A stretch of DNA of 64,000 nucleotides from Candidatus Latescibacterota bacterium. GTDB lineage: Bacteria; Latescibacterota; UBA2968; UBA8231. Position 1 is the stretch's first letter. Every line of letters begins with the position of its first letter. The notes below the pieces were generated by a model. The model had not been told where the DNA came from and ran no database searches. It saw only the letters and a list, made by a program, of their open reading frames with translations. This document shows, in pieces, positions 1-64,000 of the stretch. The position numbers were made by a program, and so were the translations under genes. The stretch is taken from NCBI GenBank assembly GCA_965204725.1, contig OZ242005.1:2720001-2784000 (forward strand), written 5' to 3'.

Positions 1-69
1 CAAGCCGTCACCGCGGCCGGCACCGGGTGTATGGCGGCGATTGAGGCCGAGCGATTTTTGGCCCATTAG
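1..69 (+). CDS. trxB: Thioredoxin reductase, 3' end (partial)
   Basis: Frame 1 reads QAVTAAGTGCMAAIEAERFLAH*, the conserved TrxB C-terminus. Confidence 0.9.
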   Translation, partial: QAVTAAGTGCMAAIEAERFLAH

Positions 70-71
70 AA

Positions 72-869
72 ATGCAGCCCCGCTCAACGGCCCATCCCAT
101 CCGCCCCAAGAAACAGCGCGGCCAAAACTTCCTCACCGACGCCGCACTCCTGCGCCGGCAAGTGGCTTGCGCCGACCTTGCGGCCGGGGATACGGTGCTG
201 GAGATCGGGGCCGGAATCGGCAACTTGACCCAGTTGCTGCTAGAGCGAGCCGGGCAGGTGGTGGCCGTGGAGCAAGACCGCCAGTTTGGTCCAAGTCTAA
301 GGGAATTGCAGCGGCGGCACGAGCATCTCAAGGTGGTGTGGGGCGATGCGTTGGTCGTGGATTTTCCGCGCTTCGACAAGGTAGTAGCCAACCTGCCGTA
401 TCAAGTGGCCCTGCCGATTGTATTCAAGCTGCTAAACCAGCGCTTCGAGCGGGCCGTGCTCATGCTGCCCAAGCGGCTAGCCCAGCGGCTGTGCGCGACC
501 GTCGGCCAAAAGGGCTATTGTCGGATTGGAGTCGCCGTTGGGCGGCTGGCCCAAGTAGAGTGGATCGAAGAGGTAGGCAAAGACGCCTTTTTCCCGCGCC
601 CGGAAGTCGAAAGTGCCCTCGTGGTCGTCAAGCGCACCAAGCCCAAGTTCGCCGTGCCATCCGAAGCCTTCTTTAGGGAAGTCTTGGAAAGCCTCTTTGC
701 CCGCCGCCAAGTGCGCGTTGGGCAGATCGTCCCCGCGGCCGCCAGCCTGAGCAAGAAGATCAAGAACAAACCCGTGTACACCGTCACGCCACGCGAGTTC
801 GGGGAAATCACCCGCGTCTTGTGGCCGCTCAGCCGGCCAACCCCGCGTACACCGCGCGCCCCCTCCTGA
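72..869 (+). CDS. rsmA: 16S rRNA adenine dimethyltransferase (RsmA/KsgA/Dim1 family)
   Basis: GQNFL, VLEIGAGIG SAM motif, VANLPY motif IV, FFPRPEVES. The 3' end overlaps the convergent gene. Confidence 0.9.
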   Translation: MQPRSTAHPIRPKKQRGQNFLTDAALLRRQVACADLAAGDTVLEIGAGIGNLTQLLLERAGQVVAVEQDRQFGPSLRELQRRHEHLKVVWGDALVVDFPRFDKVVANLPYQVALPIVFKLLNQRFERAVLMLPKRLAQRLCATVGQKGYCRIGVAVGRLAQVEWIEEVGKDAFFPRPEVESALVVVKRTKPKFAVPSEAFFREVLESLFARRQVRVGQIVPAAASLSKKIKNKPVYTVTPREFGEITRVLWPLSRPTPRTPRAPS

Positions 870-2274
870 ACAGTTCTCGCACCTCCTCGCGCTGCTGGTC
901 GTTGTTGTAGCGGCCATAAGAGCCGATCCACTTGAGCGATTCGTCAATCGAGCGGAGGAAGAAGTTGGCGTCGGCCGCGCACTCAGCCGGCCGTGCGCCG
1001 CAGCGGAAATAGCTCGGGCTCGAATGCGCGTAAATCGACTGGCCAAAGCTGTCGCGCGAGTCGCCCCACAGGCGGGCGGCCACCCAACCGTCGCGCTCGG
1101 CCCGGAAGCCGTGGCGCAACGCGCCCTCGCGCCGACCGGCCGGCCATTCCCAGCGCTGGACCACCGAGCCGTTGACCACCAACTCGGCGCGCTCAAGCGG
1201 ATAAAACGAGCTAAAGGTCACTTCGGCCTCTAATTCCGCGCCGCTCCCGCATTCTACGGTATCGCCCATGGGCCGCCCGTTGAGTGCGAGCTGAAGGGCC
1301 GGGCCGTTGGTTATGAAGGTCCGCCCCTGTTTCATGCCCTCAATCCAGCGCGAGTATGAAAATTCCCCATCCACTTGGACGTACACGCGATTGTTGGAGC
1401 ACACAAACCAATCCGTGCCGGTCGAGGCCGGCAGCCGTAGGCCGCAGTTGAGGAGCTTGTACCAGAGGTCGTATTCCGGGTCCATCCAAAAGGGGTCGAA
1501 CAGGTTGAAGGCGTCGAGCTTGCCGAGTGCCGCAGCCACCGGGGCCTCCATGCCGCGCCCGTTGTGGCACCAGATGACCAAGCCGCCCTGCTCGCGGGCG
1601 TCGTCGCAGCAAAAGCACAAGGGGGGGTAATCCGGGTCGAATTGCCCGGCGAGGGTGTGGCCGCGGCTGACGGGCTGCACGAGGTTGCGGATGTTGAGCA
1701 ACATCACGTGACCATAGCCAAAGCCCCACGGCGAGTTGTCGCCGTAGTGGCGGTTTTCCTCGCCGATGTCGAGGACGTGATGGGCGGTGGTAAACTCGTT
1801 CATCACGCCAATGGGATACTTGTTGGATGCGTAGGGCAACTGGCGGCGGTCGAGCACGCTGACGCAGGTGACACTATACCCCTCGACGCTGCAATCAATC
1901 CCGAGCCGCTCGTCGGGCTGGGTCTCCTTTTCGTCGTAGTGAATGTGCGTGTTGCCCGGATACCAAGCGTCCTCTTGGGGGCGATACCAGCGGCGCAGCG
2001 GAATCTCTAGCTCGACGCGGCCCTTGGCCGGCAGTTCAACGGTCGCGCGATAGGGTTCGTACTCGGTGCCGCGCTCAACGAGTACATCCGTGCGCCCCCG
2101 GCTGCTTTCGACGGCAAACGAGCCAGCGCAAAAGAAAAACAGCGTCCCCGGGCCGCGCTTGAGCATGGAGTTCGGTGGGCGAGCAAAGGTGCCCGAAGCC
2201 GTGAGGACGTGGACTTTGGCGTCGAGCGGTTCGCCCGAGACTTCGTCGATAATCGTGCCGTGCAGCGTGCCCAT
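829..2274 (-). CDS. CehA/McbA-family PHP-like metallohydrolase
   Basis: GNTHIH, GEE..H...GH, WCH and GTD metal motifs; ERGTEY N-domain; AHSSP C-terminus. Confidence 0.8.
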   Translation of the reverse strand: MGTLHGTIIDEVSGEPLDAKVHVLTASGTFARPPNSMLKRGPGTLFFFCAGSFAVESSRGRTDVLVERGTEYEPYRATVELPAKGRVELEIPLRRWYRPQEDAWYPGNTHIHYDEKETQPDERLGIDCSVEGYSVTCVSVLDRRQLPYASNKYPIGVMNEFTTAHHVLDIGEENRHYGDNSPWGFGYGHVMLLNIRNLVQPVSRGHTLAGQFDPDYPPLCFCCDDAREQGGLVIWCHNGRGMEAPVAAALGKLDAFNLFDPFWMDPEYDLWYKLLNCGLRLPASTGTDWFVCSNNRVYVQVDGEFSYSRWIEGMKQGRTFITNGPALQLALNGRPMGDTVECGSGAELEAEVTFSSFYPLERAELVVNGSVVQRWEWPAGRREGALRHGFRAERDGWVAARLWGDSRDSFGQSIYAHSSPSYFRCGARPAECAADANFFLRSIDESLKWIGSYGRYNNDQQREEVRELFRRGRAVYAGLAG

Positions 2275-2285
2275 GGTGCCTCCTG

Positions 2286-3335
2286 TCAGTTGAGCGAATA
2301 CGTTTCGTACGGAGCCGCGCAGGGGTTGCCGCGGCTGATGTGCATGCGGCCTCGATCAGGCTCGATTACCACCGAAAATACGCTCGTCCAAAAGCCGGTC
2401 TGCGGATGGTCGTTGGCGTGGCGGCAGATGGAGTATGGGTGCCGGTCGTGGTCGCGCAGGGCCTCTTGGACATGCGCCATGCTCACGCGCCGCTCCGAAC
2501 CAAGCAACTGTTCGACGCGGCAGTAGCGCGGGCCGGACTCGATCAGCTCGGGAAATTCGCGGTTGATCGGCGCGAGCTCCGGGTGTAGGCAGTGGTTGGT
2601 GTGGACGACGAGCTCGTCGTCGCGCAAGACGTGGACATGGCCCAAGGTGAGTTCGAGATCGGCCGGCCCCTGCGGGGTGGCGAGGAGGATGTTGCCGGGA
2701 ATGGCGCGGTCGGCCCGGCGCACCGCTGCAACCGCGCCGCTGAGCGAGGTCTGTTCGTAGATGGCGCGCACGGCAAAGTAGTGCGGGACGCCGACCGGGC
2801 GGCTGGGGGCCGGCAGCGTGTTCATGCAGACGCCCAAGCCGGCGTCGTTGCAGCCGATGTACGCGATGAGGCCCGCTTGGGTAATGTTCATCAGCGCCGG
2901 CTTGCCAGCCGGGCGGCGCGTCAGCACGATCGTAAAGGGGTCGAGCGCGGGGTCGTTGTCCCAGTTCTGCGCGACCATCGCCCGGCCCTCAACGCTGCGC
3001 TTGGGGGCGACGGCAAAGGCCGTGCAGGCCGCGTCTTCCTCCGGGCAAAGCTGGTTGCGCACCTGTAGGAGCATCAGCTCGTCGAGCGCGACGCCCGCCC
3101 CCTCGCTCATGCCGCGCAACTCGTCGAGCATGTCGGGCGCGTACGCAGCCGCGCAATCCATGCTCCGGCGGCTTATGTCCAAGGCGCGGGCGCGCGAGAC
3201 GCACACGGTCTTGTTGACGCGCTCTAGGGCGATGGCGGCAAAGCCGCGGATTTCGTCGCGGACAGCCTCTCCGATTTGGCGGCCCAACGTGCGCGGCGGC
3301 CCGCTGACTTCGATGTGGCGATACCGGGTGCTCAT
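2286..3335 (-). CDS. C45-family Ntn-hydrolase (acyl-CoA:6-APA acyltransferase-like)
   Basis: Autoproteolytic ACT site, AQNWD, HTNH, C-terminal GNPC. Confidence 0.85.
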   Translation of the reverse strand: MSTRYRHIEVSGPPRTLGRQIGEAVRDEIRGFAAIALERVNKTVCVSRARALDISRRSMDCAAAYAPDMLDELRGMSEGAGVALDELMLLQVRNQLCPEEDAACTAFAVAPKRSVEGRAMVAQNWDNDPALDPFTIVLTRRPAGKPALMNITQAGLIAYIGCNDAGLGVCMNTLPAPSRPVGVPHYFAVRAIYEQTSLSGAVAAVRRADRAIPGNILLATPQGPADLELTLGHVHVLRDDELVVHTNHCLHPELAPINREFPELIESGPRYCRVEQLLGSERRVSMAHVQEALRDHDRHPYSICRHANDHPQTGFWTSVFSVVIEPDRGRMHISRGNPCAAPYETYSLN

Positions 3336-3350
3336 ATTCGCTCCTTTGGC

Positions 3351-4325
3351 TCAGGGCCGCACTTGCAGCACGACCTTGCCGATGTTGCGGTTTTGCCGGA
3401 GGATGTCCTGGGCTTCGGCCGCGCGCTCAATGGGCAGCACATCCTCGATCACAGGTCGCACGCGCCCGTCGATTAGCAGCGGCCAGAAGCGCTCTTTGAA
3501 GGCCGCGACGATCGCGGTTTTCTCTTCGTCCGAGCGGCTGCGCAACACCGAGCCGATCAGGCGCAGGCGCTTTCTCTGGAGTTCCAAGAGGTCTATCTGG
3601 GCCTCGGCGCCGGTCAGGACGGCGATTACCACGAGGCGGCCCCTCGGCTTGAGCAGCCGCACATTGTGCGCCAAGTAGGAAGCCCCGGCGATGTCGAGGA
3701 TCACATCGACCCCGTCGGTGTGGGCGAGAATGGCCTCGGCAAAGTCCCGCTCCTTGTAGTTGACCCCGAACTCCGCGCCCAGCGCTAGGCAGCACGCCAC
3801 CTTGGCGTCCGTGCCGGCCGTGACAATCGCCTTGGCCCCGGCTTGGCGGCACAACTGCACAGCGGCCGTACCGACGCCGCTGCCCCCGCCGTGGATGAGG
3901 GCGGTCTCGCCGGCGCGCAAGCCGGCCTCGCGGAACAAGTTGACAAAAGCGGTGAGAAAAACCTCGCAGATGGCCGCGCCCCAAGTGAAGTCGCGGTCGC
4001 TGGGCAGGGGCAGCAAATGGGGGGCGGGAACGGCCACGCGCTCGGCGTACCCGCCGCCGGAGAGCAGGCCGAGGACGCGGTCGCCGGGCCGCCACTCGGT
4101 TACCGACTCACCGGTAGCCGCGACCACACCCGCCATTTCCAAGCCCATGTAGGGGGATGCGCCCGGGGGCGGCGGGTAGTTGCCAGTGCGTTGGAGGAGG
4201 TCGGCTCGATTGACGGCCGTGGCATGAATATCGACGAGGACCTCGCCCGGGCCGCAGGTGGGGTCTGGGACCTCTTGCCAGCCGAGCGCGTGGTCTGCGT
4301 CGTTGGTTATGGTTATCGCTTTCAT
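3351..4325 (-). CDS. NAD(P)H-quinone oxidoreductase, PIG3 family
   Basis: VNRADLLQR.G.YPPPPGAS, LIHGGGSGVG, NIGKVVL. Confidence 0.9.
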   Translation of the reverse strand: MKAITITNDADHALGWQEVPDPTCGPGEVLVDIHATAVNRADLLQRTGNYPPPPGASPYMGLEMAGVVAATGESVTEWRPGDRVLGLLSGGGYAERVAVPAPHLLPLPSDRDFTWGAAICEVFLTAFVNLFREAGLRAGETALIHGGGSGVGTAAVQLCRQAGAKAIVTAGTDAKVACCLALGAEFGVNYKERDFAEAILAHTDGVDVILDIAGASYLAHNVRLLKPRGRLVVIAVLTGAEAQIDLLELQRKRLRLIGSVLRSRSDEEKTAIVAAFKERFWPLLIDGRVRPVIEDVLPIERAAEAQDILRQNRNIGKVVLQVRP

Positions 4326-4363
4326 GGTCTATACTTTGACGCATTGGGAAGTGGAGCGCAAGG

Positions 4364-4392
4364 TTGCACCGGGCGAGGGACGGGCGTACATT
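4364..4392 (+). promoter_or_regulatory. Putative sigma70 promoter for the CYTH gene
   Basis: TTGCAC-17 nt-TACATT about 30 nt upstream of ATG 4424. Confidence 0.45.
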
Positions 4393-4423
4393 TCAAGCCG
4401 CTTTTAACGAAACCAATAACGAC

Positions 4424-4930
4424 ATGACCAATATCGAAATCAAAGCGCACTATCCAGACGTCGAGCGCGCCGAAGAAAACCTCAACGCCCTCGGCGCGGG
4501 GCTAGCCGGGACCTTCCACCAGAAGGACACCTATTTCAACCTAGACCAAGGGCGGCTCAAACTGCGCGAGCTTGGCGTTGACGAAGGCCATCTGATTTTC
4601 TACCAGCGCGAGGACCTAGCCGGCCCCAAGCGTAGCGACTACGAGATTGCCAAGACCGAAGACCCGGAGGGCCTGCGCAACATTCTCAGCGGCATCCACG
4701 GCGTCTGGGTTGAGGTGGAAAAGACGCGCCAAGTCTGGCTGTGGGAAAACGTGCGCATCCACCTCGACGACGTAAAGGACATCGGCCAATTCGTCGAACT
4801 AGAGGCCGTAACCGAAGAAAAGGGCATTGAGGAGTCGCACCAGCGCGTCGAGGCCCTGATGCGGGCATTGGAAATCACCAGCGACCAGCTAGTCAAAGGC
4901 TCCTACGGAGATCTTGTCGCCGCTGGTTGA
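4424..4930 (+). CDS. cyaB: Class IV adenylate cyclase / CYTH-domain protein
   Basis: NIEIKA, QKDTYF, LKLRE, VEKTR, HLDDV, FVELE, SY motifs. Start set at ATG 4424. Confidence 0.85.
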   Translation: MTNIEIKAHYPDVERAEENLNALGAGLAGTFHQKDTYFNLDQGRLKLRELGVDEGHLIFYQREDLAGPKRSDYEIAKTEDPEGLRNILSGIHGVWVEVEKTRQVWLWENVRIHLDDVKDIGQFVELEAVTEEKGIEESHQRVEALMRALEITSDQLVKGSYGDLVAAG

Positions 4931-4940
4931 GCCTCGCCCC

Positions 4941-5312
4941 ATGTCGCGACCGACCAAGCTCGACCCCTGCTACGTGAATCGTCGCGTCGTCCTTCCCTAT
5001 GGACTCAAAGTAAAAGAAATCGAACAGGCAGTAGCGGAGACGTACCGACTTTTTCACGGGTTGAACGACTATCTCAAAAGCAGCGGCTTCCGTCCATTGG
5101 AGGAATTACTGCTGGGCAACTCGCTGTCCGGCATAATTTCCGAAAAACTTGACCAAGCAGATTGGTCATTCTCAGGCCGCTCCGGCACTTCGCGCCGGAC
5201 GCCCACAGCGTCCATAACGGCGGCTGGTGTCGAGAAGTTGCGGAACAATTTTCTTTACCGGCTGCCCGACGTCGGCATTGGTCGCCATCGCACCATCCTA
5301 GCTCAGCCGTAA
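4941..5312 (+). pseudogene. Probable type II restriction endonuclease with internal in-frame deletion
   Basis: Convergent with a DNA MTase. N-terminal LEELL..NSLSGIISE joins directly to DWSFSGRS.TSRRT.TASI with no PD-(D/E)xK core (family recalled from memory). Confidence 0.5.
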
Positions 5313-5318
5313 GTGCCT

Positions 5319-6239
5319 TCAGCCGAACAAGCTTGGCTGTCCCCCTGCTCCCGGTGCCGGCTTGCTCTCGCAGTTGACTTCCAGCGCGGCTAATCGCGGA
5401 ATCGCGGCCTTTGCGATCTCGAAAAACGCGGGATCGCTCTCAATGCCAATACTCTCATAACCCACGGCACACGCGGCGGCAATAGTCGAACCCCCGCCCA
5501 TAAACGGGTCGAGTACAATGCCCTCGCCCAGCGGCAGGGCCGCCCGCACGATCTGACGCATAAAGCTCTGCGGCTTGAGCGAGGGATGCGGCGCGATGTC
5601 GCGTTCCGCCGACCGGGTGGGCGCACTGCGGATGACGTCGCCGAAAGGGCGCTCGGCACTAATCCGCCTCAGGCCGCCCGTCTTCCACCCGCGCAGATTG
5701 TCCTGGACGCGCCCCTCGCACGGCTTGCGAAACAAGCCCCAAGGCTCCCAGCCAGAGCGGGGCATAACCGTGACGTCCGCAAACTCGTCGTGGGCGTTCT
5801 TGGGGCGGTCGCCGCCCCGCAGCGTCTGCACTAGGCGGATGATCTCGCCGCGCTTCTCAAAGCCGCTTTCGACGAGAGCCGCATAGACCAAGTGCGACAG
5901 CAGGGGGTTGGCGGCAATGAAAACGTGCCCTCCCGGCACGAGCACTCTCAAGGCCCGTTCGCCCCATTGCCCAAAGAACGCGGCAAGTCGCTTCTTATCG
6001 CCGTTGCTGAGGACGGTGAACCGCGGCAGGGGCTGGCGGACGCAACCGTCCAAAGCGGGCGGGACACGCCAGACGCCACCCCGTCCGCGCCGAAGTTTGT
6101 CCTTTTCTTGAGTGGTGTACTCTTTCAGGCCGTAAGGCGGGTCGGTGACGATGGCGTGGACGCTGTGGGCGGGGCAATGCTCCATCCACGCGAAGCAATC
6201 CTCTTGGACGAGCTGATATGAGGCTTCGCTAGGGCGCAT
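5319..6239 (-). CDS. DNA N4/N6-methyltransferase, beta class
   Basis: Motif IV DPPY near the N-terminus, HPSLKP, then motif I LDPFMGGGST. Confidence 0.9.
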   Translation of the reverse strand: MRPSEASYQLVQEDCFAWMEHCPAHSVHAIVTDPPYGLKEYTTQEKDKLRRGRGGVWRVPPALDGCVRQPLPRFTVLSNGDKKRLAAFFGQWGERALRVLVPGGHVFIAANPLLSHLVYAALVESGFEKRGEIIRLVQTLRGGDRPKNAHDEFADVTVMPRSGWEPWGLFRKPCEGRVQDNLRGWKTGGLRRISAERPFGDVIRSAPTRSAERDIAPHPSLKPQSFMRQIVRAALPLGEGIVLDPFMGGGSTIAAACAVGYESIGIESDPAFFEIAKAAIPRLAALEVNCESKPAPGAGGQPSLFG

Positions 6240-6251
6240 ATCGCTCCTCCC

Positions 6252-7610
6252 CTACGCAAACAATCCTTCCACCTCGTCGCAGAGCAAGGCGGCTTCCTCG
6301 GCGCTCGCGCTCTCGGCGATGACGCGGACAATGGGTTCGGTGTTGGAGGCGCGGAGGTGGACCCAAGGGCATTCGAGCCGCCCGCTCAGGTAGAGCTTGG
6401 AACCATCGCGCACCGGGTGGATATACGCTTGGGGGTAACGTGCGCGCAGCGCGGTAAGGGCCGCGGCGAGTTGCTCTGGGGTACAAGTGATTTTGCGCTT
6501 GTCAATGGCGTAGCGGGGCAAGGCGGCAATCCGTTCCTCAAGGGATTGGCCCGTGCGCGCCATGGCCTCCAGCACGAGGGCCAAGCCAACAGCCGCGTCG
6601 CGGCTGGGTCCGACTTGGGTTACAATGACGCCGCCGTTGCCCTCGCCGCCGATGACCGCTCGCTCGGCCATCATCTTCTCCACCACGTTCACCTCGCCGA
6701 CCGCCGTGAGAAAGACCGGGCAGTTGTGAGCCGCGGCTGCGTCTGTAACGGCCTGCGAGGTGGAAAGGGTGGTGACGACCGGGCCGGGCCGCCGCACGGC
6801 CGCCGCTTGCACCGCCAGCGCGAGCGTGTAGTCCTCGCCTACGGGCGCACCGCTCGAATCGACCAACGCGACCCGGTCGGCGTCTGGGTCTATGGCAAAG
6901 CCGATGGCGCAGCCGTTGGCGCGCACGGCCCGACCGAGCTGGACGAGGTTGGCGGGCACCGGCTCCGGGTCGTGGGCAAAATCGCCATCGGGCCGAGCGT
7001 TGATCAGGACCGCTTCGACGCCCAAGGCGTCTAGCAGGCTCGGGGCCAACAACGCGCCCGTGCCATTGCAGGGATCGACGGCCACCTTGAACCCAGCCCG
7101 GCGAATGGCATCGGCATCGACATAGTCCACAATCCGCTCGACGTGACGCGCCACCACGGCGTTTGCATCGTGCGCTTCAAACGCGCCAGACGCAGCGCAG
7201 CGAAACTGGCCCGTGCGAAAGAGGTCCTCGACGCGCGCCCCCTCTGCTGCATTGAGAAACACGCCGTCAGCCCGCACTAGCTTGAGGCCGTTCCAAGGGG
7301 CCGGGTTGTGGCTGGCGGTGATGATGATCGCGCCTTGGGCCGCGAGCGCAGCGACCATCAGCTTCGCTGCGGGCGTGGAGCACGCGCCCACATCGACGAC
7401 GCGACAGCCGGTTTGACGCAGCGCAGCGGCCGCTGCTTGGGCAAAAGCCGCTCCAGACGGGCGCGTGTCCCGAGCGAGAACGACGGTGGCCCCCGGCGTC
7501 AAGGTGGTGCCAAAGGCTGCGGCAAAGCGAGCGACGACCTCGTCGGTGAGCGACTGGCCGACGAGGCCGCGAATCCCAGAAATGCTGACGATGAGCGGAG
7601 CATTCGACAT
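6252..7610 (-). CDS. glmM: Phosphoglucosamine mutase / phosphohexomutase
   Basis: ITASHNP phosphoserine loop, DPDADR metal loop, GGEGNGG, RASNTEP. GlmM versus PMM not certain. Confidence 0.75.
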   Translation of the reverse strand: MSNAPLIVSISGIRGLVGQSLTDEVVARFAAAFGTTLTPGATVVLARDTRPSGAAFAQAAAAALRQTGCRVVDVGACSTPAAKLMVAALAAQGAIIITASHNPAPWNGLKLVRADGVFLNAAEGARVEDLFRTGQFRCAASGAFEAHDANAVVARHVERIVDYVDADAIRRAGFKVAVDPCNGTGALLAPSLLDALGVEAVLINARPDGDFAHDPEPVPANLVQLGRAVRANGCAIGFAIDPDADRVALVDSSGAPVGEDYTLALAVQAAAVRRPGPVVTTLSTSQAVTDAAAAHNCPVFLTAVGEVNVVEKMMAERAVIGGEGNGGVIVTQVGPSRDAAVGLALVLEAMARTGQSLEERIAALPRYAIDKRKITCTPEQLAAALTALRARYPQAYIHPVRDGSKLYLSGRLECPWVHLRASNTEPIVRVIAESASAEEAALLCDEVEGLFA

Positions 7611-7622
7611 GACTTTTCCTTC

Positions 7623-8417
7623 TCAGAGCTTTTCGACGACGAGGGGGGCGCGGCGTTGCACACCCAGTTGGCGAGCGGCATGGTCGCAGTTGACCGCCAC
7701 CTCCAACAGACCGGCACTGCCGATCAAGGCGAGGGGCGCGCCCGGTTCGACATCCTCGTAGGTGCGGCAAAGCGCGGTGAGTACGTGGGTGCCGAGGCGG
7801 ATGCACAGCCCCGACCCCCACGGCGCAATGTCGGCGGCCGCAATGTTGCTCACCAAGTTGCCGAAGCCGTCGATGTGGACGATGTGGCCGTCGATGCGGT
7901 TGGCCGATTTGCAAGGTGCGGCTTCGGCTAAGCGCACCGGGTCGGCAAGCGGCGGGCCGACCGCGGCGAGATCCAAGCCGCGGCAGAGGTGGGCGGCCAG
8001 CGGAGCGAAGAGATCGCGGCCGTGGAAGGTGTTGCTCGGGTTGGGTAGGCCGAGGTCGGGCCGGGCGATCTGGCGTACCTGGCAGTCGGCGCGGTCGAGG
8101 ACGAAGCTGAAGAGACCGTTGTCCGGCCCCACCCACAAGTGGCCGTTGCTCTGGACGACGAGGGAACGGCGACGGGTCCCTACGCCCGGGTCAACGACCG
8201 CCAGATGGACGGTGCCGGGTGGGAATTCGCGTGCGGCGTGGCGCAAAACAAAGGCCGCGGCGAGCACATCTTGGGGCGGAATCTGGTGCGAAATGTCCAC
8301 GAGCTGGGCCTCCGGTGCGATGCGCAGAATGACCCCCTTCATCGCGCCGACATAATAGGAGCCACCGCCAAAATCCGTCGTCAACGTGACGATGGGGCAT
8401 GGTAGAAAACCGGGCAT
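7623..8417 (-). CDS. SAM hydroxide adenosyltransferase (DUF62 family)
   Basis: LTTDFG, VVDPGVGT.RR, GPDNG, TFHGRD, IDGFGNL. Confidence 0.9.
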   Translation of the reverse strand: MPGFLPCPIVTLTTDFGGGSYYVGAMKGVILRIAPEAQLVDISHQIPPQDVLAAAFVLRHAAREFPPGTVHLAVVDPGVGTRRRSLVVQSNGHLWVGPDNGLFSFVLDRADCQVRQIARPDLGLPNPSNTFHGRDLFAPLAAHLCRGLDLAAVGPPLADPVRLAEAAPCKSANRIDGHIVHIDGFGNLVSNIAAADIAPWGSGLCIRLGTHVLTALCRTYEDVEPGAPLALIGSAGLLEVAVNCDHAARQLGVQRRAPLVVEKL

Positions 8418-8568
8418 AATTGCGTCCTGTCAATGCGCCCCGACGCCCCTGCTCTGAGGCGTGGGCTATGGGCGCACCACCTATAGAAATTAGACATAGG
8501 TCAAAATTGGCCTTAGATTGCTCCCGCGCAATCCCACCCCTGTCCTTTGGAGCGAAAGGAAGATCGCC

Positions 8569-9579
8569 ATGGCCGTCAAAAGCCACATTGAAATAACGCC
8601 CGGCCTCAAGGTCGCGGCCCAGATGTCCCCAGAGCCGAGCGACGAGGAAATGGCCTTTGTGCGACAAATGGGCGTAGAGTACGCCGTGACTTGGATCGAT
8701 TCGGCCAAGGCCAGCCCCGAGTACTATCGCAGCCGCCGGGAGCATTTTGCCCGGGGCGGCATCCAGCTCTACGGCCTCGGCAATAGCAGCGTCCACAACG
8801 TGGATGCGATTACCCTCAACCTGCCCAACCGCGACGAGAAAGTCGCCGAGTACAAGGCGCACCTTCGCAACTTGGGCCAAGCCGACATTCCCTATACGAC
8901 TTATGCCCACATGGCCAACAGCGTGTGGAGCACGCCGCCGGAGCAGACCCGGGGCGGCTCTAGGGCGCGGGCCTTTGACCTAGCGCGGCTCGCCGAGGCT
9001 TCCGGCGGTGGTTTTACCGGCGAGGGGCTGACGCACGGCCGCTTCTACACCGAGGAAGAGCTGTGGGACAACTTCGCCTCCTTTGCCGCGGAAATCACCC
9101 CCGTCGCCGAGGAAGCCGGCGTCCGCATCGGCATTCACCCGGACGACCCGCCCGGGGTGCCGCTGGGTGGCGTGCCGCGGCCCATTTTTAGCAGCTTTGA
9201 CGGGTACAAACGCGCCCTCGAAATCGCCGACAGCCCCAACGTGGGGATGTGCTTGTGCATCGGCTGCTGGCTCGAAGGGGGCGAGGCTATGGGCCGCGAC
9301 GTGGTCGAGGCGATCCACTACTTCGGCGGGCAGGGCAAAATTTTCAAGGTCCACTACCGCAACGTAGATAAGCCGCTGCCGCACTTTGTCGAGACCTTTG
9401 TCGATGACGGGTACTTCGACATGTATCAGGCCATGCGGGCACTGGCCGAAGTCGGGTACGACGGCACCTTAATTCCAGACCACATTCCGCAGATGGGCGA
9501 CGACGGGCGGCTGGGCACGGCCTATACATTGGCTTACATGCGCGCCCTGCAAAAAAGGGCCGAAGAAGAAGTCAATTAG
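8569..9579 (+). CDS. uxuA: Mannonate dehydratase family protein
   Basis: HPDDPP, GMCLCIGCWLE, VHYRNV, FVETFVDDG, PDHIP. RBS AAAGGA before ATG 8569. Confidence 0.8.
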   Translation: MAVKSHIEITPGLKVAAQMSPEPSDEEMAFVRQMGVEYAVTWIDSAKASPEYYRSRREHFARGGIQLYGLGNSSVHNVDAITLNLPNRDEKVAEYKAHLRNLGQADIPYTTYAHMANSVWSTPPEQTRGGSRARAFDLARLAEASGGGFTGEGLTHGRFYTEEELWDNFASFAAEITPVAEEAGVRIGIHPDDPPGVPLGGVPRPIFSSFDGYKRALEIADSPNVGMCLCIGCWLEGGEAMGRDVVEAIHYFGGQGKIFKVHYRNVDKPLPHFVETFVDDGYFDMYQAMRALAEVGYDGTLIPDHIPQMGDDGRLGTAYTLAYMRALQKRAEEEVN

Positions 9580-9636
9580 TTAGTTCGGACAGGTCCCGGT
9601 GCTTAAAACAAAAGACTGAAAATCGCTAAAGTCGCC

Positions 9637-11430
9637 ATGCCTGCATCCTACCCCCGCATTCCCTACGGCTGGGCCAATTTTCGCGCTATCCGCTTGGAAA
9701 ACCGCCTCTACGTCGATAAAACCCGCTTCGTCCACGCGCTTGAAGAGGAACGCTATGCCGTTTTGATTCGCCCCCGTCGCATGGGCAAGTCCTGCTGGGT
9801 ATCCCTGCTGGAAAATTACTACGACCGCCGCGGAGCCGACGAATTCGAGGCTGTCTTCGGCGGCACGGACTTGGGGCGGCAGCCAACGGCAAACCGCCAT
9901 CGCTACGTCGTGCTGCGCTTTGACTTTTCGACTTTTGACGACACCTTGGAAACCTTGCGGGCGCGCTTTGAGACGTACTGCCACTTGGAACTCAACCACG
10001 CACTAAGGCGAAACCGGGACCTGTTTCCCCCAGAGGCAATACAGCACATCCTCTCGCCGCCCTCCATTGACGCCAAACTCGCCGCCCTATTTCTCTACGC
10101 CGAAGACCGCAGCATTCCCCTGTACGTGCTCATCGACGAGTACGACAACTTTGCCAACACAGTGCTAGCCCATCACGGCGAAGCGGCTTATCAGTCGTTC
10201 ACCCACGGCGGCGGCTTCTACCGCAATTTCTTCGCCACCTTGAAGGCCGGAGCAGGGCGAAGCCGCGGCGGCCTAGAGCGGCTGTTCATCACCGGCGTAT
10301 CGCCGATTACCATGGACGACGTAACCAGCGGCTTCAACATCGGCAAGAACATCAGCTTGGAACCGGAGTTCAACGACCTGCTCGGCTTCACCCAAGGGGA
10401 GGTCCAAGCGTTGCTGGAAATGTACCGAGACTGTGGCGTGTTCAATCAGGAGGTCGAAGCCGCGCTGGCGGTGATGCGGGAATGGTACAATGGCTATCGC
10501 TTCGCCGAGGAGGCCGAGAGTGATCTCTACAATACCGACATGGTCCTCTATTTCCTCGACGGATCCATACCGAACAAACGGGGACCGCGGGAATTGATCG
10601 ACGCCAACGTGCGCATTGACTACGGCAAGTTGCGCCATCTGCTCACGGTCAACCGGCAACTCAACGGCAACTTCGACCTGCTCCGCCACATCATCGGCGA
10701 GCAGCAAGTGGACAGCGACATCCAAATCAGCTTCCCCCTAGACCGGCTCGACCGACGCGAAAACTTCCTGTCGCTGCTTTTTTATTTCGGCCTGCTCAGC
10801 ATTCGCGGGATGGCAAGTGGGGTACCCCGGCTGGGCATTCCCAATCAAACGGTCAAGCGGCTGATGTACGGCTACCTGCGCGACGCCTACGATGACGTGG
10901 GCGTGTTTTCCGTCGATGGGTACACCTTCTCCCGTCTAGTCCGTGCGATGGGTTACGACGGCACTTGGCAGCCAGTCCTCGATTTCCTGCGCGAGGCTCT
11001 CGTCGGGCAAACCGGCATTCGCGACTATCTCGATGGCGAGAAGGTCATTCACGGCTTTGTCGCCGCCCACTTCAGCATGGTGAACCACTTCCTGCTGCAC
11101 TCGGAATACGAACTGAACAAGGGGTACGCCGACCTGTACTTGGAGCCGTTTGTCGCCCAGTATCCCGACATGCGGTACGGCTACGTCCTAGAATTGAAGT
11201 ATCTCAAGCGGCACGAGCCTCTTGACGAGTGCCTGCTGGCGGCGAAATTGCGGGAGGCCGTGCAGCAGGTACGCGGCTACCTTGCGGACCCAAGTTTGCA
11301 GCACCGCTATCCGTCGGTGCGTCACATCGGTCTGGCGGTGGTGTTTCACGGCTGGGAGATGGTAGCCTACGAGGCGGTGGACGCCGACGCGGATTTACGC
11401 GGAACGGACCTATCTTTTCAAAGGAGCTAG
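9637..11430 (+). CDS. AAA-ATPase-like protein fused to a PD-(D/E)XK nuclease domain
   Basis: IPYG..NF..IR, YVDKT, RPRRMGKS, LIDEYDNF, FITGVSP; C-terminal GYADL...VLELK. Confidence 0.9.
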   Translation: MPASYPRIPYGWANFRAIRLENRLYVDKTRFVHALEEERYAVLIRPRRMGKSCWVSLLENYYDRRGADEFEAVFGGTDLGRQPTANRHRYVVLRFDFSTFDDTLETLRARFETYCHLELNHALRRNRDLFPPEAIQHILSPPSIDAKLAALFLYAEDRSIPLYVLIDEYDNFANTVLAHHGEAAYQSFTHGGGFYRNFFATLKAGAGRSRGGLERLFITGVSPITMDDVTSGFNIGKNISLEPEFNDLLGFTQGEVQALLEMYRDCGVFNQEVEAALAVMREWYNGYRFAEEAESDLYNTDMVLYFLDGSIPNKRGPRELIDANVRIDYGKLRHLLTVNRQLNGNFDLLRHIIGEQQVDSDIQISFPLDRLDRRENFLSLLFYFGLLSIRGMASGVPRLGIPNQTVKRLMYGYLRDAYDDVGVFSVDGYTFSRLVRAMGYDGTWQPVLDFLREALVGQTGIRDYLDGEKVIHGFVAAHFSMVNHFLLHSEYELNKGYADLYLEPFVAQYPDMRYGYVLELKYLKRHEPLDECLLAAKLREAVQQVRGYLADPSLQHRYPSVRHIGLAVVFHGWEMVAYEAVDADADLRGTDLSFQRS

Positions 11431-11432
11431 AC

Positions 11433-12245
11433 ATGCTGAGCAAGGAACAAGTAGCGCACTATCGCGAGCAAGGCTATCTCAAGGTGGCCCAGCTCTTCGC
11501 GCCCGAAGAGACCGCAGAGCTGGCCTCGGAGATGGTGCGGGTAATTGAGCAGTGGGGGCAAGAGTCCATCGGCTGGGTCGGCCCCTGGCGCGATCGCTAC
11601 CTCGACGAAGAGGAGCGGCTCAACACGCGGGCGGTCTTCATGCACAATCCGCATTTTTACTCGGCCGCTTGGGGTCGAGTCATTTTCCACGAGGCCATGA
11701 TCGCCTGCGTCCAGCAGCTCATCGACGGCCCCGTGCAATGGCACCACACGGTCCTGCACGCCAAGCCGCCGGAGAAAGGCACGCCCTTTCCCATGCACCA
11801 AGACTATCCGTTCTATCCGCACGACGGGCCGGATTTCGTGGACTGCTTGTTGCACTTAGACGACACGCCGCTAGAGAGCGGGGCGCTGATGGTCGTGCCG
11901 GGCAGCCACAAGCAAGGGCCACTAGAGCACGTGCTGGGGCCGGATACCGCGCCGCACCTGCCCCCGGCGCAGTACCATCCCGATCAGCTCGACAGCGTCG
12001 CCGTACCAGCGCAGCGCGGCGACATGATCTTCTTTAGCTACCAAGCGATCCACTGGTCGGATTGCAACCGCACGGACGCTTGGCGCAAGTCCGTGCGCTT
12101 TGGCTATCACAGCACGGCGCTGCGGCCGGTGGGACGCGCTGCGGACGATCCGCATCGCATCGACCCAGACAACGCGCTGGAGCGCAGCAACAACATCGTC
12201 GTGGCCGGGTTTCGGGAAAACGACGTCGAGCCAGCGGCGAGTTAG
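11433..12245 (+). CDS. Phytanoyl-CoA dioxygenase (PhyH) family Fe/2OG enzyme
   Basis: Y.EQGYL start, KPP, HQD...H facial triad, GAL.VVPGSH. RBS AAGGAG. Confidence 0.9.
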   Translation: MLSKEQVAHYREQGYLKVAQLFAPEETAELASEMVRVIEQWGQESIGWVGPWRDRYLDEEERLNTRAVFMHNPHFYSAAWGRVIFHEAMIACVQQLIDGPVQWHHTVLHAKPPEKGTPFPMHQDYPFYPHDGPDFVDCLLHLDDTPLESGALMVVPGSHKQGPLEHVLGPDTAPHLPPAQYHPDQLDSVAVPAQRGDMIFFSYQAIHWSDCNRTDAWRKSVRFGYHSTALRPVGRAADDPHRIDPDNALERSNNIVVAGFRENDVEPAAS

Positions 12246-12255
12246 GACGAGTCCG

Positions 12256-13302
12256 ATGACCGCAAAAGACGCCAGAGAAGTCGGCCTGCTGCAAGAGGCC
12301 AACGATGCCCTCGGGGACGGCACCGAGCTGCGGCGACGCCTTAGCGAACAAGGGTACATCTTCTTGCGGCAGGTTATGGCCAAGGACAAGCTGTTGGCCC
12401 TGCGGCAGGAGATGACGGAGGTGTTGATGGAGGCCGGGTGGTTGGTCGCCGGCACAAATCCCCTAGACGGCATTGCGCGGCTCGACGCCCAGTGTACCGA
12501 GGGCGATCCCGAATACGCCGAAGTCTATCACCGGGTGTACCGCTTGGAGGCCTTCCATCGAGCCGGGCATTGGCCGGAGGTCTTAGCCGTGCTGGAGCAA
12601 ATAGTCGGCAGCCCGGTGCTGCCGCATCCCCAGAAAATCGCCCGGCTGTGGTTTCCCCAATACACCGAGCACACCACGCCCATGCACCAAGACTTCGTCC
12701 ACTTCCAAGGCAGTTTCAACACCTATACTTTCTGGGCACCCGTGGGCGACTGCCCGCTGGAGTTAGGGGGGTTGGCCGTGCTGCCCAAGTCGCACGAGAT
12801 CGGCAAGGTGCGAGAGCATCACTTCTCATTGGGGGCCGGCGGCTTAGCGGTCAATGAATCCGAGTTGACCGGGCGTTGGCTCAGCGCGAATTACGAAGCG
12901 GGGGACGCGCTGATCTTTCCGAGCCTGACCGTCCATCAAGCCCTGCCCAATTACACGGCAGACCGCCTGCGCATTTCCCTCGACAACCGCTACCAAGCGC
13001 AGAACGAGCCGATTGCGCGGCACATGCTGGAGCCGCACCTGACGGGCGTTACCGGCTTTAACTGGGAAGCCTGCTACGCCGGCTGGCAAAGCAAGGCTCT
13101 GCAATACTATTGGCAAGACCTAGACCTGCAAGTGGTGCCGCAGTTGTCCCGCTGGGGGGATCAAGGGTTTGCCGAGGCCCTATCCCTCGCCCGGGCCGGC
13201 GACGAGCGGGCCTTATACCAACTGCGGCGCATTGCGCGACGCGATCCTGAGTCCGAGCGCGGCCAGCAGGCCATCCAGTTGCTCGAAGAAGTGGCCGCGT
13301 AA
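12256..13302 (+). CDS. Phytanoyl-CoA dioxygenase (PhyH) family protein
   Basis: L.EQGYIFLR, HQDFVH, GGLAVL..SH, VHQALPN, RISLDNRY. Confidence 0.88.
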   Translation: MTAKDAREVGLLQEANDALGDGTELRRRLSEQGYIFLRQVMAKDKLLALRQEMTEVLMEAGWLVAGTNPLDGIARLDAQCTEGDPEYAEVYHRVYRLEAFHRAGHWPEVLAVLEQIVGSPVLPHPQKIARLWFPQYTEHTTPMHQDFVHFQGSFNTYTFWAPVGDCPLELGGLAVLPKSHEIGKVREHHFSLGAGGLAVNESELTGRWLSANYEAGDALIFPSLTVHQALPNYTADRLRISLDNRYQAQNEPIARHMLEPHLTGVTGFNWEACYAGWQSKALQYYWQDLDLQVVPQLSRWGDQGFAEALSLARAGDERALYQLRRIARRDPESERGQQAIQLLEEVAA

Positions 13303-13332
13303 GCGACCGTTGCTTTGCCGTCAGGAGAAACC

Positions 13333-13434
13333 ATGCTCCTCCGCGAATGCAAACTTCCCGGCCGCAACGCAAATAAGCCGCGGCCGCACTTTGTCGATGC
13401 CGAACACTTCGACAGAGGTGAGCAGGGCCGTTGA
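13333..13434 (+). pseudogene. 33-codon ORF carrying a degenerate uxuA fragment
   Basis: AGGAGA RBS; MLLRECKLPGRNANKPRPHFVDAEHFD. Nucleotides 13362-13414 resemble uxuA 9357-9421 (RNVDKPLPHFVETFVDDGYFD) minus 12 bp. Confidence 0.6.
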
Positions 13435-13436
13435 CC

Positions 13437-14195
13437 ATGGCAGCCGATCCACGTGCCTGCGCGGTTGCTCGCGCCGTTGAGGAGGCCGTCCGTCCCGATA
13501 GAGTCATCCTGTTCGGCTCCCGTGCCCGGGGCGATTTTCGCCCGGATTCGGACATCGACCTGCTCATCGTCACCGGCCCCGGTCCGGTCGATCGGCGGGC
13601 CTATCAGCGCACCAGCGCGGCAGCCCACCACAAGGTCGAGGAACTGTACGACGAGCCGATGGGCGTCGATTTGGTTCACCTGAGCGAGGACGCCTTTCAC
13701 GATGGCCGCCGGGCACGCAACCACGTGGCCGGGCAAGCCGTCCGCGACGGCTTTGATGCCAATGGAGACAAAGTGAACTACGACAACCCAGCACCGACGA
13801 ATTGGCCCGACATCCGACAGCGCATTGCCAACGCCGAGCGGGAACTCCGCGTTCTGAACATCCTAGTGGAAGGAAACGCCGACCAAGAAGCCATCGGCTT
13901 CCACGCACAGCAGGCGATTGAGAACGCGCTCAAGGGCTGGATTTCTGCCCTCGACGACGACTACCGGAATACCCACGAATTGGGCAAGTTGGTCGCCATC
14001 GTCCGTCGGCATCCCCAAGAGGAGGACACGCCGGCCAGCGAACAACTGACGTGGCTGACCAGCTATGCGGTAGAATACCGCTATGAGGGGGCACAGGTGC
14101 AGATGGACGACCGCTTCGAGTTGCTCGCCGGCACCACTGAGACCGTGCAGGCCATCATCGACCGCATTCGCACATTGACCGAAACGGGTGAGTAG
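13437..14195 (+). CDS. MNT nucleotidyltransferase-HEPN fusion, copy 1
   Basis: LFGSRARGD..PDSDIDL (MNT); FHAQQAIE.ALK, RNTHEL, YAVEYRY (HEPN). Confidence 0.88.
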   Translation: MAADPRACAVARAVEEAVRPDRVILFGSRARGDFRPDSDIDLLIVTGPGPVDRRAYQRTSAAAHHKVEELYDEPMGVDLVHLSEDAFHDGRRARNHVAGQAVRDGFDANGDKVNYDNPAPTNWPDIRQRIANAERELRVLNILVEGNADQEAIGFHAQQAIENALKGWISALDDDYRNTHELGKLVAIVRRHPQEEDTPASEQLTWLTSYAVEYRYEGAQVQMDDRFELLAGTTETVQAIIDRIRTLTETGE

Positions 14196-14236
14196 CAGGA
14201 GCCGCGAGTGCTTCCGCACCGCAAGGACGGTTGACC

Positions 14237-15019
14237 ATGACAGTCACCCAATTCTATCCGCATCCCGACCCGCGTGCCTGCGCGGTTGCCCGCGCCGTTG
14301 AGGAGGCCGTCCGTCCCGATCGGGTCATCCTGTTCGGCTCCCGCGCCCGGGGCGACTTTCGCCCGGACTCGGACATCGACCTGCTCATCGTCACCGGCCC
14401 CGGTCCGGTCGATCGGCGGGCCTACCAGCGCACCAGCGCGGCTGCCCACCACAAGGTCGAGGAACTGTACGGCGAGCCGATGGGCGTCGATTTGGTTCAC
14501 CTGAGCGAGGACGCCTTTCACGATGGCCGCCGGGCGCGCAACCACGTGGCCGGGCAAGCCGTCCGCGACGGCTTTGACGCCAATGGAGACAAAGTGAACT
14601 ACGACAACCCAGCACCGACGAATTGGCCCGACATCCGACAGCGCATTGCCAACGCCGAGCGCAACCTCGCCGACATGGAGGTTCTCGTTGAGAATCCCCG
14701 TTCTTCGCAAGAAATCATCGGGTTTACCGCGCAGCAGGCGATTGAGAACGCGCTCAAGGGGTGGATTTCCGCCCTCGACGACGACTACCGGAACACCCAC
14801 GAATTGGGCAAGTTGGTCGCCATCATCCGTCGGCATCCCCAAGAGCGCGACACGCCGGCCGGCGAACAACTGACGTGGCTGACCAGCTATGCGGTAGAAT
14901 ACCGCTACGAAGGGGCACAGGTGCAGATGGACGACCGCTTCGAGTTGCTCGCCGGCATCACCGAGACCGTGCAGGCTATCATCGACCGCATTCGCACGCT
15001 GACCGAAACGGATGAATAG
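14237..15019 (+). CDS. MNT nucleotidyltransferase-HEPN fusion, copy 2
   Basis: Near-identical to copy 1 apart from an N-terminal indel, one internal segment and scattered substitutions. Confidence 0.88.
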   Translation: MTVTQFYPHPDPRACAVARAVEEAVRPDRVILFGSRARGDFRPDSDIDLLIVTGPGPVDRRAYQRTSAAAHHKVEELYGEPMGVDLVHLSEDAFHDGRRARNHVAGQAVRDGFDANGDKVNYDNPAPTNWPDIRQRIANAERNLADMEVLVENPRSSQEIIGFTAQQAIENALKGWISALDDDYRNTHELGKLVAIIRRHPQERDTPAGEQLTWLTSYAVEYRYEGAQVQMDDRFELLAGITETVQAIIDRIRTLTETDE

Positions 15020-15102
15020 GCTGTATTCGGCGCAGACGGTGCGCCCTTCCCCTGTTTGAGCCGAGGGCCGCTTAAAAACGGCCGTTTCCGAAAGAGGTTT
15101 CT

Positions 15103-16578
15103 ATGAAGGCAATTATGGTCATGTTCGACTCGCTCAACCGGCATCTGTTGCCGCCCTACGGCTGCGATTGGACGCACGCGCCCAATTTTCAGCGGCTCGC
15201 CGAGCGGGCACTCACCTTTGACACCAGCTACGTCTGCTCCATGCCGTGCATGCCGGCCCGCCGCGACTTGCACACCGGGCGACCCAACTTTCTCCACCGC
15301 TCTTGGGGGCCGCTAGAACCTTTCGACGACTCCACGCCGCGAATGCTGCGCGACGCCGGCGTCTCGTCGCACCTCATCAGCGACCATTATCACTACTGGG
15401 AGGCCGGCGGAGCCACCTATCACACCCAATACAACACTTGGCAGTTCTTCCGCGGCCAAGAGGGCGACCCGTGGATCGGGCAGGAGGCCGACCCACCGCC
15501 TGTAGAGGCGCACGGGGGCAATGCGGGACGCAGCATCTGGCATCGTCAAGATCGCGTCAACCGGCAATACATGCGTCGCGAGGAAGACCAACCCCAAACC
15601 CAGACCTTTAAGGCCGGCGTCGAGTTCATCCGCCGCAACCACGCAGAAGACAACTGGTTTTTGCAGATTGAAACCTTCGACCCGCACGAGCCGTTTTTCA
15701 CCCAGCGTCCATACCAAGACCTCTACCCAGAGCTTTTTAAGAACCGCTCCTCCCGGCTGTTCGACTGGCCGACCTATGGCCCCGTGACCGAAGAGCAAGC
15801 GCTCGTCGATCAATGCCGGGGGCACTACGCAGCACTGCTGAGCATGTGCGACGCCCGCCTCGGCGACATCCTCGACGAAATGGACCGGCTGGCGCTGTGG
15901 GACGACACCATGCTCATGGTGTGGACCGACCACGGCTTCCTGCTCGGCGAGCACGACCTGTGGGCCAAGGTGCAGATGCCTTGGTACCGAGAGCTGTCCA
16001 ACACGCCGTTCTTCGTCTGGGATCCGCGCTGTGGCCAAGCGGGCCAGCGGCGGCAGAGCTTGGTGCAGCCGTCCATCGACTTGGGGCCGACGCTGCTGGA
16101 CCTCTTTGGGCTGGAACCGACCGCGGACATGCTGGGCCAGAGCCTGCGCGAGGTCTGCGCCAGCGACTCACCCGGGCGCGAGGCCGCGATTTTCGGCAAC
16201 CACGGCGGACAGGTGAACGTCACCGATGGCCGCTACGTGTACATGCGCGCCCCCAGCCGACCCGACAACCAACCCCTGTACAACTACACGCTCATGCCCA
16301 CGCACATGCGCGACTTGTTCTCCGTCGATGAACTCGCCCACGTGGATCTAGCCGAGCCGTTTGGTTTTAGCAAAGGCTGTCGGCTGCTGCGGACGCAGGG
16401 ACACACGCGGACCAAGCAGCACGAGTACGGGACCCTGCTCTTTGACTTGGAGCAAGACCCGCGACAGGAGGCCCCGCTCGACGACGCGGCACTGGAGCAG
16501 CGGATGCAGGGGCTGTTGCGCGCACAGCTAGCAGCGTGCGAAGCACCGCCGGAGCAGTACGAGCGCTTGGGCTTGTAG
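15103..16578 (+). CDS. Sulfatase (formylglycine-dependent)
   Basis: FDSLNR, CMPAR (CxPxR), FDPHEPF, TDHG, LLFDL..DP. Confidence 0.92.
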   Translation: MKAIMVMFDSLNRHLLPPYGCDWTHAPNFQRLAERALTFDTSYVCSMPCMPARRDLHTGRPNFLHRSWGPLEPFDDSTPRMLRDAGVSSHLISDHYHYWEAGGATYHTQYNTWQFFRGQEGDPWIGQEADPPPVEAHGGNAGRSIWHRQDRVNRQYMRREEDQPQTQTFKAGVEFIRRNHAEDNWFLQIETFDPHEPFFTQRPYQDLYPELFKNRSSRLFDWPTYGPVTEEQALVDQCRGHYAALLSMCDARLGDILDEMDRLALWDDTMLMVWTDHGFLLGEHDLWAKVQMPWYRELSNTPFFVWDPRCGQAGQRRQSLVQPSIDLGPTLLDLFGLEPTADMLGQSLREVCASDSPGREAAIFGNHGGQVNVTDGRYVYMRAPSRPDNQPLYNYTLMPTHMRDLFSVDELAHVDLAEPFGFSKGCRLLRTQGHTRTKQHEYGTLLFDLEQDPRQEAPLDDAALEQRMQGLLRAQLAACEAPPEQYERLGL

Positions 16579-16599
16579 CACCCGAAAGGCCGTCGCAAA

Positions 16600-19500
16600 G
16601 TGATCTACGAGGCGCTACAAGGCTTTGCCGATGCAGTGCGCGCCAAAACGACGCAAGTGGCCGCGGGCGCGCCCGAAGACCAAGTGCGCGCTCCATTTGA
16701 GCGCTTTATGGGCGCAGTGGGCCGCGCTTGCGGCTGGGATGTCGTCTGCACCGGCGAAACGCCCCTGCCCGACCGTCTCGGTCGTCCAGATTACGCCATT
16801 CACCGCGATCAACTGCTCGCCGGCTACGTCGAGCTCAAGGCCCCCGGCGTCGGCGCGACCGCCACCCGGTTCAGGGGCCGCAACCGCGCGCAGTTCAAGC
16901 GGTTTTCGGCCATCCCCAACATCCTCTATACCGACGGCAACGAGTGGGTGCTGTACCGAGGCGGCCAACAAGTGCGAGGGTGCCGTCTCTCAGGCGATGT
17001 CGCCGCCGATGGCCGAGACGCCGCGGCGCCCCCAGACTCCCACGCGGTCGTAGCGCTCTTGCGCGATTTCCTCTCGTGGGAGCCCATCATCCCCAGCAAC
17101 CGCAACGGCACGATCCATCTCAAGGGCTTTGCCGCGCTGCTGGCTCCCCTGTGCCGCATGTTGCGCGACGACGTGACGGACGCGCTCAAAGCCCCCAATT
17201 CGCCCCTAGCGCAACTGGCCGGCGACTGGCGGCAACTGCTGTTCCCAGACGCTTCGGACGAGCAATTCGCGGATGCGTATGCCCAGACCGTTGCCTTCGC
17301 CCTGCTGTTGGGCCGCAGCGAAGGGGCGGACCCGCTCGCGCTCGAAAGCGCGGTGCAGGCCCTCGACGTCCAGCACAACCTATTGTCCCGGGCCGTGCAA
17401 ATTCTGACCGATCCCCAAGCCCGCACGGACATCACCGCCTCCCTCAATTTGCTGCTGCGCGTCATGGCCGTGGTGCCCTCCGCCATGCTCACCGGCCCCG
17501 AAGATCCGTGGCTCTACTTCTACGAGGACTTCCTCGCCGAGTACGATCCCAAGTTGCGCCGGGACGCGGGGGCCTACTACACCCCGGTGGAGGTCGTCCG
17601 CGCCCAAGTGCGCCTAATCGACGACTTGCTCGTGCGCCATCTCAAAAAGCCGCTCGGGTTTGCTGATCCCGGCGTCGTCACGCTCGATCCTGCGGTCGGA
17701 ACCGGAACCTATTTACTCGGCGTCATCGAACACGCCCTCGGCCGGGTCGAAACCGAGCAGGGGCCGGGGGCCGTGGCCGGTCAGGCCAGCACCCTCGCGC
17801 AAAACCTCTACGGCTTTGAACGAATGGTCGGCCCGTACGCGGTGAGCGAACTGCGCGTCAGCCGGGCACTGCGCGACCGCGGCGCCCAGTTGCCCTCAGA
17901 TGGCCCGCACGTGTACCTAACCGACACGCTCGAAAGCCCCCACGCGGAACCGCCCAACTTAGGGTTCTTCCTGCGGCCCATCGCCGACCAACGGGTCAAG
18001 GCCCTCAAAGTCAAAAGCGCAGTGCCGGTCATCGTCTGCCTCGGCAACCCGCCCTACGACCGCCACGAAGCGGCCACGCCGACCAACGGCGATCGCACCG
18101 GCTCTTGGGTGCGCTGGGGCGACAACGGGCAGGGCGAAGACGCCATCCTCCGCACCTTCCTCAACCCGGCCCTAGCCGCTAGACGCGGCGTCCACCTCAA
18201 GAATCTCTACAACCTCTACGTCTATTTCTGGCGTTGGGCCTTGTGGAAAGTCTTTGAACACGACACGGCGTGCGGCCCGGGGGTGGTCAGTTTTATCACG
18301 GCGTCGAGTTATCTCGATGGCGACGCCTTTTGTGGGATGCGCGAGCATATCCGGCGGCAGTGCGACGAGGTTTGGATTCTCGACTTGGGCGGCGAGGGGC
18401 GCGGTACGCGCCAAGACGACAATGTCTTTGCGATTCAGACGCCCGTGGCCATTGCGGTGGCCTTCCGCTCAAAAAAGGCGCGACCGGAACGACCCGCCGC
18501 GGTGCATTACACGCGCGTTGAAGGGACGCGCAGGGAAAAACTCGCCGCGCTCGACGCCATAGATCGCTTGGAGGACGTGGAGTGGCAGGCCTGTTCAGAC
18601 GACTGGCAGGCCCCATTCCGTCCGGCGGGCCAAGGAGCGTACTTTGGCTGGCCGTTGCTCACCGATCTCATGCCGTGGCAGCATTCGGGGGTGCAATTCA
18701 AGCGGACTTGGCCGATTGCACCGGACGAGGAGACGCTAAAACGACGCTGGCGCGGATTGTTGAATGCCAAGAATCGCGCCGAGGCATTCCGCGAGACCGG
18801 AGACCGTACCATCAATGGGACCTATCGCATCGCCCTGACAAAGTCGAGTGACTCAACGCCGATTGCCGAACTACCGAATAACGCGCCTCTTCCCGAAGTC
18901 CTAAGATGCGCGTATCGCTCTTTTGACCGCCATTACATCATCGCGGACGGTCGCTTGATGTCCCGCCCCCGCCCCGACCTGTGGCGCGTCCACAGCGAGC
19001 GGCAGGTGTATTTGACGACACTGCTGAACGATCCCCTAGGCCGAGGGCCAGCGGCAACCGCCTGTGCCCTAATGCCCGATCTGCATCACTTTTCGGGGCG
19101 GGGCGCGAAGGACACCATTCCCCTCTACCGCACGGCCGATGCCTCTCAGGCGAACTTGGCCCCCGGCCTGCTCAACGTCCTCGGCACGGCATACCAACGC
19201 AACATCGCGCCCGAACATTTCCTCGCGTACCTGTACGGCGTGCTGGCGCAGCCCGCCTTCACGGCGCGATTTGAGCAAGAATTGGCAACGCGCAAACGGT
19301 GCGTACCCATCACCAAGGATGCGGCACTGTTCGAGCAGGTCCGCAAGGTGGGAGCGCGGCTGTTGTGGCTGCACACCTATGGCGAGCGTTTTGTCCCCCA
19401 AGGCCAGACCAGCGGTCGCATTCCGCCGGGTGCGGCCAAATGCACCCAAGCCGTTCCCGGCGACGCCGAGGGCTATCCCGAAACATTCGCGTACGACGCA

Positions 19501-19884
19501 GCGAGCCAAACGCTCCACATTGGCCGAGGTGCGTTCGCGCCCGTTGTGCCCGCGGTGTACGAGTTTGAGGTTTCGGGCCTTAAGGTCGTGTCGTCTTGGC
19601 TCAAGTACCGCATGAAGCAAGGGGCCGGCCGGAAGTCGTCTCCCCTCGACGCGATCCGCCCCGCACTCTGGACCAGCCAGTTTACCACGGAATTACTCGA
19701 ATTGCTCTGGGTTTTGGCAGAAACGGTGCAGCACTATCCCGAACAGGAGCGGCTCCTCCAAGCCGTCGTCGCCAGCGACTGCTTCCAAGCCGCCGAACTG
19801 CCGACCGCCCCAGACGAAATGCACAAGCCGCCGAAAGAGTCAAAAAACCACGAGTTGTTTGACTCAAATAGATCGCAAGCCTGA
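16600..19884 (+). CDS. Single-chain type IIG/ISP-like restriction-modification enzyme (no helicase)
   Basis: N-terminal RPD...YVELK nuclease, GAYYTP, LDPAVGTGT, GNPPY; LlaBIII-like C-terminal specificity region (YRSFD, RPRPDLW). Confidence 0.88.
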   Translation: MIYEALQGFADAVRAKTTQVAAGAPEDQVRAPFERFMGAVGRACGWDVVCTGETPLPDRLGRPDYAIHRDQLLAGYVELKAPGVGATATRFRGRNRAQFKRFSAIPNILYTDGNEWVLYRGGQQVRGCRLSGDVAADGRDAAAPPDSHAVVALLRDFLSWEPIIPSNRNGTIHLKGFAALLAPLCRMLRDDVTDALKAPNSPLAQLAGDWRQLLFPDASDEQFADAYAQTVAFALLLGRSEGADPLALESAVQALDVQHNLLSRAVQILTDPQARTDITASLNLLLRVMAVVPSAMLTGPEDPWLYFYEDFLAEYDPKLRRDAGAYYTPVEVVRAQVRLIDDLLVRHLKKPLGFADPGVVTLDPAVGTGTYLLGVIEHALGRVETEQGPGAVAGQASTLAQNLYGFERMVGPYAVSELRVSRALRDRGAQLPSDGPHVYLTDTLESPHAEPPNLGFFLRPIADQRVKALKVKSAVPVIVCLGNPPYDRHEAATPTNGDRTGSWVRWGDNGQGEDAILRTFLNPALAARRGVHLKNLYNLYVYFWRWALWKVFEHDTACGPGVVSFITASSYLDGDAFCGMREHIRRQCDEVWILDLGGEGRGTRQDDNVFAIQTPVAIAVAFRSKKARPERPAAVHYTRVEGTRREKLAALDAIDRLEDVEWQACSDDWQAPFRPAGQGAYFGWPLLTDLMPWQHSGVQFKRTWPIAPDEETLKRRWRGLLNAKNRAEAFRETGDRTINGTYRIALTKSSDSTPIAELPNNAPLPEVLRCAYRSFDRHYIIADGRLMSRPRPDLWRVHSERQVYLTTLLNDPLGRGPAATACALMPDLHHFSGRGAKDTIPLYRTADASQANLAPGLLNVLGTAYQRNIAPEHFLAYLYGVLAQPAFTARFEQELATRKRCVPITKDAALFEQVRKVGARLLWLHTYGERFVPQGQTSGRIPPGAAKCTQAVPGDAEGYPETFAYDAASQTLHIGRGAFAPVVPAVYEFEVSGLKVVSSWLKYRMKQGAGRKSSPLDAIRPALWTSQFTTELLELLWVLAETVQHYPEQERLLQAVVASDCFQAAELPTAPDEMHKPPKESKNHELFDSNRSQA

Positions 19885-19919
19885 AGCAATCCAACCATTA
19901 TGCAACGAGGAGCTTATCA

Positions 19920-21818
19920 ATGAATAGCCCAGCCAAACGCGCCATCGTCATCGGCATGGACGGAGCCGCCATGGAGTTGGTCCAACATCTGGTAGATCAA
20001 GGTCACATGCCCCATTTGGGCCAGCTCATGGCGCGGGGCGTCAAACGGCCCATGATCGGCGTCTTTCCCACGCTGACACCGCCCGGCTGGACGGCCACTT
20101 CGACCGGGGCTTGGGCGGGGACCCATCAGGTCATGGATTTCGGCATCCGCAAGCTAGGGGGGCGTCTCGACGAGACGGTGTGGGGCATCAACACCGCGCT
20201 CTCGCAGGCCGAGTACTTGTGGAACACGGTTGAGCGGGTCGGCAAAAAGCCAATTTTGGTCAAATGGGAGATGTCGTGGCCGCCGACCGTGCAGACCGGC
20301 ATCCAAGTCGAAGGCACCGGCCCGGGCGTGTCCAATGTGCATCAGATCGCCGGCTACCATCTCTTTGTCGGCGGCGGCTGGACGCCCCGGCCGATCGGCG
20401 GGCCGCGCGACCCTGAGACCTTGGACCCAAGCGCCTTGCAAGAGGTCCGCAGCGTCGATCCAGTGGAGATCGTCCCGGCGACAGGCTGGCAAGCCGCGCC
20501 CGCATCCGCGCTGCCGCTAAAAGAAGTGGCGTTGGTTATCGAGCCGCTCAAGCGCGGCCGACCGGGTATGCACTTAGGCCGCGAGGGGATGCCTAAGCCT
20601 TTCTACGGTCTGATATACGCCTCGGCCGACGCGGGGTACGACCGGCTGCTCGTTTGCCGCAGCCGCGATGCGGAGGATCGAGTCGCCGAGCTGGCCGTGG
20701 GCGAGTGGACCGAGTGGTGGAAGGACGGCTTTGAGATTGACGGGCAAGCACTCGTCGGCTACCTCCGCATGAAGCTCGTCAGCTTGAGCGCGGCCGGCGA
20801 TGTCTTTGAGCTTTTTGTGCCGCAGGTCTGGCCGGCGACCGGCTATACCCAGCCGGCCGAAGTGGCCGAGCAGATCGATCAACACGTCGGCAATTTCCTG
20901 CAAAACCCAGGGCGCGACGCCTTGGGCGTGGTTGATGACGCGACCTATTTTGAGCTTTTGGAATTCCACCACCAGCGGTTGGCCGATGTAGCCTGCTACC
21001 TGACGGAGAACAACGACTGGGATGTGCTGTTCATCGAAACCCACGCCTCGGACTACACCAGCCACTTCTTCCTGTCGCAGGCCGACGAATGCAGCGGGGC
21101 CGACGCGCACACGCTGGCGCGCTGCCAAGCGGGCGTGTCCCAGACCTACGCCTCCATCGATCGCATGATCGGCCGCTTAGTCGAGCGGGCCGATGACGAC
21201 GCGGTCGTTGCGGTCGTCTCCGACCACGGCGGCACCCCCAACCAGCACCGGCCGGTCGATATCGCCGAGGTGCTGGAGCAGGCGGGCTTTTTGGTCTATG
21301 CAGATGCCGAGAAAAAGCAGATTGACTGGCAGCGGACGCGGGCGGCCCATGTAGGGCTGGTCCACATCTTCATCAATCTAGTGGGACGCGAGCCTACCGG
21401 GATTGTCGATCCCAGCGCGTACGAGCAGACGCAGCTCGACCTCATCGAAGCCCTCCACGCCTATCGCCATCCGCAGACCGGCCGCAGTCCTTTTGCCCTC
21501 GCACTGACGCGCGCAGACGCGGAGATGGTCAACCTGTCGGGTGAACTCGTCGGCGACGTGGTCTATGCGCTGCGGCCCGAATACGACGGAGCGCACGGCA
21601 AGCAACTGCCCTCGGCCACGCTCGGCATCGGCGGGCAGCACTGCACGTTCGTGCTGGCCGGTGCCGGCGTAAAGCAAGGGCTGGCGCTCGAGCGGCAGGT
21701 GCGGGCGGTAGATGTCGCGCCGACGCTGTGCTACTTGCTGGGCATCCCCATGCCCGAGCACGTGGAGGGCGGCGTGATCTACGAAGCCCTTGAGGACGCG
21801 GACTGGCATCTGCGATGA
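19920..21818 (+). CDS. Alkaline phosphatase superfamily nucleotide pyrophosphatase/phosphodiesterase
   Basis: VIGMDGA, FPTLTPPGW, VSDHG, VDVAPT. Confidence 0.88.
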   Translation: MNSPAKRAIVIGMDGAAMELVQHLVDQGHMPHLGQLMARGVKRPMIGVFPTLTPPGWTATSTGAWAGTHQVMDFGIRKLGGRLDETVWGINTALSQAEYLWNTVERVGKKPILVKWEMSWPPTVQTGIQVEGTGPGVSNVHQIAGYHLFVGGGWTPRPIGGPRDPETLDPSALQEVRSVDPVEIVPATGWQAAPASALPLKEVALVIEPLKRGRPGMHLGREGMPKPFYGLIYASADAGYDRLLVCRSRDAEDRVAELAVGEWTEWWKDGFEIDGQALVGYLRMKLVSLSAAGDVFELFVPQVWPATGYTQPAEVAEQIDQHVGNFLQNPGRDALGVVDDATYFELLEFHHQRLADVACYLTENNDWDVLFIETHASDYTSHFFLSQADECSGADAHTLARCQAGVSQTYASIDRMIGRLVERADDDAVVAVVSDHGGTPNQHRPVDIAEVLEQAGFLVYADAEKKQIDWQRTRAAHVGLVHIFINLVGREPTGIVDPSAYEQTQLDLIEALHAYRHPQTGRSPFALALTRADAEMVNLSGELVGDVVYALRPEYDGAHGKQLPSATLGIGGQHCTFVLAGAGVKQGLALERQVRAVDVAPTLCYLLGIPMPEHVEGGVIYEALEDADWHLR

Positions 21819-21905
21819 AAGCGGCCTATTACTGCGGCGACCGCACGGTCGAAATCGGCGAGTGCCGAGTACAGTCGCCGAGCGCGGGTCAGGTGCGGAT
21901 CGAGG
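21815..21905 (+). pseudogene. 5' remnant of a zinc-dependent alcohol/sugar dehydrogenase
   Basis: ATGA-coupled ORF MKAAYYCGDRTVEIGE...P.AGQVRIE matches the MDR N-terminus, then loses similarity before the GxCGxD motif. Confidence 0.6.
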
Positions 21906-22148
21906 AGGTAACAGGAGGGCCGTTGACAAAGCGACATAACAACGGCCCCGTCGTAGTTGAGTCCGCGATGGGTGTCAAAAGCATGAGATGGACATTGCCG
22001 GCGTCGGCGTGTCCTTTCACGTTGTCTTGGCCCATCGCGGCAAGGAGTTTAAGGCCGCTCACGTTGCGCTCGGCGCGGTCAGCCCATCGAATAGAGATCG
22101 TGTCGTTGAAATGGACGACCATGTCCAATCGCCTCCTCTACCGAGGAA

Positions 22149-24617
22149 TTAGTACACGCTAGCGACGAGTTTGGTGCTCGTGGTTTGCTCGCCTTCGGCG
22201 TCCACTTCTACGCCGACGCGGCACAAATACAGCCCCGGCGGCAGCAGCCGACCCGTGTGGTCGCGGCCATCCCAAGTCAGCCGCTGGTGCCCCGCAGCGG
22301 TCGCGGCCGCCTGCTTGATGCGCTGTACGCGCTCGCCGTCTAATCCATAGACCTCCAGAATCAACGCCTTGGCGCCTTGCACTTGGAACACCGGGAACAC
22401 CAATTCCACCACGTCGTTGATCCCGTCGCCATTGGGCGTAAACGGATTGGATGACGCGGTCACCTCACCCAAAACCGCCGTGGTAAAGGGCGTGAACACG
22501 GTCAGGCCGCGGCTCGCATCCACGCGCTGCCACACTTGGCCGTGGCCGACTTGGACCTCAAAGGCGTTGCTCACCAAGTAGAGCGCACCGGAAAAGCGCA
22601 GCGACACGCGATCTTGTTCCGGCCCGACCGGCGCGGGCAGCCGCACCCACAGCGAATCCGCACCGGTCGGCAGCCGCTCTAACTGATCGCGTCCGTATTG
22701 CTCCGCGCCGATGGCCCCGTCGATCAGGTCCATCTCCGCGCCCGGTGGCAGCTCCACCAGCACTTGGTCGAACCCGCGGTTGCCGTCTTGGAATGCGGGC
22801 TGCAAGAGCAAAGTGAAGGTCTGGGGCTGCCCGCGCTGGGGCGTTTTGTTGGGGGCGATCTCGCCGCGGATCTGGTTGGCGAGGGGCGCGTCCAGCGAGA
22901 GGCGCAAGGAGCGCAGCAAGGCGGCCGCGTCTGGATCATCGGAGCGCAAGGTTGCCTCGATCATCACGTAGCGGCGCGGACTCGGCGAAGTGATGGGCGC
23001 GCCCGGGACCGAATAAGGCAGGCTCCAAGGGCTCCAATCCGGGCCGGGGATGATGGTAACGGTCGAATCGCCGCGCTGAAAGCTGAGTAGTTTGCGGTAC
23101 TTGGCCTCGTTCACTTCTTGGCCCGTGCTCGTAAAGTAGCGGATGTTCTGGTCGAGTTGGTTCCCACTGCGGGTGCGGACGCGCACTTGGGTGCCGGGCG
23201 GCGCGTGGGCCGTCCAGTGCATGGCCGACAGGATGCGGGCCGTGCGCCCCAATTCGATGGGTTCAGACGCGAGCGACACCTCGGGGAGGAAGCCGCGTCC
23301 GTATAGCTGGATTTCGCGGATGGCCGGGCGGGCCGACTCCGCGACCAAGGTGTAATTCATTCTGAAGTACCGCGCCTTCGTCAGCGGAAACACGTTGTCC
23401 TGAAAGAGAAGGCTGCGATGCGCGGTCGTCTCGCCGTCTTCTTGGCCGCGCCCGGTCAATGCAACGTAGCTCAAGCTGCCGTCCGGTGCTCGGCTGCCGT
23501 CGGAAAGCGCGATCACATAGTTGGGGAACGCTCGGCTGTACCGGTCGCCAAAGACGATGGCGGCGCGATTGACCCAGTACCAAGTTCCCAAGTCGAAATA
23601 GATGTTGCGATGCGGATCCTGAAATACAACCGCCGGATCGTTGCCGCTAAAGCCCACTTCCACGCTCCAAAAGGAGCCCCATTCGCCATCTACGGTTAGC
23701 CTTTCCGCCCCCAAGTTGCCGTAGCCGATAATCTCCCCGCCGCGCTCTAATGCGCCGAGGCTAATGTTATCGCCCACGGTCCACACCTCGACTTCGGTCA
23801 GCCGCGGCCTTTCTCGGCGATAGTATTGGACCGGGCCTTGCCATTGGGCCTCAATGGCCTCATAAGCCGCTTGGTCTATCGGCCGCAAAACGCCGGAAGC
23901 CTCGCGGCGAAAGTGGAGCACATCGCCGCGCTCTTGCTCCGGTAGGCTATTCCAGCGTGCGGCACTGATTTGCTCGGCTCGGCCCAAGTCGCTGGCGGTC
24001 GCTACCACTTGGAGAAACTGGATCAGACGGCCCGTCAGTCCCGGGTCCACTTTGCGGGTAGGCTGCAACTCGAACTCATAGACGCGCTGGGATTTGTTTA
24101 ATCCCTCGCTGTGGCCGGCGGGCAGGTAGTTGAAGGATTCGCTTTGCAGGAAGGCGGGATCGCCGTTGGCGGTGAGCACCTTGAACTGGAGGAATGGATC
24201 GCCCGCACCTTCAGCGGCAAACTTCACGACCACCTTCTGCGCCCACACCAGCCGCCCCAAGTCGATTTCGACCCACCACGTATCGAGTGCGTCCGCCAAG
24301 TCCGGTTCCCAGAAGGTATCCTCTCGGCCATCTAGAATGTTGGCGGCTCCCGTGCGGTTGGTTCCGGCATTGCGGATGCCGCCCTGCACCCCGTCTGAGT
24401 ATGTGAATGCGCTCGCGTCTAAGGAGGCGTTGACCTGCTCGCGGACAAAGGCGGGCCGGACGCCCTCGGCACTGAAGTCCAAACTGCCCGCCGGGAAGTT
24501 CCACGCCGGCCAGTGCTCCGCCGCGACGATCAACTCGTCGGCGTCGAGTTGGTACGCTTGGCCCCACGCCGCCGATGCCGTCAGCAGGGTTGTGACCCCA
24601 ATCGCAACGCTTTTCAT
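22149..24617 (-). CDS. Secreted protein with discoidin-like domains and C-terminal FlgD-Ig/CHU_C-like domain (paralog of 36700-39201)
   Basis: Signal peptide; WWVEIDLGR, WSPWS.PY...SPSPRRY, NPFTPNGDGIND, WDGRD..G...PPGLY. Confidence 0.8.
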   Translation of the reverse strand: MKSVAIGVTTLLTASAAWGQAYQLDADELIVAAEHWPAWNFPAGSLDFSAEGVRPAFVREQVNASLDASAFTYSDGVQGGIRNAGTNRTGAANILDGREDTFWEPDLADALDTWWVEIDLGRLVWAQKVVVKFAAEGAGDPFLQFKVLTANGDPAFLQSESFNYLPAGHSEGLNKSQRVYEFELQPTRKVDPGLTGRLIQFLQVVATASDLGRAEQISAARWNSLPEQERGDVLHFRREASGVLRPIDQAAYEAIEAQWQGPVQYYRRERPRLTEVEVWTVGDNISLGALERGGEIIGYGNLGAERLTVDGEWGSFWSVEVGFSGNDPAVVFQDPHRNIYFDLGTWYWVNRAAIVFGDRYSRAFPNYVIALSDGSRAPDGSLSYVALTGRGQEDGETTAHRSLLFQDNVFPLTKARYFRMNYTLVAESARPAIREIQLYGRGFLPEVSLASEPIELGRTARILSAMHWTAHAPPGTQVRVRTRSGNQLDQNIRYFTSTGQEVNEAKYRKLLSFQRGDSTVTIIPGPDWSPWSLPYSVPGAPITSPSPRRYVMIEATLRSDDPDAAALLRSLRLSLDAPLANQIRGEIAPNKTPQRGQPQTFTLLLQPAFQDGNRGFDQVLVELPPGAEMDLIDGAIGAEQYGRDQLERLPTGADSLWVRLPAPVGPEQDRVSLRFSGALYLVSNAFEVQVGHGQVWQRVDASRGLTVFTPFTTAVLGEVTASSNPFTPNGDGINDVVELVFPVFQVQGAKALILEVYGLDGERVQRIKQAAATAAGHQRLTWDGRDHTGRLLPPGLYLCRVGVEVDAEGEQTTSTKLVASVY

Positions 24618-24729
24618 GGCAATACCTCAATTCCAAAATTTCCTCTTGCGTCGGTTATATGGGAAATATAGAGTTTCCCTGCTGGCTTAGCAGACGCAAA
24701 CGAATCCACTAACTGTAACAGGTGTCATT

Positions 24730-26562
24730 ATGGGATATAAACTCCGTGAGGTTGCGTCCGGTTTATGGCGTTTTTCAGCCCTCATTCCTCAGATGCTGAA
24801 TGTATATAGGCGGGCTGGTAGGGCCTATTTCGTCTCTTCCTCGCTGTTGACGATCTACGATGGCGCGGTGGTTTCTATCTCTATCTACCTTACAAAATTA
24901 TTGATTGATGAAGCCGAGTTGCTCTGGATTGCTCATCAAGCCAATGAGCCGATAGATTACACAACGCTCAGCTTATTGATAGGAGGGCAGATTGCTGTGT
25001 GGACCGCTGCGCTGACAACGGAGGTTCTGTGGCGTCCAATGCGGACGATTTTGGGTAAAAGGGCCAATTACGTGGCTCATGTCGATCTATCCGCAAAGGC
25101 TAGTAGGGTTCCATATCGGTATTATGAGGACCCTACTTTTTATAACAAGCTAGAAGCAGCAGAGCAGAAAAAAGACTGGCCTGAATACACGGCAATATTC
25201 CTCTTTCAAGCAGTATCTAACATCGTAAGTCTCGTCTCGATTGCGGGTCTTCTCTCGCTGTTTAGTGGCTGGCTTTCGCTCCTTGTTATCGTCGCCGCAA
25301 TCCCCTATTTCTTGGCACAACTTCGCTACATAGTTGATGGCCAAGAGCTCTTCCACTATCGGAGTTTAGATCGCCGTCGTCTTGAATATCAGGTAAAGGT
25401 GCTGTGTGATCGCGCCTATGCAAAAGAGGTGCGGCTCTTTGGGTTTGCCCAACACTGGTTGGCTAACTACAAGGCCCTTTGGGAGAAGTGTTACCGAGAG
25501 AATCGCGCCCTATTCCTCGTGCGAAACAAGGAGGTACTCATCGCAGGCCTCCCAAGAATCGCCGCGATGGCGGCGATATATATCTTCATCGTCCTGCAAG
25601 CCATTCAAGGCAGCATCAGTCTGGGCGATTTGGCCATGGGATTGGCCGCGACCCTCCAGTTTAGCAGTGTGACATGGATGGTGGCTAATGGCATTGCTCA
25701 GTTGTTCCAATGCAGTTTATTCGTCTCGGACTACTTTGAACTCATGAACCTTCCCGAAGACAACAAAAATGCCACGGCTCAGCCCCCGCCCGTGCGACCA
25801 GAGACGCCAGCCGCACGCGAGCCGATGATTAGTTTTAGGAACGTCAGCTTTCAGTACCCAGGAGAGCGCGGTCACGTGCTTCACGATGTTTCGTTTGACC
25901 TCTACGACTCTGAGACGATAGCCCTCGTGGGTCGAAACGGCGCGGGCAAGACCACGTTGGCCAAGCTGCTGTGTGGCTTGTTAGAGCCGACGGAGGGAAC
26001 CGTGTTGTTTCGCGGTCAAGTGGTGTATGCCGATGGCCCCAATGCCTTGCGTGAGGCAACCTCGGCGGTCTTTCAGGACTTTGCCCAGTACGAGCAAACC
26101 GTCGAAGACAACATTCGCCTCGGCGATGTGGATAGGCCGGACACGGCTGCCGTCGCCCGCGCAGCCCGTTTAGATCGCGTTTTGACTGGGTTGCCCGATG
26201 GCTTGCAAACTCCGTTGGGGCGTTCCTTGGACGGCACGGATTTGTCGGTTGGGCAGTGGCAACATGTGGCCTTGGCGCGTTGTCTGCACAAGGCCGATGC
26301 CCAAGTGCTCATCTTGGACGAGCCAACCGCCGCCATGGACCCGGAAGCCGAATACGAATTGTACAACCTGCTGGTGGACATCGCCGGCAGCCAGACCACC
26401 ATTTTGGTATCGCACCGGCTATCAACCGTCCGGGCCGCCAACCGCGTCTTAGTGCTCGACGAAGGCCGTTTGTGCGAGGAAGGTAATCACGAGGAATTGC
26501 TCCAACTCGACGGCATTTATGCCAAGTTTTTCAGGATGCAGGCCGAGCGCTATCAAGCATGA
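24730..26562 (+). CDS. ABC exporter, fused permease + ATPase
   Basis: Six TM-like segments, AKEVRLF, GRNGAGKT, LSVGQWQ, LILDEPT, SHR. Confidence 0.92.
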   Translation: MGYKLREVASGLWRFSALIPQMLNVYRRAGRAYFVSSSLLTIYDGAVVSISIYLTKLLIDEAELLWIAHQANEPIDYTTLSLLIGGQIAVWTAALTTEVLWRPMRTILGKRANYVAHVDLSAKASRVPYRYYEDPTFYNKLEAAEQKKDWPEYTAIFLFQAVSNIVSLVSIAGLLSLFSGWLSLLVIVAAIPYFLAQLRYIVDGQELFHYRSLDRRRLEYQVKVLCDRAYAKEVRLFGFAQHWLANYKALWEKCYRENRALFLVRNKEVLIAGLPRIAAMAAIYIFIVLQAIQGSISLGDLAMGLAATLQFSSVTWMVANGIAQLFQCSLFVSDYFELMNLPEDNKNATAQPPPVRPETPAAREPMISFRNVSFQYPGERGHVLHDVSFDLYDSETIALVGRNGAGKTTLAKLLCGLLEPTEGTVLFRGQVVYADGPNALREATSAVFQDFAQYEQTVEDNIRLGDVDRPDTAAVARAARLDRVLTGLPDGLQTPLGRSLDGTDLSVGQWQHVALARCLHKADAQVLILDEPTAAMDPEAEYELYNLLVDIAGSQTTILVSHRLSTVRAANRVLVLDEGRLCEEGNHEELLQLDGIYAKFFRMQAERYQA

Positions 26563-26566
26563 ACTA

Positions 26567-26595
26567 TTGCGGGACGGGAGTTTGCCGTTCCTGCA
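26567..26595. terminator. Possible terminator hairpin between convergent genes
   Basis: TTGCGGGACGG...CCGTTCCTGCAA imperfect inverted repeat with no clear U-tract. Confidence 0.3.
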
Positions 26596-26608
26596 AAGCA
26601 TTGCTATC

Positions 26609-27730
26609 TCAGTGTGGATCGCCGACTCGCCAGCGGTGCTTTTCCACCCCCTCCATATCCAACTCGATCCCAAAACCCGGTCCTTCCGGCAACACGATGC
26701 AACTGTCCTCTACCCGCAGCGGCTCGGTGATGATCTCGTCCCGCCACGCAATGCCGGTGACAAACTCCATGGGGGCCACATTCGGGATGGAGGCCATCAA
26801 GTGCGCGGCTGCGATGATGCCGACCGGGCCTTTGGTATTGTGCGGCGATATGGGGACGTGAAAGGTGTCGGCAATGGCCGCGATTTTGCGGACCTCGGTA
26901 ATCCCACCGGCGTACATCAGGTCGGGTTGCGCCACGTCGATGCCGTCTAGGTCCAACAATTGGCGGTAGTGGCTCTTGGTGTTGAGCCGCTCGCTACCCA
27001 TGACCGGAATGGAGATTTCCCGCCGCACCTTGGGGTAGGCGTGGAGGTCTTCTGGCGGCACGGGGTCTTCAAACACGTAGAGGTCGTACGGCTCTAGGGC
27101 GCGGGCCAAGCGGATGCAGTGGGCCACCGTGAAGCGACCATGGCAATCGATCAACAGCTTGACATCCGGGCCGACCGCTTCTCGCACGGCGGCGAAGTGC
27201 GCGGCCGTCTCTGCGGGATGGCCGTCGTCCGCGTACTGGTCGAAGCTGTACCCACTCCGCGAACGCGCCCCGCCCTTGAGCGCGGTGTACCCTTCATCCG
27301 CTTTTTCTCGCGCCATTTGCGCCGAGTCTTCGGGCGTGACGCCGCCAAAGTGCGTATAGACCTCGACCCGGTCGCGGAACTTGCCGCCCAAAAGTTCGAC
27401 TACCGGCAAGTTCGCTACCTTGCCCTTGATGTCCCACAGGGCTTGGTCAATGCCGCTCATGGCACTCATCCACACGGGACCCGCCATGCGCCAGATGCCG
27501 CTCAGGGAGGAACGCTGATAGAGCTTGTACCACAAGTACTCGATGCGCGCCGGGTCTTCGCCGATTAACTCCTGTTTGAGGTGCTCGACCGCGGCGACGA
27601 CCACTGGCTCCTTGTTGGAATAGGTGGCTTCGCCTAAGCCCACGAGTCCTTCGTCTGTAAAGACCCGCACGATAGTCCACTTGCGGCCCGGGGAGTTGAT
27701 CAGAATGGTATCGATGTCGCGTATTTTCAT
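26609..27730 (-). CDS. Mandelate racemase/galactonate dehydratase-like enolase superfamily enzyme
   Basis: TDEG.VGLGE, SGIDQALWDIKGK, DCH, FEDP, SERL, QPD, PHN. Confidence 0.9.
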   Translation of the reverse strand: MKIRDIDTILINSPGRKWTIVRVFTDEGLVGLGEATYSNKEPVVVAAVEHLKQELIGEDPARIEYLWYKLYQRSSLSGIWRMAGPVWMSAMSGIDQALWDIKGKVANLPVVELLGGKFRDRVEVYTHFGGVTPEDSAQMAREKADEGYTALKGGARSRSGYSFDQYADDGHPAETAAHFAAVREAVGPDVKLLIDCHGRFTVAHCIRLARALEPYDLYVFEDPVPPEDLHAYPKVRREISIPVMGSERLNTKSHYRQLLDLDGIDVAQPDLMYAGGITEVRKIAAIADTFHVPISPHNTKGPVGIIAAAHLMASIPNVAPMEFVTGIAWRDEIITEPLRVEDSCIVLPEGPGFGIELDMEGVEKHRWRVGDPH

Positions 27731-27745
27731 CTGTTTCCTCTCTTT

Positions 27746-28813
27746 TTAATCGAACAGCGGCGACACTTCTTCCGCCACAGTGTGCGCTGCTTCTTGGTAA
27801 AACGCATCGAGAATGGACTCGTCGTCTGGCTCAAAGTTTCTCAGGAAGTTCTGATGAATGATGAGCGTCTGCTCCAGCACAGCTTCGTCCTTGAGTACAT
27901 CCTGCACTACCAACTGCACTTGGGAGCTTAATCGCTGTCGTTCAGCATTGATGTTATAGAAACCGACGACATCGGATCTATAGAACCCAACCATGTACCA
28001 GTTTACAATGTAATCCAAGGTGTAGCGAATGTCCTCGGTTGAGGAAGCCGTGGTCCAGCGGACGCGGCGGAACCGTTTGAGCTCGTCCAAGAGGGCCGGT
28101 CGGACCGACTCGTGCAGGGCGACTATTTTTCTTTTCGCCTTCACTTTTGGTAGCGGGGAGACCTTAAAGACCCTGAAAAAGGTAGCAGTGTTTGATCCTC
28201 TATATCCCTCAAGTAGCTGATCGACCTTGTCAGACAAACCCTGATCGTTGCGCGTCCTGACCAACACCTTAAAGGTTCCAATCGGAGCGTTTACCGCGCC
28301 CTCCTCCTTGGGCGGAACGGTCGCCACCGGCGATCCGATGAATGGAACCAGCAGAGCTTTTGTATAATCTACGGCTTGAAACTTGAGCAGCTTGCTTTTG
28401 CCCGCCGCTTTGGCAATAAGCGGTTCCAGCCCAACGTTCTTTCCTTTCTTTAACAGGTCGCCGGCCATATCCACAACCCGCACCAAGTACGCCTTGGCCT
28501 CGCGCTCAGCAAAATGCTCGCCGTGCAGTGCGAAGAGCTGTTCGCCAAGTGCCGTGGATTTCTTGCAATGCGTCTTTAGCACTCGCAACAGCGAGACCAA
28601 GGAATCCCGGCTCGCGGCAGCCGACAACCGAGACGCCGTACTGACCTCCGCGACGAATTCGTCCAACGTGCCCTTGTCGTCCCGCTCCATGCGGTCGCGC
28701 AACTGCTCCAAGGCCACGCGCACAAAATCCGCTTCTTGTGCAGAAGCAGCGGAGACACTCAATGTCATGGAGAAAAAGACGCAAGCCGCAATGCGATGCC
28801 ACGTGTTATTCAT
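27746..28813 (-). CDS. Hypothetical secreted protein
   Basis: 355-aa ORF with an ASA-ending signal peptide; no family recognised. Confidence 0.65.
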   Translation of the reverse strand: MNNTWHRIAACVFFSMTLSVSAASAQEADFVRVALEQLRDRMERDDKGTLDEFVAEVSTASRLSAAASRDSLVSLLRVLKTHCKKSTALGEQLFALHGEHFAEREAKAYLVRVVDMAGDLLKKGKNVGLEPLIAKAAGKSKLLKFQAVDYTKALLVPFIGSPVATVPPKEEGAVNAPIGTFKVLVRTRNDQGLSDKVDQLLEGYRGSNTATFFRVFKVSPLPKVKAKRKIVALHESVRPALLDELKRFRRVRWTTASSTEDIRYTLDYIVNWYMVGFYRSDVVGFYNINAERQRLSSQVQLVVQDVLKDEAVLEQTLIIHQNFLRNFEPDDESILDAFYQEAAHTVAEEVSPLFD

Positions 28814-28895
28814 GGTAAGCGACCCCTACTTTGTGTGCGCCCAAACGCACGACGACTGCTTCAAGGCGGTCGGTTTTGTGAAAGGGGGTTTCCTA

Positions 28896-30191
28896 TCAGA
28901 GGGCGGGCGCGGCTGTTGACAGTTCCGCGCCATTATACGCCCATTGTAAGTGTATACGGCTGGTCAAGTCTGCATAGCTGGGATACCGCTCCAGCGTCCG
29001 TTCCCAGCAATGGGGCGTCAACACGCCTTGTATCTCTTGGTAGCTATTGTAATCCGTGATCCAAGTCGGCGGCAGAAAGCCGGGATTGGCTTGCCTGAAC
29101 CATTGCTCTTCCTTGGGCGTCAGCTTTTCTCGGGTCTTGGCCAAGAGGGCCGTGCGGCAGTCAAAGAGCGCCTCGAAATAGGGGCCGAACTTCCGGTCAT
29201 CCACCAGCACCACCTCAAAGCAATCCCCGTCCCTACTGCGCTCTTGCCCGAGGTAATCCAAGGCCACGCCCTCGCCCATAAAGCGGTCGATAAAATGCCA
29301 ACGAACCGCTTCGCCCCGGTGGCGCATTGCGGCCAAATCAGGAGGCAGGATGCCTCTATACCGCCCCCAGCGATTGTCAAAAAGATCCTCGAATATCCCT
29401 CGCTCCCGCTTGGGATTTTTGCTCACATAAGACGGATTGGAGACCGCAGGGTCGAACGAAACCTCTACCTTGTATCTTTCTTTGGTCGCGACAGCGCGGT
29501 CGCCCCATCCCTCGTAGTGCCAAGTCGCCACCGGATATAGATAGGGGGACACCGGAATCGACGTTAGGCAAATACCACCTTGGCAAGAGGGTCTCTTTAA
29601 CTCTTTTAAGCTGGCCTCTATCCACACCATCGCGCTCATAGCTCGTATTGCGAGCAGACGTTCCCTGCCGCCCATGGCCTCAATCGCCCGTTCTACCACT
29701 GCCAAGGCTTGGGCGCGGTCTGCGCTCGTATTGGCTAGGGGAAAGCGCACATAGTCCTCGCGAAAGTTTTCTTTGGCGGCCATATATGCCAAGAGCAAGG
29801 AGTCGATATTCACATCGCCAGACCGCTCGATCCGCATCCTCTTTTCGAGGTGAGCCATGGCGTCGCGTCCCTCGGGCGGCAACTGATCGACAACTTCGCC
29901 AAGCGGAGCGGATTCGACGAGTTCCCGGGCGAGCTGCGCTGGCATAGCCTCAACCGCCAAACGCTGCATTTGCCGCTCGTGCAAATCGGGCCTCGTGGGA
30001 TCAAAGCCCCTCGTTTCTAGCGTACGCATCGGCCGATGAAAAACCACTGGGCGGATTGGGTCGGGTGTGGGAGGAGACAACAAGACTACAGTTAGATGCA
30101 GGAGGGCCGAGAGGAGCAGGCAGACAGCCAACCTCTTGGTTTCAGGCGCGGACCGGTGCATGTCAATCTCCTTTCGTACTCGGCTTTTCAA
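28896..30191 (-). CDS. Hypothetical membrane-anchored protein (TonB-like anchor, LolA-like C-domain)
   Basis: LLLSALLHL anchor then a Pro-rich linker; RAIEAMGG.ERL..I and D..T.LL motifs. Start could be 30161. Confidence 0.6.
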   Translation of the reverse strand: MKSRVRKEIDMHRSAPETKRLAVCLLLSALLHLTVVLLSPPTPDPIRPVVFHRPMRTLETRGFDPTRPDLHERQMQRLAVEAMPAQLARELVESAPLGEVVDQLPPEGRDAMAHLEKRMRIERSGDVNIDSLLLAYMAAKENFREDYVRFPLANTSADRAQALAVVERAIEAMGGRERLLAIRAMSAMVWIEASLKELKRPSCQGGICLTSIPVSPYLYPVATWHYEGWGDRAVATKERYKVEVSFDPAVSNPSYVSKNPKRERGIFEDLFDNRWGRYRGILPPDLAAMRHRGEAVRWHFIDRFMGEGVALDYLGQERSRDGDCFEVVLVDDRKFGPYFEALFDCRTALLAKTREKLTPKEEQWFRQANPGFLPPTWITDYNSYQEIQGVLTPHCWERTLERYPSYADLTSRIHLQWAYNGAELSTAAPAL

Positions 30192-30483
30192 TCACTTCTT
30201 GCTTAATATGCCACCGCTGGGATCAACGCGCAATGATGCTTCCGCAGAGGCTATCCGAATCCGTCACGCGCTGGCAATCGGCGGCATCTACTTCCAAGCC
30301 CAAAACCGCCTTGGTAAAGGTACGCCGGGCGTCTTTCCGCCACGGGCGACCGGACGCAGCAATCCAAGGCTTGGAACTTGACGGCAAAATTGTTTTTAGC
30401 GTAATATGGGTCACTAAGGCAATTTAGCTCCATGTCCTCCCATTCACGGGGTGGACGATGAACTCACGGTTCGCGGCGAAAAG

Positions 30484-31884
30484 ATGAGCACATACAAACA
30501 GCTACCCGGTCCGCCACAGCTACCGCTCGTTGGCAACACGCATCAGCTTCGCCCGTCGCGGATGCACCAAATTTTGGAGGACTGGGCCGATCGCTATGGG
30601 CCGCTCTATCGAATCAAGGCCGGACACGTCCCGATGGCCATACTATCCGATGCCCCTACCATCCGACAGATTTTCAGCGAGCGGCCCCATCGCTTCCGGC
30701 GCCTGACGGAATTCCAGTCCATCGTGACCGATCTAGGTGTGCCCGGATTGTTCGTCGCAGAGGGCGACGACTGGGCGCAGCAGCGTCCTGTCTTTGAAGG
30801 TGCGTTGAACGCGGTAACGCCCAGTGCGTTCAATCCCAAGATAGCGGTCAGTTTGGCCCGGCTACGCGACAAGTGGAAGCAGGCCGCCACTGCCGGCGAA
30901 GTGGTCGATGGGTGCCGAGACCTTCAACTGCTCGTGGCCGACATCGCCTCGCAGCTTGCCTTAGGCGTCGATGCAGCCGCATTCGCAAGCGACGCCGAGT
31001 TACCGCCGCTACTCGACCTCGTTACCGCCAAGCTCGTCCAGCGTCTCTACGTCCCGGCCCCGTACTGGCGAGTCTTTCGCTTGCCGAGCGACCGGGCGAT
31101 GGACAACGCGCTCGCGCAGTTCCGCCGTCAGGTAGATGCCCTCGTGCATGAAACGCGCCGCCGGCTTAGGGCCGCTCCAGTGTCCGCACCGTCTTGCTAT
31201 CTAGAGGCACTCATCGCGCAGGAAATGGCCGGTGAATGCGACGAACATTCCGCTCGCGCCATCTTCAACCACATCGGCGGCGTATTGATGGAGAGCTATA
31301 ACACCCTTCCCAATGCTATGGCGTGGGCTTTGTACTACCTAACTCGCTACCCCGCGCTGGCAACCCAAATGCGAGCGGAGGTCCATGCCGTGCTCGGCAC
31401 CACCGAGGATATGTCGGGCTATACCGGGGTCGAACAGTTTCCATTCCTGTGCGCGTTCACCGACGAAGTCACGCGCCTAAAGCCATCCATTACCTTCAGC
31501 GGCGTTGAACCACTCGCAGACACCGTCATTCTTGGGCACAGCATTCCCAAAGGGACCGTGATTATAGCACTGCACCGCTATCCGGCCATCCAGAACGAAA
31601 ATTTCGCGGACGGAGAACGTTTCGAGCCAACTCGCTGGTTGCCCAACGCGACCCAGCACCGTTGCCCACATAAGCCCGATGCCTTCCTGCGCTTTGGCGT
31701 GGCACCCCGCAATTGTCCGGGCGAGGGTCATGCGCTGCAACAGGTCCGTGCGTTGCTCGCCATGGTTTGCCACAATTTCGACTCGCAGTTTGCAGTACCC
31801 GAAAACCAAATCGTCGAGAAGCAAGGACTCACGATGAGCCCGGCCGCGTTGCCGCTTCACCTGCGTCAGCCCGCCTGCGACTGA
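30484..31884 (+). CDS. Cytochrome P450 (atypical I-helix)
   Basis: LPGP..LPLVGN, EVTR (ExxR), FEPTRW, FGVAPRNCPG heme Cys. Confidence 0.92.
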   Translation: MSTYKQLPGPPQLPLVGNTHQLRPSRMHQILEDWADRYGPLYRIKAGHVPMAILSDAPTIRQIFSERPHRFRRLTEFQSIVTDLGVPGLFVAEGDDWAQQRPVFEGALNAVTPSAFNPKIAVSLARLRDKWKQAATAGEVVDGCRDLQLLVADIASQLALGVDAAAFASDAELPPLLDLVTAKLVQRLYVPAPYWRVFRLPSDRAMDNALAQFRRQVDALVHETRRRLRAAPVSAPSCYLEALIAQEMAGECDEHSARAIFNHIGGVLMESYNTLPNAMAWALYYLTRYPALATQMRAEVHAVLGTTEDMSGYTGVEQFPFLCAFTDEVTRLKPSITFSGVEPLADTVILGHSIPKGTVIIALHRYPAIQNENFADGERFEPTRWLPNATQHRCPHKPDAFLRFGVAPRNCPGEGHALQQVRALLAMVCHNFDSQFAVPENQIVEKQGLTMSPAALPLHLRQPACD

Positions 31885-31893
31885 GACAATGTA

Positions 31894-33501
31894 ATGCCGG
31901 AACCCCTGCCAAGCTCAACCGTCCGCGAGCGGCGACACGACCTAGACGCGCTACGAGCCGGTGCCATGTTTCTCGGCATTGCCTATCACATATCGCTGGC
32001 GTTCGCCTTGGGACATCCGTGGGTAGTGGTTGACAGCCAGCGTCATTTAGCCGCCAACATTTTCGCTGGTATTCTGCACGGATTTCGGATGCCGCTGTTC
32101 TTCCTTTTAAGTGGATTCTTCGTTGCGATGATGTGGCGCAAGCGCGGCCTCAAGTACGTCGTGCATCACCGCTTGCGTCGGGTGTTGATCCCGTGTCTGT
32201 TGGGCGTGGTGACAATCGTGCCCATCACCTTTTTCGCGCTCCAGACCGCACCACCCTCTAATCTGTACGCCCAACAACCCGTATCGGACGCGATCTGGCA
32301 GGCCGTACGCTGGGGAGCAGTCGAGCGCGTGGCAGCCTATCTAAGCAACGGGGGCGATCCGCATATCACAGAACCGGAATTCGGCGCGACGCTCATGTCG
32401 TTGGCAGCTTACGCCGGCCAAAGAGAACTCGTCGCGTTGATGATCGAACAGGGCCTAGACGTGAACCAGCGCGACGCACGCGGGAACACGCCGCTACACG
32501 CGGCCGCGTACTTTGGGCACGACGAGATCGTCGCCCTGTTGCTCAAAGCCGGCGCGCAGCGGGACATTGAGAATCGGGGGGGGCGAACCCCCTTGGACAT
32601 GGCACGGGTGAGCGCGCCCGTCACCATGCTCGTCGCTAATTGGATGAACATAGAACTCGCCGAGGATCGAGTCGCGGCCGGCAAATCGCATATTGTCGCA
32701 GCCCTGAGCGGCCAAGGGTTGGCGGAAGAAGGGACGGGGATTCTAGCCGCAATACGGTCCGTGCCAATTTTTCTGCACCTGTGGTTTTTGTGGTATCTGT
32801 GGTGGTTCACAATCGCTTTCGGCATCATCGTCCTCATCGCCGATCGCTGCAACTGGCAGTTACCAAATCTGCGCGTGGCGGTACTTTCACCCGCCCGATT
32901 CGTTTGGTTGATTCCGCTCACCCTCGCCCCCTTGTGGTTCGCCCACGAGTATGGGGGCGATACTTCGGTCGGGTTAATTCCCAAGCTCCACGTATTGCTG
33001 TACTACTTTGTATTTTTCGCCTTCGGAGCCTTGTATTTTGAGAGCAATGATGTGTCCGCTCGATTGGGCAAACACTGGAGGTTCATGCTGCCAACGGCGC
33101 TTTTAATCTGTTTCCCCGTTTCCTTTGATCTGGCGACCGGCCACTTGGGACTATTCCACCCATTGGTCGGCGATGGCTTTGAGCGCACTATCTCGCTTGT
33201 ATTGCAGACTGTATATATTTGGCTCATGGTCTTAGGCTGCATGGGACTTGCTCGGGTTGTGCTAACAAAAGAAAGTCGCCTTATACGCTATTTGTCTGAC
33301 TCGGCTTATTGGTTGTATTTGGCCCACGTACCGCTCGTCATCTTCGCGCAGTCGTTTATCGCGCAGTGGGACCAGCCGCTTGCGTTAAAAGTGACGCTGA
33401 TACTGGTGGTCATCCCGTCCTTCCTGTTGTTGACCTATGAATATCTAGTGCGTTACACCTTTTTGGGCACGCTTCTCAACGGTCCGCGCACCCGGGGTTA
33501 A
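31894..33501 (+). CDS. Acyltransferase-3 (OpgC-like) membrane protein with inserted ankyrin repeats
   Basis: RRHDLDALRA, HGFRMPLFF, HLWFLWYL, SAYWLYLAH; ankyrin GNTPLHAAAYFGHDEIVALLL..GA. Confidence 0.9.
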   Translation: MPEPLPSSTVRERRHDLDALRAGAMFLGIAYHISLAFALGHPWVVVDSQRHLAANIFAGILHGFRMPLFFLLSGFFVAMMWRKRGLKYVVHHRLRRVLIPCLLGVVTIVPITFFALQTAPPSNLYAQQPVSDAIWQAVRWGAVERVAAYLSNGGDPHITEPEFGATLMSLAAYAGQRELVALMIEQGLDVNQRDARGNTPLHAAAYFGHDEIVALLLKAGAQRDIENRGGRTPLDMARVSAPVTMLVANWMNIELAEDRVAAGKSHIVAALSGQGLAEEGTGILAAIRSVPIFLHLWFLWYLWWFTIAFGIIVLIADRCNWQLPNLRVAVLSPARFVWLIPLTLAPLWFAHEYGGDTSVGLIPKLHVLLYYFVFFAFGALYFESNDVSARLGKHWRFMLPTALLICFPVSFDLATGHLGLFHPLVGDGFERTISLVLQTVYIWLMVLGCMGLARVVLTKESRLIRYLSDSAYWLYLAHVPLVIFAQSFIAQWDQPLALKVTLILVVIPSFLLLTYEYLVRYTFLGTLLNGPRTRG

Positions 33502-33507
33502 GTCGTT

Positions 33508-34674
33508 ATGGAAGTACCCAACTCGTACATCGATGGCTACAAAAAGGCGCGTCGCATCGCGCCAGCACTTGCTACCAACTACATCGATCATACAACCATC
33601 GGCGATCCACTCGCCGACGCGCTGATCGCGGATCTGGCACAGCTCCCCGCAGCAGAAGCAGAGCACCTGATCAAGCAAGCACTAACCGAGAACGAAGCAG
33701 TGCCCGCCACGGCCCCAGCCTCGCTCGAGAATTTCATACATACGTGCGCCCAACAACCGCCTTGGCTCGATTTCGAGCAACTGCAAATCGGCTGCCGCAT
33801 GTTCCACCGCAACACCCAGCTAGCGATTGCCGCCATGGCGGCCGGGGTCTTGGTCGAGGGGTTTGCGACCAACATCGCGCAGTCGTTTTTTCTGACGGGA
33901 GGGATGCGGCACCGGGGGGTTCGACGCCTGCGACAGAACAATCGTCACATGCTGGAAATTTTTATGCCCGGCGGCCTGTCGCGCTACGGCGACGGGTGGG
34001 CACTTACGATCCGCATCCGGTTGGTACATGCAAAAATTCGCCATCTGCTCGCCAACTCGGATGATTGGGATACCGCGCATTTGGGTTTGCCGATCAGTGC
34101 CGCCCACCTAGGCTACGCCATTGCGGCCTTCTCGGCGCGACTGCTGCAATTCATGAAGAGCTTAGGGGCCTCATACAGCGAAGAGGAACAAGCGGGCTTC
34201 ATGGCGGTGTGGCGCTACTGCGGTCATCTGATGGGCGTTCCAGAGACCATTCTGTTTCGCGAGCAAGCGGACGCGCTGGAATTGCTGCGGATTGGTCGCT
34301 TGTGCGAACCGGCTTCATCGGTGGAATCCATTGCCATGGCTTCGTCCTTGATCCATTCCATCCCATTGGTCATTGGCCACTCGGACCCGCAGGAGCGCAA
34401 GAGGATGGCGCACTATGTATTCAAGGTTTCTCGCGCTTTGATAGGCAATGAACTGGCTGATGAACTGCGGCTCCCGCCGAGTAGGACTTGGGGGGTCCTG
34501 TGGCAATTCCGCTTCCTCACCTGGCTCGAGACGATTGCTGGTAAGTTGAATCCACGGGGCACCCGGGTGCGTAGCAAAATCACCATGCTCCTAGATTTTT
34601 CTCACTTTGAGAGCGAGGGAGTCAACTACAAACTGCCGGACCACCAGTACGCCGATCGGTCTTCAGAGTGGTAG
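33508..34674 (+). CDS. MpaB/Lcp-like (DUF2236) heme oxygenase family protein
   Basis: GDPLADA, PPWLD, RRLRQN, IRLVHAKIR heme-His motif, PIS, WRY.GHLMGV. Confidence 0.85.
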   Translation: MEVPNSYIDGYKKARRIAPALATNYIDHTTIGDPLADALIADLAQLPAAEAEHLIKQALTENEAVPATAPASLENFIHTCAQQPPWLDFEQLQIGCRMFHRNTQLAIAAMAAGVLVEGFATNIAQSFFLTGGMRHRGVRRLRQNNRHMLEIFMPGGLSRYGDGWALTIRIRLVHAKIRHLLANSDDWDTAHLGLPISAAHLGYAIAAFSARLLQFMKSLGASYSEEEQAGFMAVWRYCGHLMGVPETILFREQADALELLRIGRLCEPASSVESIAMASSLIHSIPLVIGHSDPQERKRMAHYVFKVSRALIGNELADELRLPPSRTWGVLWQFRFLTWLETIAGKLNPRGTRVRSKITMLLDFSHFESEGVNYKLPDHQYADRSSEW

Positions 34675-34683
34675 GTAGCCTCG

Positions 34684-36672
34684 TCAAATCTGCGTCAAAA
34701 AGCTGCCCATCTGCCCGGTGATGTAATCGGCCACCAGCCAAAGGCCGGCCGCGACCACTTCCCCGAGAATCAGCCCCAGAAAGAACGGACGCAGGTTCCG
34801 GTATAGCCGCGGCCCCCCATACTTGAGAATTACCAGTTTGAGCAGCCAAGCGATGAGCGCACTGGCAAAGATGTGCCCGGTTTTCCAGTTCGCGCTAATG
34901 GCATAGCCGAGCGGGTTGAGCGGCCACCACAACAGGTGGTGCCGCACCCACATTAGCAAGGCCATCACTCCGCCGCCGATCCCCATGAACAGCCATGCGT
35001 CGAGGCGCGGCCCGGTCAATTCCGCTGCAATGCGCGGGGCCATGTCCTTGGGGCCGTACGTGGCGGCCCCCCAGCCAAAGAACAGGCCGTTGAGGTTGAT
35101 GCCGCCGTATTTGTACGCCAACGCCATGGTGACATAAGAAGAGCCGACCAAGCTGACCACGATGGCGACGATTACCGCCCAGAACAACCGCCGCTTCCCG
35201 CCCTTGATCGCCTCGCTCATCTTTAGGCCGTTGGCGACCGACGACATTACAAACGAGCGGATTTCCGAGTGCCAGCCGTAAGAAAACCCCAAGGCCACCA
35301 AACCAGCGGCCCCCAAGCTAGAAGCCCCGGCCCCGGAAATCACAAAGGTCGAGGTCATAATGGGGGGGCGCATCGCGGGAATACCTCCTTCGGCGACCAC
35401 GCGCGTCAGGCCCAAAAACAGCACCATGGCCCCAAAGATAAACATCGCCACGCCCAACGGCGGCAGCCCAGCCATCCACAGGCCCAATCCCACCAAACCA
35501 AGCGACGCCAGCAAGCCCGAGGTCGCCTGCCGATACGACAAAATTTCGTCGGCATCCTCTACGGTTGGATCGCCGGACCACGCCTTCCGCCACACGGCCC
35601 GCAAGTGCCCGCGTGCCACCCACAGCCCGACCAGCACAAAGACGATCATCGCCCCCATGCCCTGATGGGCTAGGTACGGCTCCCGCGAGTATAAATCCAT
35701 CCGCTCGGTGCTTTGCAGGCCGAGGACGTTGAAGACTCCCCGTTGCACTGTGGTCAGGATGTAGAACACCCAGATAGACGCGGAAATATCCAAGTTGACA
35801 AAGTAAAAGAAGCCGATCCAAGGCGGGCTAAACCACAAGTCCAAGCGCACACTATCGCGGAACAGAGGCAGCGACGCAGTCCGCGCCAGCTCGGGCACCT
35901 CTGGGAAATAGGCGTGTAAGCCGTTGATGCTGAGCAAGATGAAGGCGCACGCAAACCCCAGCCACATCGCCTTATTGACAAAAAACGCCCGCCCAATAGC
36001 TCGCCCTTGCTCGCGCTGAATCATCTCCATCGGCACTTGGACCAACGGATACGCCAGCTTCTCCCGATCGACCCATTGCCGGCGCAGGATGACCATCGTG
36101 CAAATCATCGCGGCGCTGAGTGCCAAGAAGAAGCCGTACCAATAGGTCAGCGGCAGCACCCACGCGCCCCAAGGAACGGCGACCCCTTCGGGCAGCCCCT
36201 CAAAGAAGTAGCGCGCGACGTTTTCGCCGCGCGGGATCATCCACGCGGGGATGTACTGGTTGTATAAAAAGTCCCAGTTATTCTCCGGCGTCGCGTAGTA
36301 CGTAGAGCCGACCAAACAGGGAATGATAAATTGGGTAAACCCCATCCCGGGAATGCAGCAGGCGACCACCAACATGACGTAGATGGTAATCAGCTCGGAT
36401 TGGGTCAGGGCCAAGGAGCGGCGCAAGCAGTACACGAGGCCGCTGGCCGGTACTAAGAAAAAGAAAAAAAAGAGAGCGGCTGGCGTACTAAAATTTAAGG
36501 TGAGGTACGAGCCGCGAATGATGGTCGTGGCGTACGCGTCTAGACCATTGAGCAGCAAGGCGAGCACTGCGCCGATTAGGATGCCCCGCACCGGGATACC
36601 GGCACCATCTTGCGGCCCGTCCTCGGCCGAGTTCGCCCATTCGAGGTATGCTGGAGGAATCCGCTTTTTCAA
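34684..36672 (-). CDS. DUF6785-family polytopic membrane protein (OPT-like putative transporter)
   Basis: YYATPENNW, VPW.AW..PL, RRQW...EKL.YPL, RVVAEGG, WWPLNPLGY, PFFLGLILG. TTG start. Confidence 0.8.
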   Translation of the reverse strand: MKKRIPPAYLEWANSAEDGPQDGAGIPVRGILIGAVLALLLNGLDAYATTIIRGSYLTLNFSTPAALFFFFFLVPASGLVYCLRRSLALTQSELITIYVMLVVACCIPGMGFTQFIIPCLVGSTYYATPENNWDFLYNQYIPAWMIPRGENVARYFFEGLPEGVAVPWGAWVLPLTYWYGFFLALSAAMICTMVILRRQWVDREKLAYPLVQVPMEMIQREQGRAIGRAFFVNKAMWLGFACAFILLSINGLHAYFPEVPELARTASLPLFRDSVRLDLWFSPPWIGFFYFVNLDISASIWVFYILTTVQRGVFNVLGLQSTERMDLYSREPYLAHQGMGAMIVFVLVGLWVARGHLRAVWRKAWSGDPTVEDADEILSYRQATSGLLASLGLVGLGLWMAGLPPLGVAMFIFGAMVLFLGLTRVVAEGGIPAMRPPIMTSTFVISGAGASSLGAAGLVALGFSYGWHSEIRSFVMSSVANGLKMSEAIKGGKRRLFWAVIVAIVVSLVGSSYVTMALAYKYGGINLNGLFFGWGAATYGPKDMAPRIAAELTGPRLDAWLFMGIGGGVMALLMWVRHHLLWWPLNPLGYAISANWKTGHIFASALIAWLLKLVILKYGGPRLYRNLRPFFLGLILGEVVAAGLWLVADYITGQMGSFLTQI

Positions 36673-36699
36673 TTCCGTGCGCCTCGGCCATGGTTCAAG

Positions 36700-39201
36700 T
36701 CAGTACGCGTTAGCGACGAGTTTGGTAATCGTCGTTTGCTTGACTTGGGCGTCAACTTCTATGCCGACCCGACACAGATACAGGCCCGGTGGCGTCAGGC
36801 GGCCCTGATCGTCGCGCCCATCCCAAGTCAAACGATGCACTCCGGCGGCCGATGCCACCACCGGGGCCTTGTGCCGCACGCGCCGGCCGTCTAAGCCATA
36901 CACCTCTAGCACCAGCGCCTTGGCATTCTGCACCGCGAACACCGGGAACACCAATTCCACTACGTCGTTGATCCCGTCCCCATTGGGCGTAAACGGGTTG
37001 GCTGACGCGATCACCTCGCCCAACAGCCCGCCGCTAAATGGGGTCAACACCTGTAAGCGGCGGCCGGCATCGACTCGCTGCCACACGCGCTCGTCGCCTT
37101 CGCCCAAGCCCACTTGCACGGCAAAAGCATTGCTGGCAAGGTAGAGCACGCCCGAAAATTGCAACGCGACCAACTCCGCTTCGGCGGTCACGGGCGCGGG
37201 GAGCCGCACCCACAGCGAATCAGCCCCGGTCGGCAGCCGCGTCACGGGCACACGCTCCGCGCCCACGACCACTTCCTCTAAATCGACCGTCGCCCCGTGC
37301 GGCAATACCACGAGCACTTGGTCGAAGCCGCGATTGTCGGCTTGGAACTGCGGCTGCAAAGACAGCGTGAAGGTGGTGCGCTCCCCCCGCTGCTCGGTCT
37401 GCCGCGGCTGCACCTCGCCTAGGACTTGACTGGCCAAGGGCCGATCCAACGCGATGTGCATCCGGCGCAACAACGCCCCTTGGCCGGGGTCGTCCGAGCG
37501 CAACGTGGCCTCCACTATGGCGTACCGGCGCGGGCTGGGCGAGGCAATCGGCGCGTCCGAGGCCGCGTAGAACGGACTCCAAGAACTCCAGTCGGGGCCG
37601 GGGACTACTGAGACGGTCGAATCGCCCCGCTGAAAGCTGAGCAGCTTGCGATATTGGGCCGCGGTCACTTCTTTCCCGGCCGTGGTGAAGTAGTGGATTT
37701 CCTCGTCGAGCTGATTGCCGGTGCGCGTGCGAAATTGTACTTGAGTGCCTAGGGGAAGGTCGGCCGCCCAGTGAATGGAAGATAGGATGCGCGGGTCGCG
37801 GCCCAGCTCCATAGGCCCCGATTGGAGCGTCACCTGCGGGAGGAAGCCGCGGCCGTAAAGCTGGAGCTCGCGGATGCCGGCGTTGGCCCAATTCGGGACG
37901 ATGAGCACCCGGTAGTCCATCTTAAAGTAGCGCGCCTTGGTCAGCGGAAAGGCATTGTCCTGATAAAAAATGTGGGGGAATAACCCGCTGAAGCGGCCCG
38001 GCTCTTGATCGGCGGTTTCTCGCACGGCCAGCGCGATGTACGACAGGCTGCCGTCTGGGTTGCGCTGCCCATTCGAGAGGTTGATGGCGTAGTTGGGGAA
38101 CGCGCCGGTAAAGCCGTGGGCAATGTTTTCGCGGTCAAAGCCGATGACCACGCGGCTGATCCAGAACCAAGTCCCCAAGTCGAAGAGGAGCTCGCGGTCG
38201 AACTCTACGTCGATGTGCTCGCCGCCGCTGACGCCCACTTGCTCGGTCCACACGGTCTTGTAGTCGCCGTCAATGGCCAAGCGTTCCGTCCCAGTATTGC
38301 TCGTGCCTCCGATCAACCCACTCCGGCTCAGCGCGCCCAAGCTGATGTTGTCGCCTTGGGTCCACACCTCGACCTCGGCCAGCCGCGGTCGCTCCCGTCG
38401 ATAGTACTGAATTGGGCCGGCGCGCTCTGCGCTCAGTGCGGCGTGTTGGGCTTGATCGATCGGCCGCAAAATGCCCGAGGACTCGCGCAAGAAGTAGAGC
38501 ACGTCGCCGCGCTCTTCCGCCGGCAAGCGGTTCCAGCGGGCCTCGCTGACTTCGTGCCCTTGGCCTCTCGCGCTGGCCGTAGCCACGATCTGGACGAACT
38601 GGAACATGTCGCCGACAAACCCGGCGTCCGCTTCCTGCGAGGGCTTGAGGTCAAACTCAAAGACGCGCTGGGTTTTGTTCAAGCCTTCGCTGCGGCCGGC
38701 CGGCGCGAAGCGGAGGGCCTTGCTCTGGGAGAAAGCCGGGAGGCCGTTGGACGTGAGCACCTTGAATTGCAGAAAGGGATCGCCCAAGCCTTCCGGGGCG
38801 AATTTTACCACGATCTTGTGCGCCCACACCAAGCGGCCCAAGTCGATTTCGACCCACCAATCGCGGAGGGGGGCGTCCAAGTCCGGCTCCCAGAAGGTTT
38901 GCTCTTGGCCGTCTATGATCTGGGCGGCCTCGGCCAAATGGACGCCTGCGGCCCGCACCCCGCCCGGTACGCCTTCGGCCGACACAAAGTTTGGAGCGTC
39001 TAGCACGGCGTTGATTTGCTCGCGAATCGAGTGCGGCCGCACCCCTTCCGGGCCGAATTGCACCGTGCCCGCGGCGACCTCCCATTGCGCCCAGTCGCTC
39101 TCGTCAACGGCGACTCGGTCCGCTGCGAGGCGGTAGCCTTGGGGCCACGCCGCCGGGGCCGCGATCAGCAGGGCGCAAGCAACCAGCCGCAACCAAGTCA
39201 C
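36700..39201 (-). CDS. Secreted protein with C-terminal FlgD-Ig/CHU_C-like domain
   Basis: GTG start overlapping the upstream stop; signal peptide; WWVEIDLGR, SPSPRRY, NPFTPNGDGIND, WDGRD. Confidence 0.8.
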   Translation of the reverse strand: MTWLRLVACALLIAAPAAWPQGYRLAADRVAVDESDWAQWEVAAGTVQFGPEGVRPHSIREQINAVLDAPNFVSAEGVPGGVRAAGVHLAEAAQIIDGQEQTFWEPDLDAPLRDWWVEIDLGRLVWAHKIVVKFAPEGLGDPFLQFKVLTSNGLPAFSQSKALRFAPAGRSEGLNKTQRVFEFDLKPSQEADAGFVGDMFQFVQIVATASARGQGHEVSEARWNRLPAEERGDVLYFLRESSGILRPIDQAQHAALSAERAGPIQYYRRERPRLAEVEVWTQGDNISLGALSRSGLIGGTSNTGTERLAIDGDYKTVWTEQVGVSGGEHIDVEFDRELLFDLGTWFWISRVVIGFDRENIAHGFTGAFPNYAINLSNGQRNPDGSLSYIALAVRETADQEPGRFSGLFPHIFYQDNAFPLTKARYFKMDYRVLIVPNWANAGIRELQLYGRGFLPQVTLQSGPMELGRDPRILSSIHWAADLPLGTQVQFRTRTGNQLDEEIHYFTTAGKEVTAAQYRKLLSFQRGDSTVSVVPGPDWSSWSPFYAASDAPIASPSPRRYAIVEATLRSDDPGQGALLRRMHIALDRPLASQVLGEVQPRQTEQRGERTTFTLSLQPQFQADNRGFDQVLVVLPHGATVDLEEVVVGAERVPVTRLPTGADSLWVRLPAPVTAEAELVALQFSGVLYLASNAFAVQVGLGEGDERVWQRVDAGRRLQVLTPFSGGLLGEVIASANPFTPNGDGINDVVELVFPVFAVQNAKALVLEVYGLDGRRVRHKAPVVASAAGVHRLTWDGRDDQGRLTPPGLYLCRVGIEVDAQVKQTTITKLVANAY

Positions 39202-39911
39202 GCCAGCCTTTCCTCTCGCACCGGCTGGCACGCCGCGATGAATTCCTCAGCCGTGGTGGTATAGCCGATCAGGTGTTCAAAGTTGCGCAGCGTGATCCGG
39301 TTGATCCAACCGCCTTCCGGTAGGCTGTCGTCTAGCGTGTCTGGCATCTCGATAGTACCGGGGGCGTTTGAACAATCGCGCAAGAGAATGACGCGGTAAT
39401 TCCGCCCTACGGCTTCGGCGCAGGTGTAGTGCAAGCAGGCCCGCCGGCTGTAGCCGACGACGAACAGCGTCTTAATGCCATAGCTGCGCAAGTGCTGGTC
39501 CAAAAAGGTGTCGTGGAAGCCACTCCAGATCCACTTGGGAAAATTGCGCTCGTCGGCGAGGGGGGCCACGCAGTCGAGGTATTCGGGTTTGTATTCTTGC
39601 CGCGCCCAGCTTGCAATGCCGTCGTCCCCGCTGCGTTCCTTGGTCTTGCCCCAGACCTCGCCCACGATGTTGCCGGGATCGGCCACCAAGCGCAGGTCGT
39701 TGTGGACATAGTTGACCAGCATCTTGCGGTCGCGGGCGGCTTGCAAGGCCGGCGCGATGAAGTTTTTGGTCGTTGGATTGGGCGAGCGCCCATCGACATC
39801 GACCAAGAGAAAGGCGCACTCGGCGAACTGTAAGGCTAGGGTCTCGTACCCGTAGTCGTACCCGCCGGGATAATCCTTGTAATAGCGAATGGGGATTTGA
39901 ATGGTGGTCAT
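39198..39911 (-). CDS. Cysteine hydrolase / isochorismatase family
   Basis: LLVD, K..WSGF.DT.LD..LRS.GIKTL.VVG....C, Y.VILLRDC. GGAGG RBS. Confidence 0.85.
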   Translation of the reverse strand: MTTIQIPIRYYKDYPGGYDYGYETLALQFAECAFLLVDVDGRSPNPTTKNFIAPALQAARDRKMLVNYVHNDLRLVADPGNIVGEVWGKTKERSGDDGIASWARQEYKPEYLDCVAPLADERNFPKWIWSGFHDTFLDQHLRSYGIKTLFVVGYSRRACLHYTCAEAVGRNYRVILLRDCSNAPGTIEMPDTLDDSLPEGGWINRITLRNFEHLIGYTTTAEEFIAACQPVREERLA

Positions 39912-39938
39912 GGGGCCTCCTTGGCTGTGAATGCTCCG

Positions 39939-41846
39939 TTAGTAAACTATCGCTATGGTCCCCGCTCGCTGGTCGCCGCCTTTTTCCGACTCCACGGATA
40001 GGCGATACACGTACAGGCCCGGGGGCACCTGCGCGCCGCTTGCGTCGCGGCCATCCCAAGAAAAGCGCAGGTCGCCGCTGGGCTGTTGCCCGTCGTGGAT
40101 CACCCGCAGCGAGCGGCCCGACAGGTCGAAGACCGCGAGGCGCAAGGGCACTTGTTGGGTTACTTGCAACAGCTTAAAAGAGAAGTGAATGTGCTCGTTT
40201 ATCCCGTCGCCATTGGGGGTGGCAATTTTCGGCTGCACGATTAGGTCGTCGAGCAGCCGACGGGAAATTGAGGTGCGGACCGTGAGGACCTCGCTCGCTA
40301 TCTCATTGGCCGCATTGCCGCGATTGATGGGTTGCGCCAGCTCTAGGGGGCGCTGGGTATCCCGCACCCAGCCGCGGAAAGTCGTGCCGTAGCGCAGCAC
40401 CAGAGCGCGGAAGAAGACCTCGACCACCCCGCCAGAATCCCCGGCCGTGCGCGGGGGAAACAGGGCCACCGAAAAGCGCAGCGAATCCGGCGCGATATGC
40501 ACGGCAAAACTGTCTAAGCCGGTGGCTTGGACCGAATCCACACCGACCACGCCAAAGGGCGCGGCGATTTCTATCGCGTCAAAACCAGAGTGCTCGGCGC
40601 GGATGAGCGGCTGAATGGCATACTGGAACGACGCGATTTCGCCCAAGGCGACCTCGGGGGGATAGATTTCGCCCAGCACCTCCTCGGCGAGCGGCGGCTT
40701 GGTCGCCGAGAATTCGATGAACGCTAGCTCGCCGCCCTCGCTGCCTACGGGCAAAAAATCGACCCGCAGTTGAAAGACCGAGTTGGGGCCGGGCGAGGCG
40801 ATGGGCGTGCCGCTGCTGTCGGCAAAGGCGTAGGGCGACGACCAGAAGCTCCAGTTGTCCGTGTCGTAGGTGATTTCGCCGGCCTCGCCCGGTTTGAGAA
40901 AGAGATAGTCGGTCGCGTCGAGGGGCTGGCCGGCTTCGTCGAGCGACGTTACCTCATCGCCCCGGCCGGTGAATCGCCAGTACACGTTTGGATCGCGATC
41001 GTTGCCGGCCCGCGATTGGATCCAGACGCGGGCGCGGGGGTCTTTGCGACCGCGCCAGCGGATGTCGCCCCACACGGCCGGCTCGCCGAGGTCGATAAAC
41101 GGGCCGACGTACGACGCTTGGTGCGCGTAGCCCACGCCATAGACCTCCAATTCGCCGATCCGCAGGGCCTTGGGCGACGCGCGGTAGAGCAACAGGCCCA
41201 CGCTGCGGGCGAGGGCCGGAGGAAAGCGCACGTCTATGGTGTCTTGCACGTTTTCGGGCAGCTCAAACACGAGCTGACCGCCGAGGCGAGCGGCACCATA
41301 CCCGGATACGTTGTCTTTTTTTTGCACGCCTAGATCGGCGGTTACATCCAACTTGTCGGGATAGAGACCGCTCTCAGCGGCGACGATCCGCACCCGGTTG
41401 ACAAAGAACAGGCCGCCGAGGTCCATGGTGATGCGCCGCGTCTCCAAGTAGCGCTGGCCGGTGAATCGGCTCTGAATGCCCTCCACCCACTCCCAGAACG
41501 TCGCCCGATCGGCGTCGATCATGTTCTTGGAGAGATCGGTGATGGAATAGCTCGCGACCCCGCTCACCCGCACGTAAGGCCCCCCGCGCCGGTCGGCACT
41601 GGTGAGGGCGATATTGGTTGCTGGCGTCAAAAAGATCGGCCGCAGCGTTCCGGCGGCGAGTGCCCCGGCGTCGAGGCTTTGTTCCTCCGCAAAGTCGCTC
41701 CAAGACAGTTGATGGAAATTCACGCCGGCTTGGCTTGGTCGGGGTACGTCCTCGCCGCCGAGGCGGTAAATCTCCACGGCCCCGCCCTTTCCGGCCGCGA
41801 GGGCCGCGACCCCGAGGGCGGCCGCGAGTAAGGTCCTTTTTCTCAT
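39939..41846 (-). CDS. Secreted protein with C-terminal FlgD-Ig/CHU_C-like domain
   Basis: Signal peptide; DLGG.F.VNRVR, WSFWSSPY, GEIYP, TPNGDGINE, WDGRD...VPPGLY. Confidence 0.8.
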   Translation of the reverse strand: MRKRTLLAAALGVAALAAGKGGAVEIYRLGGEDVPRPSQAGVNFHQLSWSDFAEEQSLDAGALAAGTLRPIFLTPATNIALTSADRRGGPYVRVSGVASYSITDLSKNMIDADRATFWEWVEGIQSRFTGQRYLETRRITMDLGGLFFVNRVRIVAAESGLYPDKLDVTADLGVQKKDNVSGYGAARLGGQLVFELPENVQDTIDVRFPPALARSVGLLLYRASPKALRIGELEVYGVGYAHQASYVGPFIDLGEPAVWGDIRWRGRKDPRARVWIQSRAGNDRDPNVYWRFTGRGDEVTSLDEAGQPLDATDYLFLKPGEAGEITYDTDNWSFWSSPYAFADSSGTPIASPGPNSVFQLRVDFLPVGSEGGELAFIEFSATKPPLAEEVLGEIYPPEVALGEIASFQYAIQPLIRAEHSGFDAIEIAAPFGVVGVDSVQATGLDSFAVHIAPDSLRFSVALFPPRTAGDSGGVVEVFFRALVLRYGTTFRGWVRDTQRPLELAQPINRGNAANEIASEVLTVRTSISRRLLDDLIVQPKIATPNGDGINEHIHFSFKLLQVTQQVPLRLAVFDLSGRSLRVIHDGQQPSGDLRFSWDGRDASGAQVPPGLYVYRLSVESEKGGDQRAGTIAIVY

Positions 41847-41858
41847 GGCGTCCGCCCC

Positions 41859-44564
41859 TTAGTCCAGCCCGGCATAGACCGTCACAAACTGGGATGCGCC
41901 GGTAAAAGCGTCCTCGCCCTTGCGGTCGATGCGGTTGACGCGCAGGCCCATCTGGGTGGTCAAACTGTATCCTAAATACGCGCCGGTATTGGAGTATTGA
42001 ATGGCGAGCACTGTCTCGCGGTAGTCGGGCGACAGGCCCAAGGCGCGTACTTTTTCCGCGTCTTCGAGTTGGCTGAATATGGTGTACTCCAACCCGGCCC
42101 TCAGCTCGGAACGGGTCAGGATGGCGACCTCGCCGATCAAGAACAAGAGCAGGGCGTTTTCCTTGCGCACGGGATCGTTGCTCAGCAGCGGCGCTTCGCG
42201 GCGGTGTTCGTTCTTGATCTTGGGCGCGAGCACCACGCGGCCGATCGTACGCCGGTACTCGGCCTTGTTGATCAGGCCGAAGAACTGGAAGTTTTCGCGC
42301 ACATCCGGCTGCGCGTCGTTTTGGTGCCAGATGTCGTATTTCAGCTTGTTGGTGAAGGTCAGGCCGGGGACGCCGGTGTAATCGAAACGGACAAATGCAG
42401 AGTTGATGTAGGTGTTGAGCGCGGCTAGGGGGTCTTCTATCCGCTGCAACGCGCCTGGGGCCCCGGTCGGCTGCACCCACTGGACGACGTTGTCGGCAAT
42501 CTCGTCCTCGACCCGCTTGAACATGTCGAAGACGCGGAGCCGACCCACGCCGGCGATGTCCTTATCCCAAGTGACGACGCCGTATAAGGTTTGTTCGCGC
42601 TTCTTGGCCGAGAGCACGCGCTCCTGTTTGTAGCCGGCCGTCAGCCGCATCTCGGGCACGAGGTGCATCCCGATATATGCATTGTAGCCGCGGCGGTTGC
42701 GGTCGTAGGGGTAATCCGGGTCCTCGTCGTTTTCAAAGCGGTCGATCCAGAAGTTGTTGTTCATGTCCATGCCAAACAAAAACTCTGGGCGATCTACGTG
42801 GTAGCGCAGGAAAGGCTCCTCGTAGTCGGGGACGAAGTTGGGCCGGAACTCGTTGTCGTTCTGGTTGAAATCAGAGATAAAGTCGAGGTTTTCGTCCCAC
42901 CCGGGGAAAATCCGCAAATCCGGCCCGAACTGGTTGAGGCGCAGCCAGTCGGGGATGCGGTCTTGGTCGTCGTTGTCGTCAACCCACTCGTAAAAATTGG
43001 TCGTTGGATCGGTGTAGTCGATGTCGCCCGAAGGCGAGGCAATCAGGCTGGTGGTGCCGTAGTTGTAATCCATGCTATAGGCTTCGGCAAAGAGAAAGTA
43101 GGGATAACTTTTCTTCGACAGATTGACCATAAAGGCATTGGCTTGGTCCGCAGCCGTGTGGTGCGTGGCAAAGGCGCGGTTGGGGTATTTGCGATAGTGC
43201 CGACTGCGGTCAAATTCTGCGTACAGATCAAACCCCAGTACGCCCCGCACCGCCAAGGTAAATCCGTAGATGTCGTTGCCGGTCGGCAAGCCATAATCGA
43301 GGCGCAACAGCCCCAAGTTGGAGCCATCGCGGACGTTACCAGCCGCTCGCTTGGCCGTCAGAAAAACGGGCTGGCCCTCGGGTATGTTGAGTTGGCGATC
43401 GGAGCTTATCTCAATGTGGTAGTCGTTGGCGACCACCAACTCTAGCTGAGCGCGGCGAATGGTGGAAAGCTCCGGGCCGCTGTACGACGGGGAGCGGAAG
43501 TCGTAGGTTATTTCGATGCGCTCGTCGCCATCGGCCGCGAGGAAGCCGAGGCGTTGTAAGCCGCCATCAATGACCGGCTCAAAGCCGATTTGGCTGCCCC
43601 GCACCGTCTCTTTCTCGACCGCGACGATGCGCTCGCCGTCTTCTGTTTCGCGCGCCACTTCGGTCTCGGATTCAATGAGGATGTCCCACGAAAATAGGGC
43701 GGCCCCGCCCTCGCGGTCTTCGGGCGAGTCGTCGCTCAGGCGGATGAAGATCTGTCCGACATGCTCCAGATTTTGCCCCACCGTCAGCGAGCCGGTCCAC
43801 GGGTTGCCCTCAAAGCTCTCCAGCAGGGTTTGCGAGTTGTGGGCGTTGACATAGAGGCCGCCGACCTCGACAAAGTCGCCGATCTGGGTCGTGCCGTAGA
43901 AGCCCAATAGGTTGGTGCTATTGGTGGTTTCAACCGACACGGTCCGCGCCAGCCCCGGGGCGCTGATCCGCGACATCAAGACGGTCAGGTTGTACTTGTC
44001 GGACTGAAAGTCGGCTTGGATGCCGTCGAAGGCCGGCTTGGAGAACGTCATCGGCGTCAGGGTCGTGCGGATCTTGCTGCCGATGGTCAGGGCCAAGTTG
44101 TTTTGCCCTTTTTGGTCGGAAGCAATGACGAGTTCGTTGAACCATGCGCTGAACCTAGAGGTCTTAAAGACCGTGCTGCCAAACTGCTGAGGCTGGTTTT
44201 GGCTCCAGTCGTAGATGAGCCAGCCGCGGTTGATAAAAGACCCGTAGAGGTCGTAAAAATAATCGCCCTCAATGTCGCTGGAGACGTAGCGCTGGTACAG
44301 GTCGCGGGCGTAGTTGGTGTATTCCCACTGCTTCCAGCCGTAGAGCTGATAGAGCTCTTGGGGCGCGTACCAACGCCGCACGGCCGGGTCTAAGGCGTCG
44401 AAAAGCACCCCCGGCCCGCGTGGTTCGTAGGACACCTCGCCGCCCCGCGACACCCCCAACCGATGGCCGTAGTCTTCCCGTCCCTGCGCTCCAATATCGC
44501 CGCTGGTCGCCGCGGCAAGCAGGGCTGTGAGCAAAAGCAAATTCCGTCTGGCCACAGTACGCAT
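41859..44564 (-). CDS. Large exported protein with Asp-rich Ca-binding-like loops and a probable beta-barrel C-terminus
   Basis: Signal peptide at ATG 44564; DDNDDQDRIPD, WDENLDFISD, DMNNNFWID; amphipathic strands ending FVTVYAGLD. Confidence 0.75.
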   Translation of the reverse strand: MRTVARRNLLLLTALLAAATSGDIGAQGREDYGHRLGVSRGGEVSYEPRGPGVLFDALDPAVRRWYAPQELYQLYGWKQWEYTNYARDLYQRYVSSDIEGDYFYDLYGSFINRGWLIYDWSQNQPQQFGSTVFKTSRFSAWFNELVIASDQKGQNNLALTIGSKIRTTLTPMTFSKPAFDGIQADFQSDKYNLTVLMSRISAPGLARTVSVETTNSTNLLGFYGTTQIGDFVEVGGLYVNAHNSQTLLESFEGNPWTGSLTVGQNLEHVGQIFIRLSDDSPEDREGGAALFSWDILIESETEVARETEDGERIVAVEKETVRGSQIGFEPVIDGGLQRLGFLAADGDERIEITYDFRSPSYSGPELSTIRRAQLELVVANDYHIEISSDRQLNIPEGQPVFLTAKRAAGNVRDGSNLGLLRLDYGLPTGNDIYGFTLAVRGVLGFDLYAEFDRSRHYRKYPNRAFATHHTAADQANAFMVNLSKKSYPYFLFAEAYSMDYNYGTTSLIASPSGDIDYTDPTTNFYEWVDDNDDQDRIPDWLRLNQFGPDLRIFPGWDENLDFISDFNQNDNEFRPNFVPDYEEPFLRYHVDRPEFLFGMDMNNNFWIDRFENDEDPDYPYDRNRRGYNAYIGMHLVPEMRLTAGYKQERVLSAKKREQTLYGVVTWDKDIAGVGRLRVFDMFKRVEDEIADNVVQWVQPTGAPGALQRIEDPLAALNTYINSAFVRFDYTGVPGLTFTNKLKYDIWHQNDAQPDVRENFQFFGLINKAEYRRTIGRVVLAPKIKNEHRREAPLLSNDPVRKENALLLFLIGEVAILTRSELRAGLEYTIFSQLEDAEKVRALGLSPDYRETVLAIQYSNTGAYLGYSLTTQMGLRVNRIDRKGEDAFTGASQFVTVYAGLD

Positions 44565-44581
44565 CCTTTGTTTATCCCGCG

Positions 44582-46306
44582 TCAATAGGCGATGGCCACC
44601 GCGCGGCTGCTGCGCTCCATGCCGCTGTCGGTCTCCACTTCGACTTGTACGATGTAAGTCCCCGGCAGGAGTAGGTCGCCCCGGGCATCTCGGCCATCCC
44701 AAGGCCGCTGGAACCGCCCGCTTTCGCTGCCAGCGACCGGCAACGCCGCGACTAGATTGTGCGCCAAGTCGTAGATCCGCAGCGCGACCGGCGCTCGGCC
44801 CGTCAGATAGAGCAAATCGTAGCTGATCGTGGTGTAGTCGTTGACGCCGTCGCCATTGGGCGTAAACACGGCCGGCGTTGCCGACACCCGATACACCAAG
44901 TGCTGGCCCCGCAAGGGCACTCGGACGCTCAAGTCGTCTCCGGCCAAGCGGGCCGCGGCGTTGCCGCTGGCGATCGCTTGGGGCAGTGCGCCCTCCCGCG
45001 TGGTGTCGAGCAGGCGTCCGGTGAACACGGTCTCATAGCGCAGGACGGCCGTGTCGAAAACCACTTGCAGGACGCGATTGCCGGTCTGGCGTGCAAAGCT
45101 GGCTCGCAGGCCGTTGGCCCCTAATTCCGCGCTGAATTCGAGTGCTTGGCCATCCACGCGCAAGGCGTGTAGGGCGCGGACCGGGGCCGGCGTGTCGATT
45201 TCCAAGCGGTCGAATCCTTGGGCGTCTGTTACCTCGATGGTATAGACGAAGCTCGTATCCACGCCTACGGGGACTTCCTGCGGCCATATCTCGCCGACGA
45301 TGGATTGGGCCAAGGCCGGGCGAAACACCTCGAAAGCGAGCGAATCCACGGCCATGCCGTCTTCGAGTCCATCGCTCTCAAACGACATGCTGAACTGGAA
45401 ATAGCGGCGCGGCGCCGGCGAGCGGATCCGCTCGCCGCTGCTCCGATAGGGCGAGGACCAAGGGCTCCAACTCGCAGGTTCGTCGTCCGGCGAAGGGCTG
45501 CGGCCGCTGCGGGTGCGCACGACGAGCCGCGACCGCTGCGGCAAGCCCACTTGCTCGGTCGCCCATTGCAACCGGCCCCACAGCGCGTCCTGCTCCAAGT
45601 CGAAGACTTGGGACAGGTAATCCGCCTCGGGCACGAATCCGCTGCCAAAAATTTCTAGTTCGTCGATTTCCCAGTTGAATCGCTGCGTGGATTCCAAGCG
45701 AATATAGCGCACGTATTGCAGAGGGAATCGCACGTCGATGGTGTCGCGGCTATTGCTGCCGTCTTGGGCCATGACCGTTAGCAAGGTCTTGTCCGGCAGC
45801 TTATCGACCGAGGCCGCCACAATGTCTGCGCCGAATGCGCCGTCGTTGATGGAGAGCACATAGCCTTTCATAAAGTCGCTCTTGAAGGCTTGGCGCGGGA
45901 AGAAGCGAATGCGATTGACGCCAAACCGAGCACCTAAATCGACGACGAGGAGGATTCCGGTGGCCGCGACGTCCTTGGCCTCGAAAGCCGTGGTGGGATC
46001 GCCATCTACCATGCTGTGCAGGCGCTCTTCAAGCACGGCCGAAGTCAAGCGCAAAACGGCTTGGGCGTTGGGCGAAGTCACCCGACCGCCGCGCTCGAGA
46101 ATCCCGGCGGCGATATTGGTGTTTGCCGCCACGCTGCGGGGCTGGATCCAACCGGCGCGTGAGCGGAAGTCGATGACCGGCGCGGCGGCAGTCGCCTCCT
46201 GCCAAGTCGCGCCGCTTCCGCTGCCCCCGACGACGATGTTTTCCGTCGCGAGGGCGGCTGTCGCGAGCAACCCGACGAGGGCCAAGGCATTGCACTGTGT
46301 GTTCAT
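44582..46306 (-). CDS. Secreted protein with C-terminal FlgD-Ig/CHU_C-like domain
   Basis: Signal peptide; VDLGARFGVNRIRFFPR, WSPWSSPY, SPAPRRYFQ, FTPNGDGVND, WDGRD. Confidence 0.8.
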   Translation of the reverse strand: MNTQCNALALVGLLATAALATENIVVGGSGSGATWQEATAAAPVIDFRSRAGWIQPRSVAANTNIAAGILERGGRVTSPNAQAVLRLTSAVLEERLHSMVDGDPTTAFEAKDVAATGILLVVDLGARFGVNRIRFFPRQAFKSDFMKGYVLSINDGAFGADIVAASVDKLPDKTLLTVMAQDGSNSRDTIDVRFPLQYVRYIRLESTQRFNWEIDELEIFGSGFVPEADYLSQVFDLEQDALWGRLQWATEQVGLPQRSRLVVRTRSGRSPSPDDEPASWSPWSSPYRSSGERIRSPAPRRYFQFSMSFESDGLEDGMAVDSLAFEVFRPALAQSIVGEIWPQEVPVGVDTSFVYTIEVTDAQGFDRLEIDTPAPVRALHALRVDGQALEFSAELGANGLRASFARQTGNRVLQVVFDTAVLRYETVFTGRLLDTTREGALPQAIASGNAAARLAGDDLSVRVPLRGQHLVYRVSATPAVFTPNGDGVNDYTTISYDLLYLTGRAPVALRIYDLAHNLVAALPVAGSESGRFQRPWDGRDARGDLLLPGTYIVQVEVETDSGMERSSRAVAIAY

Positions 46307-46328
46307 ATCGCGTGCCCGGACGGCTCAG

Positions 46329-46583
46329 TCAGTTCAGCACCTTCAACAGGATGGTCAGTTGTAGCCCCACAACGCCGAACAGAATGCCAATAATCCAGCG
46401 GTTGGTCGCACGAAGCTCGGCAATGGCTCGCTCAATGCTGTCCATGCGGGCGTTGACTTGGCGGAATTGTTCGCCCATCCCGCGTTGTATATCGTCCAAG
46501 CGGCGGTCGAGCTGCTCGGCGATGCCTTCTAGCCGTCCAATGCGGCGGTCGTGGTCTTGAGCTTGGGTAATCGGTTCGTTCAT
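46329..46583 (-). CDS. Small coiled-coil protein with C-terminal TM helix (DUF1640/XhlA-like)
   Basis: DRRIGRLEG heptads then RWIIGILFGVVGL; paralog of 47781-48011. Confidence 0.8.
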   Translation of the reverse strand: MNEPITQAQDHDRRIGRLEGIAEQLDRRLDDIQRGMGEQFRQVNARMDSIERAIAELRATNRWIIGILFGVVGLQLTILLKVLN

Positions 46584-46646
46584 GGTCGTTATCCTATCGG
46601 TTGGGAACAACTCGTTACGAGTGTGAGGAAAGGGCGGAAAGAATAC

Positions 46647-46686
46647 AAAAAAACCGCCATGCCAGGTCGGAAGCCCGGCATGGCGG
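46647..46686 (-). terminator. Rho-independent terminator
   Basis: Minus strand CCGCCATGCC...GGCATGGCGG stem followed by TTTTTTT, just downstream of the 46712 stop. Confidence 0.9.
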
Positions 46687-46711
46687 CACTCGATCTACGC
46701 GCCAAAAGCAA

Positions 46712-47599
46712 CTACTTGGCAAACGTGGATTTGATCCGGCCCCAGCCCACTTCCTCTACGGATGTTCCCTCGCCAGCCATGACTTGGGAAGCCCAGTCGA
46801 TGTCCGGGTCGATGGGCGCGAGCAGAAAGTCGGAGAGCAAATCGCCTTGGAAGTAGCTGTCTGTGGCTCCGCTCAGAGTCCAGTAGCCCTCGTAGCCGGC
46901 ACTTTCCAAATCGTCGTCGTCGATGATGGTGAAGTGAAAACCAATGATGTTGCCCTCGACCAACGTGCCGATAGTGCTCTGGTCAATCCCGTTCCAGTTC
47001 AGGTTGTCGAACGGGGTCAGCATGTACTCGGCCCGGAAGAAGCCTTCCCCGCCTTCCTCGGCCGTCTGGGTGGAGGCAAACTGCCCGTAGGGCGGCTCGG
47101 TGATCCACTGAGCTTTGCCCCAGTGGTTCAGACCCGGGCCACCCTGATTGAAACCATAGTTTTGGGCGTGGGCACCGTGCAGCAGATCCTTCTGGTCTTG
47201 GTCTTCCACGTCGGCCCACACGTTGAACATGCCGCCGCTGTGGTCTGCGTCGAACACCATCTCCATAGGCTCCCAGCCGGTGATGACCCAGATAGCATCG
47301 TCGAACCGATCTTCCATGACGTAGAGCTTGTTGGTGTTGGGGTTCCAGCCGACGATGGCCCGCAAAGCTAAGTCGGTGGCGTCCCACGCGGTGCCTACGC
47401 CTCGCACGGTCTCGGTGAGTTGCTCGTGGTTGATCCAGTAGCCTTCGGGGATGACGTCCCACTCGATGAGGTTGCCGTCGATGGTGGGAATGTTGGCGTC
47501 GGGAAACTGCACGGCGGGGAACACCACATCTGCGGGCAGGTGTGCCCCAACAGGGACCGCCGCGAGGGCGAGGGCAAAAATCAGGGCGAGCTTTTTCAT
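46712..47599 (-). CDS. Secreted CBM9/DOMON-like protein with C-terminal WGRIK motif
   Basis: MKKLALIF signal peptide, PTIDGNL.EW, D.DHSGG, IIGF...IIDDD; ends TSVEEVGWGRIKSTFAK. Confidence 0.75.
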   Translation of the reverse strand: MKKLALIFALALAAVPVGAHLPADVVFPAVQFPDANIPTIDGNLIEWDVIPEGYWINHEQLTETVRGVGTAWDATDLALRAIVGWNPNTNKLYVMEDRFDDAIWVITGWEPMEMVFDADHSGGMFNVWADVEDQDQKDLLHGAHAQNYGFNQGGPGLNHWGKAQWITEPPYGQFASTQTAEEGGEGFFRAEYMLTPFDNLNWNGIDQSTIGTLVEGNIIGFHFTIIDDDDLESAGYEGYWTLSGATDSYFQGDLLSDFLLAPIDPDIDWASQVMAGEGTSVEEVGWGRIKSTFAK

Positions 47600-47671
47600 T
47601 GCGTTACTCCATTGGAAAGAGGTTGGAAAACCTATAACTTCTCTGCGCTTGCTTTTGTTGTTGCGGCTTAC

Positions 47672-47701
47672 ATTGTACGGAATTTGCTTCTCATTTGTCA
47701 A
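47672..47701 (-). promoter_or_regulatory. Sigma70 promoter of the WGRIK-tailed gene
   Basis: Minus strand TTGACA-18 nt-TACAAT with an AT-rich upstream tract. Confidence 0.7.
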
Positions 47702-47780
47702 AAAATAAAAACTTTATTCCTTACTTTAATAGAACAGAGCTATCGTAAACTTGGACCCCCTAACCGAAGGACAAACGACC

Positions 47781-48011
47781 ATGAGTGAACCAATTACGCC
47801 GCAGCAAGACCACGACCGCCGTATAGGACGAATGGAAGGCATCGCCGAGCAGTTAGACCGCCGTTTGGACAGCATTGAGCGGGCGGTTGTCGAGCAAGGC
47901 CACCAACTGCGGCAAGACATCCGCGAGCTACGCGCCAGCGTCCGCTGGCTCATCGGCATTCAGTTCGGCGTAGTGGGCTTGTTGGTATCCATCCTGTTGA
48001 AGCTGAATTAA
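47781..48011 (+). CDS. Small coiled-coil protein with C-terminal TM helix (paralog of 46329-46583)
   Basis: MSEPITPQQDHDRRIGRMEGIAEQLDRRLD...RWLIGIQFGVVGLL; AAGGA RBS. Confidence 0.8.
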   Translation: MSEPITPQQDHDRRIGRMEGIAEQLDRRLDSIERAVVEQGHQLRQDIRELRASVRWLIGIQFGVVGLLVSILLKLN

Positions 48012-48028
48012 CCTACTAACGCCCCGCC

Positions 48029-49882
48029 GTGTTGTACCTATTCGGCCTGCTCCTCGCCCTTGCCTGCGAAGCGTACGCGCTCGACGACAGGCCGCTGGCC
48101 CAAGTGGGCGCGGAGCTGATTACCGAGCAGGACTATCGCCGGTTTGTCGCTGGCTTGCCCGAGTGGACCCAGAGCACGGCCGATGGCCGCGACCAAGTGC
48201 GCGACTATCTGCAATCCCTCGTCGACCGCGCCCTCATCTTGCGCGCCGCGCGGGCGCAGCAGGTGGAGCAAAGCGCGGCCGTGCAAGAAAACATGGCAGC
48301 GGCCCGGCGGCTAAAAGTGACGCAGGCAATGGAGCAGCGCTACATCCGCCCCGCTGTCTCGGTTAGCGAAGCCGCGCTACGGCGCGTATATGCCGCGCAG
48401 GGGTGGGAGCGGCAGCTCAAGATCGCCCACATTTTCACGCGGACGCAACCGCCGGCCGTAGCGGCCCTCGCCGCCCTGCACGCGGGCCGGGCCTTTGCAG
48501 AAGTGGCGCGCGAGTTTTCGCAAAACCGCACCACCGCGGCGCACGGCGGGGAAAAGCCGTACTATTACAGCCGCATCAACGCCATCCCGGCCGTGCGCGA
48601 TTCCCTGTTTAGCTTGCCCAAAGGTGCAATCTCTGCCATCCTCCCCGTTCCCAAGGGGTACGAGATTTTCAAAATCCTCGACGAGCGCACGGCTTCCTAC
48701 GAGCAAATGCGGCCGCAAGTCCTCAAGGCCGTTATGCGAGAGCGATTGCAGGCGCGGCGGCGGGCGTACATCGACTCATTGGCCGAGCGGTTCCAATGGC
48801 AGGAGGTTGCCGCGGGCATGGCCCGGCTCACGCGCATCTTGCGCAGCGGCGAGCAAGCGGGCGACAGCAAGGTCTTTTACCTCTCCGACGCCGATGCCAC
48901 GACCCCGCTGTACACGTACCGGGGCGGCGCGATCAGCGTGGGCGAAGCCGTGAGCCGCTCGCAGTTTATTCGCCAAGGGCGGTATGTGGAGGACAGCCTG
49001 AAGGTGGCCCATTACTTGGAGCGCGACGTGAAGGGGCCGCAGCTTCTCCTGCTGCAAGGCCGCGCCTTGGGGATTGAGCAAGAGCCGGCGGTCGCCGACT
49101 GGCTGGCGCGCAAAAAGGAAGAGCTCCTCATCCGCGCCATGCGGCGTCTCGCCACGGCCCACGCAAAGCCGGTGACCGAGCAAGAGATGCGCGCTCACTA
49201 CGAGGCGCACCCGAGCCAGTACCGAACTTCGTCGATGGTAGAAATCGTGGAAATACAGGTCGAGGAAGAGGCCCAAGCGCGCGAATTGCTGGCGCGGATA
49301 CGCGCCGACCGGCAGCGCGCCGCGCCCCTGATTGCTCTCCTCGCCGAGCTAGCAAAGGACGGGCGCACGGTGAGCGCGTTGCAGGACCTCAACGACGAAC
49401 TCGCGGTGTATGGCTGGCTCAAGCAGCGGCTGAGCGACCCGCTGGGCGCGGCGCAAATCGCCGCAGAGGTTGCCCAAGCGACCGGCCCGGCCGAGCTCGC
49501 CGAGACCTACATCGCGCGGCAGCTTGCGGCCTCGTACAGCGTGCGCCACGGCAGCCGCGAAGCCGAGGGCCGCTACGCGCTCTATTGGCACGAGACGCCG
49601 CGCTTTGGGCCGCTGGTCACAGCAGCCATGGAGGCCGAGGTCGGCGCGCTGATCGGCCCGGTAGAGCACCACGGCCTGTACTCGATCGCCAAGATCGTGG
49701 GGCGCACCGCAGCGGGGCGGCAGCCCTTTGCCGCCGTAAAGAAGCGCGTTGAGCACGCTTTGCGCGGCCGCCGCGAGAGTGCCTTGTTCGAGCAGTGGCT
49801 GCATGCGTTGCGGGCCGCGGCCGCGGCCGAAGTGGTCTTCTTCGACGACAACATCAACGCCCTAGGGCAGGACGCGCCGTGA
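48029..49882 (+). CDS. Periplasmic parvulin-type peptidyl-prolyl isomerase (SurA/PrsA-like, two PpiC domains)
   Basis: Signal peptide, LQSLVDR.L, IAHI, G.AFAEVAREFS, GYEIFK, second degenerate rotamase domain. Confidence 0.75.
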   Translation: MLYLFGLLLALACEAYALDDRPLAQVGAELITEQDYRRFVAGLPEWTQSTADGRDQVRDYLQSLVDRALILRAARAQQVEQSAAVQENMAAARRLKVTQAMEQRYIRPAVSVSEAALRRVYAAQGWERQLKIAHIFTRTQPPAVAALAALHAGRAFAEVAREFSQNRTTAAHGGEKPYYYSRINAIPAVRDSLFSLPKGAISAILPVPKGYEIFKILDERTASYEQMRPQVLKAVMRERLQARRRAYIDSLAERFQWQEVAAGMARLTRILRSGEQAGDSKVFYLSDADATTPLYTYRGGAISVGEAVSRSQFIRQGRYVEDSLKVAHYLERDVKGPQLLLLQGRALGIEQEPAVADWLARKKEELLIRAMRRLATAHAKPVTEQEMRAHYEAHPSQYRTSSMVEIVEIQVEEEAQARELLARIRADRQRAAPLIALLAELAKDGRTVSALQDLNDELAVYGWLKQRLSDPLGAAQIAAEVAQATGPAELAETYIARQLAASYSVRHGSREAEGRYALYWHETPRFGPLVTAAMEAEVGALIGPVEHHGLYSIAKIVGRTAAGRQPFAAVKKRVEHALRGRRESALFEQWLHALRAAAAAEVVFFDDNINALGQDAP

Positions 49883-50757
49883 TCCAACGCGAGCGCCGCA
49901 AGCTGATCGCGCCCCTGCTCGGGCCAGCGCTCGGGCTGCACATCGCGTTCTTTGTGCTGCCCGTGTGCAACGCGTTTTACTATTCCCTGACTTCTTGGTC
50001 GGGCGTGTCGCCGGAAAAGGAGTACATCGGCCTCGCCAATTTTGGCCGCGCCTTGGCCGATCCGACCTTTCGCACGGCCTTAGAGAACGTCTTTTTGTTC
50101 GGCGTCCTCGGGTTCGTGGTCGTCTTTCCGCTGAGCCTGCTGTTCGCGGTGGTCCTCGCCCAAAAGCCGCCCTTTGCCGGATTCCTAAAATTCGTGGTCT
50201 TTGCCCCGACCCTGCTCTCGGTCGTGGTCACGGCCGTGCTGTGGGGCAGCATCTACAACCCGGTCATCGGCCTGCTCAACGAAACCCTGCGCGGCGTCGG
50301 GCTAGACGCGCTCGCTCGCCCTTGGCTGGGCAGCCGCCACAACGCCCTGCCAGCCATTGCCATCGCCATGATCTGGCAGGGGTTGGGCACGTACGTGATC
50401 CTGTTTTTGGCCGGCCTGCAAAAAATTCCGCTTAGTTTTTACGAGGCCGCCGAGCTGGATGGGGCCAATGCTTGGCAGCAATTTTGGCACGTGACCCTGC
50501 CGCTGCTGTGGGACGTCGTGCAGATTCTGGTCGTTTTCTGGATCATCGGCGCCTTTCAGGCGTTTGCCCTCATCTTCGTCATCACGCGCGGCTACCCCAA
50601 CGTCATTGAGGTGCTGGGCACGTACATCTACTGGGCCGGCTTTCAGGGGCAGAGCATCGGCTATGCCTCGGCCATGGGGGTCATCATGTTCTTCCTCGTG
50701 TTGGCGTTTAGCCTCGCGGTCAATCGCCTGATGCGCCGCGAGCGCGTGGAATACTAA
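49879..50757 (+). CDS. Carbohydrate ABC transporter permease
   Basis: GTG start overlapping the upstream stop; YEAAELDGA..WQQFWHVTLP, IGYASA. Confidence 0.92.
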   Translation: MIQRERRKLIAPLLGPALGLHIAFFVLPVCNAFYYSLTSWSGVSPEKEYIGLANFGRALADPTFRTALENVFLFGVLGFVVVFPLSLLFAVVLAQKPPFAGFLKFVVFAPTLLSVVVTAVLWGSIYNPVIGLLNETLRGVGLDALARPWLGSRHNALPAIAIAMIWQGLGTYVILFLAGLQKIPLSFYEAAELDGANAWQQFWHVTLPLLWDVVQILVVFWIIGAFQAFALIFVITRGYPNVIEVLGTYIYWAGFQGQSIGYASAMGVIMFFLVLAFSLAVNRLMRRERVEY

Positions 50758-50758
50758 G

Positions 50759-51586
50759 ATGCGCCGCTTGCCCAAGTTGCTGGCCATCCTGTTTATGGGA
50801 AGCTATTGCCTGAGTTCCCTAATCGCCCTCGGCTGGGTGGCCTATACCTCCTTTAAGACCAATCCCGAGTTCTTTGCCAGCACTTGGGCCTTGCCGGCCG
50901 AATGGCGCTGGAGCAATTACGCATACGCTTGGGACAACGCCGAAATTGGCCGCTACTTTTTTAATACCGCCTATATCACCGCGCTCGCCGCACTCGGCAC
51001 TTTAGCGGCGTCGGCTATGGCCGCCTACATTCTAGCGCGGGTGATCTTCCCGTTTCAACGCTTCACCCTCTACCTCTTCCTGTCGGCCATGATGGTGCCG
51101 CCCATGCTGTACCTCTTCCCGCTCTTCGTGCAGATGCGGCATTTGCACCTAACCAACAGCCACTTTGGGTTGATCGCACTCTACATCGCCACCGGGCTGC
51201 CCTTTTCGATCTTCGTCCTGACGGGTTTTTTCAAGACCCTGCCAACCGAAATGGAAGAGGCCGCGCTGATTGACGGGGCCTCGCCGTGGCGGACCTTTTG
51301 GATGATCGCCCTGCCGCTGGCCAAGCCCGGGCTCATCGCGGTTTCCATCTTCAACTGCATCAACTACTGGAACGAGTTTTTCTGGTCGCTCATTCTCCTC
51401 CGCACCGGCAAGCTCTACACGCTCGCTCGCGGCCTGCAAACCTTGTTTTGGAACATGTCAACCGAATCGCGCTGGACCGAGTTGTTTGCCGGGCTGGTGA
51501 TCGTCATGCTGCCCCTGATCGCGGTGTTCATCCTGTTGCAGAACCGCATTACCGAGGGCCTGACCGCCGGCGCGCTAAAGGGCTGA
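50759..51586 (+). CDS. Carbohydrate ABC transporter permease
   Basis: EEAALIDGAS, PLAKPG, WNEF, GLTAGALKG. Confidence 0.93.
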   Translation: MRRLPKLLAILFMGSYCLSSLIALGWVAYTSFKTNPEFFASTWALPAEWRWSNYAYAWDNAEIGRYFFNTAYITALAALGTLAASAMAAYILARVIFPFQRFTLYLFLSAMMVPPMLYLFPLFVQMRHLHLTNSHFGLIALYIATGLPFSIFVLTGFFKTLPTEMEEAALIDGASPWRTFWMIALPLAKPGLIAVSIFNCINYWNEFFWSLILLRTGKLYTLARGLQTLFWNMSTESRWTELFAGLVIVMLPLIAVFILLQNRITEGLTAGALKG

Positions 51587-51719
51587 CATCCGATTGGCGT
51601 CATGCCGTTGACATTGTGTTGCCTCAATCGTGATTTTACATCATCGTCCGAAAAATTGCCCGCAAACCAATGCTTCTTGGGAGATGAAGTCGATCCTTTG
51701 ATCGACGAGGAGACTTGCC

Positions 51720-54161
51720 ATGATGCGTTTATGGAGAATGTTACTAGCTATAATAATCATTGCCATTTTCGCTGGGGGTGCTCCGCTCTGGGGCCATGTA
51801 GAAGACGGAGAAATCACGGGCAAGCCGCTAAGAGCCATAAGAATCCATGCTACTCCCCCTAAAATCGACGGCCGCTTAGACGATTTAATCTGGCAGCGCG
51901 CCCCTGTCTTTACAGGATTTACTCAGCGGCGACCCGATACGGGACAGGCGGCGACCGAATCGACGACCGTACAATTTGCTTACGACGACAAAGCACTGTA
52001 CGTCGGTGTTATGGCCTTTGATCGCCAGCCCGAGCACATAGTGGCTCGTCTCGCCCGCCGCGATCAGTGGTCAGAAGCAGATTTCATCCAGATTGCCATC
52101 GATGCCCACCACGATCATCAGACGAACTTTGTGTTCCAAGTATTCGCCGGCGGCTCCCTGACAGATGGGTACAATTACGATGATGGACAGGGTTGGGACA
52201 GTGCCTGGGATGGGGTCTGGCAAGCGCGGCAAAGTCGGCATGAGAACGGGTGGTGTGTAGAATACAAAATTCCCTACCAAGCGCTCCGCTTCAGTCCCCA
52301 AGAGAAATACACTTGGGGCATCAATGTAATTCGCTACATAAGTCGCAAAAAAGAAGATGTCTATTGGCGTATGATTCCGCTTGAGCAAAGCGGTTGGCCC
52401 TCGCACTTTGGCCATCTCGAAGGTATTGAGCAGATCATTCCCCCTAAACCTTTGGAGATTATGCCTTATATCGTCGGCCGATCCACCTTTATCGCCGACA
52501 ATGGGTCCGATAGCCGCGATCTCTTCGGCAATCTGGGGGTTAATATGCGCTACGGCCTGACCTCGGGCCTCTCGCTCAACGCCACAGTCAATCCAGACTT
52601 CGGGCAGGTGGAGGCCGACCCGGCCGTACTAAATCTTTCCGTCTTTGAGACCTTCTTTGAGGAGCGGCGTCCCTTTTTCGTCGATGGTGCCGATAATTTC
52701 CGCACGCCGATCCAGCTTTTCTATTCCCGTCGCATTGGCAAGCAGCCCGGCTTCAATCGCATCCCCAGCGGTTTTGAAATGGTGGACCGACCAGATTTTA
52801 CCACCATTTTAGGAGCCGTAAAAATAATGGGTAAGACGACCGGCAAAACCAGCTTTGGGTTCATGGAAGCACTTACCGCTAGAGAGTATGCCTCGCTGGA
52901 AAGTGTGGAGGAAGAAAAAAACCGTCGTGATTTTATTCTCGAACCGCGCTCCCACATCTTGGTGGGCCGAGTACAACAAGATCTCTTTCAAGGCAACTCT
53001 CACATTGGCCTGACCGGTACGAGTCTCAATCGACACAAGGCGGCCGACGCGTACTCTGGAAGTGTGGATTGGTGGCTGCATTCGGGGCAAAACGCATACG
53101 ATTTCTGGGGACAGATCGCCGGTAGCCAAATCGGATCGGCCGCCGACCGGAAGAGGGGGTGGGGCAACGAGATGGCCGTAGGCAAGCGGAGCGGCTGGCT
53201 ACGAGGAGAATTCCATTGGCAAGCCTACTCAAAAGACTTTGAAATCAATGATCTGGGTTTTCTATGGCGGAACAACTACTACGAAACTCGGTTGCAACTC
53301 GCGCTGCGCAAAGATCGTCCGTGGAGTTTTTTCCGTCGGAACAGCCTGAACATCAGGCAGTGGCGGCGCTGGAACTTCGACGACGTGGTACTGGCAAACG
53401 GCATCGGCTTGAGCACTTGGCATCAGTTCAAGACCTATTGGGAACTCTTTGGATCAATAAACCATGATTTTCGCACTCAGGACGATCTAGATACCCGGGG
53501 TGGGCCGCTCATCGTCCGGCCCGCTAGCACAGATTTTGAGCTTCATATCGAAAGCGACGATCGTCGAGCCATAAGTAGCCGACTCGGCTTTTCTTGGGGA
53601 AACGACGTGGAAGGGAGCTCTTGGCGCACGATGGCATTGAGCGTAGAAATTAAACCCGCTGATCATATCGAGTATCACTTTCAGCCGCGCTATCAGTGGG
53701 GTTTCGACGATGCACAGTGGGTTGGGAATATAGATACCGATGGGAATGGCACAGTTGAACACTTCGTATATGGAACCCTGCGTAGCAAGACGCTCGATCT
53801 GACGACCCGACTCAATGTGATCTTCAGCCGGGATCTGAGCCTAGAGCTCTATGTGCAGCCGTTTCTGGCGGTTGGGACCTACAAAAACTTCAAGGAACTA
53901 ACCAGCCCGAGTTCGTATCTGTTTACCCCGTATTCAGAGTTGGGTTACAATCCCGATTTTCGCCGCCGTTCACTACAAAGTAACATGGTCCTGCGTTGGG
54001 AATATCGTCCGGGCAGTACCTTATTCTTGGTGTGGTCCCAAGCGAACAGTGCGTTCTCTTCAGAGCCTTCCTTCCGCCCGCTGAAGAATATAGGGGAGAG
54101 TTTCCTAGACGCTGGTTCGGATATTTTCTTTGTCAAGGCAAATTACTGGCTATCATTATAG
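51720..54161 (+). CDS. CBM9 + DUF5916 outer-membrane protein
   Basis: PKIDGRLDD..W, NPDFGQVEAD...LNL..FETFFEERRPFF, LFYSRRIG, LRWEYRPGSTLFLVW, terminal VKANYW. Confidence 0.88.
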   Translation: MMRLWRMLLAIIIIAIFAGGAPLWGHVEDGEITGKPLRAIRIHATPPKIDGRLDDLIWQRAPVFTGFTQRRPDTGQAATESTTVQFAYDDKALYVGVMAFDRQPEHIVARLARRDQWSEADFIQIAIDAHHDHQTNFVFQVFAGGSLTDGYNYDDGQGWDSAWDGVWQARQSRHENGWCVEYKIPYQALRFSPQEKYTWGINVIRYISRKKEDVYWRMIPLEQSGWPSHFGHLEGIEQIIPPKPLEIMPYIVGRSTFIADNGSDSRDLFGNLGVNMRYGLTSGLSLNATVNPDFGQVEADPAVLNLSVFETFFEERRPFFVDGADNFRTPIQLFYSRRIGKQPGFNRIPSGFEMVDRPDFTTILGAVKIMGKTTGKTSFGFMEALTAREYASLESVEEEKNRRDFILEPRSHILVGRVQQDLFQGNSHIGLTGTSLNRHKAADAYSGSVDWWLHSGQNAYDFWGQIAGSQIGSAADRKRGWGNEMAVGKRSGWLRGEFHWQAYSKDFEINDLGFLWRNNYYETRLQLALRKDRPWSFFRRNSLNIRQWRRWNFDDVVLANGIGLSTWHQFKTYWELFGSINHDFRTQDDLDTRGGPLIVRPASTDFELHIESDDRRAISSRLGFSWGNDVEGSSWRTMALSVEIKPADHIEYHFQPRYQWGFDDAQWVGNIDTDGNGTVEHFVYGTLRSKTLDLTTRLNVIFSRDLSLELYVQPFLAVGTYKNFKELTSPSSYLFTPYSELGYNPDFRRRSLQSNMVLRWEYRPGSTLFLVWSQANSAFSSEPSFRPLKNIGESFLDAGSDIFFVKANYWLSL

Positions 54162-54174
54162 CAACCCTACAACC

Positions 54175-55482
54175 ATGAACCGCCGCGACGTCCTCAAATA
54201 CCTCGCTGCCGCTTTCGCCAGCGGGTGCGGCCGGTACTTACCCGGGGAAAACGCGCTGGAGATCGCCAACCTCCAGCCGCCGGCCGCGCAAGTGCCGATC
54301 AATCAGCTTATGTGGCGGGCTGTGGAGCGCTTCCGCGAGACGCACCCGGAAGTCCAAGTCGAGCCAGCCAGCGGTGGCGGTGGCGGCTACCAAGAATTGA
54401 TGATCCGCGTCATGGAGGGGCATCCGCCGGACATCATGTCCTTTGCCACGGCCGAGACCGGCCTTACCTACGCCTACGTCGAGCAGGGGCACGTCCTCGA
54501 TATAACCGAGTACCTCCAGCGGCCCGCTTGGGATACCCCGGGCAAGACTTGGCTGGAGACCATCGACCCGCTCTACCGAGAGCCGCTGACGTACCAAGGC
54601 CGCTTTTACGCCATCCCCCAAAACGTGATTTCCCTCCAAGTGTATTGCAACGCCGAGCTGTACCAACGCGCCGGGGCCGACCTCAATCCGCAGACTTGGG
54701 ATCAGTTTCTCGACAACTGCGCGCGCCTCAAACGCGCCGGTATCGTCCCCATTACCCAAGACGGCATCCACTGGTACACGAGCTGGTGGTTCGATCACCT
54801 CGCCCAGCGCATCCTCGGCGCAGACAAAGTGCGCCAAGCCTTCCGCGACCCCCAGCGCCGAACCCCATGGACCGAACCCGGGTTTCTCCAAGCCGCCCGC
54901 ATGGTCGAACAGATGCTGGATCGGGGGTACTTCGCCGAGGGGTTTGCCGGCCTCAACCACATCGAGTCCGAGCTTTTGTTCTGGCAGGGGCGGGCGGCGA
55001 CCGTGTTTGTGGGCAGTTGGTTTACCAGCGGCCGAGCCGAAGTCATCGGGGAGGATTTCCCCTTGTACGCGTTTCGCTTTCCCGCAGTTGAAGGCGGGCG
55101 CGGGAATCCCCGCGACTTGATCGGCACGGTCAACACCCAGAGCATCCCCGCTTTGGCGCGCCAGCCCGAGCGGGCGGCCGAGTTTCTGCGCTTGGTAAAC
55201 AGCCGCTGGTTCCAAGCGCAGATGGTGCAACAGGCCCAGATGATCAGCCCGCTGGTCGGGATGCCGCTGCCCGGCAGCCAACAAGGCTTAGATCAGGTGC
55301 TCGCCGAGACCGAGCGGTTCTACTCGTTTTCCTTTGGGCTAGAAGGGGCGCACCCGTTTTTGTATCGCCAATACTGGAACGAGTGGAACCAGTTCATGGT
55401 GGCGCGCGAGCTATCGGCGACCCAACTCGTGGAAAATCTCGAAAGCATTTTTACTCGGTATTACGGGCACTTCGCGGCCTAG
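54175..55482 (+). CDS. Sugar ABC transporter substrate-binding (lipo)protein
   Basis: Tat-like NRRDVLK plus lipobox ASGC; F.ETHP.V.V, PPDI, YAIP, PQTWDQF. Confidence 0.88.
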   Translation: MNRRDVLKYLAAAFASGCGRYLPGENALEIANLQPPAAQVPINQLMWRAVERFRETHPEVQVEPASGGGGGYQELMIRVMEGHPPDIMSFATAETGLTYAYVEQGHVLDITEYLQRPAWDTPGKTWLETIDPLYREPLTYQGRFYAIPQNVISLQVYCNAELYQRAGADLNPQTWDQFLDNCARLKRAGIVPITQDGIHWYTSWWFDHLAQRILGADKVRQAFRDPQRRTPWTEPGFLQAARMVEQMLDRGYFAEGFAGLNHIESELLFWQGRAATVFVGSWFTSGRAEVIGEDFPLYAFRFPAVEGGRGNPRDLIGTVNTQSIPALARQPERAAEFLRLVNSRWFQAQMVQQAQMISPLVGMPLPGSQQGLDQVLAETERFYSFSFGLEGAHPFLYRQYWNEWNQFMVARELSATQLVENLESIFTRYYGHFAA

Positions 55483-56365
55483 CGGTAGAAGTAGAGCGAG
55501 CCTGCTGGTAGAGCAAACCGGCGACGATGAGCGCAAGGCCCGCTAGGGTCGCCCGGTGGATCGCCTCGCCGAGCACAAAGTGAATCAGCACCAGCGAGCA
55601 GAACGGGGAGATGAAGATCAGGTTGCTGACCTTGGCGGTGTTTTCCGCGTAGCGCAGCGCCCACTGCCACAGGACGTACGTAATCCCCATCTCAAAGAGG
55701 CCGATGTAAGCCGCCCCGACCAGACCCGGCCAAGCCGGGACCTGCCACTGCCCCATCAGCAGGACGCAACCGAACGCCAGCGGCAGCGACAGGGCAAAAT
55801 TGAGAAAGAGCCGCACTATGGGATCGCGGCGATCGCGGGTGTTGTAGAGCCAATAGAAGGCCCATACCACCGTGCTGCCCAGCGCCAAGGCGACCCCGAG
55901 TGAATCGGAAAAGCGCAAGGTCCAGACCTCGCCGCGCGTGGAGACGACTAGGACGCCGGCATAGCAGACCACGCCCGCGATTAGATCGCGCCGGCCGATT
56001 CGCTGGCCCAACAGCGGGATGGAAAGCCAAGTCAGGGTGAGTGCCCAAGTATAATTGAGTGCCTGCGCCTCTTGGGCGGGCAGCAGTTGGTAGGCTTTGA
56101 AGAGGATCAGATAATAGAGCAGGGGGTTTAACGCGCCCAGCGCCAGCGAGCGAGCGCAGTCGGCCGGCCGGCTCCTGAGCACCTGTCCCATTTTCCCCTG
56201 CGCGACGAGCAATGCTCCCTGCGCCCCGGTCGAAGCGCAACTCGCCCACAACAAAAGATCGGCGTAGTCCATATAGCGGAGGGTGATCTTAAACGCCGAC
56301 GCCACGGTGGACCACAGCAACACTGCGGCCAATCCGCACAGATACGCCCGTTTCTGGTCGGTCAC
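55451..56365 (-). CDS. DMT/EamA family transporter
   Basis: WSTVASAFK, LNP.LYY.ILFKAY.LLPAQEAQ, FEMGIT, NLIFISP. Confidence 0.9.
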   Translation of the reverse strand: MTDQKRAYLCGLAAVLLWSTVASAFKITLRYMDYADLLLWASCASTGAQGALLVAQGKMGQVLRSRPADCARSLALGALNPLLYYLILFKAYQLLPAQEAQALNYTWALTLTWLSIPLLGQRIGRRDLIAGVVCYAGVLVVSTRGEVWTLRFSDSLGVALALGSTVVWAFYWLYNTRDRRDPIVRLFLNFALSLPLAFGCVLLMGQWQVPAWPGLVGAAYIGLFEMGITYVLWQWALRYAENTAKVSNLIFISPFCSLVLIHFVLGEAIHRATLAGLALIVAGLLYQQARSTSTARPRSARNTE

Positions 56366-56376
56366 CGTGCGCTCCG

Positions 56377-57762
56377 CTAAAACTGGGTGACCTGCTTGGG
56401 GCCAATATCTACGGCTTGGGCCAGCGCGTCGAAGTTTTGCTTGAGCAGCGCGAAGCGCACGGCTGAATAGGCAGGGTCGTCCCAGCGGTTGTCGAACTCC
56501 CCGGGGTCTTCCGCTAGGTCAAACAGCTCGCCTTGGGCGCGGTCGTGGTAGCAGACCAGTTTGTAGCGTTGGTCGCGGATCATCGTGCCGTAGGTGCCTT
56601 GGAGATGCTCCCGGCCCGGCGCGTCCGGGTTGAGGGCGCGGTAGTACTCGCTACGGACGTAGGCGCGGTGCGTCTGGGTTTGGCCGGTCAGCAGCGGCCA
56701 CAGGGAGCGGCCCTGCATTCGGTCGGGGGCCGTCACTCCGGCCAGTTCGAGCAAGGTCGGGGCCAAGTCTATCAGCTCGACCAGCGCATCGCAGACGCGC
56801 CCCTCCGGGATGCGGCTCGGCCAAGAGCAGATTAGGGGCACCCGCACCAAGCACTCGTAAAATCGGCATCCCTTGCCCACGAGCTGGTGATCGCCCAGCA
56901 ACTCGCCGTGATCCGAAGTGAAAATCACGAGGGTGTTCTCGCGCTGGCCGCTTTCTTCTAGTGCTCGGATCACGCGCCCCACATTGTCGTCGATCAATTC
57001 AATCATCGCGTAGTACGCCGCCATGACCTCCTTGGCTTTGGCCAAGCCAATAGACGCGGCCCCATCGACCGGCCCCAGCTTCGCATGGGCTTGGAGATCC
57101 TTTTCGCTCCACAGCGGATCGGGCAGGGCCGCTGGATCGTAGCGGTCCAAATACGCCTGCGGCGGGTCGAAGGGTGCGTGCGGGTCGAACATGTTGACGC
57201 TCATTAGCCAAGGCGTAGTCCGCTCCTCGCAGATAAACTCAATGGCTTGGTTGGCACACCAAGTCGTCTGGTGCAGGGCCGGTGGGATCTGGGCTGGGTC
57301 TTCGCGCAACTCGGCCAAGGGGCGGCCTTGGGCGCGCACCCAATCGGCGTACGCATGCCCTTCGGGCCACTGGTCGCGTGAGTCGTGGCTCCAGTGGAAG
57401 ACGCGATAGCCGTCGTCGCCGCGCGGCTCGATCCGGCCGTGGGCCCCGGCTAGGTGCAACTTGCCGGCTAGGCCGCAGTCGTAGGACGCGGCGTCGGCCA
57501 GCAGCTTGGTGACCAGCGGGGCCGCGCCCGCCCAATAGGCATTGCCATTGGTGCAGCCGTGGACGCTGCTCGGATACATGCCGGTGAGAAAGCTGGCGCG
57601 GCTGGGGGTGCAGATTGGGCTTTGGCAGAAGGCGTGGGTAAAAGCGGTGCCCTCGCCGACTAGGCGGTCAATGTTCGGCGTATTTATGTGCTCGTTGCCG
57701 AGGGCGCCAATCGTATCGTAGCGCTGCTGATCAGTGCAAATCCAGAGAATGTTCGGACGCAT
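56377..57762 (-). CDS. Sulfatase (formylglycine-dependent)
   Basis: RPNILWICTDQQR, CTPSR, GKLH, DPHAPF, TSDHG. Confidence 0.93.
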   Translation of the reverse strand: MRPNILWICTDQQRYDTIGALGNEHINTPNIDRLVGEGTAFTHAFCQSPICTPSRASFLTGMYPSSVHGCTNGNAYWAGAAPLVTKLLADAASYDCGLAGKLHLAGAHGRIEPRGDDGYRVFHWSHDSRDQWPEGHAYADWVRAQGRPLAELREDPAQIPPALHQTTWCANQAIEFICEERTTPWLMSVNMFDPHAPFDPPQAYLDRYDPAALPDPLWSEKDLQAHAKLGPVDGAASIGLAKAKEVMAAYYAMIELIDDNVGRVIRALEESGQRENTLVIFTSDHGELLGDHQLVGKGCRFYECLVRVPLICSWPSRIPEGRVCDALVELIDLAPTLLELAGVTAPDRMQGRSLWPLLTGQTQTHRAYVRSEYYRALNPDAPGREHLQGTYGTMIRDQRYKLVCYHDRAQGELFDLAEDPGEFDNRWDDPAYSAVRFALLKQNFDALAQAVDIGPKQVTQF

Positions 57763-57841
57763 GGTTTTGTCTCCCATCCGGTCGGCCGCAACTTTTAGCT
57801 CGCGATCCCACCGCTCAAGCGGGTGCTTGCCAAGGCTTGGC

Positions 57842-58837
57842 TCAACCCGCAATAAGCCCGGTCCCGCGCAGCAAGGTTTCCTGCACCAGAAGCTCGTGGT
57901 CGAGCGTCCGGTCAGGTGCTTGCTCGCCCTTGAGCACTCTTATAAGGGACGCCAATTCGAGTTCGTAGAGCCTCTGCCGCGAAATCCCCGCAAAAGGCAC
58001 CGTCTGTACGCCCTGCGCGTACCCGTCGGCGGCCTCGGTTAGGCAGAGCCGAATGGCGTGGCCCGGCTCAAAAGGCTCGAGCAGAATCGCACTGCCGCGC
58101 TCGCCATAGACCTCAAAGCGCCGGGCCATTGGTTGCGGCTCCATCGCCGCAATATCGACCCAAGCCATGGCTCGCTCGTATTCAAAAACCCCGAGCGTAT
58201 TGTCCTGAAACGCGGGCACGATTCCGGTGTCGTTCCGCAGAAAGGTCGTTGCTTTCTCTGGCCGCCCCAAAATCCACACCACTTGGTCGAGCATGTGCCC
58301 GGCCAAATCGTAGAAGATGCCGCCGTGGTGCCCGGCGGCGATTACTGTGCGCCCGGCTGGGGTGATGTTGGTGGACATGTGGGCGCGCACCGAATAGACA
58401 TGGCCCAAAAACCCCGCCCGCGCCCACTCCGCGATCTGGCTGAAGCCGGGATGGTAGCGCAGCATAAAGCCCATTTGCACTTGCAGGTCGGCGGCCCGCG
58501 CCTGTGCTACGACCCGCTGCCATTGTGCCCAATCGTCCCCGGCTGGCTTGTCGTACCACACGTGCTTGCCCGCTTGAACGATGCGCTCGGTCTGGTCCAA
58601 GCTCTCGTCGTTGCGGCCTTCGGAGGCCACAGCCGCAATGGAGCTATCGCCGAGCAGCGCTTCCTCGCTATCCAAGAAGCGGACCTGCCGATAGGGTTCG
58701 TCGCTGGCAACTTGCTGGCGACGCTCGGCATCGGGTTCGTACAGGCCGACGACCTCGACCTCGGGGTTGTCGAGCATGGCCTTGAGTTTGCCAGCGGCGT
58801 GCCCGTGCTTGGTGCCGTATTGCGCCATGCGGATCAT
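57842..58837 (-). CDS. Gfo/Idh/MocA family oxidoreductase
   Basis: AGKHVWYDKP, QMGFMLRY, GG.FYDLAGHMLD. Confidence 0.9.
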   Translation of the reverse strand: MIRMAQYGTKHGHAAGKLKAMLDNPEVEVVGLYEPDAERRQQVASDEPYRQVRFLDSEEALLGDSSIAAVASEGRNDESLDQTERIVQAGKHVWYDKPAGDDWAQWQRVVAQARAADLQVQMGFMLRYHPGFSQIAEWARAGFLGHVYSVRAHMSTNITPAGRTVIAAGHHGGIFYDLAGHMLDQVVWILGRPEKATTFLRNDTGIVPAFQDNTLGVFEYERAMAWVDIAAMEPQPMARRFEVYGERGSAILLEPFEPGHAIRLCLTEAADGYAQGVQTVPFAGISRQRLYELELASLIRVLKGEQAPDRTLDHELLVQETLLRGTGLIAG

Positions 58838-58895
58838 AGGGTCTCCTCGCGGAAAAGGTGGAATCAAAACTCGAACAAACTTTGGAAATCGTCAT

Positions 58896-58919
58896 AATCT
58901 CTTGTTTTTACAAGAGATT
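58896..58919. promoter_or_regulatory. Perfect 10-bp inverted repeat (operator-like)
   Basis: AATCTCTTGT-TTTT-ACAAGAGATT upstream of the Gfo/Idh/MocA gene. Confidence 0.45.
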
Positions 58920-58991
58920 CTCACATCCGTGACGTCGCTTCCCGCCCAAAATCAAAACCCGATCAAAAAATCGCGATCAGCGCGAGGCCTG

Positions 58992-59018
58992 CGGTCTCCC
59001 CACGCGTACGGGGAACAT
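58992..59018 (-). CRISPR. Solitary degenerate type I-E-like CRISPR repeat (no array)
   Basis: Minus strand ATGTTCCCCGTACGCGTGGGGAGACCG resembles I-E repeats (GTGTTCCCC-N7-GGGGATxAACCG) and is preceded by an AT-rich leader-like tract. Confidence 0.5.
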
Positions 59019-59107
59019 TTTATTGAATATAAATACAAGTTTCCGCAGAATCCCCGAAACCACGCGGCGTCTTGCCCCAAAACGCCAGCAGGCGAGCGGC
59101 TTCCATC

Positions 59108-59875
59108 TCAGCGGCCCATCCACCCGCCATCAACCACTACAATCGCGCCATGCACGTAGTCGGACGCTGGCGACGACAGCCACACCACCGCGCCTTTTAA
59201 GTCGTCCGGTGTACCCCACCGGCCCGCTGGAATCCTCACCAGTAGCTGCTCGTTGCGCACGGGATCGTCGCGCAGGGCTTGGTTGTTGTCGGTGGCGATA
59301 TAGCCGGGGGCAATGGCATTGACGTTGACCCCGCGACCAGCCCATTCGTTGGCCAGTGCCATCGTCAACTGCCCGATCCCGCCCTTGGCCGCGGCATAGC
59401 CCGGCACGGTGATCCCGCCTTGGAAGGTCAGCACCGAAGCGGTAAAGACGATCTTGCCCCGGCCGCGGGACAGCATCTGCTTGCCGAATTCCCGCGCCAG
59501 CACGAATTGCGCGTTTAAGTTGACCTCGATGACGTGGTCCCAGTCTTCGTCTGAGTGTTCGTCGGCCGGGGCGCGCCGAATCGTACCGGCGTTGTTGATG
59601 AGGATGTCGATCGGGCCGACCTCGGCGTTGACCTGCTCGACGAAGGCGTGGAGTGCCGCCCGGTCGCCGAAATCGCAGGCATAGCCCTTGAAGCGCTGGC
59701 CGCGTGCGGCAATGTCTTTGCCGACCGCGGAGTCTGCTTCGAGCGACGCACTGACGCCGACGATATCCGCCCCGGCCTCGGCCAATGCTTGCGCGAACCC
59801 GCGTCCAATGCCGCGGCGACATCCGGTGACCAGCGCCGTCTGGCCGTCGAGCTTAAAAAGATCCAAGATGCTCAT
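59108..59875 (-). CDS. kduD: 2-dehydro-3-deoxy-D-gluconate 5-dehydrogenase (SDR)
   Basis: VTGCRRGIG, NNAGTIRR, FQGGITVPGYAAAKGG, NAIAPGYIATDN, RIPAGRWG. Confidence 0.88.
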   Translation of the reverse strand: MSILDLFKLDGQTALVTGCRRGIGRGFAQALAEAGADIVGVSASLEADSAVGKDIAARGQRFKGYACDFGDRAALHAFVEQVNAEVGPIDILINNAGTIRRAPADEHSDEDWDHVIEVNLNAQFVLAREFGKQMLSRGRGKIVFTASVLTFQGGITVPGYAAAKGGIGQLTMALANEWAGRGVNVNAIAPGYIATDNNQALRDDPVRNEQLLVRIPAGRWGTPDDLKGAVVWLSSPASDYVHGAIVVVDGGWMGR

Positions 59876-59889
59876 GCTATTCCTTTGAG

Positions 59890-60007
59890 TATCGATTGCT
59901 CTTGGCATGCCCGTTTCGGTAGTTCTGGCCGAGTTCATTTCCGCTTCTACCCAAGTTCGTACAAAGTCGAAATCGGCTACATTGGGCCGCACTTACCGCT
60001 CCCCTAA
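59890..60007 (+). pseudogene. C-terminal remnant of a RelE-like/defence-associated hypothetical protein
   Basis: DCSWHARFGSSGRVHFRF....VEIGYIGPHLP*, with no start, on the strand opposite its neighbours. Confidence 0.6.
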
Positions 60008-61470
60008 TCCATCTTGTGCGGATAATCCCGCTCCCATCCCGCCGCCCCGAACGCCTTATCGGACCACAGCGAGCCACTCTCCGAAGCGTACACCAAGTTG
60101 TAGTCGTGCGAGGTCTGGACGGAGCGCATGACCTCGCGCCAGAGCGCGGCGTCCAAGCGCCGGTATTCGGCTGCGTGCGACGCGGATGCGGCGAGATTGT
60201 GCTGTTCTTGGGGGTCTTCCTGCAAATCGAAAAGCCCGGCCGCGCCGTTGCCGTATTTGACCAGCTTGTGGCGTCCGTCGTAGGCCATCCAGCCGGACTG
60301 CAAGCCGCCGACTAGCAGGTCGCGCGGCGCATCGCCGGCCAAGCCCAACCCGGGCAGGGGCCTAGCATCCATGTACTCTGGTACGCCGTGGCCAGACGAG
60401 GCGAGCAGGGTGGCGGTGACGTCCGTGAGGCAAACCAAATCGTCGCACACCGCGCCAGCGGCCCCGCTCGGTGGGCGAACCAGCATGGGCACATGGCAAC
60501 TGCCTTCGTAGAAGTTGCCCTTGGCATTTACGCCGTGATCGCCCACTAGATCGCCGTGGTCGGAGGAAAAAACGACGAGGGTATTGTCGAGACGACCGCT
60601 TTCCTCCAAGGCCGCGAGGATGCGGCCGACTTCGTGGTCTATCTGCAAGATGAGGGCCGAATAGTGGGCGCGCACCTTGCGCTTTTGTTCCTCGGTGTAG
60701 GGGCCTTGGGTCTCTGGAGTCCATATCGGCACACCCGGCCGACGCGGGGGATGGAGGCCCGTGCGGATGTCGCGGTGAATGGGGTCGCCGGGCGCGGGAT
60801 CGGGAATTTTATCAACATCGACTTGGGCTAAAAACTCCGCCGTGGGGTCGTAGGGGTCGTGCGGTCCGGGAAAGCCCACCATGCAGGCGAAGGGCCGCTC
60901 GTCGTCGTACTCGCGGATGAAGCGAGCCGCTGCCTCGCCGACGAAGTAATCCCAATAGCAATCCCAAGGCAAAAGCGACACGCAAGCCCCGCGCTGCTCG
61001 TCGTAGCCTACGTGCTCCTTGCCCATGTACTTGCGGTGGCCGCGCTGTTGCAAGTAGTGCCAGTAGTCGTCTTGGATGTTGACCCACACTTTGTCTTCGC
61101 AGGCGATGCGATGTTGGAAGCCAAAAGAGGCGTCCCAAGGATAGAAGTGCATCTTGCCGATGGCCGAGGTGAGGTAGCCGTGGTCGGTCAACATCTCCGC
61201 CCAAGTGCGGATGCCGCACGCCGCGTGATCCGGGCGCAGGTAATTGCCGTTGGTCAGCACGTGGGTGCGCCAAGCGTTGAGGCCGGTGAGCAGCGAACAA
61301 CGCGCCGGCACACAGACCGGGTGCAAGCTATACGCGCGGTCGTAGCGGATCCCCTCGGCGGCAATGCGGTCGATGTTGGGCGTGGAAATGTGAGGGGCGC
61401 CGTAACAACCGAGAAAGTCGTGGCGCATCTGGTCGGGCATGATGAATAATAGGTTGGGTCGGTCGCTCAT
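60004..61470 (-). CDS. Sulfatase (formylglycine-dependent)
   Basis: RPNLLFIMPDQ, CVPAR, GKMH, GPHDPY, SSDHG. Confidence 0.93.
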   Translation of the reverse strand: MSDRPNLLFIMPDQMRHDFLGCYGAPHISTPNIDRIAAEGIRYDRAYSLHPVCVPARCSLLTGLNAWRTHVLTNGNYLRPDHAACGIRTWAEMLTDHGYLTSAIGKMHFYPWDASFGFQHRIACEDKVWVNIQDDYWHYLQQRGHRKYMGKEHVGYDEQRGACVSLLPWDCYWDYFVGEAAARFIREYDDERPFACMVGFPGPHDPYDPTAEFLAQVDVDKIPDPAPGDPIHRDIRTGLHPPRRPGVPIWTPETQGPYTEEQKRKVRAHYSALILQIDHEVGRILAALEESGRLDNTLVVFSSDHGDLVGDHGVNAKGNFYEGSCHVPMLVRPPSGAAGAVCDDLVCLTDVTATLLASSGHGVPEYMDARPLPGLGLAGDAPRDLLVGGLQSGWMAYDGRHKLVKYGNGAAGLFDLQEDPQEQHNLAASASHAAEYRRLDAALWREVMRSVQTSHDYNLVYASESGSLWSDKAFGAAGWERDYPHKMD

Positions 61471-61515
61471 GGTCTTATTCCGTCCGTTAGGGTGTTTTCG
61501 CGTAATACTGGGAGA

Positions 61516-62916
61516 TTAACCCGCTGGGCCAAGATCAGCAAGTACCAGCCGTTTGAACAGGTCGCCGCGCTCGGCGTAACTGGCAAACTGATCGAAGCTG
61601 GCGCAGGCCGGCGAAAGCAGCACCACGTCGCCGGTTTGCGCCCAGCGCCGAGCGGTGGCGAGGGCTTGGGGTAAGTCGCGGCAGAAATGGGCGATCTCGC
61701 CCGCACCCGCCCGCTCAACGGACGCGGCAATGCGCGGGGCCTCTTGGCCGATCAGCAGCGCGGCGCGCACCCGGCCCGCGGCAATCGCAGCACCCAAGGC
61801 GCTGAAGTCGGCCCCTTTTGAAGCGCCGCCCGCAATCAGCAGCAAGGGCGCGTCAAAGGCGCGGAGGGCCGCACAGGCCGCATCGACCGTCGTGGCCAGC
61901 GAGTCGTTGTAATAGGTGACGCCGGCGCGCTCGGCCACGTATTCGAGGCGGTGGGGCAGGCCCGTAAAGGCGCGGAGGGCCGCGGCAAAGCGGGTCGGTG
62001 GCGCGCCAAAAGCCAAAGCACCGGCTACGGCCGCGACCGCGTTGGTCCAATTGTGTTGGCCCCGGAGCGGCAAGTCGGCTACGGGGCAAATGGCTGTGGG
62101 CCGCGCCCCGGGCCGGCCGGCCCACAACTGGCCGTTGGCAATCCACGCGCCCGGTGCGCTCGGGGCGGTTGCGCTAAAGGCCCAAAGGGCGGCTGAACTC
62201 TCGGCGGCAAAGGCCCGGGCCGTGGGGCAGTCCCGATGGACAATGAGAATATCGCCGGGCGTTTGGTCGCGGCACACGGGTTTTTTAGCGGCGACGTATT
62301 CGGCGCGGTCCGCGTGGTAGTCAAGGTGGTCCTCAGCGATGGAGAGCACCACGGCGATGTGGGGGCTTTGGTCGAGGTCTTGCAGTTGAAAGCTGGACAG
62401 CTCTAGGACCACGCGGTCAGTCGGCTGCAACTCGTCGATGAATTCGAGCGGCGGCCGGCCGATGTTGCCGCCACTAAACACCCGGGCGGCGGGGTCGGTC
62501 GCCAAGAGCGCGTGTAGCAGCGCAGTCGTGGTGCCTTTGCCCTTGGTGCCGGTGACGCCGAGTACGGGCGCGGGGCATAGCTGTAAAAAGAGCCGAGTCT
62601 GGCTCGATATTTCAACGCCGCAACGCCGCGCAGCGTGTAGGCGCGGGTGCAGCGTCGGCAGGCCCGGGGTGCGGAACAGCAAGTCGAAGTCGGTGAGGTC
62701 GTCGAGGTAGTGTGCGCCAATGCGCCATTGTTGGACGCCCGCCACCGGCATGGTCGGGGCTTGCGCATCGCACACGGAAAAGGAGATCTGGTGCGCGTGG
62801 AGAAAGCGGGCTAGGGCGCGGTTTTCTACGCCGAGGCCGAGGAGGGCAATGCGCCGCTGGTCTAGGCGTTGGATCGCGCTTGACTGTTGGGGGCGTGGAG
62901 ATTTTTTTAGCACCAT
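61516..62916 (-). CDS. murD: UDP-N-acetylmuramoyl-L-alanine--D-glutamate ligase
   Basis: GVTGTKGKGTT, GGNIG, LELSSFQL, DHLDYH, HRLE, NDS.AT, LLSPACASFDQF..Y.ERG. Confidence 0.95.
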   Translation of the reverse strand: MVLKKSPRPQQSSAIQRLDQRRIALLGLGVENRALARFLHAHQISFSVCDAQAPTMPVAGVQQWRIGAHYLDDLTDFDLLFRTPGLPTLHPRLHAARRCGVEISSQTRLFLQLCPAPVLGVTGTKGKGTTTALLHALLATDPAARVFSGGNIGRPPLEFIDELQPTDRVVLELSSFQLQDLDQSPHIAVVLSIAEDHLDYHADRAEYVAAKKPVCRDQTPGDILIVHRDCPTARAFAAESSAALWAFSATAPSAPGAWIANGQLWAGRPGARPTAICPVADLPLRGQHNWTNAVAAVAGALAFGAPPTRFAAALRAFTGLPHRLEYVAERAGVTYYNDSLATTVDAACAALRAFDAPLLLIAGGASKGADFSALGAAIAAGRVRAALLIGQEAPRIAASVERAGAGEIAHFCRDLPQALATARRWAQTGDVVLLSPACASFDQFASYAERGDLFKRLVLADLGPAG

Positions 62917-62937
62917 TGAAATCGCAATACGCGCTTT

Positions 62938-63075
62938 GCTTACTACACGACACCAGCCGCTATCCTTCCAAGGATCGAGGGCATCTTGCCCTTGTCGAGG
63001 GCGGGACGCCCTCGATCCCGGATTCATCGGGAGCACCAGAAAAGGCGTATTCAACGTAAGTGTCGTGTACTAAGC
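62938..63075. repeat. Nested inverted-repeat element (REP/MITE-like or structured RNA)
   Basis: Outer 16-bp IR with 15/16 match (62938-62953 / 63060-63075) enclosing hairpin GGATCGAGGGC...GCCCTCGATCC (62972-63018). Confidence 0.65.
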
Positions 63076-63123
63076 GCGCTTTGATTAAACGAATGGCCGT
63101 AAATTAACGAGCGAGAAGGTGCT

Positions 63124-63501
63124 GTGGCTGTAACAATTATGCGTACGGTGCGGCCTAGTCCGCAATGGCAAGACAGCTTGATCCGCCTAGAGAGCGGCCA
63201 ACGGGTCGTGGTTGATGCCGAAGAAACGTGGTCGCCGGACATGCGCAATCAAATCGCGTGGTGCGGCGCCGATGGCGTGTACAACCTGCCGGCAGAATCG
63301 GGATACCTATTGCCGGGGGCGAATGTCGGCGCGCTCTTGGGCCGCATTGGCGACAACGGGCCGGTCTTTGCCCTAGGCAGCCGCTGCGATTTTATCGCCG
63401 ACCGCGCCGGCATCCTGCATTTAGCCATGAACGAAAACCCGAGCTTCAACAATCAAGCCGGCAAAATCGTCGCCCAAATCATCGTCTTTAGCAAACCATG
63501 A
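63124..63501 (+). CDS. LecA/PA-IL-like lectin domain protein
   Basis: WQDS.I.L..GQ.V.V.A..TWS, GADG, GALLGRIG, G.L.LAMNE....NN.AG follow the PA-IL pattern. Start could be 63139. Confidence 0.7.
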   Translation: MAVTIMRTVRPSPQWQDSLIRLESGQRVVVDAEETWSPDMRNQIAWCGADGVYNLPAESGYLLPGANVGALLGRIGDNGPVFALGSRCDFIADRAGILHLAMNENPSFNNQAGKIVAQIIVFSKP

Positions 63502-64000
63502 TCCGCGCCAGCCGTGCGGTCGTTCCGCTTGCCGAAGGGGTCTGGCGCGTTGAGGACGCCGATGGCCGCAAAATAGTGGTCAAGCATCAGCTCTTTGGCC
63601 GGCTGACCCGCGACCGAGCCTACGATTTGCTCGAAGTCGAGCGCGAAGTGCTCGACATACTGCGCGCGGCCGAATGTCCGGTGCCGGCCTTCCTCGGCGC
63701 GGACCCAGACGCCCAGTGCATCTTCTTGCAATGGGTGGGCGATCGCCTGCTCGACGATGCCATTCAGGACGGCGACCACGCGGCGACGATGCCGGCCATC
63801 CGCGGGTTGTGCGCCATTGAGCGCGCCTGCGCCCAACGCGCCGACCAGCTAGCGCGGCGGGTCGTGCCGAGCGCCAACCGCGCTGCCCTCGCCGCCGCAT
63901 GGGACGAGGCCGGGGCGCGGGCACACGCTGGCTTTGAGCAGTTGTGCGGCCGTCTCCAGCGGCCTGTGGACGCGGGGATGCAGCCGCTGCTCGAAGCCAT
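63498..64000 (+). CDS. Aminoglycoside phosphotransferase/kinase-like protein (partial, runs off window)
   Basis: ATGA-coupled; VWRVEDADGRKIVVK, E.EVL..L...ECPVP.FLG.D, IFLQWVG match an APH N-lobe. Confidence 0.7.
   Translation, partial: MIRASRAVVPLAEGVWRVEDADGRKIVVKHQLFGRLTRDRAYDLLEVEREVLDILRAAECPVPAFLGADPDAQCIFLQWVGDRLLDDAIQDGDHAATMPAIRGLCAIERACAQRADQLARRVVPSANRAALAAAWDEAGARAHAGFEQLCGRLQRPVDAGMQPLLEA

Follow-up and report, generated by a model that had tools for sequence, protein, structure and literature searches.

The locus at 34684..55482 is one copy of a cassette that occurs 27 times in this genome, built around a large outer-membrane barrel, a trio of secreted tail proteins, a WGxIK protein and a PPIase. 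We propose, with about even confidence, that this cassette serves a proton-powered uptake across the outer membrane that is independent of SusC/D. All ORFs named in a first-pass annotation of the window (the whole stretch of 64,000 nucleotides analysed) were found, and the tight coupling claimed for the minus-strand run from 46306 to 34684 is reflected in gaps of just 5–27 bp between adjacent genes. The repetition of the cassette, two small coiled-coil ORFs and an extension of the locus to the left, carrying a dehydratase and a fourth paralog, had been missed. The features are:

22149..24617, minus strand: fourth paralog with the tail (822 aa), closing the locus on the left
26609..27730, minus strand: galactonate-dehydratase-like sugar-acid dehydratase of the enolase superfamily, in the left extension
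34684..36672, minus strand: DUF6785/DUF6784 inner-membrane protein (PF20581, E 2e-126); accessory, kept in this subtype
36700..39192, minus strand: long tail protein, 830 aa (start from the GC model; ORF open to 39231); core
39198..39911, minus strand: isochorismatase-fold cysteine hydrolase (PF00857); accessory, only in this subtype
39939..41846, minus strand: short tail protein, subfamily A, 635 aa; core
41859..44564, minus strand: 901-aa outer-membrane beta-barrel of an unnamed family, starting with ATG; core
44582..46306, minus strand: short tail protein, subfamily B, 574 aa; core
46329..46583, minus strand: small coiled-coil ORF belonging to a dispersed family, regarded as an insert
46653..46687, minus strand: terminator, 14-bp hairpin and T-run, directly 3' of the WGxIK gene
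46712..47599, minus strand: CBM9-like secreted WGRIK/WGxIK protein, 295 aa, operon lead gene; core
47672..47701, minus strand: near-consensus sigma-70 promoter (11/12), upstream of the WGxIK gene
47781..48011, plus strand: another small coiled-coil ORF, sharing 65% identity with that at 46329..46583, likewise regarded as an insert
48029..49882, plus strand: two-parvulin PPIase/chaperone, probably a lipoprotein (Pfam Rotamase_2, two stretches); core
49879..51586, plus strand: two CUT1 sugar-ABC permeases; accessory, kept in this subtype
51720..54161, plus strand: CBM9-DUF5916 protein; recent low-GC insert, outside the module
54175..55482, plus strand: sugar-binding lipoprotein (solute-binding protein) of the ABC importer

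Composition and repetition of the cassette

The genome holds 39 paralogous barrel ORFs and 103 Tyr-ending tail proteins, and the cassette cores occupy 7.5% of it. The core comprises the barrel, the tail trio (one long, two short), the WGxIK protein with its terminator, and the PPIase; within 10 kb of the barrel ORFs a tail protein is found in 39/39 cases, a WGxIK gene in 34/39 and a PPIase in 32/39, whereas 12.7% of the genome lies within that distance of a barrel. A tail gene also lies near the barrel in 80/80 loci outside this genome. The co-occurrence on which the first-pass annotation depended is far above chance both here and in relatives. Co-divergence with the barrel is strongest for the long protein (Mantel r 0.83), followed by the WGxIK protein (0.71) and the PPIase (0.37), although the Mantel and enrichment tests count paralogs as independent, which paralogs are not. 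Cassettes with three tail proteins carry one long and two short members in 16/16 cases (permutation p 2e-5), all from different subfamilies (p 6e-4). Tandem duplication was rejected as the origin of the trio, the nearest paralog lying within the same cassette for 9/77.

The commonest cassette neighbours are CRTAC1/ASPIC proteins (28/44), PMT-TPR glycosyltransferases (11/12) and an unnamed lipoprotein (12/13), which point toward surface assembly. Sulfatases, for which just two seeds were used, are as frequent near cassettes (3/25) as in the background, and a scan of 42 of the 244 neighbours turned up no glycoside hydrolase or polysaccharide lyase. As far as these samples reach, the cassettes appear to lack the degrading enzymes of a PUL, which weakens the earlier idea of a PUL analogue. 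Genes inserted into the locus include the DUF5916 gene, which is rejected as a member: its GC content is 52.5% against 62–64% in its surroundings, it occurs in 1/80 loci, it is missing from 4/4 close orthologous loci, and it interrupts the permeases and the binding protein. The coiled-coil ORF at 46329..46583 is missing from 3/4 close orthologous loci, and a P450 island is another insert.

The association with the DUF6785 protein, the ABC importer and the hydrolase is confined to this cassette subtype, the hydrolase occurring in 7/80 loci, all of this subtype. DUF6785 lies near cassettes in 16/33 cases against a background of 11%; it is not an obligate part, being found in 0/13 genomes of the barrel-bearing family f10 and in 56/56 of the barrel-less families f2–f4. 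With about 14 hydrophobic segments it is a possible OPT-like importer, its Atlas neighbours including peptide/OPT transporters at 0.77–0.79; this is a lead only, since a PDB sequence search with the DUF6785 profile returned nothing meaningful. CUT1 permeases lie near cassettes in 6/10 cases (background 11%), permeases and binding protein occur together in 8/13 loci of this subtype (2 of the remaining 5 being short contigs), and the ABC genes remain linked to it even after rearrangement (locus L055). The ABC importer of the first-pass annotation is linked to this subtype; most cassettes have no adjacent importer. No ABC ATPase is encoded in the locus, and three MalK-like ORFs lie elsewhere in the genome. 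The nearest model of the binding protein is GlcNAc/chitobiose NgcE (119.6 bits, cut-off 399.65), and the dehydratase reaches 300.6 bits with NF010624 (cut-off 311). The dehydratase is linked in 6/6 close orthologous loci, with the fourth tail protein (61% identical to the long paralog) downstream of it in 6/6, and it adjoins DUF6785 in locus L043.

Folds of the barrel and the secreted proteins

The claim that the 901-aa protein is a barrel is supported by its AlphaFold model (pLDDT 80.8, pTM 0.78), which predicts a large outer-membrane barrel of ~24 strands, strand count and loop sidedness being taken from DSSP on the model. A beta-sandwich is predicted to be inserted at mature residues ~220–399, and a putatively Ca-binding loop at ~480–597 contains 18.6% Asp and five Dx[DN]x[DN] motifs; the Asp-rich character ascribed to the whole protein applies to this loop, the overall content being mild (7.8% against a genome mean of 5.9%). 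The N-terminal ~110 residues are conserved and poorly modelled (pLDDT below 50 for ~75 residues), and are a plug candidate. The barrel has no match in Pfam, NCBIfam or PDB sequences, with no plug, TBDT or TonB-box family among Pfam hits, nothing meaningful in a PDB sequence search with the barrel profile, and no match to TIGR03519 or to PF11751; a further PF11751 search had a silent control. Fold searches returned generic barrels only, TonB-dependent transporters among them; the top matches, SlpA (Deinococcus), MtrB, LptD and the FimD/PapC ushers (Foldseek E 1e-7 to 5e-5), share common barrel architecture only, with TM-scores of 0.16–0.27, identities of 7–11% and rmsd of 7–12 A or more in VIA. 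The FimD usher aligned over 343 residues (Z 9.5, rmsd 7.3). The PorV chain 6h3i_F aligned over 224 (Z 10.1, rmsd 11.8), by which kinship with PorV is neither shown nor excluded; no PorP/SprF chain stood out. A predicted complex between the barrel and the paralog 1 tail, run without controls, had a score of 0.00 and a mark of 0.32 and is given no weight in either direction. Beyond the phylum, a profile search returned only Latescibacterota names; many matches in another search, and Atlas clusters, carry Gemmatimonadota labels.

The WGxIK family profile matches the CBM9 structure 1i82 (E 9.5e-5), and the protein ends in a portable TSVE-x(2-4)-WGxIK tail, its most conserved portion, which is found on 47 proteins in place of 0.25 expected; its use extends to 18 unrelated proteins. 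A terminator follows 22/31 WGxIK genes, compared with 12/524 sampled other genes and 0/39 barrels; its position directly 3' suggests much higher expression of the lead gene than of the remaining genes. The promoter at 47672..47701 is a consensus match only (2 found against 4.5 expected in shuffles), for which position matters. Codon bias was dropped as a sign of high expression: the WGxIK median is 0.70 against 0.64, yet the EF-Tu region is unshifted at 0.56, which makes the measure invalid in this genome. A loose lipobox pattern is present in 21/34 members of the PPIase family.

The short tail protein of subfamily B was modelled as all-beta (pLDDT 93.3), with a signal peptide, a beta-sandwich carrying an inserted CBM32-like domain, an Ig domain and a Tyr-ending secretion-type tail. 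Its residues 42–201 align with CBM32 modules (Z 15.0, rmsd 2.5, 129 aligned) and residues 447–554 with the PorU C-terminal domain (Z 12.8, rmsd 2.5, 100 aligned), in agreement with the earlier description of surface-binding-type paralogs with a secretion tail. The motifs reported as shared among the paralogs hold overall, except that paralog 2 has QSRAG and lacks PRRY. The tail had been likened to CHU_C; the three window tails pass the FlgD_ig cut-off (28.7–38.7 bits against 27) and miss those of CHU_C (22.1–25.9 against 27) and TIGR04131 (at most 19.7 against 35), while a tail from a relative (genome G041) passes CHU_C with 37.5. As a label, FlgD_ig describes no more than the fold of the tail. 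A flagellar role was rejected, PF00460 having 0 matches in the genome with a control positive in 4 genomes. A T[SA][VI] linker precedes 4/96 Tyr-tails against 38/67 ordinary tails (background 106/3050), and its absence from 92/96 fits uncleaved tails as described in PMC9143113.

Secretion genes, motor operon and distribution in the phylum

SprA, PorU and PorV, for which the first-pass annotation had advised a search, are all present in the genome. GldM and GldN were not found by searches whose controls were silent, and SusD (PF07980) has 0 matches in this 94%-complete genome with a control positive in Bacteroides. The locus is SusC/D-free as had been stated: the 18 TonB-receptor matches (PF00593), at 17 loci, all lie outside it, and show that ordinary uptake also exists. 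Usher, PapD and pilin families have no match among the window proteins in Pfam or NCBIfam.

The best clue to mechanism, overlooked in the first-pass annotation, is a proton motor with a TonB-like protein. These belong to a master operon of a tail gene, a small PorV-like barrel, one or more big barrels, a ~1100-aa TPR protein, ExbB, ExbD and ExbD, which was present in all of the genomes inspected (4/4, representing 4 families, with one ExbD seen in G038) and which often also includes the TonB-like DUF4159 protein; the motor is present in one or two copies per genome. The small barrel (~300 aa, PorV/PorP-like) lies directly 3' of the Tyr-tail gene and matches NF033709 at E 3e-9 to 3e-16, below the cut-off. 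Of 8 aligned sequences of the DUF4159 protein, 6 carry a His in the membrane anchor. The protein is encoded in 52/101 genomes, all of them from barrel-bearing families, and in 0/48 from barrel-less families. In G038 it has co-expanded with the barrel (15 DUF4159 against 16 barrel matches), its gene lying ~2 kb or less from a barrel gene in 8/10 regions read, often with WGxIK and DUF6785 genes. The barrel was found in 107/168 genomes of the phylum and the Tyr-tail in 72/125, both missing from f2 and f4, a pattern with few independent losses and from profiles built on those same lineages. Motor and His-anchored transducer are thus linked to the barrel at the family level, outside this locus. In a quick tree the 34 expanded barrels of this genome, the 901-aa one included, form a separate long-branched clade from the motor-linked barrels, with no motor gene adjacent to any of them; their use of the motor is therefore extrapolated.

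The operon resembles the Ton/Tol systems in which vWA-headed force transducers lie beside TPR-tolQ-tolR-tolR, as described in PMC12204202: besides a TPR gene there are one ExbB/TolQ, a pair of non-identical ExbD/TolR, and a protein anchored in the membrane that combines a His with a linker and a globular head. It differs in that the head is DUF4159, neither vWA nor TonB_C, and in that the operon also encodes giant barrels together with a PorV-like barrel and a tail protein; the main text of PMC12204202 makes no mention of Latescibacterota.

Proposed uptake and alternative readings

We infer the physical interactions, the direction of transport and the substrate of the cassette as follows. The 901-aa protein would be a plugged transporter barrel, folded with the help of the cassette PPIase and opened by the TonB-like protein with its His-bearing membrane anchor, linker and DUF4159 head, which the ExbB-ExbD-ExbD motor of the master operon would power, shared as TonB systems are. 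The presumably abundant CBM9-like WGxIK protein would act as the cognate partner for binding, in the role of SusD, and the three tail proteins would be distinct subunits of one surface lectin assembly, exported through SprA and then collected, tails kept, by the small PorV/PorP-like barrel that the master operon encodes. For this subtype, a captured small carbohydrate or sugar acid may enter via the ABC importer and/or DUF6785, and the hydrolase and dehydratase may handle it. This uptake reading draws on the master operon, the tracking of the barrel by DUF4159, the importer and dehydratase linkage, binding-type folds without catalytic domains, the co-divergence of the barrel with its partners and the linker-free, putatively uncleaved Tyr-tails. 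The extrapolated motor, the lack of a plug or TonB-box match, the unenriched sulfatases, the surface-type neighbours and the ordinary TonB receptors count against it. More tentatively, the cassette may represent a second class of proton-driven outer-membrane transporter in Latescibacterota, without kinship to TonB-dependent receptors, with a ~24-strand calcium-loop barrel, a DUF4159-headed TonB analogue, a T9SS-exported lectin heterotrimer and an abundant binding protein exported by a minimal TSVE…WGxIK signal of ~15 residues. This signal would be a third kind of sorting tail, and the cassette would have expanded independently in two or more lineages for a PUL-like job.

SusC/SusD polysaccharide utilisation loci are systems of the Bacteroidota, and the cassettes share with them repeated, co-diverged units of one outer-membrane barrel and CBM-fold binding proteins, sometimes an importer, and a motor in trans. 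Unlike in PULs, the barrel is larger and unrelated in sequence, no SusC or SusD family matches, the binding proteins carry secretion tails in place of a lipid anchor, degrading enzymes are not enriched among the neighbours sampled, and each cassette has a dedicated PPIase. A linked inner-membrane importer with catabolic enzymes (ABC permeases, binding protein, DUF6785, dehydratase), as expected of a PUL, is found for this subtype only. The tail proteins in turn resemble type-B T9SS cargo with a cognate shuttle (SprB-SprF and PG1035-PorP-PorE, as described in PMC9143113 and PMC12618676) in their TPNGDG-type, apparently uncleaved tail, in the PorV/PorP-like gene that the master operon has directly 3' of a tail gene, and in the presence of SprA, PorV and PorU. 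They differ in scoring below the CHU_C and TIGR04131 cut-offs and in giving models of a complete Ig sandwich that resembles the PorU C-terminal domain, in numbering about 100 cargoes to three small-barrel genes, and in having a ~24-stranded barrel adjacent; GldM and GldN were not found (silent controls).

A surface display or adhesion machine is the main rival, possible though unlikely; here the barrel would be an assembly platform for the lectin heterotrimer and the abundant WGxIK subunit, gripping host or particle glycans. In this reading the neighbouring GT-C enzymes would glycosylate the assembly and the motor would position or move it, by analogy with Agl-Glt. Such a machine would suit the fixed trio, a lead gene with a step-down terminator like that of a major subunit, and the CRTAC1/ASPIC, TPR and PMT-type glycosyltransferase neighbours. 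The strand number also fits, chaperone ushers having about 24 strands and FimD being among the fold matches, and the TPR-ExbB-ExbD-ExbD arrangement also lies beside vWA force transducers of unknown function (PMC12204202). Genome G038 speaks against it: its 16 barrels, with one Tyr-tail protein, survive without the trio and have nearly one TonB-like gene each. The importer and catabolic genes conserved with this subtype are likewise at odds with adhesion.

We hold improbable the strict model of the first-pass annotation, a PorP/SprF-like dock that would hold the type-B tails of its neighbours without transport of its own. It is favoured by the shared phyletic pattern of barrel and Tyr-tail, by tails without a cleavage-type linker and by the co-divergence of barrel and long protein. 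The barrel is nevertheless not a PorP/SprF counterpart: known shuttles are 14-stranded (PMC9143113), the 901-aa barrel is three times larger and matches neither PF11751 nor TIGR03519, the Tyr-tail gene of the master operon is directly followed by a true PorV/PorP-like small barrel, and G038 (16:1), G041 and G061 have far more barrels than tails. A motor-driven, SprA-independent export channel for the Tyr-tail and WGxIK proteins is doubtful to the same degree. It is favoured by the failure to find GldM and GldN in this genome (silent controls) and by genome G061 (96% complete, 60 contigs), where the motor operon, PorV and a Tyr-tail protein accompany three barrels and where two queries did not find SprA; SprA matched in 160/168 genomes of the phylum, however, so that this single gap may be assembly loss. 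The tail moreover has the fold of the PorU C-terminal domain, and a ~24-strand lumen is much smaller than that of SprA (36 strands; PMC9143113) for multi-domain cargo of 60–110 kDa. Chance clustering of unrelated expanded families holds for the inserts (DUF5916, the small coiled-coil ORFs, the P450 island) and is refuted for the core by the association of tail genes with all barrels, here and in outside loci, by the fixed composition and by the co-divergence.

In the open-access main texts covered, no functional description of the cassette turned up, as the first-pass annotation had supposed, and none of DUF6785; we found none of type IX secretion in Latescibacter or of WGRIK, WGxIK, WGQIK or WGKIK tail motifs, and for DUF4159 nothing beyond the Pfam database article.

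To our knowledge, active outer-membrane uptake is generally credited to a single protein family, the TonB-dependent receptors; if the uptake reading is true, a second and unrelated ExbBD-coupled family of barrels would broaden this view. It would also give testable roles to DUF4159, as a force transducer, and to DUF6785, as an importer. The genome appears to have a T9SS that works without a recognisable Gld motor (GldM and GldN searches with silent controls), and the TSVE…WGxIK tail is a very short candidate sorting signal. With 7.5% of the genome given over to it and its barrel in 107/168 genomes of the phylum, the cassette is likely to be central to feeding or attachment, and even if the adhesion reading holds it would be an undescribed envelope machine.

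Content and repetition of the cassette

ORF calls and family matches recovered every ORF that the first-pass annotation had named at window 34684-55482, each in its place. The locus is one copy of a repeated gene set, or cassette, comprising a 901-aa protein (the big barrel, 41859-44564, minus strand), genes for proteins with a FlgD/CHU_C-like tail, a CBM9-like lead gene whose product carries a tail designated WGxIK (46712-47599, minus strand), and a PPIase. The closest titled matches of the barrel, 94-95% identical, are labelled Candidatus Latescibacterota. The 5.43-Mb genome encodes 39 barrel ORFs (one barrel gene being split in two), 186 ORFs with the tail, 31 WGxIK-family genes, 34 PPIases and 34 DUF6785 ORFs, and grouping seeded on barrels gives 27 cassettes. 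The stretches up to 10 kb from a barrel ORF make up 12.7% of the genome, the background for neighbor counts; of the 39 barrel ORFs, 39 have a tail gene that close, 34 a WGxIK gene, 32 a PPIase, 14 DUF6785 and 1 DUF5916. Among the best 80 of 433 loci outside this genome, the corresponding numbers are tail 80, PPIase 63, WGxIK 60, DUF6785 32, ABC genes 8-10, hydrolase 7 and DUF5916 1. This co-occurrence, inside and outside the genome, bears out the module proposed in the first-pass annotation; the envelope system is real, conserved and undescribed, and the literature searched held no description of it. The split barrel gene and two tail genes that are likewise each in two ORFs (contig C1, 413189-415788, 5326476-5328544 and 1148931-1151248) reflect either decay or assembly errors.

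The tail proteins were divided by their last residues into 103 ending in Tyr (Tyr-tails) and 81 that do not (ordinary tails), and this division was then checked on other features. Tyr-tail proteins longer than 450 aa lie inside cassettes in 77 of 102 cases, whereas only 7 of 81 ordinary-tail proteins are near one; a T[SA][VI] linker upstream of the tail is present in 4/96 Tyr-tails and 38/67 ordinary tails, against a background of 106/3050. Only 9 of 77 tail proteins have their closest paralog within their own cassette. Counting cassettes with exactly three tail genes, with one double cassette taken as two and other numbers left out, all 16 combine a single long member with two short ones (permutation p 2e-5), and the three belong to three different subfamilies (p 6e-4). 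Pairwise barrel similarity correlates with the similarity of the long protein (r 0.83, 14 cassettes), WGxIK (0.71, 14) and PPIase (0.37, 15), indicating that cassettes were copied as units; because kinship alone yields such correlations, they reflect linkage, not binding.

Predicted folds and the WGxIK tail

The model of the mature barrel (pLDDT 80.8, pTM 0.78) has 23 long antiparallel strands by DSSP (residues 119-873), and adding one N-terminal strand we infer a barrel of about 24. By strand parity, an inserted beta-sandwich and an inserted Asp-rich loop, which carries five Dx[DN]x[DN] motifs, would both point outward, and the first ~75 residues of the barrel are conserved, yet poorly modelled. 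One fold search returned SlpA, MtrB, LptD and ushers at TM 0.16-0.27 and a second generic barrels (Z ≤14, rmsd ~10); no Pfam family is common to the 30 nearest Atlas clusters. The short tail protein at 44582-46306 (minus strand; paralog 1) is modelled as four beta domains (pLDDT 93), none of them catalytic; by fold search they include one CBM32-like module (Z 15.0), and the tail resembles the C-terminal domain of PorU (Z 12.8, rmsd 2.5).

The WGxIK family matches CBM9 (E 9.5e-5). The window gene has a promoter matching the consensus at 11/12 positions upstream and a 14-bp terminator downstream, and such a terminator follows 22/31 family genes, 0/39 barrels and 12/524 sampled other genes; since it so often lies directly after the gene, the protein is probably the abundant product. 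Genome-wide, the WGxIK tail is found on 47 proteins (29 family members and 18 unrelated) versus 0.25 expected. The 18 unrelated proteins, which mostly have signal-peptide-like starts, include FGE-sulfatase-like, propeller-like and small domains, for example at:
C1, 1115710-1116279
C1, 2284477-2285364
C1, 3913027-3913920
The T[SA][VI] linker of ordinary T9SS-type cargo also occurs in 37 of the 47, and from sequence we take the tail as a possible minimal sorting signal. Two related small coiled-coil ORFs (window 46329-46583 and 47781-48011) stand back to back on either side of the WGxIK gene; they have no Pfam match, and relatives of them, about 25 in all, are scattered through the genome.

Secretion machinery and the motor-linked operons

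SprA, PorU and PorV, for which the first-pass annotation had suggested a search, are all present in the genome, with PorU adjoining PorV. SusD was not found there, with a positive control; neither were GldM, GldN and PorP/SprF, whose controls gave no signal either, nor flagellar rod genes. Across the phylum, SprA_N matches 160/168 genomes and the barrel 107/168; Tyr-tails match 72 of 125 genomes of at least 90% completeness, and their families are those of the barrel save for one borderline match in family f3. Two queries found no SprA in G061, a barrel-bearing relative (96% complete) with PorV and the master operon described below (C14 58-78 kb; L143, L144). The porU-porV operon of the source genome (C1, 340-351 kb) extends into genes for two proteins labelled by sequence appearance, one a protease-like tail protein of 908 aa, the other peptidase/propeller/barrel-like and 1056 aa long.

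The master operon, found in G061, G041, G038 and the source genome (C1, about 93.7-110 kb), opens with a Tyr-tail gene and a ~300-aa barrel; next come the big barrels (one to three) and a TPR protein of ~1100 aa, then ExbB and ExbD, the latter present twice in three of these four genomes. A second motor operon (C1, 243315-254918) lacks the big barrel and holds DUF4159, ExbD, ExbB, TPR, PorV-like barrel, lipoprotein, WGxIK and tail genes; a near-identical copy of its PorV-like gene stands alone at C1, 1653711.

The TonB-like DUF4159 protein comprises a membrane anchor (with His in 6/8), a linker and a globular head; in G041, as in the second motor operon of the source genome, its gene comes after the motor. 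Its profile matches 52/101 genomes, that is, all but one genome from barrel-bearing families, and 0/48 from families f2, f3, f4 and f14. PMC12204202 describes a similar TPR-tolQ-tolR-tolR layout of unknown function, in which the transducer head is vWA, whereas here it is DUF4159. G038 has 15 DUF4159 matches, 16 barrel matches and one Tyr-tail match; in 8 of the 10 regions read, the DUF4159 gene is within ~2 kb of a barrel gene, and a WGxIK-tailed gene was seen in 6 and DUF6785 in 5. In a quick tree, rooted for drawing only, the G038 barrels and 34 expanded barrels of the source genome form separate clades, so that two independent expansions are likely. Four near-identical (78%) DUF4159 TonB-like genes (C1, 2169239, 2187674, 4882861 and 4890464) lie within tandem arrays of ordinary-tail secreted proteins.

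Accessory genes and the putative role of the cassette

The subtype in the window comprises 13 loci (L043-L055; barrel 65-95% identical), two of them short contigs. Permeases and binding protein are kept in 8/13, the hydrolase in 7/13 and DUF6785 in 11/13, and in L055 the ABC genes are rearranged onto the same strand. All six close orthologous loci have DUF6785, then a galactonate-dehydratase-like gene, then a fourth tail gene, a run broken in the window by an exporter and the island listed first below.

Window features
30451-34674, plus strand: cytochrome P450, acyltransferase-3 with ankyrin insert, MpaB/Lcp-type oxygenase; absent from 6/6 orthologous loci
56377-61470, just right of the ABC genes: two sulfatases, Gfo/Idh/MocA oxidoreductase, KduD-like dehydrogenase
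13431-15019: two tandem near-identical nucleotidyltransferase-HEPN-like fusion genes (by sequence appearance)
16600-19884: 1094-aa DNA methyltransferase-like protein (from motifs)
5319-6239: separate small methyltransferase-like gene (from motifs)

The sulfatases, oxidoreductase and dehydrogenase were not found next to the ABC genes in those orthologous loci that were read, and DUF5916, low in GC, is absent from 4/4 close orthologous loci. Phylum-wide, the occurrence of DUF6785 is independent of the barrel. In a 2086-aa ORF (C1, 504829-511089) a peptidase/permease-like region of ~1450 aa precedes a fused DUF6785, and other DUF6785 genes adjoin large proteins resembling that region.

We put the chance that the cassette is an energised uptake system at about even. 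Several findings speak against a plain PUL, of which the first-pass annotation had proposed a SusC/D-free analogue: sulfatases are not enriched nearby (3/25) and CRTAC1/ASPIC proteins (28/44) and PMT-TPR glycosyltransferases (11/12) are instead, as is a ~250-aa lipoprotein (12/13); PMC12993501 counts only 124 CAZyme genes, under a strict three-tool rule, in ten sponge Latescibacterota genomes not necessarily of this lineage. These un-PUL-like surroundings are the main support for surface display or adhesion, which we regard as possible but somewhat doubtful.

The module proposed in the first-pass annotation thus stands, but part of the role given to its barrel, a PorP/SprF-type dock for the tails, does not. 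The small master-operon barrel resembles the PorV/PorQ family below the cut-off (E 3e-9 to 3e-16; one matches TIGR03519 at E 6e-4) and lies directly behind the tail gene, like the shuttle in the gene order that PMC12618676 reports for type-B cargo; such shuttles are 14-stranded according to PMC9143113. By analogy the shuttle is likely this small barrel rather than the 901-aa protein, which makes a passive dock improbable; that the big barrel is its own export channel we consider quite unlikely. Should the cassette serve uptake, polymers are less likely substrates than small sugars, sugar acids or glycopeptides.
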